Shown one piece after another: positions 1 through 64,000 of a stretch of DNA of 64,000 nucleotides. This DNA comes from a virus. Its lineage: Duplodnaviria > Caudoviricetes. The position numbers and the translations under genes are program-made. The stretch is taken from the IMG/VR virus record IMGVR_UViG_3300028886_000084, positions 7,715-71,714 of that record; one strand, 5' to 3'. Every line of letters starts with the position of its first letter. Within the stretch, counting starts at the first letter, position 1. Below the pieces are notes generated by a model. The model saw only the letters and a program-made list of their open reading frames with translations, ran no database searches and was not told the origin of the DNA.

Positions 1-260
1 TAGGTTATCTTCCAGGGGGTGTCGCCGTTGAGCGGTACGCCTTTCAGGTCATCGTCGGTGATCGTTAGAGGGCTTGAACAATCATTACGGAAATACGGCA
101 CCTTGACGATCTCATCGCCTTCTCTCTTCATCTTCTCTGCCGTTATGCTATCCTCGAAGACCGCGTACGGTTTCAGTCTCGGCGGGGATTTCTCTCCCGT
201 AGAGGCATCCATCATGCCGCCCTCATCGGACCAATACATCAATACATATACTGTTCTCAT
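1..260 (-). CDS. hypothetical protein, 3'-partial (MRTVYVLMYWSDEGG...)
   Basis: Manual translation from ATG at 260, preceded by GAGGTGAAAGA SD/connector; open to the window edge; not in the ORF track. Confidence 0.7.
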   Translation of the reverse strand, partial: MRTVYVLMYWSDEGGMMDASTGEKSPPRLKPYAVFEDSITAEKMKREGDEIVKVPYFRNDCSSPLTITDDDLKGVPLNGDTPWKIT

Positions 261-264
261 TCTT

Positions 265-447
265 TCACCTCTCATATCTTGAGCAGGGCATCTTTCCTTC
301 TCTGACCGAGCAGTCGATGCTTTTGATTATGCACATCCTGGTGCCGTCCTTTTTCAGTTTGGAGAAACTGCATTTGCTGCAGTCGGCAAAGGTCTTCTCG
401 GTGGAAGGGTCGTACTCCTGTCCGAGGATCGGTGTCTGATGGATCAC
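265..447 (-). CDS. small Cys-rich hypothetical protein
   Basis: GTG start overlapping the upstream TGA (GTGA); CxxC motifs. Confidence 0.6.
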   Translation of the reverse strand: MIHQTPILGQEYDPSTEKTFADCSKCSFSKLKKDGTRMCIIKSIDCSVREGKMPCSRYER

Positions 448-725
448 TCCAGCACCTCCCAGTCCTCGCTCTGCAGGTCGTACTGCGACGCCAACCATCC
501 GATCAGTCTCTTGCCGTCATTCGTCACCATGTCGATGTGCCCCAGGATCTCCACTTCGCCTCTGAGCTTCTCGCTGTCGGTAAGAGGGTCGTGACATTCC
601 TTCCACATGCTGGCGGGGATGACCCTGCTGGGCACATAGTACAGGTAGGCGTTCTTGCCGTTCCACCTCATGTTACGCACCCTTTTGCCGTTCATCAATG
701 CTTCCAATGCATCTCCGAAATTCAT
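444..725 (-). CDS. tad2: DUF2829 / Thoeris anti-defence 2 (Tad2)-like protein
   Basis: MNFGDALEALMNGKRV..WNGKNAYLYYVP..HIDMVT..GWLASQYDLQSEDWEV matches the DUF2829 consensus as recalled; ATGA overlap at 722-725. Confidence 0.8.
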   Translation of the reverse strand: MNFGDALEALMNGKRVRNMRWNGKNAYLYYVPSRVIPASMWKECHDPLTDSEKLRGEVEILGHIDMVTNDGKRLIGWLASQYDLQSEDWEVLE

Positions 726-1168
726 ATCGATTCCTCCAATACACAACTGGCCCTCAGTATGAGCCTGTCATCATCCGTCCTTTTAGCGGACATCACCCAC
801 ATCTCATCCGTATCCCCGGATCTGAGATCGAGACGGAATACGGAGAGTCTGCCCCATGTCGACATGTACTGCAGTGTATCATCAAGATATAACCCTTGAT
901 AGACACTGCCGTCCTCGTTGGACACGAAGAGCATATCGAAACCTTCCTTCTGTGTCAGGTCATCCTTGTCCTTGTATCCGTCGAGCAGATCGGCAAGATC
1001 TGCCTTGTATTGTCCTCTCAGATCGCTGAGCACCGGATCGATGCCGTATTCCTTCTTCACTTCAAGATCGGACGGCGTGTATATGATGTCGATATTCTTC
1101 TTCTCCGCGTAGTTCAGCAGGACCCTTTCGTATAACGATAGCCTTCTTTCCTCTTTCATTTCATTCAT
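722..1168 (-). CDS. hypothetical protein
   Basis: 148-aa ORF in the coupled array; GGAG SD favours an ATG at 1159. Confidence 0.7.
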   Translation of the reverse strand: MNEMKEERRLSLYERVLLNYAEKKNIDIIYTPSDLEVKKEYGIDPVLSDLRGQYKADLADLLDGYKDKDDLTQKEGFDMLFVSNEDGSVYQGLYLDDTLQYMSTWGRLSVFRLDLRSGDTDEMWVMSAKRTDDDRLILRASCVLEESI

Positions 1169-1352
1169 CTCCTTTGATGGTAAGTCCCATCATCTTGCCG
1201 CACCTTGCGCAGTGATACTCCCATGTCCAGGTCCTTGACCTGTCGGCGGGAGCACTCTGCGGGTACGACACCCATTCTCCGCATCCGCAGTTCGGGCATG
1301 TGAAGTGTCCCATGCCGTCGTGCGGGCAGTATCCTTCTCCTTTGTCGTTCAT
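1161..1352 (-). CDS. small zinc-ribbon protein
   Basis: CPNCGC and CARCG pairs; ATG overlaps upstream stop. Confidence 0.7.
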   Translation of the reverse strand: MNDKGEGYCPHDGMGHFTCPNCGCGEWVSYPQSAPADRSRTWTWEYHCARCGKMMGLTIKGDE

Positions 1353-1624
1353 TCCTTCACCTCTTCATACGTTTCATTGAACACCGTCTCATTACATGGA
1401 TAACAGTCGTGCGAACCTTTGATTATATAATCCCCTTTGTGGAATTGAACGTCGCCCTGTAATGTCTTGATATAAACCTTATCAATCATATACCCCTCTT
1501 TGTAATTGAAACCGCATTTCGACACACACTGTCTGCCTGTGAACTTCTGTATCTCTTCCCAATTGTCACCTGTGAACTGCACGGCTTCGACCACTATGGG
1601 CTTCTTTCTGTATTTGCCTATCAT
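1349..1624 (-). CDS. conserved phage protein (YRKKPxVxEAVQ...GDYIIKG...YPC family)
   Basis: KYRKKPIVVEAVQFTG, IKTLQG, GDYIIKG, YPCNETVFNETYE motifs typical of a widespread phage family. Confidence 0.75.
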   Translation of the reverse strand: MIGKYRKKPIVVEAVQFTGDNWEEIQKFTGRQCVSKCGFNYKEGYMIDKVYIKTLQGDVQFHKGDYIIKGSHDCYPCNETVFNETYEEVKE

Positions 1625-1794
1625 TCCTTCGCCCCCTTGTTCCATAACTCTATTGCTTCTTTTTCAGTATCAGCGTGAGGCCCCTGTGCCTGACAACGGC
1701 AGCATTCGACGATCCACGGTCTGTTGTAATGTCCGATGTGCCAGGTCATCGCTTGTTTACATTCGCAGAACGGACACGATTTCAGTTCGGTCAT
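1621..1794 (-). CDS. Lar-like (restriction alleviation) zinc-finger protein
   Basis: Manual translation MTELKSCPFCECK...ECCRC...EAIELWNKGAKE; below the ORF-track length cutoff. Confidence 0.75.
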   Translation of the reverse strand: MTELKSCPFCECKQAMTWHIGHYNRPWIVECCRCQAQGPHADTEKEAIELWNKGAKE

Positions 1795-2012
1795 TCTCCA
1801 CCCCTCGGGTGTATATTACAGGTAGTGATTGGCATACCGTTAAGGTATCTCCTATTCCATATCTCCACTACTTCTTCCTTCGACCTCCCCATCAACGGGT
1901 CTATTGCAATCCTACAATGATTGCACACAATATACCACCAATCGGGATTGGATTTGTAATGTTTCAGTTCAACATCCATTCCGCAAAACGGACAGTCTTT
2001 GAGTTCGGTCAT
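1791..2012 (-). CDS. Lar-like zinc-finger protein
   Basis: MTELKDCPFCG...CNHC...EIWNRR. Confidence 0.8.
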   Translation of the reverse strand: MTELKDCPFCGMDVELKHYKSNPDWWYIVCNHCRIAIDPLMGRSKEEVVEIWNRRYLNGMPITTCNIHPRGGE

Positions 2013-2016
2013 TCCT

Positions 2017-2193
2017 TCACCTCACCAATGCAGAAATTAATTTTACGCATGAGTATACGAAATATACCCCTATTAACGGCCAACCTATGAATGTAACATA
2101 AAAAATGACTGCTGCGTCTAATGCTCTGAACATCTTATTCGGCTTCTTCACATCACCGTAGTATTCGTTTAAGAGTTCATCCGCCGAGGTCAT
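2017..2193 (-). CDS. small membrane protein
   Basis: ATG at 2193 in connector; hydrophobic stretch AAVIFYVTFIGWPLIGVYFVYSCV. Confidence 0.65.
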   Translation of the reverse strand: MTSADELLNEYYGDVKKPNKMFRALDAAVIFYVTFIGWPLIGVYFVYSCVKLISALVR

Positions 2194-2360
2194 TCCTTCA
2201 CTCTCCTGTTCCATTTCTCTATTGCCTCTTCTTCCCTCATTCTGTCTGTACCCATCCCACAGCAGGTGCACATAATATAACGGGTGCGGATGTCACTCCC
2301 CGCATACTTGTATATCTTCGCCTTGCCACCACAGAACGGGCATGGTTTCAGTTCAGTCAT
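2190..2360 (-). CDS. Lar-like zinc-finger protein
   Basis: MTELKPCPFCGG...CTCC...EKWNRRVKE. Confidence 0.8.
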   Translation of the reverse strand: MTELKPCPFCGGKAKIYKYAGSDIRTRYIMCTCCGMGTDRMREEEAIEKWNRRVKE

Positions 2361-2650
2361 TCCTTCGCCTCCAGTCTCTTTATCCTTTGTTTTCTTATCA
2401 GATTCCTGATACGATGGTCGAGAGCCCATACTTCCTTGAGGTCATCGTCATCCTTGATCATCTTGTACAGGTCCTCTTCCAGCACACCCCACATCTTCTC
2501 CGCGACCAATTCGGGCTCGTCGGGCCATATCTCGAGATAGTAGGTATGTTTACAGAACGGACATTCTTTTCCCGCAGTCCTTGAAGGTGTATGGCGCGGG
2601 ATTCCCGAATCCTCTGCGGGCAGTCCTAGAAATTCATTCTTGTCGGTCAT
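2357..2650 (-). CDS. hypothetical protein with partial Lar-like CPFC motif
   Basis: KECPFCKH; ATG at 2650 in connector. Confidence 0.65.
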   Translation of the reverse strand: MTDKNEFLGLPAEDSGIPRHTPSRTAGKECPFCKHTYYLEIWPDEPELVAEKMWGVLEEDLYKMIKDDDDLKEVWALDHRIRNLIRKQRIKRLEAKE

Positions 2651-2838
2651 TCCTTCACCTCCTTCGGTCTTATCGCGTAGCTCATGGATGTTATTGCCAC
2701 GATCAGTTGTGCAGAACAATGCTTGCAAACATTCAATTCGAACTTCTCTATGTTCCAGAACGGGTCTGCATTGAATGTCACTTTAGCTGTCCCGTCCTCA
2801 TCTTCAATTTGTTTCTGACAGATCGCACACTGAGTCAT
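2647..2838 (-). CDS. small zinc-finger protein
   Basis: CAIC/CKHC pairs; ends EVKE. Confidence 0.7.
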   Translation of the reverse strand: MTQCAICQKQIEDEDGTAKVTFNADPFWNIEKFELNVCKHCSAQLIVAITSMSYAIRPKEVKE

Positions 2839-3038
2839 TCCTTCAGCCTCCCGTCGTATGATCCGTCGTTGACGATGCCGATGGCATTGTTGATGTATAT
2901 CGAACATTTCCTGCAATAGTGCAACGTGGTGATCATCTGACCGAATGTTCCCATATCGGACTCCACGGTCACCTCGACCATCTCTTTCTTCTTGTCGAAC
3001 TGCTCGTGACACCTGTCGCATTCATATTTTATGGTCAT
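2835..3038 (-). CDS. small zinc-finger protein
   Basis: CDRC/CRKC pairs; ATG at 3038. Confidence 0.7.
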   Translation of the reverse strand: MTIKYECDRCHEQFDKKKEMVEVTVESDMGTFGQMITTLHYCRKCSIYINNAIGIVNDGSYDGRLKE

Positions 3039-3175
3039 TCCTTTTCCTCCTCTTTCTTCTTTCTGCACCTTATACAGAGTTCATCATCCCAATATTCTCT
3101 CATCTCCCCGCATTCCTTGCACTTGGGTGCGGCGTTGTAGAGCCCTTCGATGAATGGTTTGAACCCTTCGCTCAT
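3035..3175 (-). CDS. small zinc-finger protein (46 aa)
   Basis: Manual translation MSEGFKPFIEGLYNAAPKCKECGE...LCIRCRKKKEEEKE; both ends coupled by ATGA overlaps. Confidence 0.7.
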   Translation of the reverse strand: MSEGFKPFIEGLYNAAPKCKECGEMREYWDDELCIRCRKKKEEEKE

Positions 3176-3504
3176 TTCTTCACTCTCCCGTTCCACATCA
3201 GCCACGCCTCGTCAGGGCTGTAATACCATCTGGTACCGGCATAACATGAGCTGCATGCTATGCGGTATCTGTCCCCGCAGAAGTCCCTCTTATGCGGATC
3301 GGTCTCCAGCTTCGGGGATCCGCCGCAGAACGGGCAGGGCAAAAAGTCAATTTGACTTTCATTGACTTTTCCTGTCTTTTCCCTGCCTGCCACATTTTTC
3401 ACTATCACCTTGGCTTTCTCATCCCCGTCAGGGATCAAAGATAGGAGAGATAGTAACTCCCTCCCTGTGATCGTGTACATCTTGTCCATCTCGAAATCGG
3501 TCAT
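3172..3504 (-). CDS. hypothetical N-domain fused to a Lar-like zinc finger
   Basis: C-terminal LPCPFCGG...CSSC...MWNGRVKK. Confidence 0.75.
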   Translation of the reverse strand: MTDFEMDKMYTITGRELLSLLSLIPDGDEKAKVIVKNVAGREKTGKVNESQIDFLPCPFCGGSPKLETDPHKRDFCGDRYRIACSSCYAGTRWYYSPDEAWLMWNGRVKK

Positions 3505-3707
3505 CTTACCACCCTGAATATCCTTTCTTCGCTGATTCCTTTCTTCAATCCTTCCAACAGGAACGACTTGTTCTTGTATATCTCACTCCACAGTTCATCA
3601 TCATCAAGATTAGCACCGTAGGGCATACTCGCAATCAATGTCTCTATCTGTTTTACAATCTTATCGATCGCTCTTTCTTCTGTTATTCCTTCACTCTCCT
3701 GTTCCAT
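3501..3707 (-). CDS. hypothetical protein (expected coupled ATG at 3686 reads ATA)
   Basis: 68-aa ORF; connector reads GAATAAC instead of GAATGAC. Confidence 0.55.
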   Translation of the reverse strand: MEQESEGITEERAIDKIVKQIETLIASMPYGANLDDDELWSEIYKNKSFLLEGLKKGISEERIFRVVR

Positions 3708-3868
3708 TCTTTCATCACAGTGCTTTTACCATATCCCCCCCACACAAACTTTTCAAAGTTCATATGACATTTGTTACAGTATATCACATAGGTCTCATCA
3801 CGTCCATCCGTCTTATCACGCAATTCTACATCACCGCCACAGAACGGACATGGTTTCAGTTCGGTCAT
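3683..3868 (-). CDS. Lar-like zinc-finger protein
   Basis: MTELKPCPFCGG...CNKC...EWNRRVKE. Confidence 0.8.
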   Translation of the reverse strand: MTELKPCPFCGGDVELRDKTDGRDETYVIYCNKCHMNFEKFVWGGYGKSTVMKEWNRRVKE

Positions 3869-4050
3869 TCCTTCACCCCCCAATACGGTCTGCAGACTTC
3901 GAAGAGGTAATCTATGCATCTCCTATCCAAATATCTCCAACGACCTTCGTTGACGATGTTCGGGCATCTTACAGCATCTGCGATGCTCTGGTATGTCCTG
4001 TCCTTGGAATGGACGTACTCCTTGAACCTCAGTTTGTTGATCCTGTTCAT
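3865..4050 (-). CDS. hypothetical protein
   Basis: Coupled ORF ending GVKE. Confidence 0.65.
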   Translation of the reverse strand: MNRINKLRFKEYVHSKDRTYQSIADAVRCPNIVNEGRWRYLDRRCIDYLFEVCRPYWGVKE

Positions 4051-4289
4051 TCCTTCTCCTCCCTGAATCTCTCATCCCACCCCAGGATCCATTTTGCCAT
4101 CTGGACTGCACGTTCCCACTCAACATCATCGTATACGGAGAAGTCGGGAGTAAATCCCTTCTGTTCAGCGTGTATCTCATCCGTACCGATGAATACGCCG
4201 AACACATACTTGCTGTCGGGATGTGTCCCCGTTGTTCCCCTTATGCTCATCTGAGTGTGCTCTGTCAGATCGAATACTGCGATGGTCAT
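4047..4289 (-). CDS. hypothetical protein
   Basis: Coupled ORF ending EEKE. Confidence 0.65.
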   Translation of the reverse strand: MTIAVFDLTEHTQMSIRGTTGTHPDSKYVFGVFIGTDEIHAEQKGFTPDFSVYDDVEWERAVQMAKWILGWDERFREEKE

Positions 4290-4447
4290 TCCTTCACCTC
4301 GTATACATCCAATACCTCCGGCATGGGGTCATGCAGATCACAGAGTTCATCCCAGACGATGTCCGCCATGCCTTCCATGTATTTTCTGGCATCCTCAACG
4401 GTCTCGAAACGATCCGTATCTATTGCCATAATACATCTGCATCTCAT
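4286..4447 (-). CDS. hypothetical protein
   Basis: ATG at 4447 in connector; ends EVKE. Confidence 0.6.
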   Translation of the reverse strand: MRCRCIMAIDTDRFETVEDARKYMEGMADIVWDELCDLHDPMPEVLDVYEVKE

Positions 4448-4629
4448 TCTTTCACCTTCTCTACCTTCTTTCCGCACGAGGGGCAGTAGTTCAACGGCAT
4501 ACAGTCGCCGTCCGGCCACACGATATACAGCTTATCGTCGATGATCGTGATACCATCTCTGATGTCATTCATCATCACTGCATCGCCCATGGCGTCGCAG
4601 CAGATGTTGATCTTCCACTCATCGGTCAT
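4444..4629 (-). CDS. small Cys-rich protein (CC...YCPSCG)
   Basis: ICCDAM and LNYCPSCGKK; ends KVKE. Confidence 0.65.
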   Translation of the reverse strand: MTDEWKINICCDAMGDAVMMNDIRDGITIIDDKLYIVWPDGDCMPLNYCPSCGKKVEKVKE

Positions 4630-4874
4630 TCTTTCACCCTCCTGTACGGTACCCTCTTACACGCTTTGATGTATTCATCACGGTGCATCTTCAACCATTC
4701 TTCCAACAATCTCAGTTCGAGTACGTCCTTCATCGGGCCAGCATATCTTGTGGCGTGACATAATGCTACAGCAATATACAGCTCCTTTGCCGTCTCATAC
4801 TCGTGAATGATGTTGTCTCTGTTGTTCTGTGCCATGTCATATGCGCACACCCTATGAAGGTTGAGTCTGTTCAT
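4626..4874 (-). CDS. hypothetical protein
   Basis: ATG at 4874; ends RVKE. Confidence 0.65.
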   Translation of the reverse strand: MNRLNLHRVCAYDMAQNNRDNIIHEYETAKELYIAVALCHATRYAGPMKDVLELRLLEEWLKMHRDEYIKACKRVPYRRVKE

Positions 4875-5224
4875 TCCTCCGCCCTCCTGTTCCACAGTGC
4901 TATCGCTTCTTCTTTGGACATAGCATCGAACATATGATCCACCCATACGTTGCAGTCCTTACAGGTGATACTGACCTCGCTCTTTCCCGGGTCGTTCTCT
5001 ATCAGATGCACATCTGTCGAACCGCAGAACGGACACGGTCTGAGTATAGAGCTGGCCTCTACCTCTTTTGAATTGACCTCGTTCCACAGCCTTATCGCTT
5101 TGTCTTTCTTCTCATCGACGGCGAATATGCGACAGTTCGCACACCCCACTTTCCACAGATCCTTCTCTCCGATGTAGACCTCAGCGATCCCTCCGCAGAC
5201 AGGACACGGTTTCAGTTCGGCCAT
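4871..5224 (-). CDS. tandem double Lar-like zinc-finger protein
   Basis: ELKPCPVCGG..CANC..LWN followed by LRPCPFCGS..CKDC..LWNRR. Confidence 0.8.
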   Translation of the reverse strand: MAELKPCPVCGGIAEVYIGEKDLWKVGCANCRIFAVDEKKDKAIRLWNEVNSKEVEASSILRPCPFCGSTDVHLIENDPGKSEVSITCKDCNVWVDHMFDAMSKEEAIALWNRRAEE

Positions 5225-5228
5225 CCTT

Positions 5229-5465
5229 TCACACCCCCATGACAGACAATGTCCACATCAAGACGACAAACGTCAATGCACAGAGTGTCATTATCACCAG
5301 TCCGACAAGCGCATACTCCTTCAGTTCAGGTGTATTGTAATCATTACCGAACCTCGTGTAATCCTTTATCAATTCGTGTGCGAGCACCCACAGGGATGCA
5401 ACGAATACCCATACCAACACCACCAGGCCTGCATTGAAGAATGGTTCGAGTGTCTCGGAGATCAT
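5229..5465 (-). CDS. small membrane protein, two TM helices
   Basis: Two long hydrophobic segments. Confidence 0.7.
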   Translation of the reverse strand: MISETLEPFFNAGLVVLVWVFVASLWVLAHELIKDYTRFGNDYNTPELKEYALVGLVIMTLCALTFVVLMWTLSVMGV

Positions 5466-5929
5466 TCCTTTGCCTCCTCCTTATATTTGAAATTCTTACA
5501 TTTGCAGGCGCAGCTCATCTCGTTGAATCTGTCTACTCTCATCACACATTCACTGATGCTGTAGTCCTTACAGTAGGTCTCGGGCAGCATGCTCACTGCG
5601 GCACCGTCCGCCAGATATCCTGTGAGTGCTTCACGATCATAATGCTCACAGAACCTGCATTCACGTCTGGGGGAGAATCTGTCGCACTTGTCCCACCTGC
5701 GGTATACTACATCCTTGTCCCCTGTGGCACCCACGATCAGATCCGGCGAGAGGGTACAGTAGAACATACCTATTCTGCCGCGGAAGTATGTCACCATCTT
5801 GCAGTGCTTGCATGAATGTTCGCCCGTGGTGGCCTCCATCTCAGCCACACGGTCCTTCAGCCATTGGACATCACGGTCATCCTGTTCTTGTATGGCCTTC
5901 TCGATCTTGCGTTTTCTGAATAGTCTCAT
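5462..5929 (-). CDS. Cys-rich hypothetical protein
   Basis: ATG at 5929; several CxxC; ends EAKE. Confidence 0.7.
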   Translation of the reverse strand: MRLFRKRKIEKAIQEQDDRDVQWLKDRVAEMEATTGEHSCKHCKMVTYFRGRIGMFYCTLSPDLIVGATGDKDVVYRRWDKCDRFSPRRECRFCEHYDREALTGYLADGAAVSMLPETYCKDYSISECVMRVDRFNEMSCACKCKNFKYKEEAKE

Positions 5930-6123
5930 TCTTCCACTCTCCCGTTCCACACCTTGAGGATGTCATCCAGATCCCCGAGACCATTATGGAATTTGAATAC
6001 CGTTCTGCAATTGTCACATCTCACACACGGATCGAACGGGTTGCACCTGTCATCCACATCATAATAATAGAGATGGAGATTGGTGTTCCCGCAGAACGGA
6101 CATGGTTTAAGTTCTGGATCCAT
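5926..6123 (-). CDS. Lar-like zinc-finger protein
   Basis: ELKPCPFCGN...CDNC...VWNGRVEE. Confidence 0.8.
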   Translation of the reverse strand: MDPELKPCPFCGNTNLHLYYYDVDDRCNPFDPCVRCDNCRTVFKFHNGLGDLDDILKVWNGRVEE

Positions 6124-6127
6124 TCTT

Positions 6128-6505
6128 TCACTCTCCTCTTGACAGCGTGTTCTCCCCGAACGGGAAGTTGCCGAGACAGGTCACCTTCTCAAGCGGCAGA
6201 TCGATGTAGAGGAAGTGTATCTCCCACCACTCCGAACCATCGTATTCGTTACGGAACATGATGAAGGGCGTACCTGTCTTGTTGTACCCCCTCATGCGAA
6301 GTCCTTCGTGGATCATGGTGCCTCCGAAGCCATCATCATACTCCGTGTCCCTGGCAAGCTCCTCGAAGTTCTCCTTGGTGATCTTGCACCTCTCCGGATC
6401 CTTCCCGCCCCATGGGTCGAGCTCGATCCATATCATCTTCACATCGTCCCATGTGAGGCCATTGGCCTCGAGCTTGGAGATCGTCTCATCCCAAAGATTG
6501 GTCAT
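6128..6505 (-). CDS. conserved phage hypothetical protein (NLWDET...YDDGFGG...EYDGSEWW)
   Basis: Motif pattern seen in many phage hypothetical proteins. Confidence 0.7.
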   Translation of the reverse strand: MTNLWDETISKLEANGLTWDDVKMIWIELDPWGGKDPERCKITKENFEELARDTEYDDGFGGTMIHEGLRMRGYNKTGTPFIMFRNEYDGSEWWEIHFLYIDLPLEKVTCLGNFPFGENTLSRGE

Positions 6506-6894
6506 TCTTTCACCCCCTTCACTACGATCTGCATGTCCGCATAGGGGCTGAGCCTATCCATCCACTCTTTGAATTCGAACTCGTCGGATTCATCGTAATC
6601 CTCGAGGACATCTACCATGTGGACTCTTTCCGTTGACACTGTCAATTCAACACTGTAGTAGTCGGTATAGAATCTGTATTCGAGGCATATCAACCTGCAA
6701 TTGTCCCTATCGATGGCGACCGGGTATAGGAACCAAGCTAATTGGCGTGAATCGTCGACATCCTCGTGAACGAAATATCTGTTGAGATATGTTTCTGCAC
6801 CTTCAAGGGACATACATTTCTTCTCGTGTTCAAGACATACGCTCTCTTTGTCGAATGTCTTTCCACAACTGTCGCACTTGTATACGTGTTTCAT
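6502..6894 (-). CDS. C2H2-like zinc-finger hypothetical protein
   Basis: YKCDSCGKTF...CLEHE..C; ends GVKE. Confidence 0.7.
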   Translation of the reverse strand: MKHVYKCDSCGKTFDKESVCLEHEKKCMSLEGAETYLNRYFVHEDVDDSRQLAWFLYPVAIDRDNCRLICLEYRFYTDYYSVELTVSTERVHMVDVLEDYDESDEFEFKEWMDRLSPYADMQIVVKGVKE

Positions 6895-7286
6895 TCTTTC
6901 ACCCCTTGGAAATCGAACTTCGGTATCCTGTTGTGTTCTCTGAGTTCTTCCTCGAACTTCTGCTTCCCTGTGCCGTTCGGCATGATAAGGATATCCAATA
7001 TCCCTCTGACATATCCCTTCCTGTATCTCTCCAGCACGTGCTCCTCTATCTTTGCAAATATCCTTTCCCGTGCCTTAGTATATTCTTCGCGATTGTCATC
7101 CAGCCACTGTTTCAGTATGGGCCTCGCGACTCTTCCGGGGTAGCGTACGGCATCGCGAATGCAGATGTATTCATACATCGTGCGGATCGCTTCATACTGC
7201 ATTTCGAGATCATCGTCGTTCCTTGCAGGCGTGTGTGCCGATGCCCTGTGATTGTACTTCTGTATGATCTTCAGCAGCCTGCTCAT
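6891..7286 (-). CDS. hypothetical protein
   Basis: ATG at 7286; ends GVKE. Confidence 0.65.
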   Translation of the reverse strand: MSRLLKIIQKYNHRASAHTPARNDDDLEMQYEAIRTMYEYICIRDAVRYPGRVARPILKQWLDDNREEYTKARERIFAKIEEHVLERYRKGYVRGILDILIMPNGTGKQKFEEELREHNRIPKFDFQGVKE

Positions 7287-7846
7287 TCCTCTCCCTCCTC
7301 GATCTTGCTGTATATCATTCTTTTCGATGTCACACCGCCGGTCTTGGGGTGTCTGCGCAGATAGTTCAGTACCCAATCGAACGTTTCCTGGTCGGGTGCC
7401 ACGCATTTGATTGCGATCATTGAACTGCCAAGCAGCGGTGTTGTTGCCTCGGGCAGTAATCTCCAATCGATGTTCTTCTCTTCCAACGCCGTTGTCACAT
7501 CATCGACATCGCCAAGTGAGCCCTGTACGAAGAAGATGAGCCACTTGTCATCCTCTTCATAATCTGGATCGTCATGTGCCTTTATGTCCTCCTGAACATA
7601 ATCCGGCACTTTCTCGAATGCAGTGTACTCCACCTCGTATTCCTCATCCCCGCCGTCATAGACAAGTGAGAAGTCGCCTTCATGAGAGCAGTGCATTCCC
7701 GGCAGCAGACACTCATAATGTCTGCGGAAGAAGCTGTCGATCTCCCTTCTGTCACGATCGACCTGCCACGGCTCACCGTAATGCCTGCTGATCATTATCG
7801 CTTTCTTGCACATGTTGCATCTCAGATACATCCTTGCATTCGCCAT
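7283..7846 (-). CDS. hypothetical protein
   Basis: 187-aa ORF in the array. Confidence 0.7.
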   Translation of the reverse strand: MANARMYLRCNMCKKAIMISRHYGEPWQVDRDRREIDSFFRRHYECLLPGMHCSHEGDFSLVYDGGDEEYEVEYTAFEKVPDYVQEDIKAHDDPDYEEDDKWLIFFVQGSLGDVDDVTTALEEKNIDWRLLPEATTPLLGSSMIAIKCVAPDQETFDWVLNYLRRHPKTGGVTSKRMIYSKIEEGEE

Positions 7847-8089
7847 TCAATCATCCTCTGCCAATCTGTCGAGTGTACCTTTGTATCTCACCATGAGCTC
7901 TTTGATCTTCTCTTCAAGTTCGGGCGATATCACATAGGGTTCAGAACCGATGGCTTTCGCATCGGGGATCATCTTCGATAATGACGGATCCTCTACCGTC
8001 TTGTCCGATTCGGAACCTGCTGTGATGGAGCCGGATACCTTGTCTCCGAGTTTCTCCATCAATACCCTGTGGAACTCCTCGTCGTTCAT
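7847..8089 (-). CDS. hypothetical protein
   Basis: ATG at 8089 in connector. Confidence 0.65.
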   Translation of the reverse strand: MNDEEFHRVLMEKLGDKVSGSITAGSESDKTVEDPSLSKMIPDAKAIGSEPYVISPELEEKIKELMVRYKGTLDRLAEDD

Positions 8090-8223
8090 TCTTTCACCCA
8101 CTTTATCTTACATCTGTACGGGATGCGAACATCCTCATCCTCATCTGCACAACCCATGTTATCCAAGAACCTGTAATAGTCCTCATCATTCGGGAACGTG
8201 ATCTTCAGTGTGACCTCTTTCAT
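8086..8223 (-). CDS. small hypothetical protein (45 aa)
   Basis: Manual translation MKEVTLKITFPNDEDYYRFLDNMGCADEDEDVRIPYRCKIKWVKE; coupled at both ends. Confidence 0.7.
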   Translation of the reverse strand: MKEVTLKITFPNDEDYYRFLDNMGCADEDEDVRIPYRCKIKWVKE

Positions 8224-8387
8224 TCTCCTCCCTCCAGCCATGCGTGCAGTTCATCCATGCACTCTGTACAGAGACGGTAATGGCGCGGTGCCATGCCTTC
8301 GTACATGGTGAAGACATCCCTGCGCCTGTCGGCTCCGTTCTGCTTCTTCCCGCAGTGGGGGCAGTACCACTCATATGTCGCGTTCAT
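8220..8387 (-). CDS. small zinc-finger protein
   Basis: YCPHCG...LCTEC. Confidence 0.7.
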   Translation of the reverse strand: MNATYEWYCPHCGKKQNGADRRRDVFTMYEGMAPRHYRLCTECMDELHAWLEGGE

Positions 8388-8746
8388 TTCTTCACCTTCC
8401 TCTTCTTTTTCTTGTTGGCCTTCGCCATATTGACCACATTGCAATCGTCCTTCAGATCCATGAGGATGAGCGTCTTCTTGAAACTGAATGAAGTGGCGTC
8501 GGTCCAGTCTGCGACCGGCTCCTGTGTGGCCTTGTCCATCATCAGATACGATCTCTCGCCGGTGATCTTGTTCTCGGCCAGCACGACCATGTACTTGCCC
8601 TGCAGGGTGAACCCGTCAGTGTTGTATTCATCGAGCTCTCTTTCGTAGATCTGGGTCATATCATTCGTCCACAGTCTCCACTGTGCGTTCTCCGCCACCA
8701 GTGTGCCGTATCCTTTGTCATCATCATCGTCGTCGAAGAATCCCAT
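8384..8746 (-). CDS. hypothetical protein
   Basis: ATG at 8746 (MGFFDDDDDD); basic tail. Confidence 0.7.
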   Translation of the reverse strand: MGFFDDDDDDKGYGTLVAENAQWRLWTNDMTQIYERELDEYNTDGFTLQGKYMVVLAENKITGERSYLMMDKATQEPVADWTDATSFSFKKTLILMDLKDDCNVVNMAKANKKKKRKVKK

Positions 8747-8750
8747 TGTA

Positions 8751-9224
8751 TCACCCGCAGTACCATGTGTGCACTGAGCCACCCTTGATGTAGGATATCA
8801 CGGTGACATCCGATTTTTGGAAGTATTTCACGTTCCCCAGCACCCATGTGACGTTGTCGACCGACTTGGATGACGATGATGCGGTGTAATACTTCAGAAC
8901 GACCGATTCCTTTTCCATGCAGACAGTGTATTTGGCGAAGAGATATTTGCTCGGCAAATAACTGCCTGTGAGGGGATTGTACGAGTATCCTTCGGTCTTG
9001 TAGTAGCTTTCCGGGGTGCCTACCTCGTACACTGTGCCTTTGATGGTCACCTTGCCATGGTTCTCCGTTGCCGCGTTCAGTCTTCCCGAGAATGTGGATT
9101 CGGCATCATCCATGTTGATGAGTGCGACAATCACCACACCGCACAGCATCGCTGCGATGCACACCGCGGCAACGACAGGGAACACACAATCCCAGACCTC
9201 CGGGTCAGTCAACATCCTCATCAC
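8751..9224 (-). CDS. membrane-anchored protein
   Basis: N-terminal hydrophobic helix. Confidence 0.7.
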   Translation of the reverse strand: MMRMLTDPEVWDCVFPVVAAVCIAAMLCGVVIVALINMDDAESTFSGRLNAATENHGKVTIKGTVYEVGTPESYYKTEGYSYNPLTGSYLPSKYLFAKYTVCMEKESVVLKYYTASSSSKSVDNVTWVLGNVKYFQKSDVTVISYIKGGSVHTWYCG

Positions 9225-9483
9225 TCCTTGTCTCGTCCAGATGTTTCAAACTCTCGTTCACCATCTTGTTGATCTCGTCAAAGCTCATGCCAGCCTCGCA
9301 GCCTTTAAGAAAGAGCATGTCCTCCAAGCTGGACAGACCGTGAGGGAAGCAATCCCTCCCGGCTCTCATCAGCTCTTCCGTGAACTCACATGCTGTACAC
9401 TGCTGAAATCTCCATCCGGCGATGCAGGATATGCATTCTGCCCTAGGCAGATTCAGCTCCCCGAAATCTGTATTGAATCTCAT
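9205..9483 (-). CDS. Cys-rich hypothetical protein
   Basis: CISC/CTAC; coupled to the upstream gene. Confidence 0.65.
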   Translation of the reverse strand: MRFNTDFGELNLPRAECISCIAGWRFQQCTACEFTEELMRAGRDCFPHGLSSLEDMLFLKGCEAGMSFDEINKMVNESLKHLDETRSDEDVD

Positions 9484-9920
9484 TTTTCCTCCTCCAGGAT
9501 CTTGGTACTGTGCATCTCTTCTCCGTTGCTGTCCATCACCATCGGCACGGTCTTGACCTTGCAGATGTATCCTTTTTTTGCAAGTAGACAGCGTGCACGT
9601 CCCTCGGTCTCCTCCGAGACCACCAAAGTGTCCCTCTCGTCCATGACCGGTAAGTCGCTGACGTCATATATCGTAGAGTACATCACGGGGCCGAATTCGG
9701 GCCTTATGTCCGAACGCTCAACATACCTCGCCACATCGTCCAAACGTGCCCTGTAGGGCCTTACAGGCACGCTGCGTGAGCTCTGAGCAAGTTCATCAGA
9801 TGTCACCCCGATCACAAGTGCTGCGTTCTTGAACGATGCGATGGTCATCGCAGCGTCCAGAAGCTTCGCATGGCCTTTGTGGAACACGTTGAAGGTGCCT
9901 CCGACCACCACTTGACTCAT
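9480..9920 (-). CDS. coaD: archaeal-type phosphopantetheine adenylyltransferase (HIGH-family nucleotidyltransferase)
   Basis: VVGGTFNVFHKGH, IGVTSDE, VRPYRAR, LVVSEET and MHSTKI match the archaeal/eukaryotic PPAT pattern. Confidence 0.8.
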   Translation of the reverse strand: MSQVVVGGTFNVFHKGHAKLLDAAMTIASFKNAALVIGVTSDELAQSSRSVPVRPYRARLDDVARYVERSDIRPEFGPVMYSTIYDVSDLPVMDERDTLVVSEETEGRARCLLAKKGYICKVKTVPMVMDSNGEEMHSTKILEEEK

Positions 9921-10144
9921 ATTTTCCCCTCCGTATATCTCAGAAGTGCGGTCTCACGGCACTCAAAACCCAGGATTTCGCTTCTTTTGACCAATTTTGC
10001 GGTGGAATTGTCGAATCTTGAGTCGTTGATCTGGATGAAATCCCCTTCATCGTGGATGTCGAGGGAGTTCATGATCATGTTGAACGTATTTTCGGTGACC
10101 TCACAGCAGAGATCGCCGGCCCTGAGGTGCCAAAGTACGTGCAT
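9917..10144 (-). CDS. hypothetical protein
   Basis: ATG at 10144 overlaps upstream TGA. Confidence 0.6.
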   Translation of the reverse strand: MHVLWHLRAGDLCCEVTENTFNMIMNSLDIHDEGDFIQINDSRFDNSTAKLVKRSEILGFECRETALLRYTEGKI

Positions 10145-10674
10145 CAGCTCTTCTCCCATCTGAGTTCCTTGACACATTCGCGGATCGAAAGGGCATAATT
10201 CACTATTCCGGCCTTTTCAAGGTCGTTCGCATACCCTTCAAGCCTCGTCAGAGCGTCTGCGGGGGCATTTTTGGTGCCTGTTTCGAACACGTCGCCGTGT
10301 TTCCAGTACTTTTTGAGTGTTGCAACGGCGGCATCGTGCATGAAACCGGTGATTCCGTAGGTGTCGGCGAGGAAACTGGCCTCGTTGATGATATTTTCGG
10401 TCAAAATGACCCTGTTTTTGATCAGATTCTGCATCAATTTGGCCCAATGGACCATGTAATCGAGCCAAGCCTTCGAATATTCGTCATCTTGGTTGTTCTT
10501 TACGACCTCTTCCCAGTCATTTTGCAGATCTTCTCTTATTTCCAGGGGTTCAAGCAGGTCGATGTACCCAGAAATGCGTTTTTCGAGGTCGGAATATCTG
10601 TCTTCTGCTCTGTGGTACGCTTTTTTCAGTGATTCTATCTCTTTTTCAGTATTCGGCGTAATATTTTTGCTCAT
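10144..10674 (-). CDS. conserved phage hypothetical protein (WAKLM...ADTYGITGFM...YWKHG); first gene of the early array
   Basis: ATG at 10674 downstream of a TATA box; motif seen in phage hypotheticals. Confidence 0.75.
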   Translation of the reverse strand: MSKNITPNTEKEIESLKKAYHRAEDRYSDLEKRISGYIDLLEPLEIREDLQNDWEEVVKNNQDDEYSKAWLDYMVHWAKLMQNLIKNRVILTENIINEASFLADTYGITGFMHDAAVATLKKYWKHGDVFETGTKNAPADALTRLEGYANDLEKAGIVNYALSIRECVKELRWEKS

Positions 10675-10695
10675 TTTTTCACCGAAAAAGAGATA

Positions 10696-10725
10696 GTAGT
10701 ACAAACTATTTAAACTTTGTACTAC
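10696..10725 (-). promoter_or_regulatory. archaeal TATA-box promoter flanked by a 10-bp inverted repeat (candidate operator)
   Basis: GTAGTACAAA-ctatttaaac-TTTGTACTAC; the spacer reads GTTTAAATAG on the minus strand. Confidence 0.75.
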
Positions 10726-10736
10726 AAATGTTCATT

Positions 10737-11513
10737 TCAGAGACCAAGGATGTCATGTATCAGGTTTCTGTACCATCCGATCCCGTCATTGATCGCCAGC
10801 ACCGTGTTCGAAATGCTGCCTGGCCTGTATATGTCCGGCATTTCGCCATGATGACGTATCGATTCCGACGGAAGCATGCACATGTCTAACGTGGTCTCAC
10901 ACAAAAGCCATTTTTCCTCATACATGACCCCTACGGCAACATGTCCGGTGTAGCTGAACAATGCCGCGTCATATCCCATTGCCAGATATATCGACATCAA
11001 TAGTACGGATGTGTCTTCGCAATCCCCTTTTTGAAGAAACAATGTTTCCATCGGCCTGGCAGTGAAGTTGCCGCCATACAGTTCATCATCATATCCATAT
11101 TCCACGGATGTTTGTACGAAATTCAATGCCGCTGTGATCCTTGACAATTCACAATAGCCTTCGGTCACTTCGAGGATGTGTTCCGTCACCATCTTCACGT
11201 ATTTATTGTCAGGATCCACGAGATGCAGCCCCGGGGGATCGAACCATGTGGACAATCTCATCGATCCATCAGACATCGATGCCTTGTATTCATCATACGT
11301 GATACCGAGGTTGATACATTCCTTAACATATGCATCTTGTGCATCATCGTAATGTTCCCAATGTATCGGCGTGGGGTTCGGCACATACGGTGTGACATGT
11401 TCCATCGCGCCGTCGTTGGATATGGACGCAAATATCATCCCCACCCCCATGGATATGGGCGTAAAGAATATGACGGCGAAACAAATGATCAATATCAGTT
11501 TGCGATTAGTCAT
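10737..11513 (-). CDS. membrane-anchored transglutaminase-like cysteine protease
   Basis: N-terminal TM helix; NFVQTSVEY..D, PMETL..KGDCEDTS, GHVAVGV, CETT (Cys-His-acid triad). Confidence 0.8.
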   Translation of the reverse strand: MTNRKLILIICFAVIFFTPISMGVGMIFASISNDGAMEHVTPYVPNPTPIHWEHYDDAQDAYVKECINLGITYDEYKASMSDGSMRLSTWFDPPGLHLVDPDNKYVKMVTEHILEVTEGYCELSRITAALNFVQTSVEYGYDDELYGGNFTARPMETLFLQKGDCEDTSVLLMSIYLAMGYDAALFSYTGHVAVGVMYEEKWLLCETTLDMCMLPSESIRHHGEMPDIYRPGSISNTVLAINDGIGWYRNLIHDILGL

Positions 11514-11697
11514 CCCCTTCCTCATTCATGAGCTCTTCCAACTCATTGATCTCTCTGCGCCATTGTCTGCGCTGTTCCTTTATCGGCGCATATTCCTCTT
11601 CCGTCATTTCGCCTTCCGAATACTTGATCGCCTGATAATCCGTTGAGATGAGGTTGCGTCTTAAGGTCGCTATTCTGTCGCCTGTATCCATATCCAT
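11506..11697 (-). CDS. small tail-fibre-associated (chaperone-like) protein
   Basis: STDYQAIKYSEG...RRQWRREINELE; paralog of 12660..12869; GGTGA SD. Confidence 0.65.
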   Translation of the reverse strand: MDMDTGDRIATLRRNLISTDYQAIKYSEGEMTEEEYAPIKEQRRQWRREINELEELMNEEGDD

Positions 11698-11746
11698 GAT
11701 AATCACCTGACAATATATGTGATGCTCCACGATAATCGACTTTAAA

Positions 11747-12202
11747 TCATATCTCTTCGAGAATGACGTCCCCGAACACGAGGTTATAGTCACTTAGACC
11801 TCCCAATGCCCAACCGCCGTAGTTTCCGCTTTCAGTATAATATCTTCCTAATACAATTAGACTATCGTTGGTAATATAAACCGGCGCACCAAGTCCCATC
11901 TTACCATTATCAACAGTCGCCTGGGGGGTAATAGGGATATACCACCCTGTTGTCGTATTTATAGAGGGTGTTTTAAATGATACTCCTAAAACACTTCCAA
12001 TATTAGACAGACTTGTTAGATAATATGATGAAGTGTCCGTATTTGAATAGATTCTGACACTACCGCTTAAAACTCCTTTTTTTGATGCGATTCTGCGATA
12101 TTGTATGAATCCGCTGATTTGAATGTGATCCCCCCAAGTTGTACTAAATGCTCTGAGTACATCAGGGGGCCCATTCGTCTGTGCATTTGTCTCACCGATC
12201 AT
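11747..12202 (-). CDS. putative receptor-binding/tip protein
   Basis: MIGETN start, beta-rich, AT-rich codon use, located in the fibre cluster. Confidence 0.6.
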   Translation of the reverse strand: MIGETNAQTNGPPDVLRAFSTTWGDHIQISGFIQYRRIASKKGVLSGSVRIYSNTDTSSYYLTSLSNIGSVLGVSFKTPSINTTTGWYIPITPQATVDNGKMGLGAPVYITNDSLIVLGRYYTESGNYGGWALGGLSDYNLVFGDVILEEI

Positions 12203-12663
12203 ATCCTTCCGCCTCCGAGATATATGACATTGAGATAACTTTCATCAGGAGAGAATTGTGTTACGATCGATGTGGATGTTCCGTTAAGCATCACGCCTAT
12301 CCAATCATTCGCTTCAGCATATACGAACATGGATTCATAACATCCTGCATCATAATCATCATTATTGCATCTGACATTCTGCGCAGTGATAGTGCTGCTC
12401 CCTCTGTTGTGCCTTAGTCCCAATAACATCTCGGCACCTGCACTCCCTCCTCTGAAACCCAGTCCTGCAGACACGATATATAATCCAGAACGTTTAAGTG
12501 TGACACCATTGGTGTGTGCAGTAAAAGTTGAAGAATCCATATTGTCTCTTTGAGTGCATGTGAGATATTTTTGAGTCCATGCCGTATCAAGATGCTGGCC
12601 GTCACTCATGTATGCTCTGTATAACGCATTCAGGCCACCTACTGAATTAGTATTGCCTTTCAT
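12199..12663 (-). CDS. putative C1q/TNF-like fibre tip protein
   Basis: GVTLKRSGLYIVSAGLGF and VYAEANDWIGV resemble a TNF-like jelly roll; MKGNTN start. Confidence 0.55.
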   Translation of the reverse strand: MKGNTNSVGGLNALYRAYMSDGQHLDTAWTQKYLTCTQRDNMDSSTFTAHTNGVTLKRSGLYIVSAGLGFRGGSAGAEMLLGLRHNRGSSTITAQNVRCNNDDYDAGCYESMFVYAEANDWIGVMLNGTSTSIVTQFSPDESYLNVIYLGGGRI

Positions 12664-12869
12664 TCTGAACCCTCCAATTCATTGATCTGTTCTCTCCATT
12701 GCTTACGCTGTGCGATGATGTCAGCATACTTCGTTCTCAATGCGGAACGTTCCTCTTCCGTTTCCGCTTCCATTATCTTCACAACGACCCAGTCCGTTTC
12801 TTTGAGATTGTATCTCGGCAAGGCGGTCTTATATGATGTGCTTGCAGGTTCTTCGAATTGTTCAGCCAT
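12660..12869 (-). CDS. small tail-fibre-associated (chaperone-like) protein
   Basis: LKETDWVVVK...QRKQWREQINELE. Confidence 0.65.
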   Translation of the reverse strand: MAEQFEEPASTSYKTALPRYNLKETDWVVVKIMEAETEEERSALRTKYADIIAQRKQWREQINELEGSE

Positions 12870-12873
12870 ATTA

Positions 12874-15627
12874 TCACACCGTTATGTTATTGAGTACGAC
12901 CCAATGGTCGCCGCCATTGGCATCCAGAACATTGACCTCGATACGCCTTGAACCCTGTGCATCATATGTCATTCTGAGTTCACCAATTGTTTGATTATTC
13001 TTATCACAGAAAGAATATCCTGCACTATAATATGTACTGGGTCTGTATCTTCTATCCATGTCATAATTCTTGACCCTCATCGTGTACGGTCCGAAATACT
13101 TTATGCCTTCGACTCCCTGGATCGTATTCTGGTCGATTAATTCCGACCAATAATATGTGCCGTTTATCGCACCGTCTTTTGATACGACCTGACTTCCATC
13201 ATTACTTATCTGCACATTGAGAGAGATCCAATTATTTACGTCCTTGACCGTTTTCATCGACATCCTATTGGCTCCATCAGTAAAGAGTGTGTGGTGGACA
13301 GTACCCAATTCGATATTATCCTTATCCACAAAATAAAGAACGGTGTTGGTCTCTGTTGACGGGACGACCCCTCTTGTCTTACGTGTATCGAGCAGATGGA
13401 CACTCGCACCATCTAATGTTGCAAACCACTTGTGTCCATATATCGTTTGATCTCCCTGTGTACTGACCAGATCGTTTGCAACAGCTACTGCCTGACCATT
13501 CACGATCTTGATCGGTTTGGTATCCGAGCCTGCATTCTCACTTGTCGATAAGGATATAAGTGTGTCACTATAATACAACTGGAACCCTGCCTGACATGTT
13601 GCGGGCGAGATGCTGTTCCTCGCATAGATATATATGACATCCGCCCCGGTATCGCAGATCGAAGACCACAGTCCGGATGAGGCGTCGGCTGATCCGAAGG
13701 TCACATCTGCCGTGCTCTGTACGGTCGCACCGGCACACGGGAACGAATATTTGTACGGGTATCCGCTTATCTCCGTGTCCGTTGAACTCACAAGTGTCAA
13801 TTGTCTTGTGGTCACCTCAGATGCCACCGGTTGTCTTGTGTAATCGATGTATGATGCACCGATGATGATCGTCGGGATCACTTGGGTGCCGACATTGGTC
13901 TTGGCATAAAGATATATCTTCCCGGCATCAGTCACACAGAACGGTGCATAATCACCTGATGATGATTGTGTACCCGAATAGATCGCAGTTGCATATGATG
14001 ATGCCGTGACATTAGGCTGTGTGACCGTGGCACGGTATGGATATTCTGACGAATAACTGTCTGAATTGGACACGAAAGATACTGATGTGTCCGTGAGCGC
14101 AGTATACCCTGATCCTCCACCGACTGGCTTTCCGTCAATGTGTGTCAGTTTGCCGTTGGCGTCGAGCGTGTATGCTGGCGCTGAGATCGCATTGAATGAA
14201 AAATTCGTAGGTACTTGTGCGGTCGAACCGCTATAATATGGATCGAGTGTGCCGAATGGGATATATGTGTATCCCGCTTCCATCGACAAGGTTACATTAC
14301 CATCACACACGAAGTACCCGTCAGCATCCAATGAACCTCTGACATAGAGTGTCTTCCCCCCGTCGCTTGTCGTAAGCGTGGGCATTGTGAAGCCATTATA
14401 AGAGGATGATGTGAGATTTGAAACGTATAGATCATAAGTGGATGTGTATCCTTCGGCGGTCGTTGTACCTGCTCCGTACCCTGTCCCCCAATACATACTG
14501 ATGGGCAATGGGAATTTCTTGGTGCTCGTGTTTATCTTGTACGCCACACCTGTGTGGTCAACTGCCATTAACCTATTCGTATCCGATTCCCCGACACGGA
14601 AATACATCTGTTTCGTTCCACGGGTGTAATTGGAACTCGTTGCTGAACTCGCACTACCACGTATGTTTCCTACCGCAGTTCCCGTCCACATCAACGGATA
14701 ACTGCTCGAATAATCGCCTATTAACAATGATTGAGCCACTGTGTTGGTGGTCGTCGATGCCGACATCGTTGCTGGTATCGTGTAAGGCACATCGGCTTCC
14801 AACATCTCGATGATGAAGTTCGTAGATGCTCTGCTTGTTGTAAATCCTATGAAATAATTACCCGTATCGAGATACGTATTTGAACTTGGATAAAACGCAT
14901 AGATAATCTGAACAATATCGTATGTTGTTGACGATTTACTGTTCTGTACCACTATCGTTGCGGTACGATATGAATAATTAATGGTGAACTCATTATCGGA
15001 CGGATACGCATCCTGTAATTTCGACCTTACTCTGAATCTGAAATGAGCCAGATAACCATTCGCCTTATAATCGGATGCATTGAACTGAATGAGTGTGCAA
15101 ATGGTCGATGTGTCTGAATATGTTGTGCGCTCATAGACTGCAGGTTTATCTGCTTTGGTATCCAATGCACTGATCTTCGCATAGTTGGTCTTGATCCTCA
15201 CACCGTCTTCGTCACGTATTGCTGAATCGACTTGTATTTTGGCATCGGTGTAGGATAGTGGGCGATAATTGACTGGCATTACCTCCCCAACCGTATAATA
15301 TATGACATCATTTGTGGCTTCTCCATATGGATCAAGCAGAGCTAATTCAAAAGCACCTGTTCTGGTATTGTAATTTAAGGGCCCCCATGACCCCGATGTT
15401 GCAGTCTGCGTCTGATTAGGGGAAGATGCGTAACCATCTATCTTCAAATCGGTACTGAACATCCTACTCCACGAAGATACAGAAGATTCGTTCGCCCCTT
15501 GACCAATCACAGGATAACCATTATCGTCAAGTTTTGTGAAGTAGAATCCATCTACGCCCCAACTCATAAGACTTTTACTGCAAAGTAACGTCTGTCCATC
15601 GTTTGAATATATTTTTAACGATGCCAT
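12874..15627 (-). CDS. tail fibre / receptor-binding protein (about 917 aa)
   Basis: S/T/G-rich, fibre repeats (QGDQTIYGHKWF), QVDSAIRD motif, internally duplicated modules. Confidence 0.8.
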   Translation of the reverse strand: MASLKIYSNDGQTLLCSKSLMSWGVDGFYFTKLDDNGYPVIGQGANESSVSSWSRMFSTDLKIDGYASSPNQTQTATSGSWGPLNYNTRTGAFELALLDPYGEATNDVIYYTVGEVMPVNYRPLSYTDAKIQVDSAIRDEDGVRIKTNYAKISALDTKADKPAVYERTTYSDTSTICTLIQFNASDYKANGYLAHFRFRVRSKLQDAYPSDNEFTINYSYRTATIVVQNSKSSTTYDIVQIIYAFYPSSNTYLDTGNYFIGFTTSRASTNFIIEMLEADVPYTIPATMSASTTTNTVAQSLLIGDYSSSYPLMWTGTAVGNIRGSASSATSSNYTRGTKQMYFRVGESDTNRLMAVDHTGVAYKINTSTKKFPLPISMYWGTGYGAGTTTAEGYTSTYDLYVSNLTSSSYNGFTMPTLTTSDGGKTLYVRGSLDADGYFVCDGNVTLSMEAGYTYIPFGTLDPYYSGSTAQVPTNFSFNAISAPAYTLDANGKLTHIDGKPVGGGSGYTALTDTSVSFVSNSDSYSSEYPYRATVTQPNVTASSYATAIYSGTQSSSGDYAPFCVTDAGKIYLYAKTNVGTQVIPTIIIGASYIDYTRQPVASEVTTRQLTLVSSTDTEISGYPYKYSFPCAGATVQSTADVTFGSADASSGLWSSICDTGADVIYIYARNSISPATCQAGFQLYYSDTLISLSTSENAGSDTKPIKIVNGQAVAVANDLVSTQGDQTIYGHKWFATLDGASVHLLDTRKTRGVVPSTETNTVLYFVDKDNIELGTVHHTLFTDGANRMSMKTVKDVNNWISLNVQISNDGSQVVSKDGAINGTYYWSELIDQNTIQGVEGIKYFGPYTMRVKNYDMDRRYRPSTYYSAGYSFCDKNNQTIGELRMTYDAQGSRRIEVNVLDANGGDHWVVLNNITV

Positions 15628-15629
15628 AA

Positions 15630-16640
15630 TCAATCAACCTCTGTGAGTTGGAATGTACTTCCTACTATGAACGGGTTACTGCCTGCTGTAACATGTCCAT
15701 ATGTATTAACGGTTACGGACTGATATGTACCAGCAGTCACGCCCGAGGTGGCATGTGTTATCGTGCCCGATGTTGTGATCGGTCCGCCTGTGAGTTCTGC
15801 ACCCGTTGCTACATTGGTGACCGTACCTGACGGCTCGTCTCCTGAGGGGATCAATACCCATTCCGACCCTGTGGAAATGAATGTGTCACCCACTTTCGCA
15901 CTCTGCGATGCATATGTACCGGCAGTGATCACCTTGTACACATAACCTTCATTGCTCGCCGCAGCAGTGGGCAGTGATGTGATCGTACCTCCCGTACCCA
16001 GTGTCCCTTTGAAGAGCATGGGTTCGGGGAGATTGTCAATGGCTGTCTTGACGAATGCTGTGGTAGCGATCTGCGTGGTGTTCGTGCCTGCCGTTGCGGT
16101 CGGTGCCGTGGGCGTGCCGGTGAGTGCAGGAGAGGCAAGAGGAGCCTTGAGGTCGATCCCAAGGTCTGTGATGACATCTGCTTCAGCGCGAGTCTTCAGC
16201 CACCCCGTCGTCGAATTGGTATCCAACCCCACATAGCGATATAATTTACCTGACGCATTCCTTGCAACACCGAGTTTCCAATCGTTAAATATGATATTGT
16301 TGGATGTGATACCGTTCGTACCTGTAAGTGTTAAACTTCCTGTTAAGGTACCCCCAGACAAGGGGAGATATCCTTCCATCCCTTTCTCCAGCTTGCCTAT
16401 CGCCCCGTTGATCGTGTCGGCAGCTGCTATTGCAGATGTGGAAGAGGGTTTGCTGTAACCAGTGAGTGCTATATCTGCACCGTCAAGGACGACTGCTCCT
16501 GTCTCAGTGTTGACCGATGTGACGGGTGCAGAGGTCAGATATGTATCTGCTATGACCCTTCCAGTGCCGTCCCTGATGGCACTCTCCACCTGCACAGGTT
16601 TGTTGTCGTATGTGATCTTCTTCGCCGCTGTATTCGCCAC
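15630..16640 (-). CDS. tail fibre protein
   Basis: VTSVN, YLPLSGGTLTG and APLASPALTGTPTAPTA...TQIATTAFV fibre motifs. Confidence 0.85.
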   Translation of the reverse strand: MANTAAKKITYDNKPVQVESAIRDGTGRVIADTYLTSAPVTSVNTETGAVVLDGADIALTGYSKPSSTSAIAAADTINGAIGKLEKGMEGYLPLSGGTLTGSLTLTGTNGITSNNIIFNDWKLGVARNASGKLYRYVGLDTNSTTGWLKTRAEADVITDLGIDLKAPLASPALTGTPTAPTATAGTNTTQIATTAFVKTAIDNLPEPMLFKGTLGTGGTITSLPTAAASNEGYVYKVITAGTYASQSAKVGDTFISTGSEWVLIPSGDEPSGTVTNVATGAELTGGPITTSGTITHATSGVTAGTYQSVTVNTYGHVTAGSNPFIVGSTFQLTEVD

Positions 16641-16644
16641 ATCA

Positions 16645-17013
16645 TCACCATGCCGTGACCCTTACTGTCCATGTCTGTGCCGGATCTATCGCGGTAGGGT
16701 AGATCGTGATCCTGCTGTTCGTCAGATCGATCGTGACATCAGTCTGTATCTGATTGCCTGACGGATCGTAGATCTCCACCTGACGAGGTATCCTTGCTAC
16801 TGTGCTATGACCTTCTATGCCATCCCATGAATTGCCGAGTGCCAGATCAGCGAATGATTTGTGATATTGCTGACTTGTACTCACTGCCACGGTATATTCG
16901 GCGTGCCTCACACACTCAGTACTGATCACAACACCGGTGCCATCCCTCACAGCACTCTCGACCTGTACAGGGTTTCCGTCATATGTTATCTTCTTCGCTG
17001 CCGTGTTCGCCAT
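16645..17013 (-). CDS. tail-associated protein, N-terminal paralog of 15630..16640
   Basis: MANTAAKKITYDGNPVQVESAVRDGTG. Confidence 0.75.
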   Translation of the reverse strand: MANTAAKKITYDGNPVQVESAVRDGTGVVISTECVRHAEYTVAVSTSQQYHKSFADLALGNSWDGIEGHSTVARIPRQVEIYDPSGNQIQTDVTIDLTNSRITIYPTAIDPAQTWTVRVTAW

Positions 17014-17017
17014 GGTA

Positions 17018-18295
17018 TCACATATCCGCAAGTGTCACGTTTTCTGCTGCAAATGGATTGTTTGTTATGCCGGTGTATGCCACACTGCCTGCTGACCCTG
17101 AACAATTACCTGTGACATTCCCTGTAAGATTGCCTGTTACAGGACCTGTGAGAGGCCCGTTGAATCCCGCTGGTGCTGAAATCACACCTGTGCTGGGGGC
17201 GATTGTCGGTACGGCTCCAGAAGGTTTGGCGAAGTTCACATAATTGGCGGCAACATCAGACACACCATAATTATACTTGAGAAGAATAGGGTATTCGCCA
17301 GCATCTGTGATACCTTTCTGCTGAACCTTGGCATCGGTGTTATCACTTGCGGGCAATGTGAACTGAATGTCCCCGGATGCGGTGAGGCGTCCCTGTGCAT
17401 CCACTGTATACTTGGGCACCTTGAATGTTTCGCTGTATGCCAACGTCGTTGCGGAGGTCTGTGTGGGGCCGAAACTGCCGGCAGAAACGGTCGTGTTCGC
17501 GAGACTTATCGTCCCTGATGAAGTGATTGGCCCTGCGTTAGTTTGATCGGTAGTAAGCCCTGTGCCTGCAGCTACAGACGTGACTGTACCTGACGGTTCA
17601 TCACCTGACGGGATCAGAACCCACCCATATGCGTTGCTTCCCGTATTGGCGCTTATGAATGTATCTCCCACCTTTGCGGCCTGGGATGCATATGTACCTG
17701 CCGTGATGACCTTGTAGACCCACCCTTCATTAGATGATGATGCGGTCGGGAGTGCGGTTATCGTTCCTCCTGTTCCCAGTGAACCCTTGAAGACCATTGG
17801 TTCAGGGAGTTCGTCAATCGCCTTCCATACCGTATGGCTTGACGGTATCTTGGACGCATCATTTGAAAGCGAATCTCCCGTTTCTATCGTCATCCCGAGT
17901 GCACTGGTAATGTTGGTCGCAGATATGCTGATGGTCCCGCTGGAAAGAGTGATATTCGACCCGATCTGTACGACTCCTAGAGCAGAATCGGTTGCTTTGG
18001 GGATTATTGCATATTTGTCAGTAACTGTGACTGCGGTTGCAGAGGAGGATCCGAGTTTTACTCCATCGACCTTCCCCGCTTCACCGTATTCGAGCCCATT
18101 GCCTGCCGAATTCACAACAATGGCCTTGCCGGCTTCCGCAGAGGTGGGGGCGGTCGGCAGGGGAGTTGGGACACGTGTCGTAAGTGTGGGATACAATACG
18201 ACATCGTTGGATTCAGTACCTTGTTCACCTGCACCATTCGTGCCATTTTTTTGCTTGATCTTTCCGTGTACGTTCAGGTTCGAGTATTGCTCCAT
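17018..18295 (-). CDS. tail fibre protein
   Basis: GKAIVVNSAGNGLEY, ATDSALGVVQIG, GTVTSVAAG, GNLTGNVTGN repeats. Confidence 0.85.
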   Translation of the reverse strand: MEQYSNLNVHGKIKQKNGTNGAGEQGTESNDVVLYPTLTTRVPTPLPTAPTSAEAGKAIVVNSAGNGLEYGEAGKVDGVKLGSSSATAVTVTDKYAIIPKATDSALGVVQIGSNITLSSGTISISATNITSALGMTIETGDSLSNDASKIPSSHTVWKAIDELPEPMVFKGSLGTGGTITALPTASSSNEGWVYKVITAGTYASQAAKVGDTFISANTGSNAYGWVLIPSGDEPSGTVTSVAAGTGLTTDQTNAGPITSSGTISLANTTVSAGSFGPTQTSATTLAYSETFKVPKYTVDAQGRLTASGDIQFTLPASDNTDAKVQQKGITDAGEYPILLKYNYGVSDVAANYVNFAKPSGAVPTIAPSTGVISAPAGFNGPLTGPVTGNLTGNVTGNCSGSAGSVAYTGITNNPFAAENVTLADM

Positions 18296-18305
18296 GTTAT
18301 CACCT

Positions 18306-18644
18306 TTATATCAGAGACCTCACGAGCAGCTCAAGATCCTGAGCATCGGGTGCGGTCGGGAGTTCGATGAATGTTATTGTGATGGTCGTGTTGGTGACCA
18401 TTATGTCGGCCTCGATCTTCTCGAGGGATTCGGGATCGGTATGGTGTATCACATACAAGGACACAGCGGACGGCGCATTCTGCAGCCCGTGTGCGATGAC
18501 CAATGTCTTTGCCGTTCCAGGTTTTGCCCTTATATCGACCTTCTTAGGATATGCCGTGTCGATCCTGTAGCCGAGGGCGTCCCTTACCGCCGATTCCACC
18601 TGTATCTTATTGTCGCCATGAGTTATGTATTCGTAATCAGTCAT
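18306..18644 (-). CDS. tail-associated protein
   Basis: QVESAVRDALG motif; IAHGL..P.V.LY. Confidence 0.7.
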   Translation of the reverse strand: MTDYEYITHGDNKIQVESAVRDALGYRIDTAYPKKVDIRAKPGTAKTLVIAHGLQNAPSAVSLYVIHHTDPESLEKIEADIMVTNTTITITFIELPTAPDAQDLELLVRSLI

Positions 18645-19827
18645 TCTCAACACTCCATGTTGCTGTTGGTACATCCAATTCATTCACAGACACTGTTACA
18701 GATGTCAGCCCGGTGGCTGTGAATACCTGTGCGGACGTGAATGTTATGCTTGATCCGTCCTTCGTGCCCTCTATCCCGCCGAGTGTGACACTTTCGATCC
18801 CTGAGAGAAGCGACCACTTCTCGGGGTTCTCATCAGGCTGATAACCAAGATTATCATCTGACAGTGAAGTGTACATCTCTCCGTTGTAGACGACCACTGA
18901 ACCCGCACCGTAAGTGAAATCCTCGATCCACTCCCATGTATCGTTGCGGTACATGACATATGGTGTGTAGGCACTCTCGACGGATTCCATCGCATTGATG
19001 GCGCGTGTGATCTCCAGCACGATGGCGTTACGCGAGTTGATGATCGTATCCCCATGCCTGGTGACCAGCTGGAACGGGAGCTTCTTGGTCTCCTTGGCAG
19101 CCATCAATATCGCCTGAGGGATGATGGCGCACCACGTGTTGTTGATCTGTTCAAGCACTACGAACGGTTTCACCACGACATCCTCACCGACTCTGATCGG
19201 TGCGGCGAAATCAAGTCTGGCACTGAAGTCGACACCGGTCGGCACGATACCCGATACATTGATCCTTACACTGCGGGTGTCAATGGTCGCACCGCCGTAC
19301 ATGTCCCTTGATGGTGTCGTGAGTGTTCTGGTGGCCGGGTCGTACGTCGCTTCGATGACATATACGTCTTCTTCGGTGTAAGTGATCTCTTCCGGCAGCG
19401 GCCACTCCGGTGCCTCATATTCGGGGAGATCGCTTCCCGGGATCAACGAATCGATACCGGGCGTGATGTCAAGTGTGATGGCGTTGCGGGAGTTGATGAC
19501 CTGGCTGTCGTTGGCGAGGACGAGCTGGAACGGCAGCTTTTTGGTATCCTTCGCGGCCATGAGCACTGCGTTGGGGATCACGGCTGACCATGTATCATTA
19601 TCTTGTTCAAGAAGTATGAAGGGGTGTTCGATTGTATAATCGTCCTTTTTGACAGGTACTGCGAAATCCACCCTTGCAATGAAATTCGTGCCCTCGGGTA
19701 CTATGCCCGAGAATTCGATCGATACAGAATTGACATCGGTGGTCGCACCACCATAGTTATCTCTGCCGGTGAGTGACATGCGCCTGGTGGTAGGGTCGTA
19801 TGTCACCTGGATGGTGTGCATGACCAT
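18637..19827 (-). CDS. baseplate upper (BppU-like) protein with tandem duplicated domain and CBM5/12-like module
   Basis: Two copies of about 125 aa (YDPxTR...KKLPFQLV...INSRNAI); WIEDFTYGAGSVVVYNGEMY...W carbohydrate-binding-like motif. Confidence 0.65.
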   Translation of the reverse strand: MVMHTIQVTYDPTTRRMSLTGRDNYGGATTDVNSVSIEFSGIVPEGTNFIARVDFAVPVKKDDYTIEHPFILLEQDNDTWSAVIPNAVLMAAKDTKKLPFQLVLANDSQVINSRNAITLDITPGIDSLIPGSDLPEYEAPEWPLPEEITYTEEDVYVIEATYDPATRTLTTPSRDMYGGATIDTRSVRINVSGIVPTGVDFSARLDFAAPIRVGEDVVVKPFVVLEQINNTWCAIIPQAILMAAKETKKLPFQLVTRHGDTIINSRNAIVLEITRAINAMESVESAYTPYVMYRNDTWEWIEDFTYGAGSVVVYNGEMYTSLSDDNLGYQPDENPEKWSLLSGIESVTLGGIEGTKDGSSITFTSAQVFTATGLTSVTVSVNELDVPTATWSVEND

Positions 19828-19867
19828 TGCTATCACATGGTATAATGCGGTCTATGTTTTTAAAGCA

Positions 19868-22381
19868 TCACTGATTGTTGATCGAATTAGCTATCTCGGA
19901 CGAATTCTGAGATACATCAGTCGGTTTCATTATACCAAACCAGTATTCCGTAGTACCTTCTGGAAAATTATGCTCATACGTGGACATGCACAATTTATTC
20001 GGCATTTTTTGACGTACGTCTGTGATATTGAAATGCACTTTAGATCCGCGTTCGATTTCTACACTAATGAGGGAGGATCTAATGAAATTGATGTTCACAT
20101 AACAAGGTTTCGTGATCAAAATATCGATCGTCTCCGGACCGGAAAAGGTTCCGCCACTCCATGAGATAGTATAGTTCTTTCTGATCTCGTATGTCATTTC
20201 CGATGTTATATCTGTATTATTCTCTGAATAGATTTTGAACTCCATGCCAGTTACATGACTTTCTCCATCCGTGATCAGATCGCCCAATATTCCGGCTTCA
20301 GAATATATAGCTCCGGCGAGGACGGACTTATATCCAGAATCCAGTCTGAACCATGTATTTTTAGGGATGTTGATGGTTATCTCATCATCGAAATTGGACG
20401 ATGTCACTTTATGAAGGGTCGTGGTGCATGCAAAATTTGAGAAGTTCGATAGAACAAGGTCCTTGGAATAATCAAAGATGGCATCGGTCTGTATATATGC
20501 GGGGAAGAATTTTTGCCATTTTTGTATTATCTTGTTATTATCATCTTTGTCAGAATATATCTCTTTTATTTTGAAACCGACAGATTGTTCACTGTCACAA
20601 AGATCGTTTGCAACTTTGATGGCGATGTCATTCGCATCGGTGACGCCGATCTCCTGGATCTTGTACACCACTTCTCTGATGCCATATTTGGCTTGAGATC
20701 TGGCGATTGCACCATATGGTGCGAGTATTGGTTCATACCTGTAGTTATTTGTGCCCGGTATCTGTGCGCGATCCACGCCTGTGCTTGTAATCCCTAAGGC
20801 GTAACCTCCTCTATTCAATTCAGTGGTGTCCTTTCCTGTTTCACCGACCGTAACATAACGGGAGTCCTTATCGGCAGAGAATTGTATCCTTACAGAATTA
20901 TGGATGGTCTCGGCACCTTCATCGCCTAAGATCGTTTCTCCGCAGATTGATTTTGAGAATTTCATTTCTTCAGCTGTTGCGGATAATGGGTACGGTGCAG
21001 ACAGATTAAGGTACAATTTTGATATGAAACAATTATATCCATTCATATTTGTGGTCAGCCCGTATGTAGTCGGACTTGCCAGCATTTCCTTTGTGATGGA
21101 TGTGTCGATGATATATGCGCACTTATCGGCGAACCATATCTTGCAATTAAGTTTAAGGGCACATACGGAAAGTACATACCATGAGGATGAATTGTTATTG
21201 AAATTGCATTCAAAATCATCCGCCCATTTATTGTTGGATGTGAAAAATGCATATTTGATCGTGTTGTCTTTGAAATAAATCGGGTGTATGTCATCTCCGA
21301 ATCCCGGTTTATGTTCAGTGAATAATATTGTGCGGATCACATCGAATGGTTTGGTCGTGGATTCTTTTCCGAAATATATGGACGTGCCGATCGGGACGGA
21401 ACGGTAGACCTCATAGATACTGTATGCTATGATCTTGTATGATGTTGTCGTCGATGAACATTTTGTAACAATGAATTCACCATTGCCCATCGCGTCGATG
21501 TATATCCTGTTGCGCCCAGCAATGATGTCATTGTATAGGTTCGGCGCCACGATGTTCAATCTTTTTTTAGAGATCTCCATCACTAGATATTCGAATGGCT
21601 GTTCCGGACCGCCTTTAAGAGTGTATTTGGACACGCAATTCAATTTTATTTCCTGATTTCCTTCGACTTTTTTCTGGTACAGGATATATGTCGCAAATCC
21701 ATCAGACGAAGACATCTGAATCGTCATATCTGTCAGGTTTATCGGATCGTTGTATGTTGAAACATATGCTCCCATATCCTGGGGGCGTATGGAATTCCCT
21801 GTGAGGTCACCGACCTGTGCCTCTACCGAACCGGTTATGGTCTCGATTGAGTTGACACTTACATTGTATGAAAGATTACGTAAAAACACGTTTACTGCAA
21901 ATCCATGCTGGAGTGTTGGATCCAATGGTACATATCTAAGGATACAGCCATTATATTCTGCCTGCCAACAATTGATGAATTTTGTAAATTCGGTTATCCA
22001 TTTTCTGTTACTCCATACCCTGTCATCATCGTCGTTGTTATCATCAGGAAGGGGTGTGGCGACCGGCGTGTTGTTCACCATTTTATAGTATGTTCCAACA
22101 GGATTCTTTCTGATGAAATTGAATGATATCTGTTCATTGGATTGTATGTCAAATGCGAACGCATTTTCAGCGTCATATGTCACGATCGGGGTGACCGAAA
22201 CAGATGCAGATATGTTATCTGAGATATTCTCTGTTGTAGTAGAGAATGTTCTGGATGTTATATCGTTATTGGCTACGATATCATTTTTAAAAACAGTCAT
22301 GTGGATGGTCGTACTGACGTTGTCCTCGTCCACTCTTGTAAATGTGATTGTTGATCCCGTATTCTCTTCACTCGCAGTCAT
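19868..22381 (-). CDS. tail/baseplate hub protein (Tal-like)
   Basis: Large gene two genes after the tape measure; GGTGA SD before ATG at 22381; NSVRIQF...YGIREVVY. Confidence 0.6.
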   Translation of the reverse strand: MTASEENTGSTITFTRVDEDNVSTTIHMTVFKNDIVANNDITSRTFSTTTENISDNISASVSVTPIVTYDAENAFAFDIQSNEQISFNFIRKNPVGTYYKMVNNTPVATPLPDDNNDDDDRVWSNRKWITEFTKFINCWQAEYNGCILRYVPLDPTLQHGFAVNVFLRNLSYNVSVNSIETITGSVEAQVGDLTGNSIRPQDMGAYVSTYNDPINLTDMTIQMSSSDGFATYILYQKKVEGNQEIKLNCVSKYTLKGGPEQPFEYLVMEISKKRLNIVAPNLYNDIIAGRNRIYIDAMGNGEFIVTKCSSTTTSYKIIAYSIYEVYRSVPIGTSIYFGKESTTKPFDVIRTILFTEHKPGFGDDIHPIYFKDNTIKYAFFTSNNKWADDFECNFNNNSSSWYVLSVCALKLNCKIWFADKCAYIIDTSITKEMLASPTTYGLTTNMNGYNCFISKLYLNLSAPYPLSATAEEMKFSKSICGETILGDEGAETIHNSVRIQFSADKDSRYVTVGETGKDTTELNRGGYALGITSTGVDRAQIPGTNNYRYEPILAPYGAIARSQAKYGIREVVYKIQEIGVTDANDIAIKVANDLCDSEQSVGFKIKEIYSDKDDNNKIIQKWQKFFPAYIQTDAIFDYSKDLVLSNFSNFACTTTLHKVTSSNFDDEITINIPKNTWFRLDSGYKSVLAGAIYSEAGILGDLITDGESHVTGMEFKIYSENNTDITSEMTYEIRKNYTISWSGGTFSGPETIDILITKPCYVNINFIRSSLISVEIERGSKVHFNITDVRQKMPNKLCMSTYEHNFPEGTTEYWFGIMKPTDVSQNSSEIANSINNQ

Positions 22382-22385
22382 GAGA

Positions 22386-25300
22386 TCACCCGATCGTTCC
22401 ATTTTGGACGGTGACAAAGATCACACCATCTCCGCCTCTTCCGCCGTTAACAGTATTCCTGGAAGAATATATACCGATTTGTGATGCTCCGCCTCCGCCC
22501 CCGGATCCGAGAGAACCATTGATCGATTCGCCATCACGGACGGATGCTCCGCATCCTCCTTTTGCGGTCCCTGTCTTGTTCGGGATTATGATGGCCCCTC
22601 CGCCACCTCCGCCGCCTCCGACGTAATTATTCATGGTGATATCTCCATTTATATTCCTCAATCCGCCTGATCCCATATTGAACTGTCCGGTTGGAGCAGT
22701 ACCGCTCTGGCCATCATATGCGCTAAATGTTTCGCACTGTCCTCCGTTTCCTCCTTTATAACTGTTGTTACCCGGTGTTACACTCCACGTGCCTGGGTTG
22801 TCCCATCTTGCCGCTGCAGGTCCTCCTGCGCCGCCGTTCACTGTATTTGTGGCACCATTGACTGTGATGGATGTATTGCCTCCGGAGTGACCGTCTTCTC
22901 CAGCTGTATTATATCCGATACGAGTCTCTCCTCCGGATCCGCCGCTGCCTATGCTATAAGTGACTGTTATAGCACCGGTCGGCGCAACAGTATATGTGTA
23001 TGACCCGTACTCTCCAGATGCTCCCCCTGCGCCGCCACTGCCTCTGAAGCGATCTTTATCTGTAGCATAATATGTATAATCCATTGCACCGCCACCGCCG
23101 CCTCCTCCGCCACCTATCAGGTATGCCGTGATGACCATGTCGTTCGAACCAGATGGTGTGATTGTAAACGAACCGCCCCCTGCGATGGTTATGAGTTTTT
23201 GACCCGCTGAATCGATCGTTGCCAGGTCTGCATAGATGGTCGTGGTCCCGTCTGGATTCGGTCTAAAATATGAACCGGCGAGCAGCGTGGTTTTTACATT
23301 ATTCTTATAATAATACAGACTGGCAGCGTAGATGTAATTGTCTCCTGACTGGATCGGTGTCCAGATATAGGGGATCGAAGGGGCCACGGCGTCGGTATAT
23401 TTTGGATATTGCAGATAGATGTTTCTTTCAGGTCTTGAATTTGATTCGTCCCACTTCATCGTTACCTGGATCATGGTCGCAGGTGTTTGTTTCGGGTATA
23501 ATGTACCCATTGTCAGATTGATGGTACCTTTGATCATGTAGGGGTGCCCAGCCAGATATTGTACGGGGGCACTTGTGATATAACAATTCTCCCCATTGAT
23601 CTCTTCGATATAATCGGCCGCAGGATCATTATCATTAAACCCATTCGCGAGCCTGGGGTTGTTCGGGCGTTTTAGATAGAAAAGATTTCCATTGGTCCTC
23701 ATCTGCCAACGGTCTGTGAATTCCTTGAGTTTGGAGATCCAGGTGGCATTATCCCACTGAACACTATTCGCCACAGTGTTATCTGGGGATTGAGGGGATG
23801 TTCTGATATAAGATAGGGATATTGTTTTAGATACACCAAGGTCCATACAGTATGATCCGGTATATCCGTGGCAGACGATGGGGATCGTGGTCAGACGGGA
23901 GTTGTATGTTGTATTGACTGATTGTATATCTCCGAAATTCAAAGACCCAAGTCCGGATGCGACAATTATTGCACGAAGACGATCATCATTTGTTGGAACC
24001 CATACTGGCAGTACGAGTGCTTGACGGACATTGTCTATGGTGGACCTGTTCAGTGTCACCTCATATTCTGTATCGCTTGTCCCTTTCAAAAACTTATAGT
24101 AAGGGGATATCATCTCCCAGTTGAGAACACTATTGAATCCAGAGGGGGGTTCGATCTTGTTATTACCAGTAGTAGGTTCTGTTGGCAGATTTTTGATGGA
24201 TATCTCTATCTCAGTACAATCATTGTATGCTAAAGCCCACACGTATACCTTGTTGCCGTCATATGTTTCCATTAAAAATGCACTACTGTAATCCGTATAA
24301 GCAGATGGGATGGATAATGTATCGATGATTTGTCCATTCCCATCTTTACTCTTACATTTTTTGATCTTGATCATGGGTGCGCTATTTTCTTTAAATGTGC
24401 CGCCGCCTGCTTCGAAAGATAATACAAAAGCTGCTTCATCGACCAGTTCCCATTTCAATGCAATATAGTCGAATACATTCAATCTCCCTTTGTCATCCAG
24501 CCTGTATGTCGTTACAGGATACCCTGTATATTGTGCTGTATATGTCTGGTTCTTGTCTGCGGCATAAGGGGTGGGATTCCACCCGCTGAAAAGATAATAA
24601 TATTCTTCAGTCGCGGGTTTATACGGGGTAGTGCCAGTATATTCTGGTACTGTGTTGGGGCTCACATTTGAATCTATCAATAATGTGGTGTCATCATAAT
24701 TTTTCCATGTGATCGTATATTTTATCGGTTGGAACTGTGCATAGAGTGTCTGGTCAGCACCTGCGTTAAAAACTGTTGTCGATACTATTCTATTTCCGCC
24801 TGTAGCTGCCGTGAACCACCCGCTGAACGTGTAATACTGTTTGGTCGCTGTCGGCAATGCCCCGTATTGCTGACCTAATATGACGGTCTTTGTGCTGCTC
24901 CCTGACAGTGTTCCGCCATTTGTCGTAGCATCGAATGTTATCGTATATGTTCTGGATACAACATCGGCGCTAACGGTCGTATCTGCAATTATATTTGTCA
25001 GTACATACGGGTTATCTGTTGTTGTCCAATCTTCTCCACCATGTTCACTCAGAGAAAATTTATCAAATTGATAATGGGATGTGTCTGTTACAACGAACTG
25101 GATTGTGCGATTTTGCCCTACCACAACGGGAATTACTGTATTTACACCTCCAGAGAATGTAACTCTTGTCCCGTCGATGTAATAATCACCAACTTCGCTC
25201 ATGTTGATGATGGTTAAATTCACAATTGGTTTAGCAGTCCATTGTGCATATAGCATTGTCGATCCAGATACGACGTATGAGTCCCCCGCGCCTCCCACTC

Positions 25301-25775
25301 TTGTTCCGCCAGTGTAACTGGTATACCAGCCATTGAAGGTATAACTCGGATCTGATATGGAAGGAAGCTGTATCTGTGTTCCTGACAGGACAGTATCGGA
25401 TTGCGGGGTCGTTCCGTGATCCGATTGATATGATACTGTAAAATAGATCGGTTCCGGGGAATATGTCACGCTTACCGTGACCGTGCTATCTAACGTTTGA
25501 TTTCCGATTGTGCCTCTCACAATAAAAGAATATGTCCCTGCCACAGTGGGATGCCCGTTAAGTTTGAATTGTGCATAGAACCAATATCCGTGGGATCCCT
25601 GTCTGCCGCCAGCACTGACGTCCTGGAAAGTCATACCAGTGGGAATTGTTCCGGAAACAAGTACACAGCTTCCCGTCGTACTCGATGATAAACCTGTAGC
25701 GGTTTTTACAGAATGTGTGGATAGATCTTCATCGCCGACATAAATGGAGATATCTATGGTGGGATAATCAGCCAT
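22386..25775 (-). CDS. distal-tail/adhesin-like protein with Ig domain, InlB-B repeats and Gly-rich C-terminus
   Basis: Three Y/FT(V/I)..F(N/S)GW repeats; GHPTVAGTYSF Ig-like motif; LIGGGGGGGGG Gly-rich domain. Confidence 0.7.
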   Translation of the reverse strand: MADYPTIDISIYVGDEDLSTHSVKTATGLSSSTTGSCVLVSGTIPTGMTFQDVSAGGRQGSHGYWFYAQFKLNGHPTVAGTYSFIVRGTIGNQTLDSTVTVSVTYSPEPIYFTVSYQSDHGTTPQSDTVLSGTQIQLPSISDPSYTFNGWYTSYTGGTRVGGAGDSYVVSGSTMLYAQWTAKPIVNLTIINMSEVGDYYIDGTRVTFSGGVNTVIPVVVGQNRTIQFVVTDTSHYQFDKFSLSEHGGEDWTTTDNPYVLTNIIADTTVSADVVSRTYTITFDATTNGGTLSGSSTKTVILGQQYGALPTATKQYYTFSGWFTAATGGNRIVSTTVFNAGADQTLYAQFQPIKYTITWKNYDDTTLLIDSNVSPNTVPEYTGTTPYKPATEEYYYLFSGWNPTPYAADKNQTYTAQYTGYPVTTYRLDDKGRLNVFDYIALKWELVDEAAFVLSFEAGGGTFKENSAPMIKIKKCKSKDGNGQIIDTLSIPSAYTDYSSAFLMETYDGNKVYVWALAYNDCTEIEISIKNLPTEPTTGNNKIEPPSGFNSVLNWEMISPYYKFLKGTSDTEYEVTLNRSTIDNVRQALVLPVWVPTNDDRLRAIIVASGLGSLNFGDIQSVNTTYNSRLTTIPIVCHGYTGSYCMDLGVSKTISLSYIRTSPQSPDNTVANSVQWDNATWISKLKEFTDRWQMRTNGNLFYLKRPNNPRLANGFNDNDPAADYIEEINGENCYITSAPVQYLAGHPYMIKGTINLTMGTLYPKQTPATMIQVTMKWDESNSRPERNIYLQYPKYTDAVAPSIPYIWTPIQSGDNYIYAASLYYYKNNVKTTLLAGSYFRPNPDGTTTIYADLATIDSAGQKLITIAGGGSFTITPSGSNDMVITAYLIGGGGGGGGGAMDYTYYATDKDRFRGSGGAGGASGEYGSYTYTVAPTGAITVTYSIGSGGSGGETRIGYNTAGEDGHSGGNTSITVNGATNTVNGGAGGPAAARWDNPGTWSVTPGNNSYKGGNGGQCETFSAYDGQSGTAPTGQFNMGSGGLRNINGDITMNNYVGGGGGGGGAIIIPNKTGTAKGGCGASVRDGESINGSLGSGGGGGASQIGIYSSRNTVNGGRGGDGVIFVTVQNGTIG

Positions 25776-26980
25776 CAGAACCCGCTCCTGAGTCTTGACT
25801 GACTGACCTGTTCGTTGACGGTGCTTCTGATCTTATCTGTCAGCTCGCTGTCTGTATATCCTGTGATATTGAAATAATTGTTTATGACCTGTGCGTCCTT
25901 AGTCTTATCTGCAGTCTGTTTTGGTCTTGCAGAAGCTACATCCACCATTCTGTCGGATATGCCGTCCATCATGCTCTGCAATCTGCTTTCGGGGAGGATG
26001 AATTCGCCTTCTCCGCCTTCGGCAACGGTGACCCGACGTCCTCCTTCCGTAGCACCGACATATGATCCTGCTGCAGACATCTTGGACGTTGCATCATATA
26101 CGCCGGTGGACGCGACGACGCCATGTCCGACACCTTCAGCTACGCCGAATCCTGCAAGACCGCCGATAATTGCACCGGCTGGCCCAAATGCAGCTCCCAT
26201 CGTTGCAGTGATCTGTGCAGCTTGCAGTGACAAAGATAATATCTTGAATTCGATGAAGGCATTGATGAGGTTGCCTAGGTTCTCCATGACCCATGATAAT
26301 AGTTTGGCAACGAATTCCACCAGGTCTCCCAGATGATTTTCGATGAAATCCCCGAGACCGACCAAGACCTTGCCAATAGATCCAGCGATGCCTGATTGTT
26401 TCGCAAGTTCTTCACCCAGATTCTTGAAATATTTTCCGAATATCTCTGCGCCTGTCTTTATCATCTCGTTGAGCATGTGGCCTAGGTCCATGCCTTCGAT
26501 CTTGTCCCACATGGCCATCACGTCATCGACAAGTTCCATGATCGCAGGAAGCATGACCGTGGCCAGCTTATTACCGAGAGGCATGAAGAACAGCTGAACA
26601 GCAAGATTGAACAGGGATTCAACGGATTGCAGAAGAGGGGACGCCTGTTTGATACGGGAGTGGATGTCTTCGATGATACCTATGCCCGTCTTCATTATCT
26701 TCATCAGGTCATCAGAAATCTTATCTGAAGCGCCAGAAGCTTTGCCAAGAAGTTGAGTTCCGGCAGCAATATTGCGGTCGTTACCTGTATATATCCCGCG
26801 GAACATGTTGCTCATGGTGTTCGTGAGATCCAACATCCGTTCCATCTGAGTACGTGTGCGCACCTCATCGTCGGATTTGTTGTATCTCGCTTCACCAAGG
26901 GCGTCTCCGGTCTGTTGTTTAAGTCTCTCTGCATTAACCAGATTCAGTTCCACATCGACCTTGACTGCCCTGTCCGCCAT
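25775..26980 (-). CDS. tape measure protein (short, 401 aa)
   Basis: Amphipathic helical repeats, C-terminal VAEGGEGEFILPES motif, position after chaperones. Confidence 0.75.
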   Translation of the reverse strand: MADRAVKVDVELNLVNAERLKQQTGDALGEARYNKSDDEVRTRTQMERMLDLTNTMSNMFRGIYTGNDRNIAAGTQLLGKASGASDKISDDLMKIMKTGIGIIEDIHSRIKQASPLLQSVESLFNLAVQLFFMPLGNKLATVMLPAIMELVDDVMAMWDKIEGMDLGHMLNEMIKTGAEIFGKYFKNLGEELAKQSGIAGSIGKVLVGLGDFIENHLGDLVEFVAKLLSWVMENLGNLINAFIEFKILSLSLQAAQITATMGAAFGPAGAIIGGLAGFGVAEGVGHGVVASTGVYDATSKMSAAGSYVGATEGGRRVTVAEGGEGEFILPESRLQSMMDGISDRMVDVASARPKQTADKTKDAQVINNYFNITGYTDSELTDKIRSTVNEQVSQSRLRSGF

Positions 26981-26984
26981 GTCC

Positions 26985-27269
26985 TCACTCCTTTGTTTCG
27001 AATAATCTTGCTACCTTGGACATCTCCGCTTCATACATGAGGTATATCAGTTGGATGTCGTCCTGTCTCATCTCGCCCCATCTCTTCGGGTCTCCGCCGT
27101 GCATCAGATATGCTCCGTATGCGGCAATGGCGGCCTCCTCCTTAGAGAGGCTGTCGCCATGGATCAGATGCTCAGCGAAGATCCTTATGCCGAACTCCCG
27201 TTCTCCGCTGCCGGTGAGTCGGCTGAAGGGGACTGTTCTCCGCGATCGATCTTCTCTACCACGGCACAC
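26985..27269 (-). CDS. tail assembly chaperone GT-like extension (-1 frame)
   Basis: Overlaps the upstream chaperone in the -1 frame, has no suitable ATG, precedes the tape measure. Confidence 0.6.
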   Translation of the reverse strand: MCRGREDRSRRTVPFSRLTGSGEREFGIRIFAEHLIHGDSLSKEEAAIAAYGAYLMHGGDPKRWGEMRQDDIQLIYLMYEAEMSKVARLFETKE

Positions 27270-27577
27270 ATCTCTTCATAGAGTCTCGTTCCTGATCCTC
27301 TTTTTTTCTTATCCAGCTCATCCGTGTAATCGAAGAAACTCTCAAGATCATTCTTGAAAGGGGCGCTTTCCACATAGGAAAGAACTCTGATGAATACAGC
27401 ATCGATGTTGTTACTTGTATTCTTTACAACATTCCCTTTTTCATCGATGGAGAACATCAAATTAGCGATCTTGTTGTCCCTTTCCCTCTGTGCCCTGAGC
27501 GTAGGCTCCATCATCTCGATGAATCCTTCTCCGCCGTATTTCTTCAGGTCGATCAATATAGGCTCATCCATGGTCAT
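27185..27577 (-). CDS. tail assembly chaperone (G-like)
   Basis: Lies between tail tube and tape measure. Confidence 0.7.
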   Translation of the reverse strand: MTMDEPILIDLKKYGGEGFIEMMEPTLRAQRERDNKIANLMFSIDEKGNVVKNTSNNIDAVFIRVLSYVESAPFKNDLESFFDYTDELDKKKRGSGTRLYEEMCAVVEKIDRGEQSPSADSPAAENGSSA

Positions 27578-27581
27578 TCTA

Positions 27582-29270
27582 TCACCTTACAGCCACACGC
27601 AGATAACCTGTTGTGATAACCGGTGTGCTACCAGAGGTATCTTTCTTCACGATGAAATAGTAATCGGTCCTGATGATCTCAGGGGTGCCTGTGATCTGCG
27701 GGAATATGTCGTCGCCCGATTTAGCGGTCTGTACGGTCAGCCCGCTCATGCCGGATCCTGCATTCGTGAGCTGTTTCGGAATGAGGTTGTCGAGCATGTA
27801 TGTATCAGCAGCTGCATCCCCGGTAGCTCCTGAAACATTGAACATCGACACATCTTGGACAACTACGAATCCCCTCAGGTCCCCATGTGTACTGCTGTTG
27901 AACGATATCGTCGAAGTCGGCACTGTATTGGACTGTGCGATGTCGATACTTCCGAGTATGGCTCCGGAGTATCCGGTCACGGGTATCTTGAAATCGATCG
28001 CTTCTGAAGTGACATCGGTGATCGCAGCCTGTGTGAATTTGGCCATCTGTCCGACGAAATCATCCGTCGGTCCGTTGTATTCATCGCTGGAATCCCAGAT
28101 GTATTGTTTGCTGTTCTTTATGCTGATGATGATCTCATCGCATTCCACACTTGACAGGGAGTCCTGCAATTTGGATCCGTCCCCTTTGGGTGTCGTCGTG
28201 CTCTTGACGGTCGAATTGATGGCCTGTATGCGTACAACGTGGCTGGAGGCGTTATATGCATTGACGATCGACTCCTGGTAATCCTGCGAATACTGGTCAC
28301 GCACCGATTCATCATATGTGATGAAATTCACGAATTCCAGCGGCGCAAGATTCTTCCCCATGGGCTGACGTGAGAACGATCTGCCGTTGTCTGTGACCTT
28401 GAGGCTAGTTCCGACCTTGGGATTGACCGTTCCTCCGCTGTTGGGCAGAAGTTTGAATTTCCTGGTGGGGTCGTTCATGTACGCGGTGGCATTCCATGCG
28501 AATGTCGTCCTGTCCTCAAAATAATCCGTGGCGATCGGAGAACAAGTGCTGTATACCAGCGAAACACTGGTCTCGATGTTTATGCTATGGCTGTCCACCT
28601 GTTTGATGGCATCTGTATCGACAGGATCGGCGTGAATCCCGAGATACATGCATGAATACTGTGTCAACGGGGAAGCATTCTGTGTGAAGAGTGAACCTAT
28701 GTTTCCTGTGTCGTTGAGCGATGTGATCTTGTCCGCAAAGACTCCGGACATTTCGACGGCCATCTGACTCCCGGATGTGGACCTTGCCAACTGCAGGTTC
28801 CTGGCCAGCACACCCTTGTAGATGGTCTCTTCGTCATAATGTCCTCCGGCGATCTTGTTAAGGATACGTTCCTTGATGACGTATGACTGCTGCCGCTTGT
28901 TATTGAGCTTTCTGAATCTGTGCTCGTAGACGTTGGTGTCGGCGGTATTGAAGTTCGCATATTGTTTGTTGGTGGTGTTCTGTGTGCCATTGGGTTTGGC
29001 GGCATCATCCTCCGTATCAAAGATGATGGAAAGGAACTCAAGATGTTCAAAATCCATGACGTAGGATGCATTCCATGATCCTTGGAATGACCCATAGATG
29101 CTGTTCTGCCTTATCTTGGCGCCCGTTCCGTAAAGGGATGTTGCCTGAGTGCTGCTGCTGGTGGACATGTAGAATCCCTGCGGAACTACATACCATTTAT
29201 CGTTCTTGGGAAGCCCTGATCCGAAAGTGGTCTCGGGGGCGATGAGATATGACTTGCGTATTGCGGTCAT
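27582..29270 (-). CDS. major tail tube protein with C-terminal extension
   Basis: YLIAPETTFG N-terminal motif, GSWNASY, TTFAWNATAY; strong SD; own TATA box. Confidence 0.75.
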   Translation of the reverse strand: MTAIRKSYLIAPETTFGSGLPKNDKWYVVPQGFYMSTSSSTQATSLYGTGAKIRQNSIYGSFQGSWNASYVMDFEHLEFLSIIFDTEDDAAKPNGTQNTTNKQYANFNTADTNVYEHRFRKLNNKRQQSYVIKERILNKIAGGHYDEETIYKGVLARNLQLARSTSGSQMAVEMSGVFADKITSLNDTGNIGSLFTQNASPLTQYSCMYLGIHADPVDTDAIKQVDSHSINIETSVSLVYSTCSPIATDYFEDRTTFAWNATAYMNDPTRKFKLLPNSGGTVNPKVGTSLKVTDNGRSFSRQPMGKNLAPLEFVNFITYDESVRDQYSQDYQESIVNAYNASSHVVRIQAINSTVKSTTTPKGDGSKLQDSLSSVECDEIIISIKNSKQYIWDSSDEYNGPTDDFVGQMAKFTQAAITDVTSEAIDFKIPVTGYSGAILGSIDIAQSNTVPTSTISFNSSTHGDLRGFVVVQDVSMFNVSGATGDAAADTYMLDNLIPKQLTNAGSGMSGLTVQTAKSGDDIFPQITGTPEIIRTDYYFIVKKDTSGSTPVITTGYLRVAVR

Positions 29271-29327
29271 ACCTTCACCTCATTGAAAATAGATTGACAT
29301 GTCATGCGTGTAAAATAGGCATATATC

Positions 29328-29335
29328 TATTTAAA
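29328..29335 (-). promoter_or_regulatory. TATA box upstream of tail tube gene
   Basis: TTTAAATA on the minus strand. Confidence 0.55.
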
Positions 29336-29343
29336 ACGGAATA

Positions 29344-29907
29344 TCAGAACGGCTTCTTCCAATCATCGTCATGGTCATCCGTTCCCTGCGGAACAGGTTT
29401 CGGATATTTGGAATTGATCTCCGCCCCGAATCCGGGGCTGAAGATCGGTCTGCAATAGGAGATCAATTTCAGGTCGATCGTGGCTGAATACCATCCCAGC
29501 TCTCCTTCATCGAGGTGATGGGATATTATCTCGAAATACGTGTATCCGTTGAGTTGTTTCGGGCCTGCACGTCTGTTGCCCAGCAGGATGCGGTATATCT
29601 CACGGATGGTCGTGTAAAGCTGTTTCCTGAATGGACAGGAGACCTTGATCCCGAGGAATGTCGTGGCCTGCGTCGTGCGATAATCGGTGGATGAGATGGA
29701 ATTGTATCCGCTGACGTGGTAAACGAAGATATAGGCCTGTCTGGCATCTGCATAAAGACCTTGCTGGTCATAGGATATCACAGGTCTTTGCGTGAGCCCG
29801 AGCGACCATTCCCTCTTCAGCATGTCCGTGACCATCGCCACGTCATCCGGGAAGAAGTCCTCTTCGGGTTCCGCCTGGTCATATCCGTCCCCGTCATACA
29901 TCGGCAT
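29344..29907 (-). CDS. putative tail terminator / neck protein
   Basis: Position between adaptor and tail tube; size. Confidence 0.55.
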   Translation of the reverse strand: MPMYDGDGYDQAEPEEDFFPDDVAMVTDMLKREWSLGLTQRPVISYDQQGLYADARQAYIFVYHVSGYNSISSTDYRTTQATTFLGIKVSCPFRKQLYTTIREIYRILLGNRRAGPKQLNGYTYFEIISHHLDEGELGWYSATIDLKLISYCRPIFSPGFGAEINSKYPKPVPQGTDDHDDDWKKPF

Positions 29908-29911
29908 CCTA

Positions 29912-30733
29912 TCACCTCGTGATCATGCTGTGGACGGGACCGAGACGCTGATAGCTGGCCCTTATCTCCGCGATCTTCGCGTCGAAGTTACGGATCATCG
30001 ATTCCTTGATTCCGGCGATGTCTCCGCCCATTCCGACCTTGATCACCCAGAACTGCGTGTTGAGGATGTCCTTTGCAGTCATGAGTGCGCACATCGTCGA
30101 TATCGCATCGGGGACCTGTCCCTGCACCTCATATTCTCCGGCCCCTTTCGGCGGGACACGGCCGTAACGATAGGTGATCCTCACCGAATCATATTTGGGG
30201 GTATAACCGCCCCACATCGATCTTATCAGGAGCCTTCCCGCATCGTAGTCTATGGAGAAGCTGTCGACGGTGAGGTACATGTCGTTCTCACCTCTGGAGA
30301 TGTCCTTCCAGCCGCCCTGGAACATCCTTACCTCGATCTTGTCACCGGGGTAGATCATGTATGCGGGGTCATCCTCGTGTCCTTCCACATATATGGGGTT
30401 CGGATCCCACGGGCACACGTCCCTTCTGAGCTGGATGACGTTTCCGCCGGCCTTGTAATATTCGTCCCTCCAGAGCGAATCCTCATCCTGCCAGTATGTC
30501 CCGATGTCGTAGATCTTATTGAACTCGTAATTCACACGCCATGTCCTCTTCAGCGTACGGTCGATGATATCTGCATTGGTGTTCAGCCATCTGATGACCT
30601 GATTGCGTGTAGGGTGCGAAACGTTGGAGAACATCAGTGTGGAATCCGGATCTTTCGGATCGGGAAGATCCATCAATTCTGCGACAAGTTCGGGTGTCGC
30701 GTATGATTTAAGAGGGACGACGGCGGTGGCCAT
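29912..30733 (-). CDS. head-tail adaptor protein
   Basis: YATPELVAE, VRITYRYG, VPDAISTMCALMTAKD typical of gp6/gp15-like adaptors. Confidence 0.7.
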   Translation of the reverse strand: MATAVVPLKSYATPELVAELMDLPDPKDPDSTLMFSNVSHPTRNQVIRWLNTNADIIDRTLKRTWRVNYEFNKIYDIGTYWQDEDSLWRDEYYKAGGNVIQLRRDVCPWDPNPIYVEGHEDDPAYMIYPGDKIEVRMFQGGWKDISRGENDMYLTVDSFSIDYDAGRLLIRSMWGGYTPKYDSVRITYRYGRVPPKGAGEYEVQGQVPDAISTMCALMTAKDILNTQFWVIKVGMGGDIAGIKESMIRNFDAKIAEIRASYQRLGPVHSMITR

Positions 30734-30752
30734 GATGGTGTATATGTGTCAA

Positions 30753-30776
30753 GAGTATAAAAAAGGAAAGAGGTTT
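30753..30776 (-). promoter_or_regulatory. terminator/late-promoter motif AAACCTCTTTCCTTTTTTATACTC (copy 1)
   Basis: 23/24 identical to 59684..59707; contains TTTATA about 25 nt before the adaptor ATG. Confidence 0.65.
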
Positions 30777-31053
30777 AAAGGAACATCTCTACGATGATCT
30801 TGACATCTTCAAGCGTCTTGGGGAGAAAATAGAATCCCCCTGCGTCCTCCAATCTTCTTTGGAATTTCTTTTGGTCCTCGGATTGTCTTCCCCTGTATGT
30901 CTTGAACTCCAGCCCGATGAACAGACCGTTGATCACCGCGACCATGTCGGGGAAACCTTTGGTGGTGAACCTGCTCCCCTGTACATCCGCGTAGAAGATA
31001 CCTTTACTCTTCAAGTATTTTCGCGCGTTCTCTTTGACAGTAGCCTCGTCCAT
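30775..31053 (-). CDS. VRR-NUC domain nuclease (resolvase-like)
   Basis: GFPDMVAVING.FIGLEFKT..GRQSEDQ. Confidence 0.85.
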   Translation of the reverse strand: MDEATVKENARKYLKSKGIFYADVQGSRFTTKGFPDMVAVINGLFIGLEFKTYRGRQSEDQKKFQRRLEDAGGFYFLPKTLEDVKIIVEMFL

Positions 31054-31339
31054 ACATCTCCCCTGGCTGTCCGAAATCCTCAGGGCATCCGACCCAGACG
31101 TTCACGATGTCTCCGACGTTTATCTTGGTCAGACATATCGGCAGCGTGATACGTGCCGATTGTCCGGACTTGAAGAGTTTTGCATCGAATGAATAAGGGG
31201 GGCAGCCGCTGAGGTGCTGATCGCTCAGGATGACCACACGATAGACCTCGTTGATCTTCAACCCCCAATACCTGTACGGGATATTTATGATCTTAGAGGT
31301 GTTGGCCTTCCTTACGATCGCTGTACAGCTGCCCGCCAT
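31004..31339 (-). CDS. tandem AbrB/SpoVT-like DNA-binding protein
   Basis: Two half-repeats: RKANTSKIINIP...VYRV and FKSGQSARITLP...IVNVWV. Confidence 0.55.
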   Translation of the reverse strand: MAGSCTAIVRKANTSKIINIPYRYWGLKINEVYRVVILSDQHLSGCPPYSFDAKLFKSGQSARITLPICLTKINVGDIVNVWVGCPEDFGQPGEMYGRGYCQRERAKILEE

Positions 31340-31344
31340 CGGTT

Positions 31345-31863
31345 TCACTCCGTGAAGAACTGATCCTGCTGGCCGTTCTCGTCGACGTGTGTCGAGTAAT
31401 CCTCGACGATGTCCTTGGTGACCGGCTGGATGGTGTCGGGGTTGATCACAGGGTAGAGTCTGACATCGGACACGCCCTTGGCGGCCATGTCCTCTTCCCA
31501 TCTCTTCTTGTCCTGGAACGAAGGCTCCAGTGTGATCGTTGCGAGGAACACGCATCCCGCCATCTCGTCCGCCTGCAGAACGGTCTTGTATCCACTGCAT
31601 GCATATCCGAGTGCGTTCAGCCACTTCAGTCCGAAGAAATTGGTCGATCCGTCGTTCTTGGTCAGTCTCTGGAAGATCTTGAATGACCCGCCTGTCTCGG
31701 ACAGACTCGTCATGTCGAAGACGTACTTCTTCGTCTCGGGGTCATATTCTGCGTTGTCGATGTAGATGTACTGCTCGCCTGCTTCAACTGTCTTGAACTG
31801 CGGTCTGTAATCATCTTCGTTCTTGTTGCTCCATTCCCATGTTCTTGGTTTCACTTTATTCAC
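31345..31863 (-). CDS. putative ssDNA-binding protein (DUF669-like OB fold)
   Basis: Adjacent to YqaJ/ERF; size and acidic aromatic C-terminus. Confidence 0.55.
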   Translation of the reverse strand: MNKVKPRTWEWSNKNEDDYRPQFKTVEAGEQYIYIDNAEYDPETKKYVFDMTSLSETGGSFKIFQRLTKNDGSTNFFGLKWLNALGYACSGYKTVLQADEMAGCVFLATITLEPSFQDKKRWEEDMAAKGVSDVRLYPVINPDTIQPVTKDIVEDYSTHVDENGQQDQFFTE

Positions 31864-32953
31864 CTTCTTGGTTTTCTTCTTTAACAGGTTTCAATGAAAA
31901 TGTTTGTATCACTTTTGTGACCGTGTATTTTGCAGGATCGATACCGTCCTTCTCCAGGAGTTTCTTGTCGATCGATGTCCTCTTGGATTCGGTGATCGTT
32001 GCCTCGAACCTGCCGGAGGTGGTCCCCATGTTGTTACGTTTGTTCGTGACCATGAAGTCCTTGATCCTGTTCCTCAGCAGTTCCCTCTCATCCTGCAGCT
32101 CCTTCAGCGCAGCTTCCTTCTCTCCAAGCTCCTGTTCAAGCTCTTCCAGACGGTCGATGTCTGCCTGCACCTGCGGGTCATCCGACGTGATGTTCAGCAG
32201 GTGGTTCCACATGTCCAGATCACCGGTATTGGTCGGGTCGAAATCCGGGGTCTTTCCTCCGACGACGAACTCCTTATACCACTCGATGGCCTTGTCCAGC
32301 ATGTCATGCACCTTGGCATCGTCGATGGGCATCTCGAAGAGGAACACGTTCTTGTCCGAACCTTCCCATGATGACGGGTCCTTGCGGGTGTCATCGTCCA
32401 CCAGACAGACTGCGACGTATGCCTTGTCCTTAGGGGTCGGGAGGAAGTGGTTGTACAGTTCCACCTGCACCCTGTAGTAGTCGGGGACGCCGTCCGCCCA
32501 TGATGCATAGTTGGATGTGGTCTTGATCTCAAGGATATATCCATCCTTCAAGTCGATGCTGGCATGTTCGTCGTTGAAGACCATCCCGTCCATCCTTCCG
32601 GCGAACCACGTGTCATCGAAATCGGACTTCCACTGATCGTGATCGCCCTCCTGCTCTCCGAACAGGACCTTGGCGGGGATGAACAGCCCGTATTCCGGAT
32701 ATCTCTCTCCGAGATATTCGATGATGGGCGTTTCGAGCGTCTTTCCGATCTCGATGGATTGTTTTCCATCCAGATCTTCCTTGCAGATGCCCATCAGGTT
32801 GCATGCCTGCTGGAAGGGGGTGTTGAACGGGGACATGTTGAATATCCCCGCCAATGTGGACCCGGACATCTTCTTGCCGAACTTCCCATCGGTCTCGATG
32901 TGCTGTCCGACGACGGAAAAGGCGACCTGGGGCTCCTTGTACTTCCTGTTCAT
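31856..32953 (-). CDS. YqaJ/lambda-exonuclease-family viral recombinase
   Basis: SGSTLAGIFNMSPF, GKTLE, AGRMDG, LEIKTT, YYRVQVELY. Confidence 0.85.
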   Translation of the reverse strand: MNRKYKEPQVAFSVVGQHIETDGKFGKKMSGSTLAGIFNMSPFNTPFQQACNLMGICKEDLDGKQSIEIGKTLETPIIEYLGERYPEYGLFIPAKVLFGEQEGDHDQWKSDFDDTWFAGRMDGMVFNDEHASIDLKDGYILEIKTTSNYASWADGVPDYYRVQVELYNHFLPTPKDKAYVAVCLVDDDTRKDPSSWEGSDKNVFLFEMPIDDAKVHDMLDKAIEWYKEFVVGGKTPDFDPTNTGDLDMWNHLLNITSDDPQVQADIDRLEELEQELGEKEAALKELQDERELLRNRIKDFMVTNKRNNMGTTSGRFEATITESKRTSIDKKLLEKDGIDPAKYTVTKVIQTFSLKPVKEENQEGE

Positions 32954-33903
32954 TCCTTGACCTCGCGGTACTCGGTGAGGAACTTGATGATGTCCTTGTT
33001 GGACCCGATGTTCTTGTAGGCCTCTTTGACCTGGGCGTATTTCTCATCGGAGATCTTACCCTCACGGTTCGCCATCGACCATTTCTGGATCGAGCTGAAG
33101 AGAGGTTTCTTCTGGACCTCGGAGATCTTGGCACCGTACTCAGTGTTCATGCCCGGTGCGATCTTGCCGTCATCTGCTGCAGGTGCAGCTTCTGCGGGTT
33201 TCTCAGCGGGCACTTCCTTCTTGACCTTGGGTGCTGCAGGCTTCTTGGAGGCAGGCGGTGCTGCAACGGCCTCTTTGACGGTCTCTGCGGCCTCCTTTAC
33301 CTCTTCCGCGGTGGCCTCTGCCTCTGTCTTCACGGGCTCCTCTGCCTTCTTGGGCTTGGGTGCCGGCTTGGGTTTGACGGCGACCGCGGCGATCTTGGTC
33401 TTGATCTCCACGTTCTCCTCTTCTCCCTTGGGGATGTATGCACCGGTGGTGTCGTTCGTTCCGGCATCGGGATCGATCCCCTCTCCGATCTTGAAGTCTG
33501 CCAGAAGCCAGAGTTTCTGTGCATCGGTGGATGCTTTCTTGAGGGACTTGTCCCTCTGATCCATGCCCTCCCCGTAGTAGCGGTTGACCTCGGTCATGTA
33601 GCCGGTGTCGATATCCACATACCTCACGTGGAAGGATGCGACCCAGTGCTCCTCTGCTCTCTGTCCGAAAGGATCCATGCGCTTCGGCTCATCGAAACCG
33701 CACTCGAGCTCCAGGCCCACCTTGGGCAGAAGGGGTGCGAAATTACGGATGATCTTCTCACTCGTGATGTAGTCGACGCGCTTGCCGCCGAGCAGCATGA
33801 AACCATCTTTCTTCCAATCCTGCTGGAGAACAAGTTCTCTGAGTTTTGACTTCTTCTTGTATAACGCGGATCTCATCTTTACTTCTTCTTTATCGAATTC
33901 CAT
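32950..33903 (-). CDS. ERF-family single-strand annealing protein
   Basis: GEGMDQRDKSLKKASTDAQK...GIDPD; long Pro/Ala/Lys linker. Confidence 0.75.
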   Translation of the reverse strand: MEFDKEEVKMRSALYKKKSKLRELVLQQDWKKDGFMLLGGKRVDYITSEKIIRNFAPLLPKVGLELECGFDEPKRMDPFGQRAEEHWVASFHVRYVDIDTGYMTEVNRYYGEGMDQRDKSLKKASTDAQKLWLLADFKIGEGIDPDAGTNDTTGAYIPKGEEENVEIKTKIAAVAVKPKPAPKPKKAEEPVKTEAEATAEEVKEAAETVKEAVAAPPASKKPAAPKVKKEVPAEKPAEAAPAADDGKIAPGMNTEYGAKISEVQKKPLFSSIQKWSMANREGKISDEKYAQVKEAYKNIGSNKDIIKFLTEYREVKE

Positions 33904-33959
33904 GATTTTCCTCCGATGTATATGTGTATATCATAGTAGTATATGAATATGTTGTTTGA

Positions 33960-35312
33960 TTATATTTCATTTGATCTGAACCATGTTTCGACCATCTTGT
34001 CGGTCACCGAGACACCGCTCGTGACGCACCCCAATATCTTCTCCTCGATGGTCTTCGGCGTATAGAGATAGACGTACCTCATCTTGTTCTGCTGGCCGGG
34101 TCTCTCGATCCTCCTCATCGCCTGTTTCCAGTCACGTGAGGAATAACAGGGTTCGAACATCACCATGGTCGATGCTGCCTGAAGATTCAGACCGGCCCCG
34201 CCTGATTGATAATGACAGACGATTGCAGTATATTCCGGTTTATCGAAATCTCTCCACACCGGGCCGTTGGATCTGCCGTCGAATACCAACGTTCTTCTGC
34301 CAGCCTTCTCACAGGTCTCCTTACAGCGATCGATCGATGCCGTGAATGCGCAGAATATGACCACTTTGTCCTCGGTCCCCTGTAACAATTCTGTCAGGGC
34401 CTGTTCTTTCGAAGTGTTATATCTCCTGGTGCCTTTGTCGGTGATCAGTGATCCCGAGCATAGCTGACGCAATTTGGTCGCTATGGTCTTCACATCATCG
34501 AGATCGTATTCGAGGAACCTGTGTGCCTTCATGTCCTTATATGCCTTCTTCTCCATCAGTGGGCACGGTTGGGACAGTTCGGTAGCCTCCGGCAGATCGA
34601 AACAATCCCTCAGTCTCATGGCGATGGCGTTATCCAACATCAGTTTGTTGAGAGCTTTGATATCATATGCGGCTGGAGCTTTGTATTCTGTGTATGCGGT
34701 AACGTAACGTCTGCAGAAATCCGTCCAGTTCCTCCATATGTTCGGATGGAGGAACATCATCTGGCCGAAGAGTTTGCTGTAGTCGGCTCCGCCGGTCTGT
34801 GTCGAGCCGCTGACGGGCGTACCGGTAAGGATGTAACGGTGATGGGTGGTATTCGCCAAGGCCAATGCAGTCTTGGTCTGTACCGATGAGTGATTGCCGA
34901 TGCTATGCGATTCGTCGATTATGATCGCACCCCATGGTTTATCGAGTTCGGCCCTGACCTTCTTCTTCTTTAATTCTTCCTCATATCCATCGCGGTGCCT
35001 CACGGTCCTCCTCACGGTCTCATAGGTCTTCTGGAATGAACGGATTGTGACCTTTTCCTTGAGAAGTCTTCTGTCCTCTTCAGTCATATGGTCGAATTCC
35101 GTGCATTCATCGATGTCCTTCTCCCAATTCGGAACAAGGGATGCTGGACAGATCACTAAAGCATCATTTATCGAACCATCCTTCAGTGATTGTGCGATCC
35201 ATGTCAATGCGATGATGGTCTTGCCCGTCCCCGGCTCATAGAATATCCCCAGTTGCTGGTTATATTCCATACATGCAAGCGCATATATCTGGTGCTGTGC
35301 CAAGGTCTTCAT
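33960..35312 (-). CDS. SNF2-like SF2 helicase
   Basis: EPGTGKT, IIIDESH, LTGTP, GGAGLNLQ, RRIERPGQ. Confidence 0.9.
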   Translation of the reverse strand: MKTLAQHQIYALACMEYNQQLGIFYEPGTGKTIIALTWIAQSLKDGSINDALVICPASLVPNWEKDIDECTEFDHMTEEDRRLLKEKVTIRSFQKTYETVRRTVRHRDGYEEELKKKKVRAELDKPWGAIIIDESHSIGNHSSVQTKTALALANTTHHRYILTGTPVSGSTQTGGADYSKLFGQMMFLHPNIWRNWTDFCRRYVTAYTEYKAPAAYDIKALNKLMLDNAIAMRLRDCFDLPEATELSQPCPLMEKKAYKDMKAHRFLEYDLDDVKTIATKLRQLCSGSLITDKGTRRYNTSKEQALTELLQGTEDKVVIFCAFTASIDRCKETCEKAGRRTLVFDGRSNGPVWRDFDKPEYTAIVCHYQSGGAGLNLQAASTMVMFEPCYSSRDWKQAMRRIERPGQQNKMRYVYLYTPKTIEEKILGCVTSGVSVTDKMVETWFRSNEI

Positions 35313-35902
35313 GTTCTCGCCTCACTACGGATCTCGTCGAATCTCTCACCCAGATACTTGGGTGTGATGTTCCATTCTCCATAGATGTCGGGGAGATCAC
35401 TGACGTCGATTATGGATGCGTGGTCCCTCCCGTAACAGGATATGAACCAAAGATTGTCCAGATCGTTCGTACAGAAGATGAAGAACCTGGGACCGTCACC
35501 CTCGTGTCCGAACTTGGATTCGAATTTGGATCTGAAATGCGTCTTTCTGCCAAGCATGCAGTCATCTATGAGCTGACTCATCCTACTGATGTGTTTCGAA
35601 CTGTAATAACGTGAATACACGTCAAAGAAACAGTAGTCCCTGTCCTCCAGGCAGGCCATCATCATCTCATTCTTCGTCTGCCCGAAAGTCACGGCCGCGA
35701 CCCCTTTCTGTTCTTCTCTCAGATAGTCGGAGAATGCCTTCGCGAACAGGTCCGCATGGGCGCATTCCCCTTTGGTGTCCAATATTATGATTATGCGCCT
35801 GTCATAATCCTCGAGTGTCCTGTAGAATTCCCTCAGCAACGGAGCCTCTGTGTTGGAATAGGGTCTCAACGGCTCACCCCCACTGCACCAATCTGTTCTC
35901 AT
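35309..35902 (-). CDS. degenerate SF3 ATPase domain resembling CRESS/smacovirus Rep C-terminus
   Basis: LRPY..DRRIIIILDTKGE (Walker A eroded), FFDVYSR, IFCTN. Confidence 0.45.
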   Translation of the reverse strand: MRTDWCSGGEPLRPYSNTEAPLLREFYRTLEDYDRRIIIILDTKGECAHADLFAKAFSDYLREEQKGVAAVTFGQTKNEMMMACLEDRDYCFFDVYSRYYSSKHISRMSQLIDDCMLGRKTHFRSKFESKFGHEGDGPRFFIFCTNDLDNLWFISCYGRDHASIIDVSDLPDIYGEWNITPKYLGERFDEIRSEART

Positions 35903-37283
35903 GGTCCATCCTCGGTGAAGCTTTGATGCGCTTGAACCCTTTGGCGGTCAGTCTTCTCCTTCTCCCGTTAGGGTCTGTGACGTACACGTGTCCGTTCGGC
36001 GTGTATTCCCATTCGTCGTCATGGTATCTCATGATGGAATTGGCACGTATGTACAGTATCTGGCCGGGGAATCTGTATGACAGCCTCTGAGCGATGTCGA
36101 GGACCTCGTTGCTGGATATGAATGATCCCACCTGTTCATATCTCTCATCGAGATCGATCTCTTGGAAGATCGCCTCGTAGAAATCGTTGTCCCTGGAGGA
36201 GTTCTTCTGTGCGTCCGCAGCCAATTGTTCGATCTCCTTGGATACGAATGCACGGGCACCATTCCTCTCCATCTCGATGGCTTCGGCCCAGACCTGTTCC
36301 GCCTCATATATGTTCTCGGGAGAGAACATGCTCTCTTCCGTGATCGGTTTGGTTATGCGTGATTCCTCGCATATGAATGGGAAGAACCTCCTGTTGCCGC
36401 TCGGGTCGGAGAACAGCTCATATTCATTCGATGTCACGATGGGGATCCATCTGCGGGAATATATCTTGGGCATGCGTGCGTACGCTTCCCTGTACGTGTC
36501 CACCTGAGCAGAGATGAATTCCTTGATGATGTCGGCATTCTCCCTCTTCTTGAACTGCTGGGCCTCGCCCCACTCCACCACCTTCGCACCCATGATGCGC
36601 TCGAAGAATAATTTGGGGTTGTTGACATCGACGGTGGTGGAATTGTACCAACTCTCGTCTATCGCAGCCAGCGCGGTGTATTTGACGAACGTCGTCTTAC
36701 CCACACCCTGGGATTTGCTTATAAGAACAGGGACATTCTCGAATTTCTCTTGGTGCATCGATCTCTTCACGCCCGCGACGAACCATGCCTGTGTCACCTC
36801 TTCGACGATCCTGTCCGACAGTTCATCGGGATAATCCATCAGATGTGCACCGAGCCCATCGATGAACCATCTCCTTACTCTCGGGATGCCGTCCCATTCG
36901 ATATCTTTGATATGTTCATAGAAAGGATCGACCTTCCTCTCGTCGCAGATGTTGTCGAACAGCATCCTGATCTTCTCGAGGCTCGGAGTCTTGCCTAACC
37001 CGTTCTTCTTGAATGTATCATCGATCTTAAAATAGAAATTGTTGAAATCCACATCGGTTATCGGTGTGTATCTGTTCCTCTTCCTCACTTCCGGCATGCG
37101 TTTCAGAAGATTGTACCTGTATCTGTCCACATATCCCTCAGGCATCAGTGTCGGGAGATATGCCAAAATATCCTCCAGGCTGCCTGCCTGAATTATGTCA
37201 CGGGTATCCGAGGGAATATTCCATCTGGTCTGATATGAGGATTCATCGTCGATAAATTCGTCATTGGGCTGCATGGACGACAC
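35874..37283 (-). CDS. VapE/VirE-family helicase (primase-associated type)
   Basis: WDGIPRV, SQGVGKTT, VVEWGE, KEFIS..DTYREAY, TSN, DPSGNRRFFP. Confidence 0.85.
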   Translation of the reverse strand: MSSMQPNDEFIDDESSYQTRWNIPSDTRDIIQAGSLEDILAYLPTLMPEGYVDRYRYNLLKRMPEVRKRNRYTPITDVDFNNFYFKIDDTFKKNGLGKTPSLEKIRMLFDNICDERKVDPFYEHIKDIEWDGIPRVRRWFIDGLGAHLMDYPDELSDRIVEEVTQAWFVAGVKRSMHQEKFENVPVLISKSQGVGKTTFVKYTALAAIDESWYNSTTVDVNNPKLFFERIMGAKVVEWGEAQQFKKRENADIIKEFISAQVDTYREAYARMPKIYSRRWIPIVTSNEYELFSDPSGNRRFFPFICEESRITKPITEESMFSPENIYEAEQVWAEAIEMERNGARAFVSKEIEQLAADAQKNSSRDNDFYEAIFQEIDLDERYEQVGSFISSNEVLDIAQRLSYRFPGQILYIRANSIMRYHDDEWEYTPNGHVYVTDPNGRRRRLTAKGFKRIKASPRMDHENRLVQWG

Positions 37284-37394
37284 ATAATATTGAGGATATA
37301 TATAATTTGGGAACGAGGGGGCGGCAAGAATTGCAGCCCGTTACCGCCCTCTCTGTCGATACCTTCTATCATGTCGGGGTATATATACGGATAC

Positions 37395-37950
37395 GGTGGC
37401 ACCTTGGCACCACGATCTTGTAAAATTCAAGGTGCCAAGTGCCTATATAAACCCTTTATATACTGCAGCATATTATATTATATAGTGGCACCTATGGCAC
37501 CTATATTATGTAACATTTATGTAAATATACAGGAGCACGTATACGCGTAGAGGGGGGAAAAGGGAAGTATAGAGAACTACGGTGCCGATGGTGCCACTTT
37601 CTTCGTTTTTTGGGCATAGCCAGATGTCCCGAAAAAAGGGTGGCACCTCGGAAGTGCCACTTTTCCAGAAAATACGACATAAGACGAATGACCTATTCGT
37701 CGATCGACGTGAATCGACTAATTCATGTTAATTATGTTACTACTTATTTTTTAGTTAAAACGAAGTCACTTACAAAAAATAAAGTATGAAAAAGTGATGA
37801 AAACGGCACCTCCGGTCGGCACGATCACGGCAACAAAAATCCTTATATCTTTGGTGGTCCATCTTGGTAACGTGGTATTCTATCCCCATCGGATACCAAC
37901 TCCTGCCGGGTGAGGATGGGCACCCGCCGGTCCGGGAACCAGCAGTGCCG
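37395..37950. repeat. iteron-like GGCAC(C)/GTGCC repeats, putative replication origin
   Basis: About 14 copies in both orientations within an AT-rich noncoding gap at the strand switch. Confidence 0.7.
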
Positions 37951-38120
37951 GACCGGAAAATGAAGTTTCGCTCATTTACTTCTGACCCATCCCCCATACC
38001 ACCCAGGGCTCGGGTCTAAGATCAGCCTCTCCCCGAGCCCACCCTTCTTTATATCTTGAGAACAATGACCCTACGAGGGCGTCGCTTCCCGGTCTGTAAT
38101 GGTAAGGGATGGGTTTTGGT
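37870..38120 (+). other. GC-rich multi-hairpin element (candidate ncRNA or single-strand origin)
   Basis: CCGGTCCGG/CCGGACCGG and GGGCTCGGG/CCCGAGCCC stems; ACCCATCCC can pair with GGGATGGGT. Confidence 0.4.
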
Positions 38121-38164
38121 CATTCACCCTGGCATAGCGTCTCCGCCCTCACCGAGGCCATGAC

Positions 38165-38746
38165 ATGACACAAGCTGACGAAGATTACATCCTTTTTGAC
38201 AAGGACATAGAACTCATCCCGTTGGATGAGATCAAACCGTACGAGAACAATGCGCGTGTGCACGATGAGCGCAGTCTGCAGATCCTCTGTAATAATATAA
38301 AAGAGCTCAAATTCTCTAAGGAGAGTGCGATATCCGTCGATAAAGATCACGTGATCATCTGCGGGCACGGGAGGTGGATGGCGGCCAAGATGCTGGGCAT
38401 GTCCGTCATACCCTGTGTGGTACGTGACGACCTCACCCCCGAACAGGTGCAGCTCAAACGTAACTCGGACAACATGGCACAGGACCTGTCGCTCTTCGAC
38501 AACGACAAGTTATGGAGCGATCTTGACGGCATATCAGATGATTTCGATCTCGGTGATTTCGGTTTCGAAGTGCCGTCATTCGACGATCTCCCGGAAGAGA
38601 AACCCGAAGTGATGGAGGTCGATGAGCCTACGGGGCCGGCAGAGGAATGTTGGAATACCATCGTCTATATCGACAATCAGGATGATTATGACCTTCTGCA
38701 GGCATTCCTTCTGCAGAACGATCTCACCGGCAAACGCATGAATTAA
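38165..38746 (+). CDS. ParB/Srx N-terminal domain protein
   Basis: IKPYENNARVH, VIICGHGRWMAAKMLG, DN motif. Confidence 0.85.
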   Translation: MTQADEDYILFDKDIELIPLDEIKPYENNARVHDERSLQILCNNIKELKFSKESAISVDKDHVIICGHGRWMAAKMLGMSVIPCVVRDDLTPEQVQLKRNSDNMAQDLSLFDNDKLWSDLDGISDDFDLGDFGFEVPSFDDLPEEKPEVMEVDEPTGPAEECWNTIVYIDNQDDYDLLQAFLLQNDLTGKRMN

Positions 38747-38781
38747 ATATGGTATAATGGATTCATTCTGACGGGATAAGG

Positions 38782-40572
38782 ATGGACAAAGGCGAGTTCT
38801 ATTCACAGCTCTTCTCGATGGGCCTGACCATCGGAGAGGGGAATTTCGTACATACTGTGCCAGACAGAAGTGTGGCCGTGAAATTCTTCAGAATAGTCAA
38901 TGACCGCATCCATCCGGTCGGCGGGGAGCAGGATGTGCCCATATCCGCGGTCGAGACGATGTCCGTGGATGTTGCAAGATCCGTGTTCACCATCGACACC
39001 ATCGGTGACAAGACCATCCAGATCAGAGGGGCGGTCATAGACCCTCCATCGGCACAGGCGCCGTCGCGTGCGATGAGGATGCCGAAGACCGACAGTGAAT
39101 TGGCAGATGTCTTCTCCATATTATACCCCGATTATCCCGAAAAGTTGTTCTATGATGTGATGATGGAGCGCGAGATCGTCGATCTCTCGCTTTTCGATCC
39201 GAATTCTCCCCCAGGCACGTTCGTGGACATGGATGAATCCGTCGAATACATGTATTATGATAATATCGAACGCAGACTGAAGGATCAAGGATACAGCGGC
39301 AACCCTCCGTCGACCGCCGTGAGGTTAAGGGTGCTTCTCGGTAAGATATATTCCTTCAAACGCAACCTCTTCAAGGAATGGGTCCTGTCTCATAAATGGG
39401 ACGGGGTCCGCAGGGTCGACACATGGTTCAAGGACGTGTTCGGTGCAACGGCGCCGCCGCTGCAGGACAAAGGGTTCGAGGACATATATCTTGCAAAGGT
39501 CAGCAGGGCGTGGTTCACCGGTGCGATACGCAGGATGGACCAAGAGGTCGTTCACGAGATCGTGCCTGTACTGATCTCCCCGCAGGGAAAATGCCGTAAG
39601 ACATCCGGTCTGAGATATACAGCGGGGAAACAGCAGTGGTTCAAGGATGTCCTGTCCGACGTCACGAGCACGCAAGGCATCGCCAAATTCCTCGATGCGG
39701 CAAGAGGGAAAGTGATCATAGAATTGGCCGAAAGTACGGCCATAAGGACGAAGGATCAAGATTCCCTCAAGGGATTCATCTCTATGTCATCCGATCAATA
39801 CCGTAAACCCTATGCCCGCCGCGAACAATCGTGGCCCAGACACTTCATTTTAGCAGCAACGTCGAATCTCGATGACGTTTTCACCGATCTGACCGGTAAC
39901 AGACGTTATTATCCGATGTACTGCACACCTTCCGATTTCTCATACCGCACACAGTATAATGTGGAACAGGTGTGGGCGGAGGCATATCTTCTCGCCCAGA
40001 AAGGGGAGCCCTCGTTCATCGACAGCGAGTGGCTGCCGGCCAAGATCATGCAATCGTTCGCCACACAGGAGAACCCGCACGTGTCGATGATAGACACGTT
40101 CCTCAACGATCCGATGAACGGATTCACAAGCATCGACAGGATCACCTGCAGGGAAGAGATACTTGCCGCGGTGTATAAGCTCAATTCCGGTGAGCCGATC
40201 ACCAAAGATATGGAGACCGCATACCGTGCATGGCGCAGAGGCACATACTTCTGGGCATCCACGGCGAAGATGGTGCGTTACGGCACCAGGTGGGTCAAAG
40301 GTCTCAAGCGTATCAAGGCGTCCGATGACAGCAGCACGGTCGATAAGCTCCCTGATGAGCCTGAGGTGCTGGAAGACTCCCTGTCCGATGTGGACACGCT
40401 CGACGGGCGTGCCCTTAAGGCGTTCAATGACGTCGTGATAAGCAACGATCTCAGGTATGAAGGGGAAGTCTTCCCGACTGGGGACATATCTCAGGAGTAT
40501 GTCGATTGGCTGTCGGAGCACGGGTACATCTATGAGAAAGATGGCGTGTACAGGGTGGTCACGTTCGATTGA
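38782..40572 (+). CDS. second VapE/VirE-family helicase with atypical Walker A
   Basis: WDGVRRV, SPQGKCRKT, IELAE, KGFIS..DQYRKPY, DLTGNRRYYP. Confidence 0.8.
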   Translation: MDKGEFYSQLFSMGLTIGEGNFVHTVPDRSVAVKFFRIVNDRIHPVGGEQDVPISAVETMSVDVARSVFTIDTIGDKTIQIRGAVIDPPSAQAPSRAMRMPKTDSELADVFSILYPDYPEKLFYDVMMEREIVDLSLFDPNSPPGTFVDMDESVEYMYYDNIERRLKDQGYSGNPPSTAVRLRVLLGKIYSFKRNLFKEWVLSHKWDGVRRVDTWFKDVFGATAPPLQDKGFEDIYLAKVSRAWFTGAIRRMDQEVVHEIVPVLISPQGKCRKTSGLRYTAGKQQWFKDVLSDVTSTQGIAKFLDAARGKVIIELAESTAIRTKDQDSLKGFISMSSDQYRKPYARREQSWPRHFILAATSNLDDVFTDLTGNRRYYPMYCTPSDFSYRTQYNVEQVWAEAYLLAQKGEPSFIDSEWLPAKIMQSFATQENPHVSMIDTFLNDPMNGFTSIDRITCREEILAAVYKLNSGEPITKDMETAYRAWRRGTYFWASTAKMVRYGTRWVKGLKRIKASDDSSTVDKLPDEPEVLEDSLSDVDTLDGRALKAFNDVVISNDLRYEGEVFPTGDISQEYVDWLSEHGYIYEKDGVYRVVTFD

Positions 40573-40584
40573 TTCCGCTTTTCG

Positions 40585-40592
40585 TTTAAATA
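40585..40592 (+). promoter_or_regulatory. TATA box (probably leaderless transcript)
   Basis: TTTAAATA 22 nt before the ATG at 40615. Confidence 0.6.
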
Positions 40593-40614
40593 CACGTAAT
40601 GTAATCTGTCGAAT

Positions 40615-41499
40615 ATGACACTACAGAACTGCTACAGGACGAGTCCCATCAAAAAGAACTACTCGTATGTGGATGATACGGGGAGATTCCATGCGGGCAA
40701 TACTGCACAGGAAATGAATGAGTATGAGAAATTCGACAAGTATATGGCCGGGAAGAGGAAAGATACACGCGCAAACCTCAGAAAAGATACTGCGAACACC
40801 CTGGGCAGAACGATTGGAAAGATGATGCGCGGCAAGATCGAAGGAGCGGAGAACATGACGCTCTTTTCGACACCGAACGGGGACATCATAGCTTCATGGA
40901 ACGACCCTCAGACACCCGGACAGCGTACTTTCTCAATAGTGGATGTCGATGACAACAATGAGGTGTCGTTGATCCCCGCCTTCTCTCTTGCAGAAGATTC
41001 TTTCGCATCACCTCTGGCCAGTCTGAACAAGGATTGGGTCGACAAAAAAACACTTGGAAGTTTCAGTCCCAAATACGGAGCACTCGATCCAAAGGTATTC
41101 GCCGGGGTCAGAAGGATGTACGACGAATCTGACGGCGCATATACTCCCAGATCAGTCTATGCTTCAGCACTCGAAGCCCCGATATGGGATTTCACAAATA
41201 TCATACAGGTCCCTGGACGCGAGAATGCGCCCAGGATCGGCAGAATGCCCTCTACGACAAGGACCCGCAGAGACGCATGGGTGGTGAAAGGTGAAGATCC
41301 CATAGCGACTCCCGAGATGGAAGAGGAGTCCGAGGTCCAGTTGGAGAAGTTCAACGAATCCACTACCGACATGTTCGCCAGAATGCGTGCCGCAAGGATG
41401 AAGAAAAAAGATGTGGTCACGGATGACAGCGGAAGTGTCGATATCGTGAAATCATCCACACACTCACTCTTCAAAAGTCGTATGAAGGGAAGCAGATAA
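40615..41499 (+). CDS. hypothetical protein carrying two copies of the shared helix motif
   Basis: STTDMFARMR and STHSLFKSRM. Confidence 0.75.
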   Translation: MTLQNCYRTSPIKKNYSYVDDTGRFHAGNTAQEMNEYEKFDKYMAGKRKDTRANLRKDTANTLGRTIGKMMRGKIEGAENMTLFSTPNGDIIASWNDPQTPGQRTFSIVDVDDNNEVSLIPAFSLAEDSFASPLASLNKDWVDKKTLGSFSPKYGALDPKVFAGVRRMYDESDGAYTPRSVYASALEAPIWDFTNIIQVPGRENAPRIGRMPSTTRTRRDAWVVKGEDPIATPEMEEESEVQLEKFNESTTDMFARMRAARMKKKDVVTDDSGSVDIVKSSTHSLFKSRMKGSR

Positions 41500-41527
41500 T
41501 TATATATCATAATGCTATATTGGCATT

Positions 41528-41755
41528 ATGCCAAACCGTAAGAACCCAAACCCGCCGCTTGACTGGTGTCAGGCGTGCGGGAAATATTTCCCATATTCTA
41601 AGGACAGGAACGAATGTCCGGTCTGCGGCACTCAGGTCACACATGCCAGATGCTGCCGCTGCGGTAACGTCTGGGCACTTGTGACCAGAAGACCCAAACA
41701 ATGTCCTAGATGCAAGAACACCCGTTGGTATCAGATGAAGGGGGACAGATCATGA
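41528..41755 (+). CDS. double zinc-ribbon protein
   Basis: CQAC, CPVC, CCRC, CPRC. Confidence 0.7.
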   Translation: MPNRKNPNPPLDWCQACGKYFPYSKDRNECPVCGTQVTHARCCRCGNVWALVTRRPKQCPRCKNTRWYQMKGDRS

Positions 41756-42465
41756 AGGTCGACTCCGATGCATTGATCAATATCCTCAAAGAAGTGGATG
41801 CATTGAGCATCAGGGAGATCACGGCGATCCCTCTCGATGGAGGATTGGATTTTCATGCGATGGATCCTTCATGCACTTCGATCGTGAAGGCCGTTGCGAA
41901 ACCCGCAGCATTCCCGGACGGGTGTGACATGGAATCCGCCACATCCTTATCCATCCCGTTCCTGCTCGGAGCATTGCAGAAGGGCAAGATGTGCGACATG
42001 GAGGTCAAAGGCGGTCAGATCGTTGTAAAATACGACAAATCCAAAAGGACGCACCGTCTCATCGATCCGGAAGAGAAGGCAAGACCTGTTCCTTCGCTGG
42101 AAGGGTGGGACACCTGCGTTGTGATGAGCGATGACATCCTTACGACACTCAAACAGTCCTGTTTCACGGACATCAAATCCGATAACGGCGGCGTCATGGC
42201 CACGATGTTCGATGCGGGACTGAGATTCTCGATAAGATCGGATACAGAATCGGCAGAGATGGTCGTGGATGGGACTGCAGCTCTGGAAGAAGGCGAGCAG
42301 ACCGCTGTCTTTTCCACTGCTGTACTTCTTCCCATCGTCAAATCGCTGCCGAAAGATGTGATGATCACGATATCGATGAAAACGAACGCACCGATGGTAT
42401 TATCCATCGATGAAGATACATATTCGATGAAGATATTCATTGCACCGCTCATAATAGAGGATTGA
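41752..42465 (+). CDS. pcn: PCNA (archaeal DNA sliding clamp)
   Basis: FHAMDPS, two-domain length of about 237 aa, KIFIAPLI C-terminus. Confidence 0.85.
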   Translation: MKVDSDALINILKEVDALSIREITAIPLDGGLDFHAMDPSCTSIVKAVAKPAAFPDGCDMESATSLSIPFLLGALQKGKMCDMEVKGGQIVVKYDKSKRTHRLIDPEEKARPVPSLEGWDTCVVMSDDILTTLKQSCFTDIKSDNGGVMATMFDAGLRFSIRSDTESAEMVVDGTAALEEGEQTAVFSTAVLLPIVKSLPKDVMITISMKTNAPMVLSIDEDTYSMKIFIAPLIIED

Positions 42466-42469
42466 TCGC

Positions 42470-42739
42470 ATGGATGATGAGGAATTCAAGATCAAGGAGG
42501 AGAATAAGAACCCCCCTCCAAGGGTGATGCAGATCGTCGAGAGGGCGATGCTTGTCGATGATGCGATGATATCGATCGATTCGTTGATCGGTGCTCTGTT
42601 CCAATTGAAAGCATACATCAATACGGACAATTCATCCATTGAGAACATAAGTGAGTATCTGAACGATCTCACGGACACGATGGATGGCTTGATCAAGATG
42701 ATGGTCACCAAGAAACTGAAAAAGAAGGTAAAAAAATGA
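42470..42739 (+). CDS. hypothetical protein
   Basis: Coupled ORF. Confidence 0.65.
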   Translation: MDDEEFKIKEENKNPPPRVMQIVERAMLVDDAMISIDSLIGALFQLKAYINTDNSSIENISEYLNDLTDTMDGLIKMMVTKKLKKKVKK

Positions 42740-43053
42740 ACAACAGGAAGAAAATCGAAGCATTTTTGACCAATGACGATGGTCTGAACCTGCTCAAAGC
42801 GGTCGATCTGCTGAATCCCATCACCATTCCCGCTGATAAGATCCACACCATCAAGGATCTGAGCGTATATATGGGTCTTCCGCTGAAAGAAACGTGGATG
42901 CTTGTCGACGAAGCGTACGATGCGGGACTGGTGATGTTCTGCGGCGGTCTTCTGTCAAGGAAGAAGATCGATCTCACGGATCTGGGGGAGATGTTCTGTG
43001 AATGTTCCACTCCGGAACACATAAAAGAGGTGTTGAAAAATGTCAAAGATTGA
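42736..43053 (+). CDS. putative winged-helix protein
   Basis: IKDLSVYMGLPLKETWMLVDEAYDAGLV. Confidence 0.55.
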   Translation: MNNRKKIEAFLTNDDGLNLLKAVDLLNPITIPADKIHTIKDLSVYMGLPLKETWMLVDEAYDAGLVMFCGGLLSRKKIDLTDLGEMFCECSTPEHIKEVLKNVKD

Positions 43054-43279
43054 AGTCTTTTGTATAGACAACTGCCCGAACTGCAAGAAACTCTGCATGT
43101 TGCTGGACCGCGCGAACATAGAGTACGGCCATTTCAATCTGGACCAGTCCGCTGACGATCTCGCGGAAGCTGCGTTCAGGGGGATAATGAGTGAACCGTT
43201 CCCCGTGGTCTTCATCGATGAGGTGAAACTGGACCCTGCGACACCCGCAGAATATTTCCGTAAAATCAGAGGTGCCTGA
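43040..43279 (+). CDS. glutaredoxin (NrdH-like)
   Basis: CPNC active site, FPVVFID. Confidence 0.85.
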   Translation: MSKIEVFCIDNCPNCKKLCMLLDRANIEYGHFNLDQSADDLAEAAFRGIMSEPFPVVFIDEVKLDPATPAEYFRKIRGA

Positions 43280-43511
43280 GATGGCAAAATACAGGATAAG
43301 AATCTACAATACCCAAGGACTGGAGCTGATGAACCGCCCTTTCGAGGACTCGGCGATGTGGAACAAGTATTGGGACGACATACAGAAGAAAGAAAGCCTT
43401 CTAGGGTTCGCAGGACAAGGCCTGCTGATCCTGTCGAAGGAATATATGACCCAGGCAGGGAACTGGGAGTCGGAGGACAAATTCCCGGTAACGATCCAGG
43501 AGACGATATGA
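43272..43511 (+). CDS. hypothetical protein
   Basis: Coupled ORF. Confidence 0.6.
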   Translation: MPEMAKYRIRIYNTQGLELMNRPFEDSAMWNKYWDDIQKKESLLGFAGQGLLILSKEYMTQAGNWESEDKFPVTIQETI

Positions 43512-43912
43512 TGGCAGCATCGAAGAAAAAGAAGAAAATGATACAATTATGCTTCCTGACACTCGAGAATGTCGAGTCTGGGAGTGCGCTGAGAGCAAAT
43601 TCCATGAAGATCCTCTTCAGGGCGATGGCAGAGACCTGCGGCGGAGAGTTCAAGGAGGCGAAACATGCGATCACCGTGATGGCAGAGTGCGATATGGGGT
43701 CTGCGGAAGAAGCAGAGAGGGCATACAAGGAATGTGTGACCCGCGTCGATTATGCAGACTTCTATTCTGAACAGAAATTGATCGAAAAATCGCAGAAACT
43801 CGCCAAATTATGTGATGAATACAAATGCAGGATCACGCCCGCAGTCATCCTCAAGCAGGGCAACAAACTCGGGATGGAGTCTGAATTGTTCTGCTGGGAG
43901 TGGGAGCTATGA
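43508..43912 (+). CDS. hypothetical protein
   Basis: ATGA overlap at 43508. Confidence 0.65.
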   Translation: MMAASKKKKKMIQLCFLTLENVESGSALRANSMKILFRAMAETCGGEFKEAKHAITVMAECDMGSAEEAERAYKECVTRVDYADFYSEQKLIEKSQKLAKLCDEYKCRITPAVILKQGNKLGMESELFCWEWEL

Positions 43913-44358
43913 GCCGCAGAAAGAAGGTCGCAGAAGAACCTGTCGAAGAGGTCGAAACGACCCCTGCTCCGGAAGTGATCGTCGAGGAGACTGCCGCACC
44001 TGCAGAGCCGGTCGTTGAGAAGGAGTCGGACGGTACACAGCCGTCAGAACCGACCGCTTCTGCGCCCAAGACTGCATATGAGATTGCGACGGCAATAAGA
44101 GAGGACATCAAAAGAACGATCGATTGTTCCCCGAAAAGGAATGATGCGACGACGATGCCTGCCATTGTCAATCTCAGATGCAGGACCGGGGATTTTCATT
44201 TTACGATGCCTCAATTCGATGCTAAGACGGTCAGCAGACTTTGGGACAAATACAAGAACACCATCGAGCCTGAACAGTTCGTAGCATATCTGTATACGAC
44301 AATGGGGTTGAATCCTCCCAAACTGTACATGTTCATGGACATCATAAACATCTCATAA
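43909..44358 (+). CDS. hypothetical protein with acidic Pro/Glu-rich N-terminus
   Basis: ATGA overlap at 43909. Confidence 0.65.
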   Translation: MSRRKKVAEEPVEEVETTPAPEVIVEETAAPAEPVVEKESDGTQPSEPTASAPKTAYEIATAIREDIKRTIDCSPKRNDATTMPAIVNLRCRTGDFHFTMPQFDAKTVSRLWDKYKNTIEPEQFVAYLYTTMGLNPPKLYMFMDIINIS

Positions 44359-44408
44359 ACCATTTTTCACCATTCTTTTTTATAGACAGGTGACGATAAA
44401 GAGCATAT

Positions 44409-47039
44409 ATGCCTGAGCCCACCTCTTTTAAAAAGACCGGAGATACAGCATCACCCGGGATGCAGGAAACAATCAGAGATGCACGTGCCGATCCGACATT
44501 GTCACAGGCAGATAGAGCAGCGATTTCAATTGATGCAGCACACAATATCAGGAGAAGGGTAGTGAACCAAGGGGTAAGAGGAGCCAGGAGGGACCATGGA
44601 TATACGCAAAGTACTGCGAACGGTCTGACCGCAGGCATAGACCCATCAACAACACATACGCCGGTGGACATGTCCAATTTCGGTCCAGCGGCCGGTGTTC
44701 CCAAACTTACTACCGTTGCAGAGGATACCCAGTCAAACAGTGTGCCTGAACCGATGGCGGCACGGGCACCTTCTGCGTCAAATACCGGAATCAAAGCGCC
44801 AAAATTATCTAAGGTCGGAGAGATCGGTAATGCTGCACTTGGTGCGCTTTCAGGTATTACAGGGTTTGCGGCTAAAATGGGGGATGTGAGCAGAAAGCTT
44901 ATTCAGGGGGTGTTGAATCCATCACCATTGGGCACCACGGAGATGAATACTGCTCTTAATACCATGCAAGGGGCCGCAGGTGCAACTCAGGATGCGGTGG
45001 CCGGGCTTCAAAAACAATATGAAGCTGATAAAAAGGCCCTTGCTAAGAATAAAGAATTTGAGCAGTTCCAGGATCTTGAGAAGATTCGCGGGAAATATGT
45101 AGATAAGTTGAATGCAGCATCGATGGATTCAGATTGGGGGGATATTGCTACAGAATACGAAGCAGAAGTAAGGCAATATCTCAAGGACCAGGGACTCGAT
45201 CCTGTTAAAATGGATAAGAACGGCATTCTGGCAAAACAGATAAACAGGACTGCACGTGAAATGGCCAACATCGGGCAGAGGAAGAAATCTCAGAACAACA
45301 TCGTCAATACACAGGCTGTATTGGATGCTCAAAGGATCGATATGGATGCCCGCAGAGATACCGCTGCCGCCAGACAGCAGCGTAAGGACATTAAAAATGA
45401 AAATCTCTATAGGATCGATAATATATTGAAGACTGGAGCGGACGCCAAAGGGAATGCCTTATCAGATGAGGATAAGGCCATATTCAACATGATGATCGAA
45501 AACGGCATGGACGATGCAGCAGGTAATTTTGAAGTAGGTGCACGTTTTGATTTCAACACCAACAAGAAATTGACAGATCTGTTGTTGAAAAAGGCTGTTG
45601 AGACGACCGATCCGAACGAGAAGAAACTCTGGCAGGACCGCTACTACAAATTCCAGAATGCAGTCAACGATGATTATGCGCAGATGGATGAATACAAATA
45701 CCATGTCAGGGACGCATATATCAGTGACCCCAATATCTCCTTGGTCGACAAGGTCAAACACATGAACCTGAAGAAAGACAGAGGGTATGAGCTTCAGGAC
45801 ATAGACACCATCAACAAGGTCGGATTCGTACCGAATAAGAACCTCATCAAAGATGCGAGATTCGTTTTGGACAGGACAGAACAGGGCATAATGAGTCAGA
45901 GGGCAAAGATCAACGCGAACACAGCTCTTTCCCCTGCAGAACGTCAAAAACAGTTACAGGTCTTGGATCAGCAGCAGGCACAGCTTAACTACGACAGAGC
46001 AAAACTTACACCGGCATTCATGCTCGCAGATGTTCACGCGAATGTCTTTGAGAAATTGGAGCGCACAATTCCCGGCAAGAAATACCAGATGGTGCCTCAA
46101 TACATCAGAGGTGCTGACGGGCAGGATATGACCGGTGCACAGTGGTTCGATGCAGTCAGACGCAAGAGCAACATCGTTGTGCCCACATCCGAGAATGCAA
46201 AGGCAGCATTGTACAGTGAGATCTATAATGAGATCGCCATATCCAATCAAAAGCTCAACCAGGCATGGGCAGATTATCAGAACGACCTAAAGACCAACCC
46301 CAATGCTAAATTCGAAGGGTTGGAGACCAAGATATTCGACGCGAATGGTGACCCGGTCCTGCGTGCGGACGGCGAACAGGCTACGATCGCCAGTGAGATG
46401 CAGGACAAAGTCGCCAAGGCCTTGTCAGACTATGATACGAGTCTGAATCTTCTGCACATTTCCGGAACGGTCCCTCCTGCAAATCTCAAGGAGGTCGCGA
46501 TGGCTGTCGGATTGACCGCAACTCAGATCAGGAATCTGAATCTTGGCTCCATCAACGGGACCGGCGGGCAGCCACCCGCGGGCCCGACCAGCGGACAGGG
46601 GCAGCCGTTACCGCAGTACTCCTTCTTCGACCCGAAGAAGATCGTGATCGTCGGCTCGAACGGAAAGAACATCCGTCCGATCATAGGCGGGATCATGTCA
46701 AAGAACGGGAGGGCGTTCTTTGATGCGTTGGCAACAAACAATGTGCTGTCAGATTCGGACAAGGCCAAGGTAGCTGTTACAAAATATGTATCAGAGGTTC
46801 AAAAGTCTCCCGTATTCCAAAAGGCCGTGGCAAGCTTGCGTAACCCCAAGGCGTATATGGCATCAGTCGAAAAAGCGATCAAAGAGGCCATGGGCCCCAA
46901 CCCGACACAAGGAGCAAAGGACGCAGTTCTTTCGTTCTACAATTTAGTCAACAGCTATAACCGCAAACACGGCAATACCATAGTGATTGACCCGCAGCTT
47001 GCATCGGTCATGCCTAGAGCATTGAAGAGAATCAAATGA
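44409..47039 (+). CDS. large helical protein (876 aa), candidate internal/ejected virion protein
   Basis: Own TATA box; Q/K/A-rich coiled coil; no recognisable domain. Confidence 0.6.
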   Translation: MPEPTSFKKTGDTASPGMQETIRDARADPTLSQADRAAISIDAAHNIRRRVVNQGVRGARRDHGYTQSTANGLTAGIDPSTTHTPVDMSNFGPAAGVPKLTTVAEDTQSNSVPEPMAARAPSASNTGIKAPKLSKVGEIGNAALGALSGITGFAAKMGDVSRKLIQGVLNPSPLGTTEMNTALNTMQGAAGATQDAVAGLQKQYEADKKALAKNKEFEQFQDLEKIRGKYVDKLNAASMDSDWGDIATEYEAEVRQYLKDQGLDPVKMDKNGILAKQINRTAREMANIGQRKKSQNNIVNTQAVLDAQRIDMDARRDTAAARQQRKDIKNENLYRIDNILKTGADAKGNALSDEDKAIFNMMIENGMDDAAGNFEVGARFDFNTNKKLTDLLLKKAVETTDPNEKKLWQDRYYKFQNAVNDDYAQMDEYKYHVRDAYISDPNISLVDKVKHMNLKKDRGYELQDIDTINKVGFVPNKNLIKDARFVLDRTEQGIMSQRAKINANTALSPAERQKQLQVLDQQQAQLNYDRAKLTPAFMLADVHANVFEKLERTIPGKKYQMVPQYIRGADGQDMTGAQWFDAVRRKSNIVVPTSENAKAALYSEIYNEIAISNQKLNQAWADYQNDLKTNPNAKFEGLETKIFDANGDPVLRADGEQATIASEMQDKVAKALSDYDTSLNLLHISGTVPPANLKEVAMAVGLTATQIRNLNLGSINGTGGQPPAGPTSGQGQPLPQYSFFDPKKIVIVGSNGKNIRPIIGGIMSKNGRAFFDALATNNVLSDSDKAKVAVTKYVSEVQKSPVFQKAVASLRNPKAYMASVEKAIKEAMGPNPTQGAKDAVLSFYNLVNSYNRKHGNTIVIDPQLASVMPRALKRIK

Positions 47040-47092
47040 TGTTGTGTCATTTTCCGCAATCGGTTAAATAGTCCGCATACGATATATCACGC

Positions 47093-50000
47093 ATGGCCAA
47101 TTATACTGCAAGTGATATCACCACCGATGAGCAGGCAGCACTCGATCAGGTAAAGGAAGAGACCGAGGCAGCCGTCAAATACGACATAGCGGCGAAGAAC
47201 GCCAAGGACGAGGACACCAAGAAGGCGATGCTGGATAACAAATACGACGAGATCGAGCATGCAGGCCTTATGGGTGCAGTCGCGGCAGAGAAGGAGCCGA
47301 AGGATAAGAAAAGGATGACGGACGGCGTCAAGGAGCTCGAAGAGATCAAATCCGAGAGTACCGAGGCCGTCGGAGAGTCAGATTTCAGCAAATCCATCTC
47401 ACAGTGTATCAAAGAAAGAAGAAAATCACGTAAAAGCTCTATGGGTGCGGATTTTTCAGCTTTTGCAGATAAAACGGAAAAATTCGAAAGAAAGTTCAAA
47501 TCCGATGCACCGGGAAAAGAGCCAGTAACAGACCTCACAAGGATCCACCAGGGGTCTGCACCGAAAGCCCCTGTAGAGAACGTGTCAAAAAGACCCGAGG
47601 GTCTCCTTACGCCTGAATGGAGAAGACTTTCATACAACCCCCTTGGTTTCCTCATGCGTCTCGCGCTTGGAGCAAAACCCTATTCCCCTTCGGCAGTAAG
47701 TGCAGAGGATGAGGATCTTTTCGAGAATCAGAAATATATCAATCCGGACGAGCGCGAGGATGTTTCCGAAAAGAAGGATGAGGAAGAGAGAGTACGTGAT
47801 GCGAAAACCCCTGAGGATCTTCCGGAGGGGAAAGGAGCTGAGGTGAAGGCCCCCAGAACATTCAATTTCATGCCCAGTCCAGATCTGCTTCTCCGTCTTC
47901 TTGCAAATGAGTATGCAAAAGGAGAGGTTCCCGTCGCGGTCAAGGGGGATAAAGAGGGCAATAAAGCTGTGAAGGACTGGCGTTCCAAGCTCGGGTCTGC
48001 GCTGATGGATATCATAAGGGAAGTCCCAGATGATGAGTTCGAGGGCAGACTGCTCGGAGCTCAGAAATGGGCGGCACCGTATATGAACGCATACTCCATG
48101 GGAGATACCAAGACAAGGAGCGGAGAGTCGTATGATTGGGGCAGCCCTGCATTCAGCACATACGGGATGGACCCCAGGACGCTCGGTTCCAGATTCAATG
48201 ATGCCGTGAAGATGCTGGTCACCATCGATAAGCTGAAAGCGATGGCACCCGAAGGCCCGTTCAGCAATGCGTTGGACTACCTTAAGAGTGATTGGAAGAA
48301 ATACCTGAGAAAGATCTCCGGTGCACTCGGATGGGACATGGCCGCCAGGAACGAGAAGACCGACGATTACGACATGAGAGCACATGCCATAGATGACGGT
48401 GTCATCGATGAATTTGCCAAGCTGTTCGGCGATGAGAGGGCGATCATGTTGGAGAACGGTGGTCTTTCCGCAGGAGACCTCACAGTACAGGAGAGGAATT
48501 ATCTTGAACCGCTTATGAGGAAGAGACTCGGGAACAACGGTAACAACGAGTTCTGGACGAATCATGCGGATGGGTTCGATTTCGACGATATGATGTCGTA
48601 TTATAACTACGCCAGAGGTAAAGGGTACGAGGATTATGCCGCACCGACGGGCGACGACCGTATCGCGGAAGCACTCAAGGGAACTAAATTCAGTGACGAC
48701 GAGAATGTCAAGAAAACGCTTCTCAGCGCTATCGCAGAGAAAGACCCGGCGAAAGGGGAGGCAGTGATCAAAGCATTTGTCGATAACCTTAAGGGACCGG
48801 ATAGAATCCTTATGAAAAATCCGTTGATGAGGGCATACAAATCACTCATCGATGCGGGAAACGATAACAAAGTAGTGAATTACGGCGGTCCGAAGTACCA
48901 ATATGAGTATAACGAAGGGCCCATGAGGGAGCGCAATAAGAACAGTGCAGCATCTATCATCGACTATGCTCAGGTGAACGACATCAAGATTCCCGACCCG
49001 ATCCTGAAAAGACTTGAATTTACAAGGGAGACAGGCAACACCAAGGATCCCGATGATGAGTTCGCAGATTCCATATTCGACGATCCGTTCGTATCTTCCC
49101 TCAATAAAGAGCTTCTTTCCAACACATCGAACAAACCGGTCAGATATGCAGATGCGGATCTTGACGCATTGAAAAATAAAATGGAAAAAGAAGCGAGAAC
49201 AGCGATCGAGAACGCAGATGTACAGGACAATTCAGATTATACACCGTTAAAATCTGAAGACGTCATTTCAAAATATCAGGATTTCTACGATGCTGCAGGA
49301 AAAGACCGCAGTCTCATCGAAAGGATCTCAAAGAATCTCACTGGCAGTGATAAACTCGTAGACGATGCCAAGAGGAAACTTTCCAAGATTGCCGACGGAT
49401 TCTATAATGGTCTTCCTGCGTTCATGAATTCCGATATTGGAAGAAAAGCGATCATCGACACATATCGTGAGATGGCACGTAACGGAGAGGTAGAGCTCAA
49501 AGAGGATTTCGACGAGACGATGCCCCTCGACCAAGGCGTCAACAGACAGATCATCAACGATCTGATGTCCCAGGGACAGTTCTTCAACATGAGAGGACAG
49601 GGAGAAGAAAGTCTTATGAGATTCCTTGGGGACGACAACGTTGTGGAAAGTGAAACAGAAGAGACGTATGATGACGAGACGCCCAGGGGAATCACAGCAG
49701 AAAAACTTCTTGGGCAGGGGAGAGAATCTCCTAAAGTGCTCACCCCAGAGATGCTTGCCAACACAGGTATCGACGTAGATGAAGTGAACAGGATAATCAA
49801 TGATTATTATGATACAGAAGATTATCTCAAAGACGATCAGTATGCAGAATATGCAGAAGACCTGAAACAGGAAAGACAGAATCTGTATAATGACCTTCTC
49901 GGGATGACCGGGGAATTAGATAAGACTTCGATGTCCGACATCATCAATGCGATCAACACCGCAGAAAATAAAGGCGGCAGCGACGAACTCAAAGGAAAGA

Positions 50001-50893
50001 ACGCGAAGATCACAGGCGCAGAGAAGTTCAATGCACGTAAATCAAAGATCGCACAGGACATCCTGCAGAACGTGCCCCTGAGTGTTCTTTCGCATAATGT
50101 GCCGGCAGCATACAATCAGAAATATATCGACAAAGCCAAAGAAAAAGCCGATTTCGACCCCAAGTCTGGAAAGATGTCCATCTTTGACCGTATGATGAGG
50201 GTCTACGGCGGTCGTGATGAGTATGGCATGCCAGTCTGGAAGGCCCCAAATGCAGGTGATTTGGACACCATCGAGCAAAATGTCGCAAAATTCATCGAAC
50301 AGATCGGAACCATCCCTGAAAGGGTCGAGGTACCTGTCGCCAAACCCGGACCTGGTGCATCGGTCGATCAAATGAATGATTATGTGAAGAATGTCGGCAT
50401 TTCCGGGTCCGAGAGTAATGCATATCTCGATTCCGCATACCCGATATTGAATGATGTGTTCTTCAATGGGCTGGACATAGATAATTACATTTCCACCATG
50501 GATTCCGAAAACCCCGACCTTTCCCATGTCGGTGATGCGGACAAGTTCTTCGAGATGTTCAGCGGCCAGAAGGCCGCCGCGGACAAGAAAAAGGAGAAAC
50601 CGCAGTCAGAGATCGTTGAAGACCGTGGTCCCAAAGAGCCGCTCGAGAAAGAAGAGGAGAAGATCTCTGTGCCTATCAAGGCATCAGCGACCGAGTCCAA
50701 ATGCTCTCGTGTCAGACGCAGGACCGATGCCGACCCTGCACCGACCGATGTCGGCGGTCTGACCATGAAGGATCTTACGGAACCCACGATCAGAGATGAT
50801 GCCAACGGTTCAGAAGTCAAGCACATGGGTGACTCTGTGATCAAAAAGAGTACCTCAGAACTCATAAGGGAGAGGTTCAATAGGAGGAAGTGA
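47093..50893 (+). CDS. giant acidic protein (1266 aa), candidate internal virion protein
   Basis: TTAAATA at 47064; shared helix motif at both ends. Confidence 0.6.
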   Translation: MANYTASDITTDEQAALDQVKEETEAAVKYDIAAKNAKDEDTKKAMLDNKYDEIEHAGLMGAVAAEKEPKDKKRMTDGVKELEEIKSESTEAVGESDFSKSISQCIKERRKSRKSSMGADFSAFADKTEKFERKFKSDAPGKEPVTDLTRIHQGSAPKAPVENVSKRPEGLLTPEWRRLSYNPLGFLMRLALGAKPYSPSAVSAEDEDLFENQKYINPDEREDVSEKKDEEERVRDAKTPEDLPEGKGAEVKAPRTFNFMPSPDLLLRLLANEYAKGEVPVAVKGDKEGNKAVKDWRSKLGSALMDIIREVPDDEFEGRLLGAQKWAAPYMNAYSMGDTKTRSGESYDWGSPAFSTYGMDPRTLGSRFNDAVKMLVTIDKLKAMAPEGPFSNALDYLKSDWKKYLRKISGALGWDMAARNEKTDDYDMRAHAIDDGVIDEFAKLFGDERAIMLENGGLSAGDLTVQERNYLEPLMRKRLGNNGNNEFWTNHADGFDFDDMMSYYNYARGKGYEDYAAPTGDDRIAEALKGTKFSDDENVKKTLLSAIAEKDPAKGEAVIKAFVDNLKGPDRILMKNPLMRAYKSLIDAGNDNKVVNYGGPKYQYEYNEGPMRERNKNSAASIIDYAQVNDIKIPDPILKRLEFTRETGNTKDPDDEFADSIFDDPFVSSLNKELLSNTSNKPVRYADADLDALKNKMEKEARTAIENADVQDNSDYTPLKSEDVISKYQDFYDAAGKDRSLIERISKNLTGSDKLVDDAKRKLSKIADGFYNGLPAFMNSDIGRKAIIDTYREMARNGEVELKEDFDETMPLDQGVNRQIINDLMSQGQFFNMRGQGEESLMRFLGDDNVVESETEETYDDETPRGITAEKLLGQGRESPKVLTPEMLANTGIDVDEVNRIINDYYDTEDYLKDDQYAEYAEDLKQERQNLYNDLLGMTGELDKTSMSDIINAINTAENKGGSDELKGKNAKITGAEKFNARKSKIAQDILQNVPLSVLSHNVPAAYNQKYIDKAKEKADFDPKSGKMSIFDRMMRVYGGRDEYGMPVWKAPNAGDLDTIEQNVAKFIEQIGTIPERVEVPVAKPGPGASVDQMNDYVKNVGISGSESNAYLDSAYPILNDVFFNGLDIDNYISTMDSENPDLSHVGDADKFFEMFSGQKAAADKKKEKPQSEIVEDRGPKEPLEKEEEKISVPIKASATESKCSRVRRRTDADPAPTDVGGLTMKDLTEPTIRDDANGSEVKHMGDSVIKKSTSELIRERFNRRK

Positions 50894-50894
50894 A

Positions 50895-51374
50895 GTGGAT
50901 AAGGAAATTATGCAAATGATGTCCGAACCACCTACGGATGAAGAGATCGAAAATATGTATCAGCAGTATCTGAAGGAGGAGGCCGCAAAGCGCGGTATCA
51001 CTCCCGAAGAACTCGAGAAACAATTGGAGTCACAAACATCGATAAAGGAGAGTCATCCTATGACAAGAAGAGAAGAACTTGAGACAAAAGGTGTATCTCA
51101 GCTCATGGCTGAGAGGTTTGCAAAGGGCGTACCGACAGGTGCATATAGTAAACCTGTACCTGTTAGAAAGAAATCAGATTTGAAGAAAGAAGCGGCAATT
51201 GCAAAATTGCAAGATTTGATTGGAAAATGTTCCCGGTCACAAGGGGTCGATAGTCAAACAGCGGAGATAATGTTGTTTGGCGAACCCGTAAATTGGGAAG
51301 AACCAGAATTATATTCAAGTGTCTATGATGAACCCTCATCTGATGTACAAGCAGACACTACGGAGACTACATAA
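50895..51374 (+). CDS. hypothetical protein with shared helix motif
   Basis: GVSQLMAERF; in-frame paralogous repeat continues after the TAA. Confidence 0.65.
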   Translation: MDKEIMQMMSEPPTDEEIENMYQQYLKEEAAKRGITPEELEKQLESQTSIKESHPMTRREELETKGVSQLMAERFAKGVPTGAYSKPVPVRKKSDLKKEAAIAKLQDLIGKCSRSQGVDSQTAEIMLFGEPVNWEEPELYSSVYDEPSSDVQADTTETT

Positions 51375-51480
51375 AGGGGTGTGCCGAGAGGCGCATATTC
51401 AAACAATTCTTCTGAAAAGAAAGAATCAGGGGATTAAAATTCCCTAAACCCCTTATATCTTAAACCCCTTACCTTTTTCT

Positions 51481-51969
51481 ATGGTCAGAAGAGTGACAGA
51501 GGCCTTCGAGCAAGAGCTCGAGAAAAATATGCTGAAGAACATCAAGACGTACGCCCGTACCAGCGGCAATCCTCAGATCTTTGCCAGACGTGTGGATTAC
51601 GAAGTGGTCAACAAGGCGCGTAACGGTCAGTATTTCCGTGAGTGCGAAGCAAGACGGAGAATGCGCAACTGGGATGTCGAGATGGAAGACTATGAGAACA
51701 TGCGTGACAAGATGGAAGGTCTGAACCCCTATCTCGAGGTCGGCTATGACAGTTTTGCCAAGAAATACTTCGATTTCTTCGGCCATGGGTTCCCTACCCC
51801 CGCATGCCCCAAGGGCAGTCCGATGATGGACAACGAGTATAAGCCGTGGGTGTGTCCTCATTGTCACACCAAACACAGCGGCCCCGCATCCGGTCTCCCG
51901 ATGCGCTGCAGGTGCGGTCAATTGACCCCTATGGGCGAATATACACAGGCAAAGGCGTATAGGCGTTAA
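51481..51969 (+). CDS. zinc-finger protein
   Basis: WVCPHCH...CRCG; pyrimidine-rich duplicated TAAACCCCTTA upstream. Confidence 0.65.
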   Translation: MVRRVTEAFEQELEKNMLKNIKTYARTSGNPQIFARRVDYEVVNKARNGQYFRECEARRRMRNWDVEMEDYENMRDKMEGLNPYLEVGYDSFAKKYFDFFGHGFPTPACPKGSPMMDNEYKPWVCPHCHTKHSGPASGLPMRCRCGQLTPMGEYTQAKAYRR

Positions 51970-51994
51970 ATACTTCAACGGTGTTTAGAGATAT

Positions 51995-52405
51995 ATGTAT
52001 ACTCCCGATCCTGAACGCAAACTGAACCCCACCAAGGCCGATCAGGATAAAGCCGACAGAGCACGTCGTACCTCCGGTCTTCAAGATGTCATAAGATTGA
52101 TCATGGAATCTCCTTTGAGACAAGGCGAGATCGTCAGACTATCACAGGAGAACCCCATCCCCCTCAAGGAACTGAAGGGTGCGAATGTAGAGGCACAGGT
52201 GGCCGTGGTCCTCGCACAGGTCAAAGAGGCCGTCAGCGGCAATGTCAAATCCGCCGAATGGTTATGCAAATATGCAGGTTGGGAACCGGTCAAGGAGAGT
52301 AAGGTCTCGGTCGAGTCCGTGACATTCATCGATGATATCCCTCGCCCTGCCCTTGAACCCGTGATCACTGCCGTTGCAGAATCCGTGAAGGAAGACGATG
52401 CCTGA
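51995..52405 (+). CDS. terS: terminase small subunit
   Basis: AVSGNVKSAEWL, C-terminal TFIDDIP, immediately upstream of TerL. Confidence 0.7.
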   Translation: MYTPDPERKLNPTKADQDKADRARRTSGLQDVIRLIMESPLRQGEIVRLSQENPIPLKELKGANVEAQVAVVLAQVKEAVSGNVKSAEWLCKYAGWEPVKESKVSVESVTFIDDIPRPALEPVITAVAESVKEDDA

Positions 52406-54239
52406 ATTCCGTCTGTCAGAGATAATCTCCCCCGCATACTATCCTGCGTGGACGACTGATAAACAGAATCTGGTACTCGGAGGGTCAAAAGGATCGGGAA
52501 AATCATATTTCGTGGCCCTCAAGATCATCTACAACATCATGAGGAACCCATATCTCAACGTACTCGTGGTAAGAAAGGTCGCAGACACCATCAGGGACTC
52601 CTGTTATGCAGACCTCATCAAGATCATCAATACCTATTTCAACCCGGAGGATTGGTCCCACACATACAGTCCGCTGGAGATAAGGTACAAGAAGACCGAC
52701 CAGAAGATCCTGTTCAGGGGACTGGACAATGCCTACAAGTTAGCATCGATCACCGCAGACAACGGCGGTTATCTGGCATGGGTGTGGTTCGAAGAGGCCT
52801 TCGACATCACGGATTACAATGATATCCTGAAGATCCAGGGTTCTATCCGTGCGATCCCCCCAAAGACCGGGTTGTCGAAGACCTTCATCTATTCCTTCAA
52901 CCCGTGGGGTCCCGACCACTGGCTGAAGACCGAATATTTCGATAAACAGCGTGATGACACGCTGGCAATGATAACCACGTATCTGGACAACCCCGGGATC
53001 ACGGATGAGGACCGTCAATGGTACGAGAATCTGAAAGAGATCAACCCCCGTGCCGCCGAGGTCATCTGTTATGGTCATTGGGGCCGTGCCGAAGGTCTGA
53101 TCTACGACAACTGGGTCGAGAAGGAGTTCGATTATCAGGAGATTCTTCAGAGACCGGGTACGAAGGCCATCTATGGTCTTGACTTCGGTTACAAGACATC
53201 GTACAATGCCTTCATAGCGGCCGTTGCCGACATCCAGAAGCACGAGATGTATGTCTTTGACGAGATATACAGCAAAGGGATGACCAATCTGGACATTGCG
53301 AAGGTGATAACCCAGGCGGGATACGCCGGGGAGAGGATCGTCGCCGATTCCGCCGAACCGAAATCCATCGATGAACTCAAATCGGGGAGAGGGTTGGTGG
53401 AAGAGGTCGTGGACCGTGAGACGGGGGAGGTCAGGTATGACAAATACCGTCTGCCCAACATCATGCCTGCGGTCAAAGGTCCCGACTCTGTCAGGAACGG
53501 TATAGCCAGGTTGCAGGAATTCACGATATACATCCATCCCAAGTGCAAGAACTTCAAGTCCGAGATCCAATTGTATGCATACAAGGTGGATAAGGATGGC
53601 AAGCTCACGGGAGAGCCTGAGAAGGAGTACGACCACGCCTGTCTGGTAGGTTCGACACTGATCATGACCGAGAACGGACACATTCCGTTAAAGGATGTAA
53701 AGGTCGGTATGAAGGTGTTGTCCAGCCAGGGGTGGAAAGAGGTCACAGATTGGGCACTTACGAAGAAAGATGCGGAGATATACCGTTTGGAGACCATTGA
53801 CGGTCATTTTGTAGAGGGTACTGCGGACCATAGAGTTGTGACCACACAAGGTGTAAAAGAAATGAAGGACGTATCGTACGGTGATGAATTGATCACGGAG
53901 AAAGATACTATTCGTGTACAGCGTGTCTCAGGTCCGATACGCAGAGAGGACGTATACAACATAACGGTTGAGACTGCCCATGATTATTTCGCCAATGGGA
54001 TATTGGTGAAGAATTGCGATGCCCTCCGCTATTGTACCTCGGCATTGTATCAGATGGGACACGCAAAGGTCGTGGAGGCAAAAGGCATAGAAGCGACCAA
54101 CGTCATCACCGGTTCTCTCGCCAAGGAGGAGGCGAAGGATGAGGAAAAACCGAAGAAGAGACACAGCCGTGTGGTGTCGACACACGAGGCTCCTGACCCT
54201 GATGCGGTCACTCCCCCCTCGTTCTTCTGCTTCTACTGA
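52398..54239 (+). CDS. terL: terminase large subunit (PBSX-like) containing an intein
   Basis: GGSKGSGKS, WFEEA, SFNP, GLDFG, ADSAEPK, DH(A)-intein-CDALRY. Confidence 0.95.
   Translation: MPEFRLSEIISPAYYPAWTTDKQNLVLGGSKGSGKSYFVALKIIYNIMRNPYLNVLVVRKVADTIRDSCYADLIKIINTYFNPEDWSHTYSPLEIRYKKTDQKILFRGLDNAYKLASITADNGGYLAWVWFEEAFDITDYNDILKIQGSIRAIPPKTGLSKTFIYSFNPWGPDHWLKTEYFDKQRDDTLAMITTYLDNPGITDEDRQWYENLKEINPRAAEVICYGHWGRAEGLIYDNWVEKEFDYQEILQRPGTKAIYGLDFGYKTSYNAFIAAVADIQKHEMYVFDEIYSKGMTNLDIAKVITQAGYAGERIVADSAEPKSIDELKSGRGLVEEVVDRETGEVRYDKYRLPNIMPAVKGPDSVRNGIARLQEFTIYIHPKCKNFKSEIQLYAYKVDKDGKLTGEPEKEYDHACLVGSTLIMTENGHIPLKDVKVGMKVLSSQGWKEVTDWALTKKDAEIYRLETIDGHFVEGTADHRVVTTQGVKEMKDVSYGDELITEKDTIRVQRVSGPIRREDVYNITVETAHDYFANGILVKNCDALRYCTSALYQMGHAKVVEAKGIEATNVITGSLAKEEAKDEEKPKKRHSRVVSTHEAPDPDAVTPPSFFCFY
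53640..54014 (+). mobile_element. mini-intein (125 aa, no homing endonuclease)
   Basis: CLVGST...EGTADH...VYNITVETAHDYFANGILVKN/C splicing motifs. Confidence 0.9.
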
Positions 54240-54283
54240 CGTTAGAAATAAAATATTTAAATGTTATATACAGGTTGATAGCC

Positions 54284-56044
54284 ATGGCCTCTTCAATATT
54301 CTCGGTCCCGCCCATAGTCAACAGGACGGTACCGTTCCAACGTTCAGCACCCACTCCTATCGACATAATGTCAGAGATGGTGATGGGTACGCCCATCGAT
54401 CCGAATGTCAAACCCAAGAAACAAAGGACCTTTGAGGTCGGCGGGGGAGAGCGTCCCGAGGACATATACTATCGTGTCACTCGGCAGAACAATTGGTGGG
54501 CGCCTTATACGGATATGTACAAGATGTTCCAGGAGAACTCACTTGCATTCACCCTTGCACTGAGGTCTGCAGTGGAGCTCACACGTTTTGACATCATCCT
54601 CAAACCAAGATTCGCACGTAAGTGTGACATGTGCGGATACGAGTCGCAGTCGATAATCGATGAATGCCCCGACTGCGGTGCAGGACTCGAACACCTGCAT
54701 AAACCCGACCCTAAACAGAAGAGACTTCTGATGAAGAAGAACGGTAAGACCTGGATCGAAGAGGCCAATAATTCCGGGCAGACACTGAAAGAGGTCATCA
54801 AATCATTCGCGTTCACACAATATCAACTGAACCAAGCATATTTTGTCTGCAATACACGCACCACCTATGATGCTGAGACCGGGGAGAAAGCTCTGACGAT
54901 CCCGGTGGAATTCCTTTCGATCGATCCCATCAGGGTCCAGCAGTTGTTCGATGACAGTGGTGAAGTGGGCAAGACCTACGGATTCACCATGGATAACAGG
55001 AACAAGATGCTGAATCTCAACAGCGACAAACAGGCAGACATCGACGAGATCATGAATCTCACCGATGAAGGCAAGCAGATCTATGCCGCGGCATATAAGG
55101 TCGGTTCCAATGTCGGTGCGTCTGGTAAGTATTGGCTGTATACCGCACAAGAGGTCTATCAGGCACATTGGTTCAAACCTGCCCTGACATACGGCGTCCC
55201 GATCTGGTACAGCATCTGGGATGACCTGAGAGCATGGAACGCTCTCGAGAAGCACTTCTTCAAACGTTACAACTACGGTGTCGTCCGTAAACTAATGTTC
55301 ATCCCCGGTGTTCAGGATGATGATATCGATGAGGTCACCAAAGGTATCACCGACACCCTCGCCAAGAATGACAACTCCATCCCCATCGTCTGCATGCCCC
55401 CCGTGATGGGTCAGACCGCGGAAATGAGGCCATACGCACTCGACCTCGGTACAGAAGATGTCATGGCTGCGTTGGCTGCAAAGGACAACATCATGAACCG
55501 TGTCTGTGCATTCGTCGGCGTGCCCAACCTGTTCGCCGGTGATGTCGAGACCAGCGGAGGGATGAACAACGAGAGCCAGCAGATCGTGGCATTCGACAGG
55601 TTTCTTATGGACAAGCTGTCATATATCGACGATCTTCTCGAAAAGGGATTCAAGGTCTGGTTCCCCGGTCTGAAGGACTGGGACATCGTCATGGACCGCC
55701 CGACTAAATCCGAGACTGACGCTAAGAAGAGGATGGCCAAGATCGATGAGATGCTCAAGATGAAACAGGCAGGCTACCTCAGCGAATGGCTTGACGGAGA
55801 GTTCCACTACTCCAGATTCCCCTTCGACCAGCAGCAGATGATCAAGCAGGCCGCCATGCAGGAGCAGCAGATGCAGCAGCAGATGATGATGCAGCAGATG
55901 CAGATGATGCAGCCCCAGGAAGGCGACGGCGACCACGGCGGAGGCGAAGGCCCCCCTGAAAGAGGCAGTGCAAGGCGTGAGGACCCCGAGATCGATGAGG
56001 CCAAGAACGAGGTCGAAGAGACGATGAGCGAGGCCGACCTATGA
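54284..56044 (+). CDS. portal protein with Zn-ribbon insertion and Gln/Met-rich tail
   Basis: Follows TerL; YGVPIW, RVCAFVGVPNLF..D..TSGGMNNESQQI. Confidence 0.85.
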   Translation: MASSIFSVPPIVNRTVPFQRSAPTPIDIMSEMVMGTPIDPNVKPKKQRTFEVGGGERPEDIYYRVTRQNNWWAPYTDMYKMFQENSLAFTLALRSAVELTRFDIILKPRFARKCDMCGYESQSIIDECPDCGAGLEHLHKPDPKQKRLLMKKNGKTWIEEANNSGQTLKEVIKSFAFTQYQLNQAYFVCNTRTTYDAETGEKALTIPVEFLSIDPIRVQQLFDDSGEVGKTYGFTMDNRNKMLNLNSDKQADIDEIMNLTDEGKQIYAAAYKVGSNVGASGKYWLYTAQEVYQAHWFKPALTYGVPIWYSIWDDLRAWNALEKHFFKRYNYGVVRKLMFIPGVQDDDIDEVTKGITDTLAKNDNSIPIVCMPPVMGQTAEMRPYALDLGTEDVMAALAAKDNIMNRVCAFVGVPNLFAGDVETSGGMNNESQQIVAFDRFLMDKLSYIDDLLEKGFKVWFPGLKDWDIVMDRPTKSETDAKKRMAKIDEMLKMKQAGYLSEWLDGEFHYSRFPFDQQQMIKQAAMQEQQMQQQMMMQQMQMMQPQEGDGDHGGGEGPPERGSARREDPEIDEAKNEVEETMSEADL

Positions 56045-56658
56045 GTGATGATGCAGTCCCTGCGTTCGTAGGGATCAGCCTTCTGCTTACCGATGAAGGC
56101 AGAGAGGCTTTGGAAAGGGCAGTCACGGAAGCAGTCAACGAGATGTTCGAGGAAAAGACCGTCGTCATCCAATGTCCTTATGCTGAGGCCGTAGAGTACG
56201 GGACCACTCCATCCAAGGGAGGGCAGAGTGATCAGATGGCTACGGATGAGGAGACCGGAGAGAGGATATCTCTGACCAAATTGAAATTCAGGGAATGGAT
56301 CGGACTCAAGGACGGGATCCACGGCAAAGAGAGGGCAGAGAAGGGCGATTCCATCTACAAACATGTGATGGAAGAAGGCGCAAAACCCCACCCGTACATC
56401 AGACCCGCGATCAAAGATCTGGAGATGACAGACTTCGACGATATAATGAACCTCACGGATGCGGACAACATCGCTGATGCCTGTGTCCAATTCCTCGCGA
56501 TGCGTATGGTCTATTATCTTGAAAAGAACAAGTCAGTTGCAACAGGCGAGCTCAAGAAATCGATAATGGTGATGCCGAAGATCATGGCACAGAACGTTCA
56601 CGATTTCGACAATACCGAGACCAAGTACAATTGGAAACCGGGGCAGGCGAGAGAATGA
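56041..56658 (+). CDS. HK97 gp10-like / head-morphogenesis protein
   Basis: YAEAVEYGT, HPYIRPA, TGELKKSI motifs. Confidence 0.55.
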   Translation: MSDDAVPAFVGISLLLTDEGREALERAVTEAVNEMFEEKTVVIQCPYAEAVEYGTTPSKGGQSDQMATDEETGERISLTKLKFREWIGLKDGIHGKERAEKGDSIYKHVMEEGAKPHPYIRPAIKDLEMTDFDDIMNLTDADNIADACVQFLAMRMVYYLEKNKSVATGELKKSIMVMPKIMAQNVHDFDNTETKYNWKPGQARE

Positions 56659-57131
56659 AGAAGATCGACGTCGAGATATGGAAGCGTCTCCTTGATGCCA
56701 AGGACGGGCTGATCTATGCAGAGTCGTTGTGCTGCAGTCTCGGAATGACACGGCGTCAGCTTCTGTCGAGGGTATCCGGGCTGAACCAGCCTTTGGTCAA
56801 GAGGGCGGGAGATGCTAAGGAGGTGTACTTCATCATCGGAGGGGACATGGCACAGCGTGCAGAGGCCACCGTGGATGTCCTGTCCACATTCTTCAAGTGC
56901 AGCCCGGACAGGATCCGCAGTGTTGCGGACTGCATCTCCGTGGCAGGATATATGACACTGGATGAGATCTCTCTGCTGACTTCGGTCCCGGTCAGGGAGG
57001 TCGCCTACATATTATATGTGATGCCGAACATCACTATGCGTAAAGGATCGAAGAAGAACCACTATGTGAGGTGTGAAGATGTATCAGTCGATTTGGGAAT
57101 TGCCAACGATCGTGCTCAACTCGCTCAATGA
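56655..57131 (+). CDS. putative double winged-helix DNA-binding protein
   Basis: LCCSLGMTRRQL and TLDEISLLTSVPVREVAYIL helix-turn-helix-like segments. Confidence 0.55.
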   Translation: MKKIDVEIWKRLLDAKDGLIYAESLCCSLGMTRRQLLSRVSGLNQPLVKRAGDAKEVYFIIGGDMAQRAEATVDVLSTFFKCSPDRIRSVADCISVAGYMTLDEISLLTSVPVREVAYILYVMPNITMRKGSKKNHYVRCEDVSVDLGIANDRAQLAQ

Positions 57132-58869
57132 AGAGGACGCAACGAAGTGGATGACCGCTTATAATGAGTGCAACCCTCGGAACAATGATGAGGCGAGAAA
57201 GGCGAAGCGTAAGGCGTGGCACTCCGTAGCAAAAGCTCCCTCCTCATTCAGTTTTGAGATCATCGCATCCACCGACACCATCGATCGTGCTAAGGACATC
57301 ATCGATCTGGAGAGCACAAAGAAGCACATGGATTCGTTCATCGACTACGGCGGGAATATCCAGAACGATCACCACAACTACACCGTCGGTACGATATGGG
57401 ACTGGAAGCCCTGTAAGGTCAAGGACGACAAGAACAGGGAAGTGGACGGTATCATCGCATACGGCAATCTCTTCGGAGGAGATCTGGTTTATGATAATAT
57501 CAGAAAATCCTTCGTCAACGGCATGAACAAGCTCTCCATCGCCGGGGAAGCTGCACCGGGCAAATACCAGTGCGATGAGCGTGGGTGCTACACCAGAAGG
57601 AATGTCCAGCAGCTGCTCGAGATCTCATTGTGTGTGGAGCCGATGAACAAGTACTGCACACTTGTGGACTACAACAAGGACGCAACGATCAAGAAGTCCG
57701 CTTCAGCGTTCAACCTCAGGATCCAGGAGTACACACTCCATAAGGACAGTGCGATGTGCCCGATAATGTCACTCAAGAAGTCACTGACAGCCATCGGTTA
57801 TGATGCCCACGCAAGAGAGGACGGGGTACACATCCCCATGTCCTTCCTTGAGTTCATCGATGACGAGGACAACTTCAGGAAACATGGGCTCAATATCGAC
57901 TATAATGGTAAATTAGGGGAAGCCGTGGTGACGCGGGGGTTTACCAGAGCCAATAAGGCAGAGAAGATGTTCGGTCAGGCCGCTACCGATGTGATGAAAG
58001 AGAACCAGCAAGCCAAGATTCAAGAACAGATGGACATCCCAGGGATGGATAACGATGAGCCATATGAATGGATTACAAGCGGAATATTGGGGGAGTGGCA
58101 AAGGGGCGGAAAAATCGCCCCTGAAAAAATAACAAATCCTGATTTAAGCAGAAATATGAGAAGCGGGAGCCCCAGTTTTTATTATGTCAATCAATTAGGG
58201 ATGCCCAAGAATACAGTATATGCGTCGCGTAGAAATTCACACGGTGGTTCCCATTGGCTTGAATCGTGGAAAATGATGGATGGGCTCGATCTTTCAGACA
58301 AGGACGTGGGCCAGTTTGCCAACGGAGTATCATTCGATCTAAATCCTAACGCACGTCATCTCGTAGTTAATAATAAACAGGAATGGCAGGATTTGTTGAA
58401 AAAATATCCATTGCTGGTCAAGAACCCAGAGGACCCTGACGGGGAACTGACGATGGACAAGGACAAGTCAGTTCTGCCTAATTGGGATGCTATCGCTAAA
58501 GATTATGACTCGATGTATATGAGCCCCCAACTTATCATGTATCTTAAAGCCATCCGTAATAAGAATCATGCTGGACCAGAGATAAACTTATCTAGGGAGA
58601 TCAGACGTCAACCGTTAAATGTCGATGGTGAGGATGCTTTGATAGCCAATATGGATGTTGAAGGTCCTGACCATATGTTCATATTCAATCCGAACGCAAT
58701 CCTTAGACAGAAACCGTATAGATACAACGAATCCGCCAAACCAACAAAAATGGATTATGAAGAAAAGAATAGAAAATACCCATCGTACTCCCAACAGGCA
58801 TTCAAGAATCAGGCACAGGGTAAAATACAATCTGAAACAAGGACAATACCAAAGGAGTGGATGCGTTGA
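57079..58869 (+). CDS. ChaB-like domain + prohead protease + unknown C-terminal domain
   Basis: N-terminal ELP..VL...W..AY...AW.SV; ASTDTIDRAKD, NDHH, LSIAG, EISLC..PMN protease motifs. Confidence 0.75.
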   Translation: MYQSIWELPTIVLNSLNEEDATKWMTAYNECNPRNNDEARKAKRKAWHSVAKAPSSFSFEIIASTDTIDRAKDIIDLESTKKHMDSFIDYGGNIQNDHHNYTVGTIWDWKPCKVKDDKNREVDGIIAYGNLFGGDLVYDNIRKSFVNGMNKLSIAGEAAPGKYQCDERGCYTRRNVQQLLEISLCVEPMNKYCTLVDYNKDATIKKSASAFNLRIQEYTLHKDSAMCPIMSLKKSLTAIGYDAHAREDGVHIPMSFLEFIDDEDNFRKHGLNIDYNGKLGEAVVTRGFTRANKAEKMFGQAATDVMKENQQAKIQEQMDIPGMDNDEPYEWITSGILGEWQRGGKIAPEKITNPDLSRNMRSGSPSFYYVNQLGMPKNTVYASRRNSHGGSHWLESWKMMDGLDLSDKDVGQFANGVSFDLNPNARHLVVNNKQEWQDLLKKYPLLVKNPEDPDGELTMDKDKSVLPNWDAIAKDYDSMYMSPQLIMYLKAIRNKNHAGPEINLSREIRRQPLNVDGEDALIANMDVEGPDHMFIFNPNAILRQKPYRYNESAKPTKMDYEEKNRKYPSYSQQAFKNQAQGKIQSETRTIPKEWMR

Positions 58870-59684
58870 TCCCTTCAACACGTTCGATGATGAGGGCCGC
58901 ACGCAGGAATGACAGATTGGTGGACATGACATTCGCCAGATCATTGGATGAGCCTGAGATGGAGTTCATCCACGCCATCAGACCCACCGAGACCGAGATC
59001 ATCGAGAAGATGAGGGCGGACCCGACCTTCTCGGGTTTCGACCCCGAACTCTACAATTCCAAGGGGGTCCTGTACGCTGCGCCTTTCAAGGATGAGAGGA
59101 CATTGTCATTGTACCACGATTATGATGGCAAGGCCTATACGGACCCTGAAGGGATCATGCGTGGTTTCATGTTCAGATGGCCGAAGGCCGACATCAACAT
59201 GGCGGACAATGAAGGGGATGTCAGAGCGATCATGGACCGTATGATGACAGGTATGCCTCTCAACAAGAGAGGAGAACTGCGCGGTGACGAACTCCTTCTG
59301 AGATTGAAGCCCGAAGACATCGAAGGATTCGGCAAGATGCTGAGGCCTTTTGCCTATGATACCAAGAACAGGAAGTTCATCACAGGCGGTCCGTTCCTGA
59401 AGTCGGCGCTCGATGATTTTAAATTCACATTCAATGGCCCCGAGCAGCCCAAGACGGATGATTATCCCATCGAAGATGAGATCAAGGACCTGCAGAGAGA
59501 GACCGAAACGATGGTCAGAAAGCATGGCAACAAGTTCTACATGAGACCCATCATCGAGAAACACAATCGCAGTTACGGTTATCTCACCACACCTGAAGAA
59601 CGCAGGGACGCCCTCAAGAAGTTCCTTACGGACATGAGAGCCGCACATGACGATGCCGTTTACAAGTGGAAAAGCAGGCGTTAA
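58857..59684 (+). CDS. hypothetical protein with shared helix motif
   Basis: PSTRSMMRAARR at the N-terminus; FARSL. Confidence 0.7.
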   Translation: MDALIPSTRSMMRAARRNDRLVDMTFARSLDEPEMEFIHAIRPTETEIIEKMRADPTFSGFDPELYNSKGVLYAAPFKDERTLSLYHDYDGKAYTDPEGIMRGFMFRWPKADINMADNEGDVRAIMDRMMTGMPLNKRGELRGDELLLRLKPEDIEGFGKMLRPFAYDTKNRKFITGGPFLKSALDDFKFTFNGPEQPKTDDYPIEDEIKDLQRETETMVRKHGNKFYMRPIIEKHNRSYGYLTTPEERRDALKKFLTDMRAAHDDAVYKWKSRR

Positions 59685-59707
59685 AACCTCTTCCCTTTTT
59701 TATACTC
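59684..59707 (+). promoter_or_regulatory. terminator/late-promoter motif AAACCTCTTCCCTTTTTTATACTC (copy 2)
   Basis: Near-identical to 30753..30776; upstream of the scaffold-MCP operon. Confidence 0.65.
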
Positions 59708-59738
59708 ATATACCTATAACACAAATAAGGTAATTACC

Positions 59739-61685
59739 ATGGATACCGAAAAGCAGTGGGATGCATTCGAAAAGAATGACTCCCAGTTTAGGAAATCAGA
59801 ATCTGTTCAGCAGGATATCCAGCAGATTTTGGATACTGTCACGCAGATCAAGACCGATGTTGACCAGCTCAAGGGAGAGAACACAGAGGCGGCCGGTCCC
59901 GTCGACGCTGAGCCTGCACTCTCAGCTCCCGAAGACAACCAACCCCCGGCAGAGCCCCCTATGGATATGAGCGGTGCAGCGCCCGGCGGCGAGACGCCCC
60001 AGGAGCCCATGGGGGATCTCATGGCACAGCCTGAGGACGGTGCAGCTACACCCGTTCCCGCACAGGAACCTGCTCCCGAGATGCCTGCAGAGGAACCCGT
60101 TCCCCCGCTCTTCGAGGAAGGTGACGAGGAGGATGTGTTTGGTGGTAAGCAGTCCGATGAGGACAAGCTTCTCCAGACCGCAATGGAAGTGGACGACCCT
60201 GAACTCAAACAGCAGATCATCGCGCTCGTCTATCAGTCACTTGAAGCGAAGAAGGCTCCTGTCGCTCCTCCGATGGAAGAGCAACTGCCCCCCGGAGCAG
60301 AGGAGATACTGGCAGCAGCCATGGACGCCAACGGTGACGGCGTGATCTCCGAGGACGAGATCGAACCGATGATGAGGTCCGCTGACTCCGAGAGCGTGCA
60401 GTGCGACGCCAACCCCGCAGAGGGTATCAAGGCTGAAGCAATCGCCCAGTCCGATGATGAAAAGAAGGACGATGACGAAGAGTCCGACGACGACAAGAAG
60501 GAAGAGCCTGGTGTGAACGATGGCCTTCCCAGCAAGGAGGAGGACAAGGACAGCACCGAGGATCTCCCTGAGGTCACCGAAGTGAAGATCGAGACGGAGG
60601 ACGTCGACGAGCCTGAAGAACAGACCCCCGAGGAGACATCCGACGAGAAGGAGGACGCCATCGACAGCATCATAGACTCCATCCTCGAAGACGCGAAGGA
60701 GAGGATCAAGGAACAGGTCGTCGAAGCCGTCGATGGAATCGACGCGGAGCACTCCCCGTTCCTCATGTCCACGGCAGAGATGATGAAGTCCAGGCGCACA
60801 GGCGGAAGCCACAGGTCGTTCAAGACCGGACCGATCAAGAAGAGCATCGAGTGGCCCGAGTCATTCGAAGACGTGAGCCCCGAGGACAAGTGCAGATACT
60901 TCGCCAAGTCCTTCACTCAGCTTCCTGCGGCCATCCAGGACGATGTCGTCACGCTCATGGACACCAAGCTCGGAAGCGATGTGACATCCAGTATCTTCAA
61001 GTCGGAGGGTGTCGACCTCGATTCGATCTACGAACCCGTTGCAAAATCGAGACAGGCACCCGAGCAGACATACACGGCACAGTGTGCCGACGATGTCGAG
61101 GGTACGGCATCAGAGGACAACGGCGGGATGACCGAGAGCGAACAGAAATCCGAATCCGTAAAAGAAGGACTCATGGATAAACTCACCGCACCCGTTGACA
61201 ACTACAAGAAGAAGAAACTTGAGAACAAGTATCAGTCAGCAGGCCCCGATCCGAAGAAGAGAGTGGCAAGTGCAGAAGGAGGATGGGACATGATCCCCGA
61301 AGGAATGTCGGATAAAGACGTGAAGACACACATGAAGCTCGACTCCAAAGGCAAAGCACCTCAATACGGATTCAAGGACAGAACTGTATCTTCATACGGC
61401 GGTCACGGACTGAAGCAGACATCCCAGGCAGAATACGATAAGGCAACGTCATCCGTTCAGAATTCCGATGATACTGAGACCCTTGAGGAATGCAAGAAAT
61501 CAGCAGACATCGGAATGCACATCCCCACGGTCAATGAGATGATGTCCTTCAGGAAGTCACACACTTCAATGTACACAGCGATCAGCAGGGAGGCTGCAGA
61601 GCCTCACGGACTGGTCGACATGGGTACTGAACAGACCATCCCCTCGGTGAAGGATATGTTCGCCAAGAGGTTCGGAAAGAGCTAA
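59739..61685 (+). CDS. capsid scaffolding protein (acidic, low complexity)
   Basis: Between protease region and MCP; very D/E/P-rich; basic C-terminal helix. Confidence 0.65.
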   Translation: MDTEKQWDAFEKNDSQFRKSESVQQDIQQILDTVTQIKTDVDQLKGENTEAAGPVDAEPALSAPEDNQPPAEPPMDMSGAAPGGETPQEPMGDLMAQPEDGAATPVPAQEPAPEMPAEEPVPPLFEEGDEEDVFGGKQSDEDKLLQTAMEVDDPELKQQIIALVYQSLEAKKAPVAPPMEEQLPPGAEEILAAAMDANGDGVISEDEIEPMMRSADSESVQCDANPAEGIKAEAIAQSDDEKKDDDEESDDDKKEEPGVNDGLPSKEEDKDSTEDLPEVTEVKIETEDVDEPEEQTPEETSDEKEDAIDSIIDSILEDAKERIKEQVVEAVDGIDAEHSPFLMSTAEMMKSRRTGGSHRSFKTGPIKKSIEWPESFEDVSPEDKCRYFAKSFTQLPAAIQDDVVTLMDTKLGSDVTSSIFKSEGVDLDSIYEPVAKSRQAPEQTYTAQCADDVEGTASEDNGGMTESEQKSESVKEGLMDKLTAPVDNYKKKKLENKYQSAGPDPKKRVASAEGGWDMIPEGMSDKDVKTHMKLDSKGKAPQYGFKDRTVSSYGGHGLKQTSQAEYDKATSSVQNSDDTETLEECKKSADIGMHIPTVNEMMSFRKSHTSMYTAISREAAEPHGLVDMGTEQTIPSVKDMFAKRFGKS

Positions 61686-61686
61686 A

Positions 61687-61704
61687 AGGGGGCGAAATCC
61701 CCCT
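61687..61704 (+). terminator. G/C hairpin between scaffold and MCP
   Basis: AGGGGG-CGAAAT-CCCCCT. Confidence 0.5.
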
Positions 61705-61754
61705 ACCCTTTAAAAAGATAAATAGAGATAATAGAAACAGTCAAGGTGTACACT

Positions 61755-63179
61755 ATGGCAACAGGAAATTTCCTCAGCATAAACGGTCAGAAGATGACCA
61801 CGTACAACGAGACAGCCGCAGACGCTGAGCGCCTTATCGACGATTACTACGCCGGTGGGTGGCAGGCTTACGCAGGCAACTCGTTCGCTAGATCGCTTGG
61901 AACTGCGGGTTACAACGCTTCCCAGCAGCAGATGTTCGACCCCATCTTCGGTAAGGAACTGCAGATCGGAATCATGACATCAGACTCTGTCGTGTCAGCC
62001 ATCGGATCCAAAGCATACAACATCGAAGGTATGAGGCTCATTATGAGCAAGAACACCTACTCTCAGGCAAAGGACTTCAAGAGAGGAGGTGTCGATGTCT
62101 TCAACGGCACCATCATGGCCAACCCCAACCAGTACCTCGGTATCGGTGCGGCAACTGTCCAGGACGGAAAGCTGACGGACGGAACCATGCTCAACCCCGA
62201 CCAGATCAGGGTCCCCTACAAAGAGATCCCCATGAATTGGAACTATGGTCTCGGTCTGATGGCACTCGAGAGCCGCGGCGATGATACCGGTTCGCACGAG
62301 CAGTACATGCAGGCGATGTCGGACTTCTACGCAGATGAGATCGACAAGGCACTTCTGAGGCCTATCACTGACGCACAGCCCAGGTCATCCTGGTTCGCTT
62401 CATACAGTGCAGGAATGACAGATGTCGAGACCTCGCTCACACCCATCAGAAGGATCGTCGCATCAGGACTCGAGGTCGGAAAGACATACAAGAACGCAGC
62501 AGGTACCGATGTCACCATCACACCTGCACTCGTCACACCCTGGGACGGACTGAACCCCAGCGGTATCGGTACGACCGGCAGAAGGTTCAAGGGAGCAACA
62601 TCCGTTTCCGCCAGTGCTGTTGAGGGAACGGTCGTCAGGAGCAACTACGACTCACAGATCCTCGACGCAGAGGGAAGGGCATTCTCACTCGAGATGATCA
62701 ACACCCTGCACACCCAGTGTCAGCAGAACAGGAAGGGAATGAAGAACAGCGCGAAGTGCTTCTACATCATGTCACCCATGATGTGGAACAAGCTCAACAT
62801 GCTTGCACTCTCCAACCGTATCTACCAGACCGTACCTCAGATGTACAGGTCTGTCGGTGTCGGCGGTCTCGAGACCGTTGAGGGACAGGACGGAGCGATC
62901 GCATTCAACTCATACCTCAACCAGCCGATCCTTGTTTCACCCAACATGGCATACGACTACGAGGCAGAGGCACCTTCCAACGCAAGCTTCGGTGACCTGA
63001 TCGATCTCGAAGGCGAGTACATGTGGATGTCACTCCTGACACCCATGGACATGTGGACCTTCAAGAACCCTGCGGTCACCATGGACCTCGAAGAGAAATA
63101 CCTCCTCCACATGAGGGAGGAGCTCAGAGCCAACAAGTTCAACGGCTCGGGAGCACTCGTCAACGTCCTTAACGAGTGA
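61755..63179 (+). CDS. major capsid protein (HK97 fold)
   Basis: FDPIFGKEL..IM..DS..SAI..K.Y...GMR pattern of archaeal tailed-virus MCPs; highly biased codon use; position. Confidence 0.8.
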   Translation: MATGNFLSINGQKMTTYNETAADAERLIDDYYAGGWQAYAGNSFARSLGTAGYNASQQQMFDPIFGKELQIGIMTSDSVVSAIGSKAYNIEGMRLIMSKNTYSQAKDFKRGGVDVFNGTIMANPNQYLGIGAATVQDGKLTDGTMLNPDQIRVPYKEIPMNWNYGLGLMALESRGDDTGSHEQYMQAMSDFYADEIDKALLRPITDAQPRSSWFASYSAGMTDVETSLTPIRRIVASGLEVGKTYKNAAGTDVTITPALVTPWDGLNPSGIGTTGRRFKGATSVSASAVEGTVVRSNYDSQILDAEGRAFSLEMINTLHTQCQQNRKGMKNSAKCFYIMSPMMWNKLNMLALSNRIYQTVPQMYRSVGVGGLETVEGQDGAIAFNSYLNQPILVSPNMAYDYEAEAPSNASFGDLIDLEGEYMWMSLLTPMDMWTFKNPAVTMDLEEKYLLHMREELRANKFNGSGALVNVLNE

Positions 63180-63185
63180 GACTAA

Positions 63186-63203
63186 GAAGGGGGAGACCCC
63201 TTC
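63186..63203 (+). terminator. GNRA-loop hairpin after MCP
   Basis: GAAGGGG-GAGA-CCCCTTC. Confidence 0.5.
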
Positions 63204-63227
63204 CCAAACTCACAACAAGGTGATAAT

Positions 63228-63824
63228 ATGACGACAGCCCCTACATTCTCTTCATTCAAGATCAAGTATGGAACCAGCGGTGAGGCTACCGGTACAATCA
63301 CTACCGGTGCAACCAACACCATCGCAGTCACTGTTCCTTACGGAACAACAGTGACTGCACTCGTAGCAGTCTTCACGGTCAATAAGGGTGACTCAACCGA
63401 TACAGTGGTGAAGGTCGGAGCCACCTCTCAGACCTCGGGAACGACAACGAACGACTTCACATCACCTGTCACATACAGTGTCCAGGACAGTACAACAGCA
63501 ACGACCAAGACAGACTATGTCGTCACGGTCACCGTTGCAGAGCCTTCCTACGACACTATGGTCGAGCACAACATCAATGCTGCCGGCTGGTACAAGGTGA
63601 AAAAGGTATCGTTCAAAGAGTTCAAGTACACAACGAACGGATTCATTCCTGCATACAGACTCCAGGCTGTCCTGGCGGTCAACGTGCCTGGAGGAATCAC
63701 GGCGTTGGTCTATGATGACACATCAGGATCGGCACCCGTTCAGAAGGTCAAGCTCTACGCTGGAACCTCAGAGGTCTCGAACAACACCAGGATTACTGGT
63801 GATATGTTCTTCCTGCTTGAGTAA
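63228..63824 (+). CDS. Ig-like (DUF5018/cadherin-like) capsid decoration protein
   Basis: IAVTVPYGTTVTAL...TTNDFTSPVTYSV...YVVTVTV. Confidence 0.7.
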   Translation: MTTAPTFSSFKIKYGTSGEATGTITTGATNTIAVTVPYGTTVTALVAVFTVNKGDSTDTVVKVGATSQTSGTTTNDFTSPVTYSVQDSTTATTKTDYVVTVTVAEPSYDTMVEHNINAAGWYKVKKVSFKEFKYTTNGFIPAYRLQAVLAVNVPGGITALVYDDTSGSAPVQKVKLYAGTSEVSNNTRITGDMFFLLE

Positions 63825-63845
63825 AACATCTTCAATGCACCCGTC

Positions 63846-63879
63846 AGGAGGCGATGACCCCGGGGTGCTCCTTCTTTTT
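63846..63879 (+). terminator. hairpin plus T-tract ending the head operon
   Basis: AGGAGGCG...GCTCCTTCTTTTT. Confidence 0.5.
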
Positions 63880-64000
63880 ACAATATATTCAGCCAGAATG
63901 ATATGTCATCTTCATTGGATACGATACCGTCATCATGTATCTCTTTACTGACATTCTCTTTCTTTGCACAGCAATTCATATAACAATTGAAATTCTCAGG
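63878..64000 (-). CDS. convergent gene, 5'-partial
   Basis: Open frame ...DDISFWLNIL* ending at TAA 63878. Confidence 0.5.
   Translation of the reverse strand, partial: PENFNCYMNCCAKKENVSKEIHDDGIVSNEDDISFWLNIL

Follow-up and report, generated by a model that had tools for sequence, protein, structure and literature searches.

Short repeated expression signals lie between the small non-essential genes of a hyperplastic region in T4-type phages, where they are known as promoter-early stem-loops (PeSLs); where related phages differ by an insertion, deletion or replacement, the end points sit in these repeats, each of which closes with the Shine-Dalgarno sequence and start of the gene that follows (Arbiol et al. 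2010, PMC2839356; Comeau et al. 2014, PMC4122927). In all of these respects PeSL-mediated shuffling resembles, and is the closest published analogue of, the viral gene array described here. There are clear differences, however. PeSLs are intergenic promoter-plus-terminator elements with a stem-loop, giving one transcript per gene, whereas the array has no internal intergenic DNA (the one gap of more than 5 nt, 33 nt long, precedes its last gene), promoter or fold, and genes overlap by 4 nt (ATGA) at 30 of its 45 junctions. What is repeated in the array is a translation signal of 12-16 nt, embedded in the final codons of each upstream gene within one operon; its host is probably an archaeon, and the mini-circles shown for PeSLs are not seen in our data, which consist of assembled contigs only.

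Other systems share single features with the array. Integrons also have one upstream promoter (here a candidate), followed by unrelated cassettes that lack promoters, share one orientation and vary in content and order, but the array cassettes are joined by stop/start overlap and not by recombination sites. The linkers of the lambdoid modular theory are likewise short conserved gene-boundary sequences that flank non-homologous segments. In Rad52-like relaxed recombination, as in our virus, an Erf/Rad52-type annealing protein and an exonuclease occur together in a phage; the homologies there span hundreds of bp, with longest identical stretches of 11-298 bp (De Paepe et al. 2014, PMC3945230), while the shared runs of the array are far shorter (6-14 nt) and are repeated some 20 times in a single operon. 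Termination-reinitiation at ATGA overlaps, with the Shine-Dalgarno sequence in the upstream ORF, is described in archaea and bacteria for pairs of genes, many of them encoding subunits of complexes (Huber et al. 2019, PMC6728339), whereas here ∼45 consecutive junctions of nearly fixed sequence link unrelated accessory genes. The nearest database relative, at 44% identity in terminase and 35% in portal, is the distant Methanomassiliicoccales virus Caudoviricetes sp. vir335 (NC_134205.1). Its helicase, Erf and RecE genes come in the same order, and it too has stretches in which small non-paralogous genes are linked by near-identical junctions of its own. The junction sequence is another one, GAGGAGGAATGAGRA-ATG, and places the stop 5 nt ahead of the start; G+C content also differs (58% vs ∼49%), and no array proteins common to the two viruses were found.

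The array and its flanks

The window, by which we mean the whole 64,000-nucleotide stretch of DNA that was analysed, is part of a 71.7-kb record (∼75% complete) that probably derives from a tailed virus infecting rumen Methanomassiliicoccales, a methanogen. Both the only portal relative in the database and the best terminase relative belong to a Methanomassiliicoccales virus, making likely the archaeal host assumed in the original prediction. The array consists of 46 chained minus-strand genes, 39 of which lie inside or touch the window, and extends 1.9 kb beyond the left edge, to window position -1910. The features that we refer to below are as follows.

1..10704, minus strand: window portion of the array, genes 1-39 (gene calls and junction table)
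10675..10736, minus strand: only sizeable gap upstream of the array (sequence read)
10144..10674, minus strand: gene 1, Tad4-like, of a Thoeris inhibitor family (PF25186, E 1.5e-16)
9480..9920, minus strand: gene 3, cytidylyltransferase/PPAT-like (PF01467)
7283..7846, minus strand: gene 10, 187 aa, with three different neighbour sets among relatives
6502..6894, minus strand: gene 12, 130 aa, with four upstream and three downstream neighbours in relatives, all different
1621..6123, minus strand: Lar span, seven Lar-family genes with 8 domains (PF14354, blastp family, repeat families D1, D2 and D11)
5926-6123, 4871-5224, 3683-3868 and 3172-3504, minus strand: first four Lar genes (PF14354)
2190-2360, 1791-2012 and 1621-1794, minus strand: last three Lar genes (PF14354)
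444..725, minus strand: gene 37, Tad2-like (PF11195)
left edge of the window, minus strand: gene 39, which spans the edge
-110 to -1910 (L167), minus strand: genes 40-46

The 46 proteins fall into 39 families, the only paralogues being the seven Lar genes and one further pair, in keeping with the chain of about 40 tiny genes for unrelated proteins that had been predicted. The atlas cluster of gene 3 is 85% Archaea. The prediction further had the genes as early, which is putative, and as anti-host in function, which has backing from homology for only four families (Tad4, Tad2-like, Lar and a nucleotidyltransferase).

The array is flanked by a TATA-like promoter candidate at one end and a hairpin plus oligo-T at the other. 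In the 10675..10736 gap a perfect 10-bp inverted repeat (GTAGTACAAA / TTTGTACTAC) flanks TTTAAATA; then comes GGTGA-AAAA-ATGA, which serves gene 1 as its ribosome-binding site. The gap, which is the sole one upstream, contains the single TATA-like box and may function as a promoter. With a hairpin plus T5 downstream of the last gene, this arrangement suggests one promoter and one terminator for the whole array.

The connector as a translation signal

The recurring connector is made up of an 8-nt Shine-Dalgarno sequence (GGAGGTGA), a 4-nt purine spacer and the ATGA stop/start overlap, and its DNA doubles as the final codons of the gene upstream. Exact copies of the 11-mer GTGAARGAATG number 13, every one of them on the minus strand (258-8097), where 0.11 are expected, and the 12-mer GTGAARGAATGA has 26 matches with at most one mismatch against 1.01 expected. 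Of these near-matches 22 are minus-strand gene junctions, from 257 to 10682, bearing out the earlier count of about 25.

8086..8097, minus strand: genes 8/9, exact match (GTGAAAGAATGA)
6891..6902, minus strand: genes 11/12, exact match
6502..6513, minus strand: genes 12/13, exact match
6120..6131, minus strand: genes 13/14, 11-mer GTGAAAGAATG exact, 12-mer with one mismatch; ATGG replaces ATGA and the gene upstream uses the TGA of GTGA as its stop
4626..4637, minus strand: genes 18/19, exact match
4444..4455, minus strand: genes 19/20, exact match
4286..4297, minus strand: genes 20/21, exact match, with a joint at 4286 in rumen run X3
3865..3876, minus strand: genes 22/23, exact match
2647..2658, minus strand: genes 28/29, exact match to the full 16-mer consensus
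2190..2201, minus strand: genes 30/31, exact match
2009..2020, minus strand: genes 31/32, exact match, with the stop of the upstream gene at GTGA
1349..1360, minus strand: genes 34/35, exact match, one end of two multi-gene deletions in X3
257..268, minus strand: genes 38/39, exact match
1621, 2357, 2835, 3172, 3683, 4047 and 5926, minus strand: starts of one-mismatch connectors within the Lar span
8384 and 10671, minus strand: starts of one-mismatch connectors outside the Lar span, the latter (10671-10682) at the first array gene

The connector is first of all a translation signal. GGAGGTGA, which is complementary to the conserved 3' end of 16S rRNA (the general sequence, rather than the rRNA of this host), ends 4 nt ahead of the ATG, and information is high at -12..-5. 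The same GGTGA-N4-ATG spacing recurs in the GGTGAT-type sites of the late genes and at the first array gene, an intergenic site without an upstream ORF. At 5 of the 45 junctions the upstream stop is the TGA of GGTGA, 4 nt ahead of the ATG; four of the genes concerned (ending at 265, 2017, 5229 and 6128) had been pointed out before and a fifth ends at 8751. The junction table agrees with the earlier description of a motif that unites Shine-Dalgarno sequence, start codon and stop codons in two frames. Seventeen array proteins have an xKE C-terminus (11 VKE, 3 AKE, 2 EKE and 1 LKE), of which VKE, AKE and EKE had been predicted. The overlaps would be expected to couple translation across the junctions. 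The motif is purine-only and without inverted repeat, and at six connector regions we found no RNA structure beyond that of shuffles (z -0.38 to +1.26).

The recurrence itself is confirmed. In the comparison that had been called for with other junctions of the same genome, the array motif is the more uniform, information content at -12..-1 being ∼7.9 bits as against ∼3.2 bits for other genes, but because the virus genome offers only six ATGA junctions elsewhere to compare with, uniformity beyond what coupling needs is not statistically firm at the spacer positions alone. Shared DNA around the Lar genes is longer, as predicted (27-57 nt at 60-96% identity). Adjacent connectors of the central array are no more similar than far-apart ones, so that there is no sign of local homogenisation, and the same 12-mer is found sporadically at coupled junctions in unrelated phage contigs.

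Breakpoints and gene order among relatives

The original prediction proposed that gain and loss breakpoints in related genomes would fall in the connector, and the ends of gain, loss and reordering do coincide with junctions. For 58 breakpoints in assembled contigs from four rumen runs the median distance to a gene boundary is 7 nt, compared to 67 at random, and 39 of them lie within 15 nt of a boundary (random mean 7.5, maximum 19 in 20,000 trials). Among 57 unique homology-block ends, from 16 independent contigs of independent rumen metagenomes, 38 are located at -8..+14 nt of a start codon, where 4.7 are expected and the random maximum is 15. About one third of the block ends are inside genes, in Lar zinc-finger motifs or in a truncated gene 9.

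Whole genes are lost in register. In X3 gene 11 is missing (392 nt, at connector 6891..6902), as is gene 8 (134 nt with 8 nt shared, at connector 8086..8097), and 12-13 genes are deleted between the connectors at 1349 and 3865/4047, the joint 1342->3862 removing 12 genes between two exact connectors. In the source sample gene 37 is also present in a form in which dissimilar DNA begins exactly at 444 and at 725 (X1 loose ends). Order is permuted as well in several independent assemblies, e.g., 7-12-11-9'-10-13 in place of the window's 7-8-9-10-11-12-13, and back-pointing joints among those listed (e.g., X1 6111->2647) read as rearranged relatives, not circles.

Three-way alignments place the switch in parentage inside the 6-10 nt RGAATGA(A) core, with identity at crossovers mostly 6-10 nt and at most 14. 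Junction-exact events are many and independent, occur at just 8-20% nucleotide divergence and include same-orientation permutations. Non-canonical junctions also exchange, as in each of the three upstream contexts of gene 10. Since the Shine-Dalgarno part of the connector moves with the upstream gene, as its coding tail, the proposal of an independent plug-in element is not supported.

Possible origins of the joints

We consider it reasonably probable that the connector is the standard translation junction of a single accessory, partly anti-defence operon whose genes are gained, lost, duplicated and reordered at that junction. The last three or four codons of each small gene, as a rule (G)-V-K-E, consist of GGAGGTGA plus ARGA, DNA that would serve as Shine-Dalgarno sequence and spacer for any gene placed next, with the stop overlapping the next start (ATGA) and the second-frame TGA of GGTGA ending upstream genes that arrive in another frame. 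Every gene, from ATG to purine tail, would then be a self-contained cassette supplying a good ribosome-binding site downstream. The core RGAATGA(A) is common to all junctions, and often 12-14 nt are shared, which would make crossovers through short homology both possible and harmless; the lineage would therefore gain, lose, duplicate and reorder whole genes there. The joints may be made by short-homology annealing, strand slippage or microhomology end-joining, possibly aided by the ERF and YqaJ proteins, and junction uniformity may be kept partly since it makes shuffling safe.

A possible, if rather doubtful, alternative is that the motif is a ribosome-binding site only and plays no part in the joints, having arisen by convergent selection for a strong Shine-Dalgarno sequence, a purine spacer, harmless hydrophilic tails and ATGA coupling, with gene-precise mosaicism representing the survivors of random illegitimate recombination. 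Purifying selection on such recombination also leaves breakpoints at gene boundaries, and the junction need not, therefore, be a recombination substrate. Gene-boundary mosaicism is general among phages (PMC3233612), which we count in favor of this explanation, as we do the identical layout at the intergenic first-gene site and in unrelated phages, exchange at non-canonical junctions, the lack of local homogenisation in the central array and crossovers that mostly share just 6-10 nt, under efficient annealing lengths (PMC3945230). It fits poorly, however, with in-register deletions between identical 13-nt connectors, or with an 8-nt shared core, and with the many independent junction-exact events and same-orientation permutations at such low divergence. 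Selection would allow crossovers at any point of the dispensable tails, but it is at the longest shared run that the switches occur, and a junction 'dialect' that differs between two Methanomassiliicoccales viruses is a poor fit to a single host optimum.

T4 RegB cuts GGAG in early Shine-Dalgarno sequences. By analogy, an RNA-binding protein or endonuclease of the virus or its host might act on the GGAGG of the array junctions, shutting this class of genes off while late GGTGAT genes escape, and the presence of two ribosome-binding-site classes in one genome (GGAGGTGA-ARGA in the array, GGTGAT in late genes) would suit such a scheme; with no candidate regulator identified, and with junction-exact shuffling left unexplained, though compatible, we regard it as very unlikely. 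That a dedicated recombinase recognizes the connector and excises or inserts cassettes is scarcely credible, all that speaks for it being the layout of the array (a single candidate promoter ahead of promoterless cassettes with repeated junctions), against connectors that are degenerate, inside coding sequence and without inverted repeat or attC-like folded imperfect inverted repeats (six regions, z as above), the lack of a tyrosine or serine recombinase (PF00589 for IntI-type integrases, PF00239) in the whole record at ∼75% completeness, negative Pfam scans of the genes flanking the array, and joints none of which, among those listed, requires a circular form. With no integrase found in the ∼75% complete record and no structured, hairpin sites at the six connector regions, the integron identity is rejected, and the label 'integron-like' of the original prediction is not supported.

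Returning to the standard translation junction of a shuffled operon, the annealing system that was proposed to drive the exchange is encoded in the virus.

32950..33903, minus strand: divergent ERF/Rad52-like single-strand annealing protein, 317 aa (homologues and predicted structure)
31856..32953, minus strand: YqaJ/RecE-like exonuclease (phrog_434, E 2e-35)

The ERF-like protein has no Pfam match itself; 40 of 60 homologues match PF04404 (best E 3e-17), and its AlphaFold model (pLDDT 83) matches RAD52 and Mgm101 with probability 1.0, over the N-terminal domain only (TM 0.24-0.28 by query length). The exonuclease gene adjoins that of the ERF-like protein, ATGA-coupled, and its PF09588 match is barely above cut-off (22.5 vs 22 bits). 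Because Red-beta is reported to need at least 23-27 bp to work efficiently (PMC3945230), more than the 6-14 nt of crossover identity, we count ERF/YqaJ-driven shuffling as unproven. Tentatively, as an idea that may well be wrong, we suggest that the junctions are kept uniform not just as ribosome-binding sites but also as a recombination interface, with the ERF/Rad52-like protein and YqaJ exonuclease annealing connector repeats after breaks or during replication. If true, the array would be an integrase-free, translation-signal-based form of cassette exchange through which archaeal viruses renew their anti-defence repertoire, and each virus lineage or sub-array would have its own connector 'dialect'.

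The array and its connector

The array consists of 46 consecutive minus-strand genes encoding proteins of 45-187 aa. Gene calls made independently on identical contigs from metagenomes, and mapped to the window, place its ends at 10704 and -1910 (negative coordinates lying left of the window edge), so that it extends 1.9 kb past the window. The proteins belong to 39 unrelated families, with paralogues limited to Lar (7 genes) and one further pair, and the following members are recognisable by homology.

10144-10674, minus strand: Tad4-like gene (gene 1, from which numbering proceeds leftward)
9480-9920, minus strand: PPAT-like nucleotidyltransferase
Within the array, minus strand: seven Lar genes
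444-725, minus strand: Tad2-like gene

The 45 junctions between these genes share a stop/start motif, the connector, with consensus GGAGGTGA-ARGA-ATGA. In the window GTGAARGAATG has 13 exact matches where 0.11 would be expected, all of them minus-strand and confined to 258-8097, and GTGAARGAATGA with at most one mismatch has 26 against 1.0 expected, 22 of which are minus-strand junctions within 257-10682, so that the recurrent near-identical connector described in the original prediction is borne out. Sixteen junctions differ from GGTGAAGGAATGA by at most one mismatch, ATGA overlaps occur at 30 of the 45 and at five of the 45 the upstream stop is the TGA of GGTGA, 4 nt ahead of the next ATG; 17 array proteins have an xKE C-terminus. 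Because the 39 families are unrelated, with only Lar and one pair paralogous, the common junction is not a by-product of gene duplication, in contrast to the repeats of 27-57 nt around the Lar genes, which are such a by-product and account for the longer common DNA reported there before.

Array junctions are also more uniform than junctions elsewhere in the same genome, both in information content at positions -12 to -1 (∼7.9 versus ∼3.2 bits) and in the placement of near-exact 12-mers. The predicted excess of conservation is thus upheld for the junction as a whole, but for the spacer by itself (positions -4 to -1, 2.4 bits in the array versus 0.6 elsewhere) the comparison is not statistically firm because the genome has just six other ATGA junctions. 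Across the entire array neighbouring connectors are significantly similar, but solely because the array has non-canonical ends; the central part gives no signal, and a runs test on the AAAGA and AAGGA spacer variants, worked by hand, was not significant (p ∼0.06). A relic connector within a tandem Lar-Lar gene was considered and found unconvincing.

Judged from its sequence, the connector is first of all a translation signal. At array junctions the distance from the end of GGAGGTGA, a sequence complementary to the conserved 3' terminus of 16S rRNA, to the ATG is always 4 nt; late genes have identical spacing, but with GGTGAT, and gene 1 is preceded by GGTGA-AAAA-ATGA even though it has no upstream ORF. 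The connector terminates two of the three incoming frames, in agreement with the earlier claim of stops in two. Folding of the connector regions revealed no structure in the junction RNA, and an Rfam search of 1-11000 matched no family. The connector 12-mer is seen sporadically at coupled junctions in unrelated phage contigs, and ATGA coupling in itself is well known (PMC6728339).

Late and replication genes (11500-37300, minus; 38000-64000, plus) have ribosome-binding sites of the form GGTGAT(A) followed by 3-4 nt and ATG, often including the upstream stop and lacking the GGAGG of array junctions. Public calls start two array genes at ATG/GTG within the codons for the Lar C-terminal KWN(R/G)R (2190-2214 and 3172-3196), so that genes overlap by 25 nt; from the connector, in-frame starts would be predicted at 2193 and 3175, 21 nt downstream of the public ones. 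At 3683 the ATGA of the connector is mutated to ATAA.

The sole gap upstream of the array contains a TTTAAATA box ∼33 nt upstream of gene 1, enclosed by a perfect 10-bp inverted repeat (GTAGTACAAA / TTTGTACTAC); this element, at 10696-10725 (minus), may serve the entire array as an operator-controlled archaeal promoter. Directly past the last array gene, on the contig carrying the array's end (L167, ∼5745-5790; window ∼-1925 to -1970, minus), lies a G+C-rich hairpin (GGGAGG...CCTCCC) and then TTGTTTTT. The coding strand of the 12.7-kb array has only three runs of at least T5, versus 17 of at least A5.

Junction-exact shuffling in relatives

The phage collection contains no close relatives and IMG/VR few. 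A search for DNA nearly identical to the array had no match in cultured or deposited phages; in IMG/VR a 26-mer spanning the connector and a Lar start was absent, the Tad4-like protein and a 917-aa protein had no relatives, and a 14-mer searched singly gave only isolated chance-level matches among the matches listed. A paired-connector pattern was present in 13 IMG/VR contigs and in 15 contigs of GTDB genomes; these were rejected as relatives since no relative of an array protein is encoded on any of them and several consist of simple tandem repeats, and they show only that the 12-mer occurs sporadically elsewhere. Comparison was made instead with 16 rumen or gut contigs of independent assemblies, found through homologues of genes 10, 12 and 21 of the array, and with four rumen runs that were also aligned to the array.

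Shuffling at the junction is shown by alignment of these relatives. On the 16 contigs 38 of 57 unique homology-block ends fall within -8 to +14 nt of a start codon, where 4.7 would be expected, with a maximum of 15, confirming the proposal that gene gains and losses end at junctions; adjoining blocks overlap by 8-12 nt and about one third of block ends are intragenic. The 58 listed joints and loose ends in the four rumen runs lie at a median of 7 nt from a gene boundary (67 at random), with 39 of them within 15 nt (random mean 7.5, maximum 19 in 20,000 trials). Rumen runs include loss in register of gene 11 (a 392-nt skip, exactly junction to junction) and of gene 8 (134 nt, 8 nt shared), as well as of 12-13 genes between connectors at 1349 and 3865/4047. 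Assembly collapse on connectors is judged unlikely because the shared runs, at most 13 nt, are shorter than the 31-letter words of the Logan run index, although the assembler's own word length may differ.

Gene order is permuted without inversion among several assemblies. The window order 6-7-8-9-10-11-12-13 is replaced by 7-12-11, 7-9-12-11, 12-11-(new 152 aa)-13 or 6-x-7-12-11-9'-10-13...21...18-19; across relatives, four different neighbours lie upstream of gene 12 and three downstream, and records L133 and L134 hold scrambled homologues of genes 27, 25, 10, 39 and 40. Three-way alignment at seven new junctions shows that the upstream gene retains its window context until the ATGA and the downstream gene has its own from the ATGA onward, with a common core of 6-10 nt, RGAATGA(A); the tail bearing the Shine-Dalgarno sequence moves with the upstream gene. 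Lar-to-Lar joints (e.g. 3331->5202, 5039->3340) were not counted as connector exchanges because paralogous repeats of 30-57 nt may have produced them during assembly.

A 46-aa gene on one relative (L174:1858-1998), made up of the 3' half of window gene 9 and eight new N-terminal codons, is an example of an intragenic breakpoint yielding a shorter gene. Another (L168:589-3428) encodes an 844-aa DNA methylase with an intein, then a Tad2-like gene, beside homologues of array genes 39 and 12. The Lar-rich region at 3300-3530 is where contigs of several independent assemblies (JGI, Logan, ENA) terminate, and one ENA sample has a different left flank, in which an isochorismatase-family gene and a Lar gene of 145 aa lie upstream of the gene at 2835-3038.

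Probable exchange mechanism, recombination genes and probable host

Each gene, from ATG to purine tail, would constitute a cassette that gives a ribosome-binding site to whichever gene follows, and the connector would also stop two of the three incoming reading frames; because the cassette brings the next ribosome-binding site and two frames are terminated, junction-to-junction exchange would be expression-neutral. Rearrangement would then proceed by repeated short-homology exchange between connectors, through annealing after resection, slippage or microhomology joining, with permutations reachable by unequal exchange giving a duplication, then deletion. The alternative, random joining filtered by selection, draws on the shared runs at exchanges being shorter than the efficient minimum of 23-27 bp quoted for Red-beta (PMC3945230) on the use of non-canonical junctions in some exchanges and on the third of block ends that are intragenic. 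We regard it as less likely, however, since many events are junction-exact at only 8-20% divergence, deletions fall between identical connectors and permutations keep the same orientation, all of which fit repeated short-homology exchange. A translation junction that also supports short-homology exchange of cassettes is, on balance, the probable reading.

The source record in IMG/VR (71.7 kb, linear, ∼75% complete, the window being bases 7715-71714) encodes, upstream of the array on the same strand, a VapE-like helicase, an SNF2 helicase, a 317-aa protein (32950-33903, minus), a YqaJ/RecE-like exonuclease (31856-32953, minus) and then tail-type genes, with terminase (having intein-like matches) and portal on the opposite arm; neither a tyrosine nor a serine recombinase is encoded by the record. 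No Pfam family matches the 317-aa protein directly, a single-sequence structure model was uninformative (pLDDT 43) and a profile search by sequence of the Protein Data Bank gave noise only. Three lines nevertheless point to a divergent ERF/Rad52-like annealing protein: 40 of 60 homologues match ERF, an alignment-based model (pLDDT 83) matches RAD52 and Mgm101 with probability 1.0 over the N-terminal domain only, and the nearest deposited virus, Caudoviricetes sp. vir335, annotates the same trio of helicase, Erf and RecE. The ERF/YqaJ pair may play a part in the exchange.

Within 50,697 phage records, the terminase finds its best match (44%) and the portal its sole match (35%) in vir335, whose host is Methanomassiliicoccales. 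A Methanomassiliicoccales-type archaeal host is probable and agrees with several further signs, none of them proof: GGTGAT-type ribosome-binding sites at late genes, the TTTAAATA box inside its inverted repeat, the dominance of Archaea in the cluster of the PPAT-like gene, and the occurrence in bovine rumen metagenomes.

The large terminase (52398-54239, plus) has intein/HINT-like matches past residue 420, under Pfam cut-offs, and aligns with that of vir335 over residues 2-560. Two VapE-like helicase paralogues, at 35874-37166 (minus) and 38782-40572 (plus), point away from a strand-switch gap at ∼37.3-38.1 kb.

Known systems and significance

The original cassette-shuffling reading stands as regards exchange at junctions; its integron analogy does not, because the record encodes no integrase and the array has no attC-like sites. 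The closest published case is PeSL shuffling in T4-type phages, which likewise involves exchange at repeated expression signals among small dispensable genes (PMC2839356, PMC4122927). PeSLs are intergenic promoter-terminator stem-loops, whereas the connector is an unstructured ribosome-binding and stop/start signal located inside the coding tails of a single operon. In the distantly related vir335 (NC_134205.1; L177/L178) non-paralogous genes are preceded by near-identical junctions of another sequence, e.g. GAGGAGGAATGAGGA-ATG, and the junction habit, though not the sequence, may thus be common in such viruses. These genes form three runs of 3-4 adjacent genes each, at 2488-4941, 64133-65704 and 75085-76259.

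In practical terms the connector can correct start-codon calls, metagenome assemblies break within arrays of this kind, and the junction lends itself naturally to use as a standard part in polycistron construction. With many identical short repeats, many independent low-divergence rearrangements and a resident ERF/exonuclease pair, the array is a tractable test bed for the long-standing question of whether mosaic joints in phages come from short homology or from random joining and selection; it also carries the idea over to a probable virus of methanogenic archaea with homologues of bacterial-phage anti-defence genes (Tad2, Tad4, Lar). The picture at the sequence level is of a virus that keeps a large accessory gene set fluid without breaking its expression.

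Follow-up and report, generated by a model that had tools for sequence, protein, structure and literature searches.

The pocket of Tad2 from phage SPO1 holds 1''-3' gcADPR by means of W25, N26, W73 and D79; T78 forms a hydrogen bond with the adenine, and S76 is also a residue of this pocket. In HgmTad2 the gcADPR pocket is built from W21, N22, G23, W87, L88, S90, T92 and D93, and binding of gcADPR is lost in the mutants W21A/N22A and S90A/T92A/D93A. The pocket can be retuned. In MoTad2 and Tad2_71 it is adapted to His-ADPR or N7-cADPR, which serve as signals in Thoeris of types II and IV. The Tad2 homologues of a recent screen collectively block CBASS, Pycsar and Thoeris of types I, II and IV, and because of this functional diversity the ligand is not readable from Tad2 membership alone. 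Tad4, another inhibitor of Thoeris, co-purifies with ThsB, and one of its loops is predicted to block the ThsB active site.

Tad2-like genes of archaeal viruses are already in print. They have been described, on the basis of homology, in the Asgard virus JinchiV3 and in a Methanosarcinaceae provirus that carries NARP2 and Tad2. According to the Asgard report, the putative hosts have no Thoeris, no CBASS and no complete type II CRISPR-Cas. A preliminary description of the DNA discussed here had called archaeal examples “little characterised”. This is fair, although such homologues had been reported before, so that a Tad2 in an archaeal virus is not in itself a novelty.

The window, i.e., the whole stretch of 64 kb that was analysed, belongs to a 71.7-kb IMG/VR record, which is a linear fragment of about 75% completeness. 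Near-identical DNA is found in bovine gut metagenomes. The gene of interest and its ribosome-binding site are located as follows:

444 to 725, minus strand: Tad2-like gene (PF11195/DUF2829), 93 amino acids, ATG at 725-723, stop codon at 446-444
733 to 737, minus strand: GGAGG, ribosome-binding site of the Tad2-like gene as read from the sequence, 7 nt upstream of the ATG

The ATG (723-725) shares the letters ATGA with the TGA (722-724) of the upstream gene (722-1168), an overlap that suggests translational coupling. A longer ORF on the plus strand (432-899) runs across the same DNA and was rejected as an antisense artefact.

By every feature examined, be it profile, sequence, fold or pocket motifs, the 93-residue protein is a genuine member of the Tad2 family. 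It matches PF11195 (Tad2-like, formerly DUF2829) with an E-value of 3.1e-19 and 69.7 bits, the cut-off being 25 bits, and covers positions 1-73 of the 73 of this profile; the full-length DUF2829-type protein that the preliminary description had seen here is thereby confirmed. Also matched are phrog_1048 and phrog_872, two PHROG families without known function. A phmmer search of the PDB recovered all solved Tad2 proteins by sequence: SptTad2 (8wjd, 7e-13), the Myroides Tad2 (8v3e/9eib, 4e-10), HgmTad2/AcrIIA7 (8kbi, 5e-10) and SPO1 Tad2 (8sme, 1e-8). An AlphaFold2 model, made with 53 homologues in the alignment, has a pLDDT of 94.3 and is predicted to display the N-terminal helix, the antiparallel sheet and the variable insertion of the Tad2 fold. 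When this model was compared with the PDB by Foldseek, the best 24 matches were all Tad2/AcrIIA7 chains, with query TM-scores of 0.64-0.82 among those listed, and the next match had an E-value of about 1. The database holds 339 homologues at E ≤ 0.001, 13 of them with 66-95% identity. The close relatives all come from uncultured metagenomes, and a search of IMG/VR with the protein recovered distant ones only (29-46% identity). On one metagenome contig (L025, 314-843) two differing PF11195 genes, encoding 99 and 73 amino acids, stand in tandem.

The Tad2-like gene is one of many small genes that are read in the same direction. The features of this array are:

257 to 10704, minus strand: co-directional, densely packed array of about 30-40 small genes, including the Tad2-like gene, which extends into the 7.7 kb of the record that precede the window
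9480 to 9920, minus strand: cytidylyltransferase-like gene of the array, best model archaeal-type pantetheine-phosphate adenylyltransferase, below the model cut-off
10144 to 10674, minus strand: Tad4-like gene, first of the array, PF25186 with an E-value of 1.3e-16 and 61 bits (cut-off 25), phrog_9822
10696 to 10725, minus strand: putative archaeal-type promoter from which the array would be read, TTTAAATA at 10707-10714 between the arms of a 10-bp inverted repeat

The likely ATG of the Tad4-like gene is at 10674; GGTGA stands directly before it, and the candidate promoter is found 32 nt upstream. PF25186 bears the name “Type I Thoeris inhibitor Tad4”; it is the second anti-Thoeris family in the operon of the Tad2-like gene. 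No sequence relative of the Tad4-like protein was found in the PDB. Several Lar-like zinc-ribbon genes complement the array, and Lar_restr_allev is seen in relatives. The 10 ORFs in the 7.7 kb before the window yielded no Pfam match apart from a weak Lar-like zinc ribbon. Homologues of the cytidylyltransferase-like protein were retrieved from related viruses and from one metagenome contig only.

The gene order recurs elsewhere. On a 102-kb contig, the Tad2 of which is 85% identical, Tad4 is followed by the cytidylyltransferase-like gene, an isochorismatase, several Lar-like genes and then Tad2. In another cattle sample, contigs join across cassettes of the array within 740-4866 (740 to 1153; 1342 to 3685 or 3862). 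A form of the array without 741-1152 occurs in that sample, and the Tad2-like gene is kept in it. All this fits an accessory counter-defence region with cassettes that vary between samples while Tad2 stays. In two metatranscriptome runs from bovine gut, contigs of the RNA libraries fall on parts of the array between 8.9 and 10.7 kb; the Tad2-like gene lies outside these parts, and contigs of this kind cannot show absence.

The other genes of the window are those of a tailed virus. The terminase, two VapE-like helicases and an SNF2 helicase are recognised by Pfam; the portal, prohead protease, major capsid protein and tail genes are recognised by homology to vir335, a virus discussed below. A search of the Protein Atlas classifies the capsid as SU10-like, with a taxon label that reads “Viruses” only and names no host. 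The large terminase (52398-54239, plus strand) is extended at its C-terminus (residues about 421-534) by a part that gives weak intein/HINT matches, and the terminase of a relative has the same weak intein match. A protein of the tail region (22386-25775, minus strand; 1,129 amino acids) combines Listeria-Bacteroides repeats (Flg_new) with a glycine-rich domain. Surface proteins of gut Methanomassiliicoccales often contain the Flg_new repeat. The PCNA named in the preliminary description was not found by Pfam; the replication-module proteins of 273 and 317 amino acids have no Pfam match.

The host is very probably an archaeon and is resolved to the level of a methanogen order. Among 50,697 phage records, portal and capsid each match a single one, Caudoviricetes sp. 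vir335 (BK063680), and its recorded host is Methanomassiliicoccales. The two viruses have 23 of the 86 genes of the window in common, and these span the head, tail and recombination/replication modules. A bacterial host had been hinted at by the terminase: its best match in a cellular genome is in a record titled “Dialister hominis” (G001), and its other cellular matches, at 32-42% identity, are in records titled Clostridia or Christensenellaceae. The idea was dropped once the “Dialister” genome had proved to be that of a methanogen. One contig of this record (“cleanbin_000012” in its title), G001 contig C2, is a complete related virus of 90.7 kb with an exact terminal repeat of 831 bp and 18 shared genes. 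The remainder of the genome has 59% GC, its tetranucleotide profile correlates with that of vir335 at 0.92-0.95, and it contains McrA, two TBP genes and two MtaB genes; MtrA was not found among its markers. G001 represents a Methanomassiliicoccales-type, methyl-reducing methanogen, and the public title “Dialister hominis” is wrong.

The distribution of the capsid points in the same direction. Of the 261 species genomes in the methanogen order to which G001 belongs, 9 have a homologue, compared with none of the 151 genomes of the order that holds one of the Bacillota terminase matches; nor was the capsid found in the four Bacillota genomes with a terminase match that were searched directly. One of the capsid matches (G175:C1) is an entire virus contig of 83.7 kb. 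The virus contigs of G001 and G175 are co-binned virus genomes, not integrated proviruses, and neither of these related viruses has a Tad2-like gene. In vir335, a gene annotated as nucleotide kinase (vir335_00004; L023, 719-1561) encodes an N-terminal PF11195 domain that is fused to DUF3310.

The promoters, too, look archaeal. The motif TTTAWATA occurs 6 times in the window against 1.4 times expected, always between the larger ORFs:

10707, 29328, 37444, 37455, 40585 and 54254: TTTAWATA sites, candidate archaeal TATA boxes

Three of the sites are placed 22-57 nt upstream of a start codon, two in the divergent region at 37.3-38.2 kb and one between terminase and portal; the two at 37.4 kb overlap a doubtful ORF of 86 amino acids. 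The motif is enriched about 4-fold in the window, 3.6-fold in the relative of 90.7 kb and 15-fold in vir335. Sites of the sigma-70 type show no enrichment in the window. A spacing of 22 nt between TTTAWATA and the start codon hints at leaderless transcripts.

Is the virus nevertheless one of Bacillota, and the gene an ordinary phage Tad2? We consider this very unlikely. The terminase matches beyond G001, all of them in Clostridia- or Christensenellaceae-titled records, and the metagenomic origin of all close Tad2 relatives speak for it, but the “Dialister” record, which matches best, belongs to a methanogen, the terminase alone is shared with the Bacillota genomes, the capsid being absent from those searched, and the portal, the capsid and another 21 genes connect the window with a Methanomassiliicoccales virus. 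The promoter motif is of archaeal type. The archaeal virus of the preliminary description thus stands, on the strength of the genes shared with vir335, the identity of G001, the capsid counts and the TATA-like boxes.

Profile searches of the 261 species genomes of the probable host order gave the following counts:

ThsB_TIR (PF08937): 19 of 261 genomes
TIR_2 (PF13676): 37 of 261 genomes (32 over the cut-off)
Either TIR family: 48 of 261 genomes
SIR2_2 (PF13289): 25 of 261 genomes
SMODS, CD-NTase type (PF18144): 7 of 261 genomes over the cut-off, G001 among them
ThsA_Macro (PF20016): 3 of 261 genomes
Peptidase_C14 (PF00656): 9 of 261 genomes

At least 8 genomes of the order have Thoeris-like operons, mostly of TIR with caspase or of TIR with Macro. 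The architectures differ. In G122, G131, G190, G210 and G212 a caspase-like protease stands between two ThsB genes, which resembles type IV Thoeris. ThsB adjoins ThsA_Macro in G024 and G162, a type II-like arrangement, and a SLATT/DUF4231 protein in G022, where the pair (ThsB, then SLATT/DUF4231, at L053 5225-6225) is type VII-like. Cassettes of ThsB_TIR, caspase-like Peptidase_C14 and ThsB_TIR are seen at L054 5554-7370, L055 743-2540, L056 860-3294 and L057 4772-6574; in the literature we found no report of a TIR-caspase cassette in this methanogen order. The cassette of G212 is located at G212:C9:44772-46574, and the pair of ThsB and ThsA_Macro in G162 at G162:C136:39394-40778. At L052 6395-7779, ThsB is followed by ThsA_Macro, with a SIR2_2 gene 1 kb upstream; SIR2_2 is close to ThsB in G162 only. 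In bacteria, the corresponding Thoeris types signal through His-ADPR, N7-cADPR or cADPR.

Type I Thoeris in its canonical form, with a SIR2-SLOG ThsA next to ThsB, was not encountered in the host order. G001, the genome binned with a related virus, has no match to ThsB_TIR or TIR_2; a SMODS gene of the CD-NTase type (105.7 bits) is present in it at G001:C69:1756-2244. Judged from genome sequences, TIR families and Thoeris-like neighbourhoods indicate that a minority of species in this archaeal order possess TIR signalling systems. The preliminary description had postulated TIR/CBASS-type signalling in the host and had proposed to look for Thoeris and CBASS there. The TIR half is supported indirectly, by the Tad4-like gene and by the Thoeris-like operons of the host order; the CBASS half can point to SMODS in the 7 genomes but finds no backing in the pocket residues of the viral protein.

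These residues deserve a closer look. W21, N22, G23, W77, L78, S80 and D83 are all present in the 93-residue protein, and no variation is seen at W21, N22, G23, W77, S80, Q81 and D83 in the alignment of 53 homologues. Among them are the counterparts of W25, N26, W73, S76 and D79 of SPO1 Tad2 and of W21, N22, G23, W87, S90 and D93 of HgmTad2. The gcADPR pocket is thus kept, except for the threonine in contact with the adenine (T78 in SPO1 Tad2, T92 in HgmTad2), which is replaced by Tyr82. All ten sequences of the protein's own clade (56-95% identity) have Tyr82, and the clade-specific changes G20R/K, I73R and L85Q are near to it. In view of these changes the ligand may differ from gcADPR. The signals that the corresponding Thoeris types use in bacteria, taken together with Tyr82, allow for several ligands.

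A second pocket has to be considered. c-di-GMP and cGAMP are ligands of HgmTad2 and SptTad2, and the second pocket of MoTad2 takes up cUMP/cCMP. In HgmTad2, mutation of R31/N85, S47 and F70 lowered the binding of c-di-GMP and cGAMP. The alignment places V31, P47, I60 and I75 at the positions of R31, S47, F70 and N85, and the insertion that builds the dinucleotide pocket comprises about 31 residues, compared with 41 in HgmTad2. The alignment accordingly sets the protein apart from the cyclic-dinucleotide-binding subclass of HgmTad2 and SptTad2, which is marked by an insertion of 35-41 amino acids together with R31, S47, F70 and N85. Of the binding-pocket check that the preliminary description had suggested, the gcADPR part thus comes out positive but for Tyr82, and the cyclic-dinucleotide part negative. 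An ADP-ribose-type pocket appears to be retained, with one change that may matter; a dinucleotide pocket of the HgmTad2 type appears not to be.

It is therefore unlikely that the protein is mainly a sponge for a cyclic nucleotide of the CBASS/Pycsar type, bound at the second, inter-dimer pocket. SptTad2 is, it is true, the best sequence match in the PDB, and SMODS exceeds the cut-off in 7 of the 261 host-order genomes, including G001, the one binned with a related virus; yet the residues of the second pocket are exchanged, its insertion is short, the conserved part is the ADP-ribose pocket, and the operon partner is an anti-TIR protein.

A role other than signal sequestering is quite unlikely. 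The DUF2829 fold might serve to bind other nucleotides or RNA, for instance to capture a guide RNA or to assist nucleotide metabolism as in DUF2829 fusions. AcrIIA7 has almost the structure of HgmTad2, and a basic groove of its tetramer binds tracrRNA; the PF11195 domain of vir335, fused to DUF3310 and annotated as nucleotide kinase, is an example of a fusion, and positions 20 and 73 carry additional basic residues in this clade. The protein, however, has the stand-alone form of validated sponges, its pocket motif is invariant, and it shares an operon with Tad4-like and Lar-like counter-defence genes. As to the AcrIIA7-like variant, CRISPR-Cas of type II, the tracrRNA-dependent kind, is to our knowledge essentially absent from archaea, which argues against it.

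We consider it fairly probable that the protein is a Tad2-family sponge of a virus of Methanomassiliicoccales-type methanogens from rumen or gut and that it sequesters an ADP-ribose-derived TIR signal. Early in infection, the protein would probably be made from the long operon of small counter-defence genes. It would most likely assemble into a homotetramer, in which the Trp-Asn-Gly loop and the Trp-Leu-Ala-Ser-Gln-x-Asp segment may form inter-subunit pockets. These pockets would sequester the ADP-ribose-derived alarm molecule made by host TIR proteins of the ThsB type, be it 3'cADPR, His-ADPR, N7-cADPR or another one, and the host effector would never be switched on. The Tad4-like protein, encoded by the first gene of the operon, might by analogy block the TIR enzyme directly. 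One pathway would then be attacked at two points, as we propose. A more specific idea is tentative, and we regard it as rather doubtful: the pocket with Tyr82, Arg/Lys20, Arg73 and Gln85 could be an adaptation to the TIR signal of methanogens, which might be N7-cADPR or His-ADPR, as expected of the operons of caspase and Macro type, or one that has yet to be described. If it were true, the pair of Tad2 and Tad4 would indicate that signalling of the Thoeris type is active in gut methanogens and an important barrier to their viruses.

That the Tad2-like protein belongs to its family is what a specialist would expect. Our literature search found no paper that names both Thoeris and Methanomassiliicoccales, and we know of no experimental work on signalling immunity in methanogens or on its evasion by viruses. 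The locus supplies two small and easily expressed viral proteins, the Tad2-like and the Tad4-like one, and the same archaeal order supplies the host-side counterparts, the TIR-caspase, TIR-Macro and TIR-SLATT operons. With both sides at hand, the question of signalling immunity in methanogens can be put to a direct test. As methane producers, rumen Methanomassiliicoccales are of interest to agriculture, and factors that limit their viruses are therefore of practical relevance.

How does the protein compare with the known systems? SPO1 Tad2 (gp34.65; PDB 8SME/8SMF/8SMG) shares with it the Pfam family, the fold, the stand-alone form and the size (89 versus 93 amino acids); the WNG loop and the W..S.(T)D segment, which hold 1''-3' gcADPR, are kept. 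The two differ in that their identity is 28-29% in the structural alignment, Thr78 of SPO1 Tad2 is Tyr82 here, the insertion after strand 2 has 24 residues in SPO1 and about 31 here, and the SPO1 host is Bacillus instead of an archaeon. HgmTad2/AcrIIA7 and SptTad2 (PDB 8KBI-8KBM, 8WJD) are the best matches in both structure (TM 0.79-0.82, E down to 6e-10) and sequence (phmmer 7e-13). W21, N22, G23, W87, L88, S90 and D93 of the gcADPR pocket of HgmTad2 are all conserved; this does not hold for R31, S47, F70 and N85, and the insertion is shorter by 10 residues. In an archaeal host, the tracrRNA binding of AcrIIA7 is not to be expected. Tad2 of the Myroides odoratus prophage (MoTad2; PDB 9EIB, 8V3E) has the same fold (TM 0.75-0.76), its segment W-T-P-S-V-S-D being W-L-A-S-Q-Y-D here; Thoeris types II and IV, the His-ADPR and N7-cADPR systems to which MoTad2 and Tad2_71 relate, are architectures found in the host order.

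With JinchiV3 and the Methanosarcinaceae provirus the locus has in common that a PF11195-type gene of a tailed archaeal virus was recognised by homology. It differs from them by its Methanomassiliicoccales-type lineage, by the Tad4-like partner and by the Thoeris-like operons in the host order. To the earlier archaeal cases the present analysis adds the Methanomassiliicoccales-type lineage, an operon headed by a Tad4-like partner of the Tad2-like gene, a pocket change peculiar to the clade, and the presence of Thoeris-like operons in the order of the host.

Follow-up and report, generated by a model that had tools for sequence, protein, structure and literature searches.

The head region and nine copies of a short peptide

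The DNA analysed here (the window, 64,000 nucleotides) comes from a virus that, by sequence comparison, groups with Methanomassiliicoccales-type archaeal tailed viruses, in agreement with the archaeal origin implied in the original prediction; its host is probably a methanogen. All genes described below are located on the + strand. The prohead protease (57073–58869; phrog_9427) has a ChaB-like N-terminus, a weak S78-type core and a variable C-terminal extension, and aligns with its relatives over the N-terminal ca. 260–345 amino acids only; ChaB matches were obtained for 10 of 12 relatives, and S78 and S78_2 matches were weak. The major capsid protein (61755–63179) has the HK97 fold and is 33% identical to the “major head protein, HK97-like fold” of vir335 (alignment A3). 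Between the two genes, as in vir335, sits the gene of a 648-aa protein (59739–61685) with conserved N-terminal helices, a long, acidic, Pro-rich disordered middle part and a conserved C-terminal segment of 60 amino acids. We infer from gene position and composition that this protein is the scaffold; its AlphaFold2 model is mostly disordered.

The original prediction had listed nine similar peptides in this part of the window. All were found in + strand reading frames, with coordinates within 1 nt, and they are spread over five proteins. Three are carried by the scaffold: STAEMMKSRR (copy 7, 60768–60797, amino acids 344–353), TVNEMMSFRK (copy 8, 61527–61556, amino acids 597–606) and SVKDMFAKRF (copy 9, 61644–61673, amino acids 636–645), the last being located three residues from the C-terminus. 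A giant protein of 1266 amino acids (47093–50893) consists of an EncFtn-like head, SISQCIKERR (copy 3, 47393–47422, amino acids 101–110), a hypervariable middle part of ca. 1100 residues and a C-terminal module of ca. 70 residues, which ends in STSELIRERF (copy 4, 50849–50878, amino acids 1253–1262), four residues from the C-terminus. GVSQLMAERF (copy 5, 51090–51119) is part of a 159-aa protein (50895–51374). STTDMFARMR (copy 1, 41359–41388) and STHSLFKSRM (copy 2, 41455–41484) are located near the C-terminus of a 294-aa protein (40615–41499), whose gene is flanked by VapE-like and PCNA-like genes, among replication rather than head genes.

STRSMMRAARR (copy 6, 58875–58907), in which the Arg is displaced by one residue, is an imperfect match. 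It is translated only if the “275-aa” (272/275-aa) open reading frame (58866–59684) starts at GTG 58857 or TTG 58866. The latter is the best start: like other + strand genes, it has AGGAGTG plus 6 nt in front of it as a ribosome-binding site. The protein then begins M-IPSTRSMMRAARR, with the motif at residues 4–13.

The strict pattern given in the original prediction, [ST]-[TVI]-x-[DESQ]-[ML]-[MFI]-x-x-R-[RF], is matched by three of the nine copies, the other six being motif-like. We read the motif as a short N-capped amphipathic helix of the form S-[TVI]-x-[EDQ]-[ML]-[MIF]-x-x-R-[FMR], after which basic residues usually come next. The conserved positions (2, 5, 6 and 9/10, plus an S-x-x-E capping box) have helical periodicity and do not resemble a cleavage pattern of 3–4 residues. 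AlphaFold2 predicted each scaffold copy and the giant's copy at ca. amino acid 100 as an isolated helix that starts straight after the Ser/Thr, albeit with low confidence (pLDDT about 45–58), so that the helical nature claimed at the outset is borne out at that level. So is the claim that the copies often occupy extreme termini in disordered context. Since the Ser and Arg codons vary among copies, the signal is at the level of protein and not of DNA. All copies fall within one + strand block, at 41.3–61.7 kb. The tail and early genes have no copy in a real reading frame, the 7.7 kb by which the record exceeds the window have none either, and the prohead protease and the major capsid protein also lack one.

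Conservation in the scaffold and the giant protein

In an alignment of 14 scaffold homologues (A1), copy 7 is kept as PF[LM][LM]-ST.EMMKS[RF]R (predicted helix 345–353) and copy 8 as HIP[TS]V[NS]EMM.[FI][KR]K (predicted helix 598–607). At copy 9 (predicted helix 637–645), the sequence IPSVK[DE]MFAKRFG is nearly invariant in 12 of the 14 homologues. At the extreme C-terminus of the scaffold, IPSVKDMFAKRFG is nearly invariant, and the helix with hydrophobic and basic residues is predicted there with low confidence. In a subclade, the place of copy 9 is taken by the variants TIDDLIASRQ and SIDDIIAGRM. More distant relatives have another scaffold tail, DPxDVIxxDLxxYNLF, which was not found on other proteins in the sampled regions; sharing of the tag is therefore no family-wide rule.

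The six giant-protein homologues compared (alignment A5) keep only the N-terminal module, the internal copy and the C-terminal tail with the motif, ca. 1100 middle residues being exchanged. For example, the giant protein of locus L004 shares with that of the window only amino acids 1–119 and 1185–1265 in a BLAST comparison. The middle part of the window protein gave no family match. Copy 3 is kept in the six homologues as KKS[IT]S[QES][CL][IVM] (predicted helix 102–113, low confidence) and copy 4 as S[TI]SEL[IM][KR][ES]R[FMI], including in proteins whose middle parts are unrelated.

The conserved head of the giant protein (amino acids 1–81; 47093–47335) was compared with PDB entries as a profile. 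The P. furiosus EncFtn-encapsulin fusion 2e0z was matched with E=5.5e-11 and the EncFtn domain 5n5e with 1.1e-10; the single-sequence Pfam score for EncFtn (PF22277) was 22.8 bits, below the cutoff of 27. Almost all of the best fold matches of this region are encapsulated ferritins or ferritin-like proteins, with an rmsd of about 2 Å. All four ferroxidase residues, E23, Y30, E53 and H56, are invariant in the homologues, and their spacing equals that of the canonical E32, Y39, E62 and H65. As judged from these comparisons, the N-terminus of the giant protein is an EncFtn two-helix half-ferritin domain with the full set of ferroxidase residues. A motif copy follows after ca. 20 residues. The EncFtn head on the giant protein, with a motif copy behind it, is new in this analysis.

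As to the smaller carriers, the segment S.SQLMAER[FY].(1-2)GVPTGAY, which includes copy 5, is common to the 159-aa protein of the window and a 304-aa protein of L004; related segments are also present in a 152-aa protein of L003 and a 635-aa protein of L007. No homologues were found for the 294-aa protein or the “275-aa” open reading frame, the carriers of copies 1, 2 and 6. Known internal or ejection proteins have no homologue among the carriers.

Motif occurrence in the window and in related viruses

One explanation would be that the copies have no common function, being chance look-alikes of a common helix-start pattern (S-x-x-E with hydrophobic and basic residues) chosen by eye and kept by ordinary conservation among homologues. 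The poor fit to the strict pattern and the three copies that lack homologues are in line with this, as are some of the tests made within the window. Blind motif discovery (k-mer and expectation-maximisation) did not single out the motif put forward in the original prediction, shuffled proteins giving motif sets of equal likelihood score, and a scan of protein termini with a single seed was not significant (P=0.31). Enrichment computed from the pattern is circular. Tests with a seed are subject to selection bias, and the strong-looking result of leave-one-protein-out scoring is no exception, the copies having been chosen beforehand in the original prediction. With a profile derived solely from the three scaffold copies, an excess of matches in other proteins was obtained; those at ranks 3–9 scored at least as high as the maximum of 500 shuffles and all fell within the + strand block. 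Statistics internal to the window are weak, and it is the comparison with relatives that supports a real motif.

In the three closest relatives, 3–7 motif matches per locus were found, and in two more 1–2, versus ca. 0.1 expected. The C-terminal 10-mer of the scaffold matched the C-terminal 22 residues of the giant protein in five of five genomes (empirical P <0.004 to 0.013; for copy 4 of the window, P<0.004), and these include a subclade whose giant proteins are otherwise unalignable. This subclade, L006/L010, has its own variant, [ST]IDD[LI]I..R[QM], on the C-termini of both scaffold and giant protein, plus an internal scaffold copy. No match was obtained between scaffold tails of the window's clade and giant-protein tails of L006/L010 (scores 0–2, versus 12–21 within the clade). 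Since the variant tail appears on scaffold and giant protein alike, the comparison suggests that the tail copies track a common partner.

Among closely related homologues, the motif windows lie at the 62nd–93rd percentile of conservation, which is not extreme, and short divergence time may explain part of it. Nevertheless, giant proteins that replace their middle part yet keep the tail, together with the five-genome match and the counts per locus, make chance resemblance a very unlikely explanation. The claim that one motif is common to the scaffold C-terminus and otherwise unrelated proteins is thus upheld by the relatives.

A candidate docking helix for the procapsid interior

We lean towards reading the motif as an address tag, a common helix by which proteins are docked in or loaded into the interior of the procapsid. 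All carriers would bind one site inside the assembling procapsid. The most likely place for it is the HK97-fold capsid protein, at its inner face or N-arm, and a possible one is the scaffold core. With three copies, including the one at the extreme C-terminus, the scaffold could bridge capsid subunits, and cargo proteins with at least one copy, terminal or internal, would co-assemble into the head as internal proteins. The cargo would comprise the giant protein with its EncFtn head, the small proteins whose genes follow directly and perhaps the 294-aa and 272/275-aa proteins. Binding, encapsidation, release and host delivery of the carriers are steps that we infer.

The proposal draws on analogy with characterized phages. 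The extreme C-terminus, where the nearly invariant copy 9 sits, is where scaffolds of HK97-type phages bind capsid protein, and a giant-protein tail kept in every homologue despite the exchanged middle recalls the “conserved tag, variable cargo” build of T4 internal proteins. This build of conserved ends and swapped middle, also new in this analysis, fits a cargo address. So does the order of EncFtn head and motif copy in the giant protein, which is the layout of encapsulin cargo. Proteases of HK97-type phages carry their own targeting tail; by this comparison, the lack of a copy in the protease here counts against the tag reading. The placement of the 294-aa carrier gene among replication genes also counts against it.

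The same features could belong to an element of assembly only, the carriers being transient core or scaffold parts that bind each other or the capsid and are gone before or during DNA packaging, with nothing entering the host. The scaffold and the L007 635-aa protein, with 3–4 copies each, would suit a multivalent lattice, no enzyme domains are present in the carriers, which are acidic and disordered, and scaffolds of the P22 type exit in one piece. However, with its 1100 residues and fast exchange, the middle of the giant protein looks more like a payload that faces the host than like a structural core, a disposable scaffold would not be expected to carry an EncFtn domain whose metal site is intact, and a 140-kDa protein would not easily get out of a closed shell uncut. 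We consider this explanation improbable.

For the docking-helix reading, the original prediction had given no description as known for archaeal viruses. In the literature searched, we found no case for archaeal tailed viruses, but the principle itself is already known from the capsid targeting sequence (CTS) of T4, P1 DarB, 80alpha SP/CpmB and encapsulin targeting peptides. In T4, a conserved peptide of ca. 10 residues sends diverse, fast-evolving proteins (IPI, IPII, IPIII and Alt) into the prohead (PMC3012670). As there, the same short peptide is found here on unrelated proteins and is kept while the cargo part is exchanged. The T4 CTS is an N-terminal leader that is directed to the scaffold core and terminates in L/I-x-E, where the gp21 protease cuts. 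By contrast, the present tag is C-terminal, internal or N-terminal, lacks L/I-x-E and is common to the scaffold's own C-terminus; the protease, too, differs from gp21 in being S78-like (weak S78/S78_2 plus ChaB), and the virus group is archaeal. The otherwise unrelated 80alpha SP and SaPI1 CpmB have a common C-terminal segment of ca. 16 residues, composed of a helix and the hydrophobic and basic RIIK motif, and use the same site on an HK97-fold capsid (PMC5644958). The scaffold described here also ends in a conserved predicted helix with hydrophobic and basic residues. It differs in that it has no sequence similarity to theirs and its capsid binding is a candidate property, read from sequence alone; CpmB, moreover, is a hijacker's size-redirecting scaffold and not the virus's own cargo. 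In P1, the gene of the 250-kDa antirestriction protein DarB lies next to those of portal and protease, and a terminal signal no longer than 30 residues brings the protein into the head (PMC9024508). The giant protein resembles it in its large size and in the terminal signal proposed for it, whereas in P1 the signal is N-terminal and the Dar proteins have no common consensus; here, one motif is common to several carriers and the scaffold.

In encapsulins, whose shell has the HK97 fold, cargo is docked on the inside through a short peptide (PMC5012862). As in encapsulated ferritin (2e0z, 5n5e), a domain with the Glu/Tyr/Glu-x-x-His residues is followed in the giant protein by a short peptide that would dock in such a shell. 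In contrast to encapsulin cargo, no C-terminal peptide of the Gly-Ser-Leu-Lys type was found, the EncFtn domain heads a protein of 1266 amino acids, and the shell is encoded by a viral capsid gene that adjoins those of portal, terminase, protease and scaffold, encapsulins being portal-less. It is conceivable, though doubtful, that the virus uses its head like an encapsulin, a ferroxidase-competent EncFtn fused to a fast-evolving giant payload being loaded into the HK97-fold head by the docking helix of the scaffold; this would be a living intermediate between viral scaffold tails and encapsulin cargo-loading peptides. It would also yield a rule, readable from sequence, by which injected proteins of uncultured archaeal viruses could be recognised. 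If the tag works as proposed, the bona fide EncFtn domain on a tagged protein would make this virus a concrete case of an idea discussed in PMC13669383, by which one principle of interior docking underlies both virus scaffolds and encapsulin cargo. A working tag would also serve as a simple sequence rule that lists internal, possibly host-directed proteins across a group of uncultured viruses of gut and rumen methanogens, and foreign proteins could be loaded into the capsid of an archaeal virus by means of this portable peptide.

Many cargo copies have Lys or Arg just before the motif (KK|S, K|S), so the S78-type prohead protease might later clip the tag and release the cargo, which is speculation. 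The motif could instead be mainly a recognition site of this protease, with the carriers as substrates cut at or beside it during maturation and no docking role. The head module includes the protease gene, and the Lys/Arg found in front of most non-scaffold copies recalls the capsid protein of HK97, which is cut at Lys|Ser. In T4 and phiKZ-type phages, proteolytic processing typically goes with several copies of a motif in scaffolds and internal proteins (cf. PMC7411985). Such a site is nevertheless unlikely to be the main role: the conserved pattern is 10 residues long with helical periodicity, the preceding residue varies (K, S, E, P or M), and the motif is present in the scaffold but not in the capsid protein or the protease. 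Trimming of 3–13 terminal residues would have no evident purpose unless the tail anchored the protein, and cutting at three sites only would leave scaffold fragments of 343 and 253 residues. Even as a protease site only, the motif would be the first cleavage rule for this clade of proteases.

Gene layout and copies of the motif

The source record in IMG/VR is linear and 71.7 kb long, and the window covers its bases 7715-71714. Caudoviricetes sp. vir335, which has been assigned to Methanomassiliicoccales, has an HK97-fold head protein that shares 33% identity with the capsid protein encoded here, and the gene order of its head module is the same as that in the window. From 38 kb, the + strand carries replication genes, the gene of a 294-aa protein, PCNA-like and small genes and an 876-aa gene, followed in that order by genes of a 1266-aa "giant" protein, a 159-aa protein and a Zn-ribbon protein. 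The same strand continues with the small terminase, the large terminase with an intein, the portal, two small head genes and, in this order, a 598-aa prohead protease, a "275-aa" ORF, a 648-aa acidic scaffold candidate and the capsid protein.

Several of these products carry inserts or zinc-binding segments. The ~160-aa protein encoded directly upstream of the small terminase gene (51481-51969) has a C-terminal zinc ribbon and is conserved in all relatives sampled for that region (28-80% identity). The large terminase (52398-54239) contains a Hint/intein insert at about aa 413-560; among the related loci, the terminase of L003 is free of an intein (483 aa) and those of L005 (806 aa) and L009 (856 aa) have larger ones. 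A rubredoxin-like CxxC...CxxC zinc-ribbon insert occupies aa 116-139 of the portal protein (54275-56044), which retrieved no match as a direct query against IMG/VR.

The original prediction named nine related peptides in five proteins, and all nine are present: STTDMFARMR (about 41359) and STHSLFKSRM (about 41455) in the 294-aa protein, SISQCIKERR (about 47393) and STSELIRERF (about 50850) in the giant protein, GVSQLMAERF (about 51090) in the 159-aa protein, STRSMMRAARR (about 58875) in the "275-aa" ORF, and STAEMMKSRR (about 60768), TVNEMMSFRK (about 61526) and SVKDMFAKRF (about 61644) in the scaffold. The accompanying pattern, [ST]-[TVI]-x-[DESQ]-[ML]-[MFI]-x-x-R-[RF], holds in its strict form for three of them, the other six of nine lying outside it. 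Conservation covers a Ser/Thr cap, hydrophobic residues at 2, 5 and 6, Glu/Asp/Gln at 4, an Arg at 9 and Phe, Met or Arg at 10; together these positions fit a single face of a ~2.5-turn helix that has a capping box. The preceding residue varies (K, S, E, P or M) and is mostly K or R in the cargo copies. The AF2 model of the scaffold is mostly disordered, with helices at 345-353, 598-607 and 637-645, and that of the giant protein has a helix at 102-113, all at low confidence. Codons for Ser and Arg vary from copy to copy; since synonymous codons differ, a DNA-level signal was ruled out and the motif is one of protein sequence.

For the copy at 58875 to be translated, its ORF must start at GTG 58857 or TTG 58866. 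The latter is preceded by AGGAGTG and 6 nt, the same ribosome-binding arrangement as at other + strand genes, and its product would start M-IPSTRSMMRAARR. A frameshift fusion of the protease with this ORF was rejected, a slippery site being absent. AVNEMFEEKT, in a 205-aa protein, was not accepted as a member because it has no Arg. Scanning the entire record in six frames brought up no further copies in real reading frames, and no relatives of the 294-aa and 272/275-aa proteins were found in viral_contigs or in the related loci.

Chance, conservation and paired tails

On window statistics alone, it is not settled whether the set exceeds chance. An enrichment test built on the reader's pattern is circular. 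With a profile made from the three scaffold copies only, matches ranked 3-9, in other proteins, equalled or outscored the best of 500 shuffles, and all fell within the + strand block. In a leave-one-protein-out analysis the scores of the copies were reached by 0-6 of 17,163 background 10-mers, a count biased by the reader's selection of copies. A single scaffold tail used as seed against all protein termini gave P=0.31. Blind motif discovery did not single out the motif among the window proteins. A search by BLOSUM k-mer neighbour counts and single-linkage clusters was dominated by CxxC zinc-finger genes and Trp/Cys-rich words; a home-made expectation-maximisation search ranked an S-x-x-E-M-M-like set from + strand proteins second, with a likelihood not above that of sets from shuffled proteins.

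Eleven related loci were reached through portal homologues at 89-39% identity, and comparison across these genomes supports the motif as real. Alignment of 14 scaffold homologues shows all three copies as conserved stretches of an otherwise largely variable, gap-rich protein. Six homologues of the giant protein all retain the N-terminal 81 residues, the KKS[IT]S copy and a C-terminal stretch of 70 residues that terminates in S[TI]SEL[IM][KR][ES]R[FMI]. The middle of ~1100 residues (window 47453-50671; alignment A5 of giant proteins) has no homology between lineages, even close relatives. Nearly invariant ends around a non-homologous middle suggest that modules have been exchanged or that a payload evolves very fast.

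Scanning the relatives with a profile gave 7, 5, 3, 1 and 2 matches per locus, with about 0.1 expected. The matches include the segment S.SQ[LM][MI]AE[RK] in proteins encoded directly 3' of the giant gene. In L003 a run of N (scaffold gap, ~6540-6650) breaks the gene that follows the giant gene, so the N-terminal placement of the motif copy STSDLMAMKM there is unreliable. The sister subclade L006/L010 (portal 49% identical) has its own variant tail on scaffold and giant protein alike, the pairs being TIDDLIASRQ/GIDALMYLRQ and SIDDIIAGRM/DIDSLIFGRQ, and an additional internal copy in the scaffold. In an a priori pairing test, the scaffold tail was scored against the C-terminal 22 residues of the giant protein, and the C-termini of 226 other proteins served as the null. 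All five genomes tested gave low P values, the lowest being below 0.004 and the highest 0.013. Scaffold tails of the window clade did not match the giant tails of L006/L010. We consider it very unlikely that the copies are coincidental.

In the distant relatives L007, L009 and L011-L013 the scaffold ends in another conserved tail, DPxDVIxxDLxxYNLF, absent from other proteins in the sampled regions. That the motif of the window is an element of scaffold assembly only we judge improbable.

A ferritin-like start of the giant protein

Residues 1-81 of the giant protein (47093-47335) are a half-ferritin domain of the encapsulated ferritin (EncFtn) type. A four-sequence profile matched 2e0z, an EncFtn-encapsulin fusion from P. 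furiosus (E=5.5e-11), and the EncFtn domain 5n5e (1.1e-10), as well as 3k6c and EncC. E23, Y30, E53 and H56, invariant among the aligned giant proteins, correspond to all four R. rubrum EncFtn ferroxidase residues, E32, Y39, E62 and H65, with identical spacing. Nearly every top Foldseek match to the AF2 model is an encapsulated ferritin or a ferritin-like protein (about 2 A rmsd across 70 residues), with weak E-values, as expected of a helical hairpin. A rubrerythrin- or EncFtn-like domain likewise opens the giant proteins of L007, L010 and L013. No usable match to the middle part was found in the ESM Atlas, nothing credible was found for the candidate cargo proteins in Pfam at E up to 1, and no virus head protein with an EncFtn domain was found described in the literature searched.

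A motif copy lies ~20 residues beyond the EncFtn domain. In encapsulins, EncFtn docks by a short terminal peptide within an HK97-fold shell (PMC5012862). The giant protein resembles this cargo in having an EncFtn domain followed by a short motif peptide.

A candidate docking helix and its precedents

We lean, by a modest degree, towards the motif being a shared docking or loading helix of the procapsid interior, through which the scaffold and the tagged proteins would dock. The likeliest receptor would be the capsid protein, because the extreme C-terminus of the scaffold is the motif. Clipping of the tag by the S78-like prohead protease is a possible, unsupported step, and that the tagged proteins would be injected into the host we only infer.

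The N-terminal segment of the prohead protease (57073-58869) is ChaB-like and has matches in 10 of 12 relatives, and the C-terminal extension of ~300 aa is without a homologue in relatives, whose proteases measure 338-603 aa; the protease profile found no sequence relative in the PDB. That the motif is a site for this protease and nothing else seems unlikely to us.

The original prediction knew of no such tag in archaeal viruses, and in the literature searched we likewise found no archaeal tailed virus described with a tag common to several proteins. For a shared docking helix there is a solved precedent, the 80alpha scaffold SP and the SaPI1 protein CpmB, two unrelated proteins that share a capsid-binding segment at the C-terminus (PMC5644958). 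Large virion proteins that counter host defence have a precedent in non-tailed archaeal viruses (bioRxiv 10.64898/2026.04.28.721311). The T4 internal proteins (PMC3012670) and P1 DarB (PMC9024508) share with the giant proteins a build in which the tag is kept and the cargo swapped.
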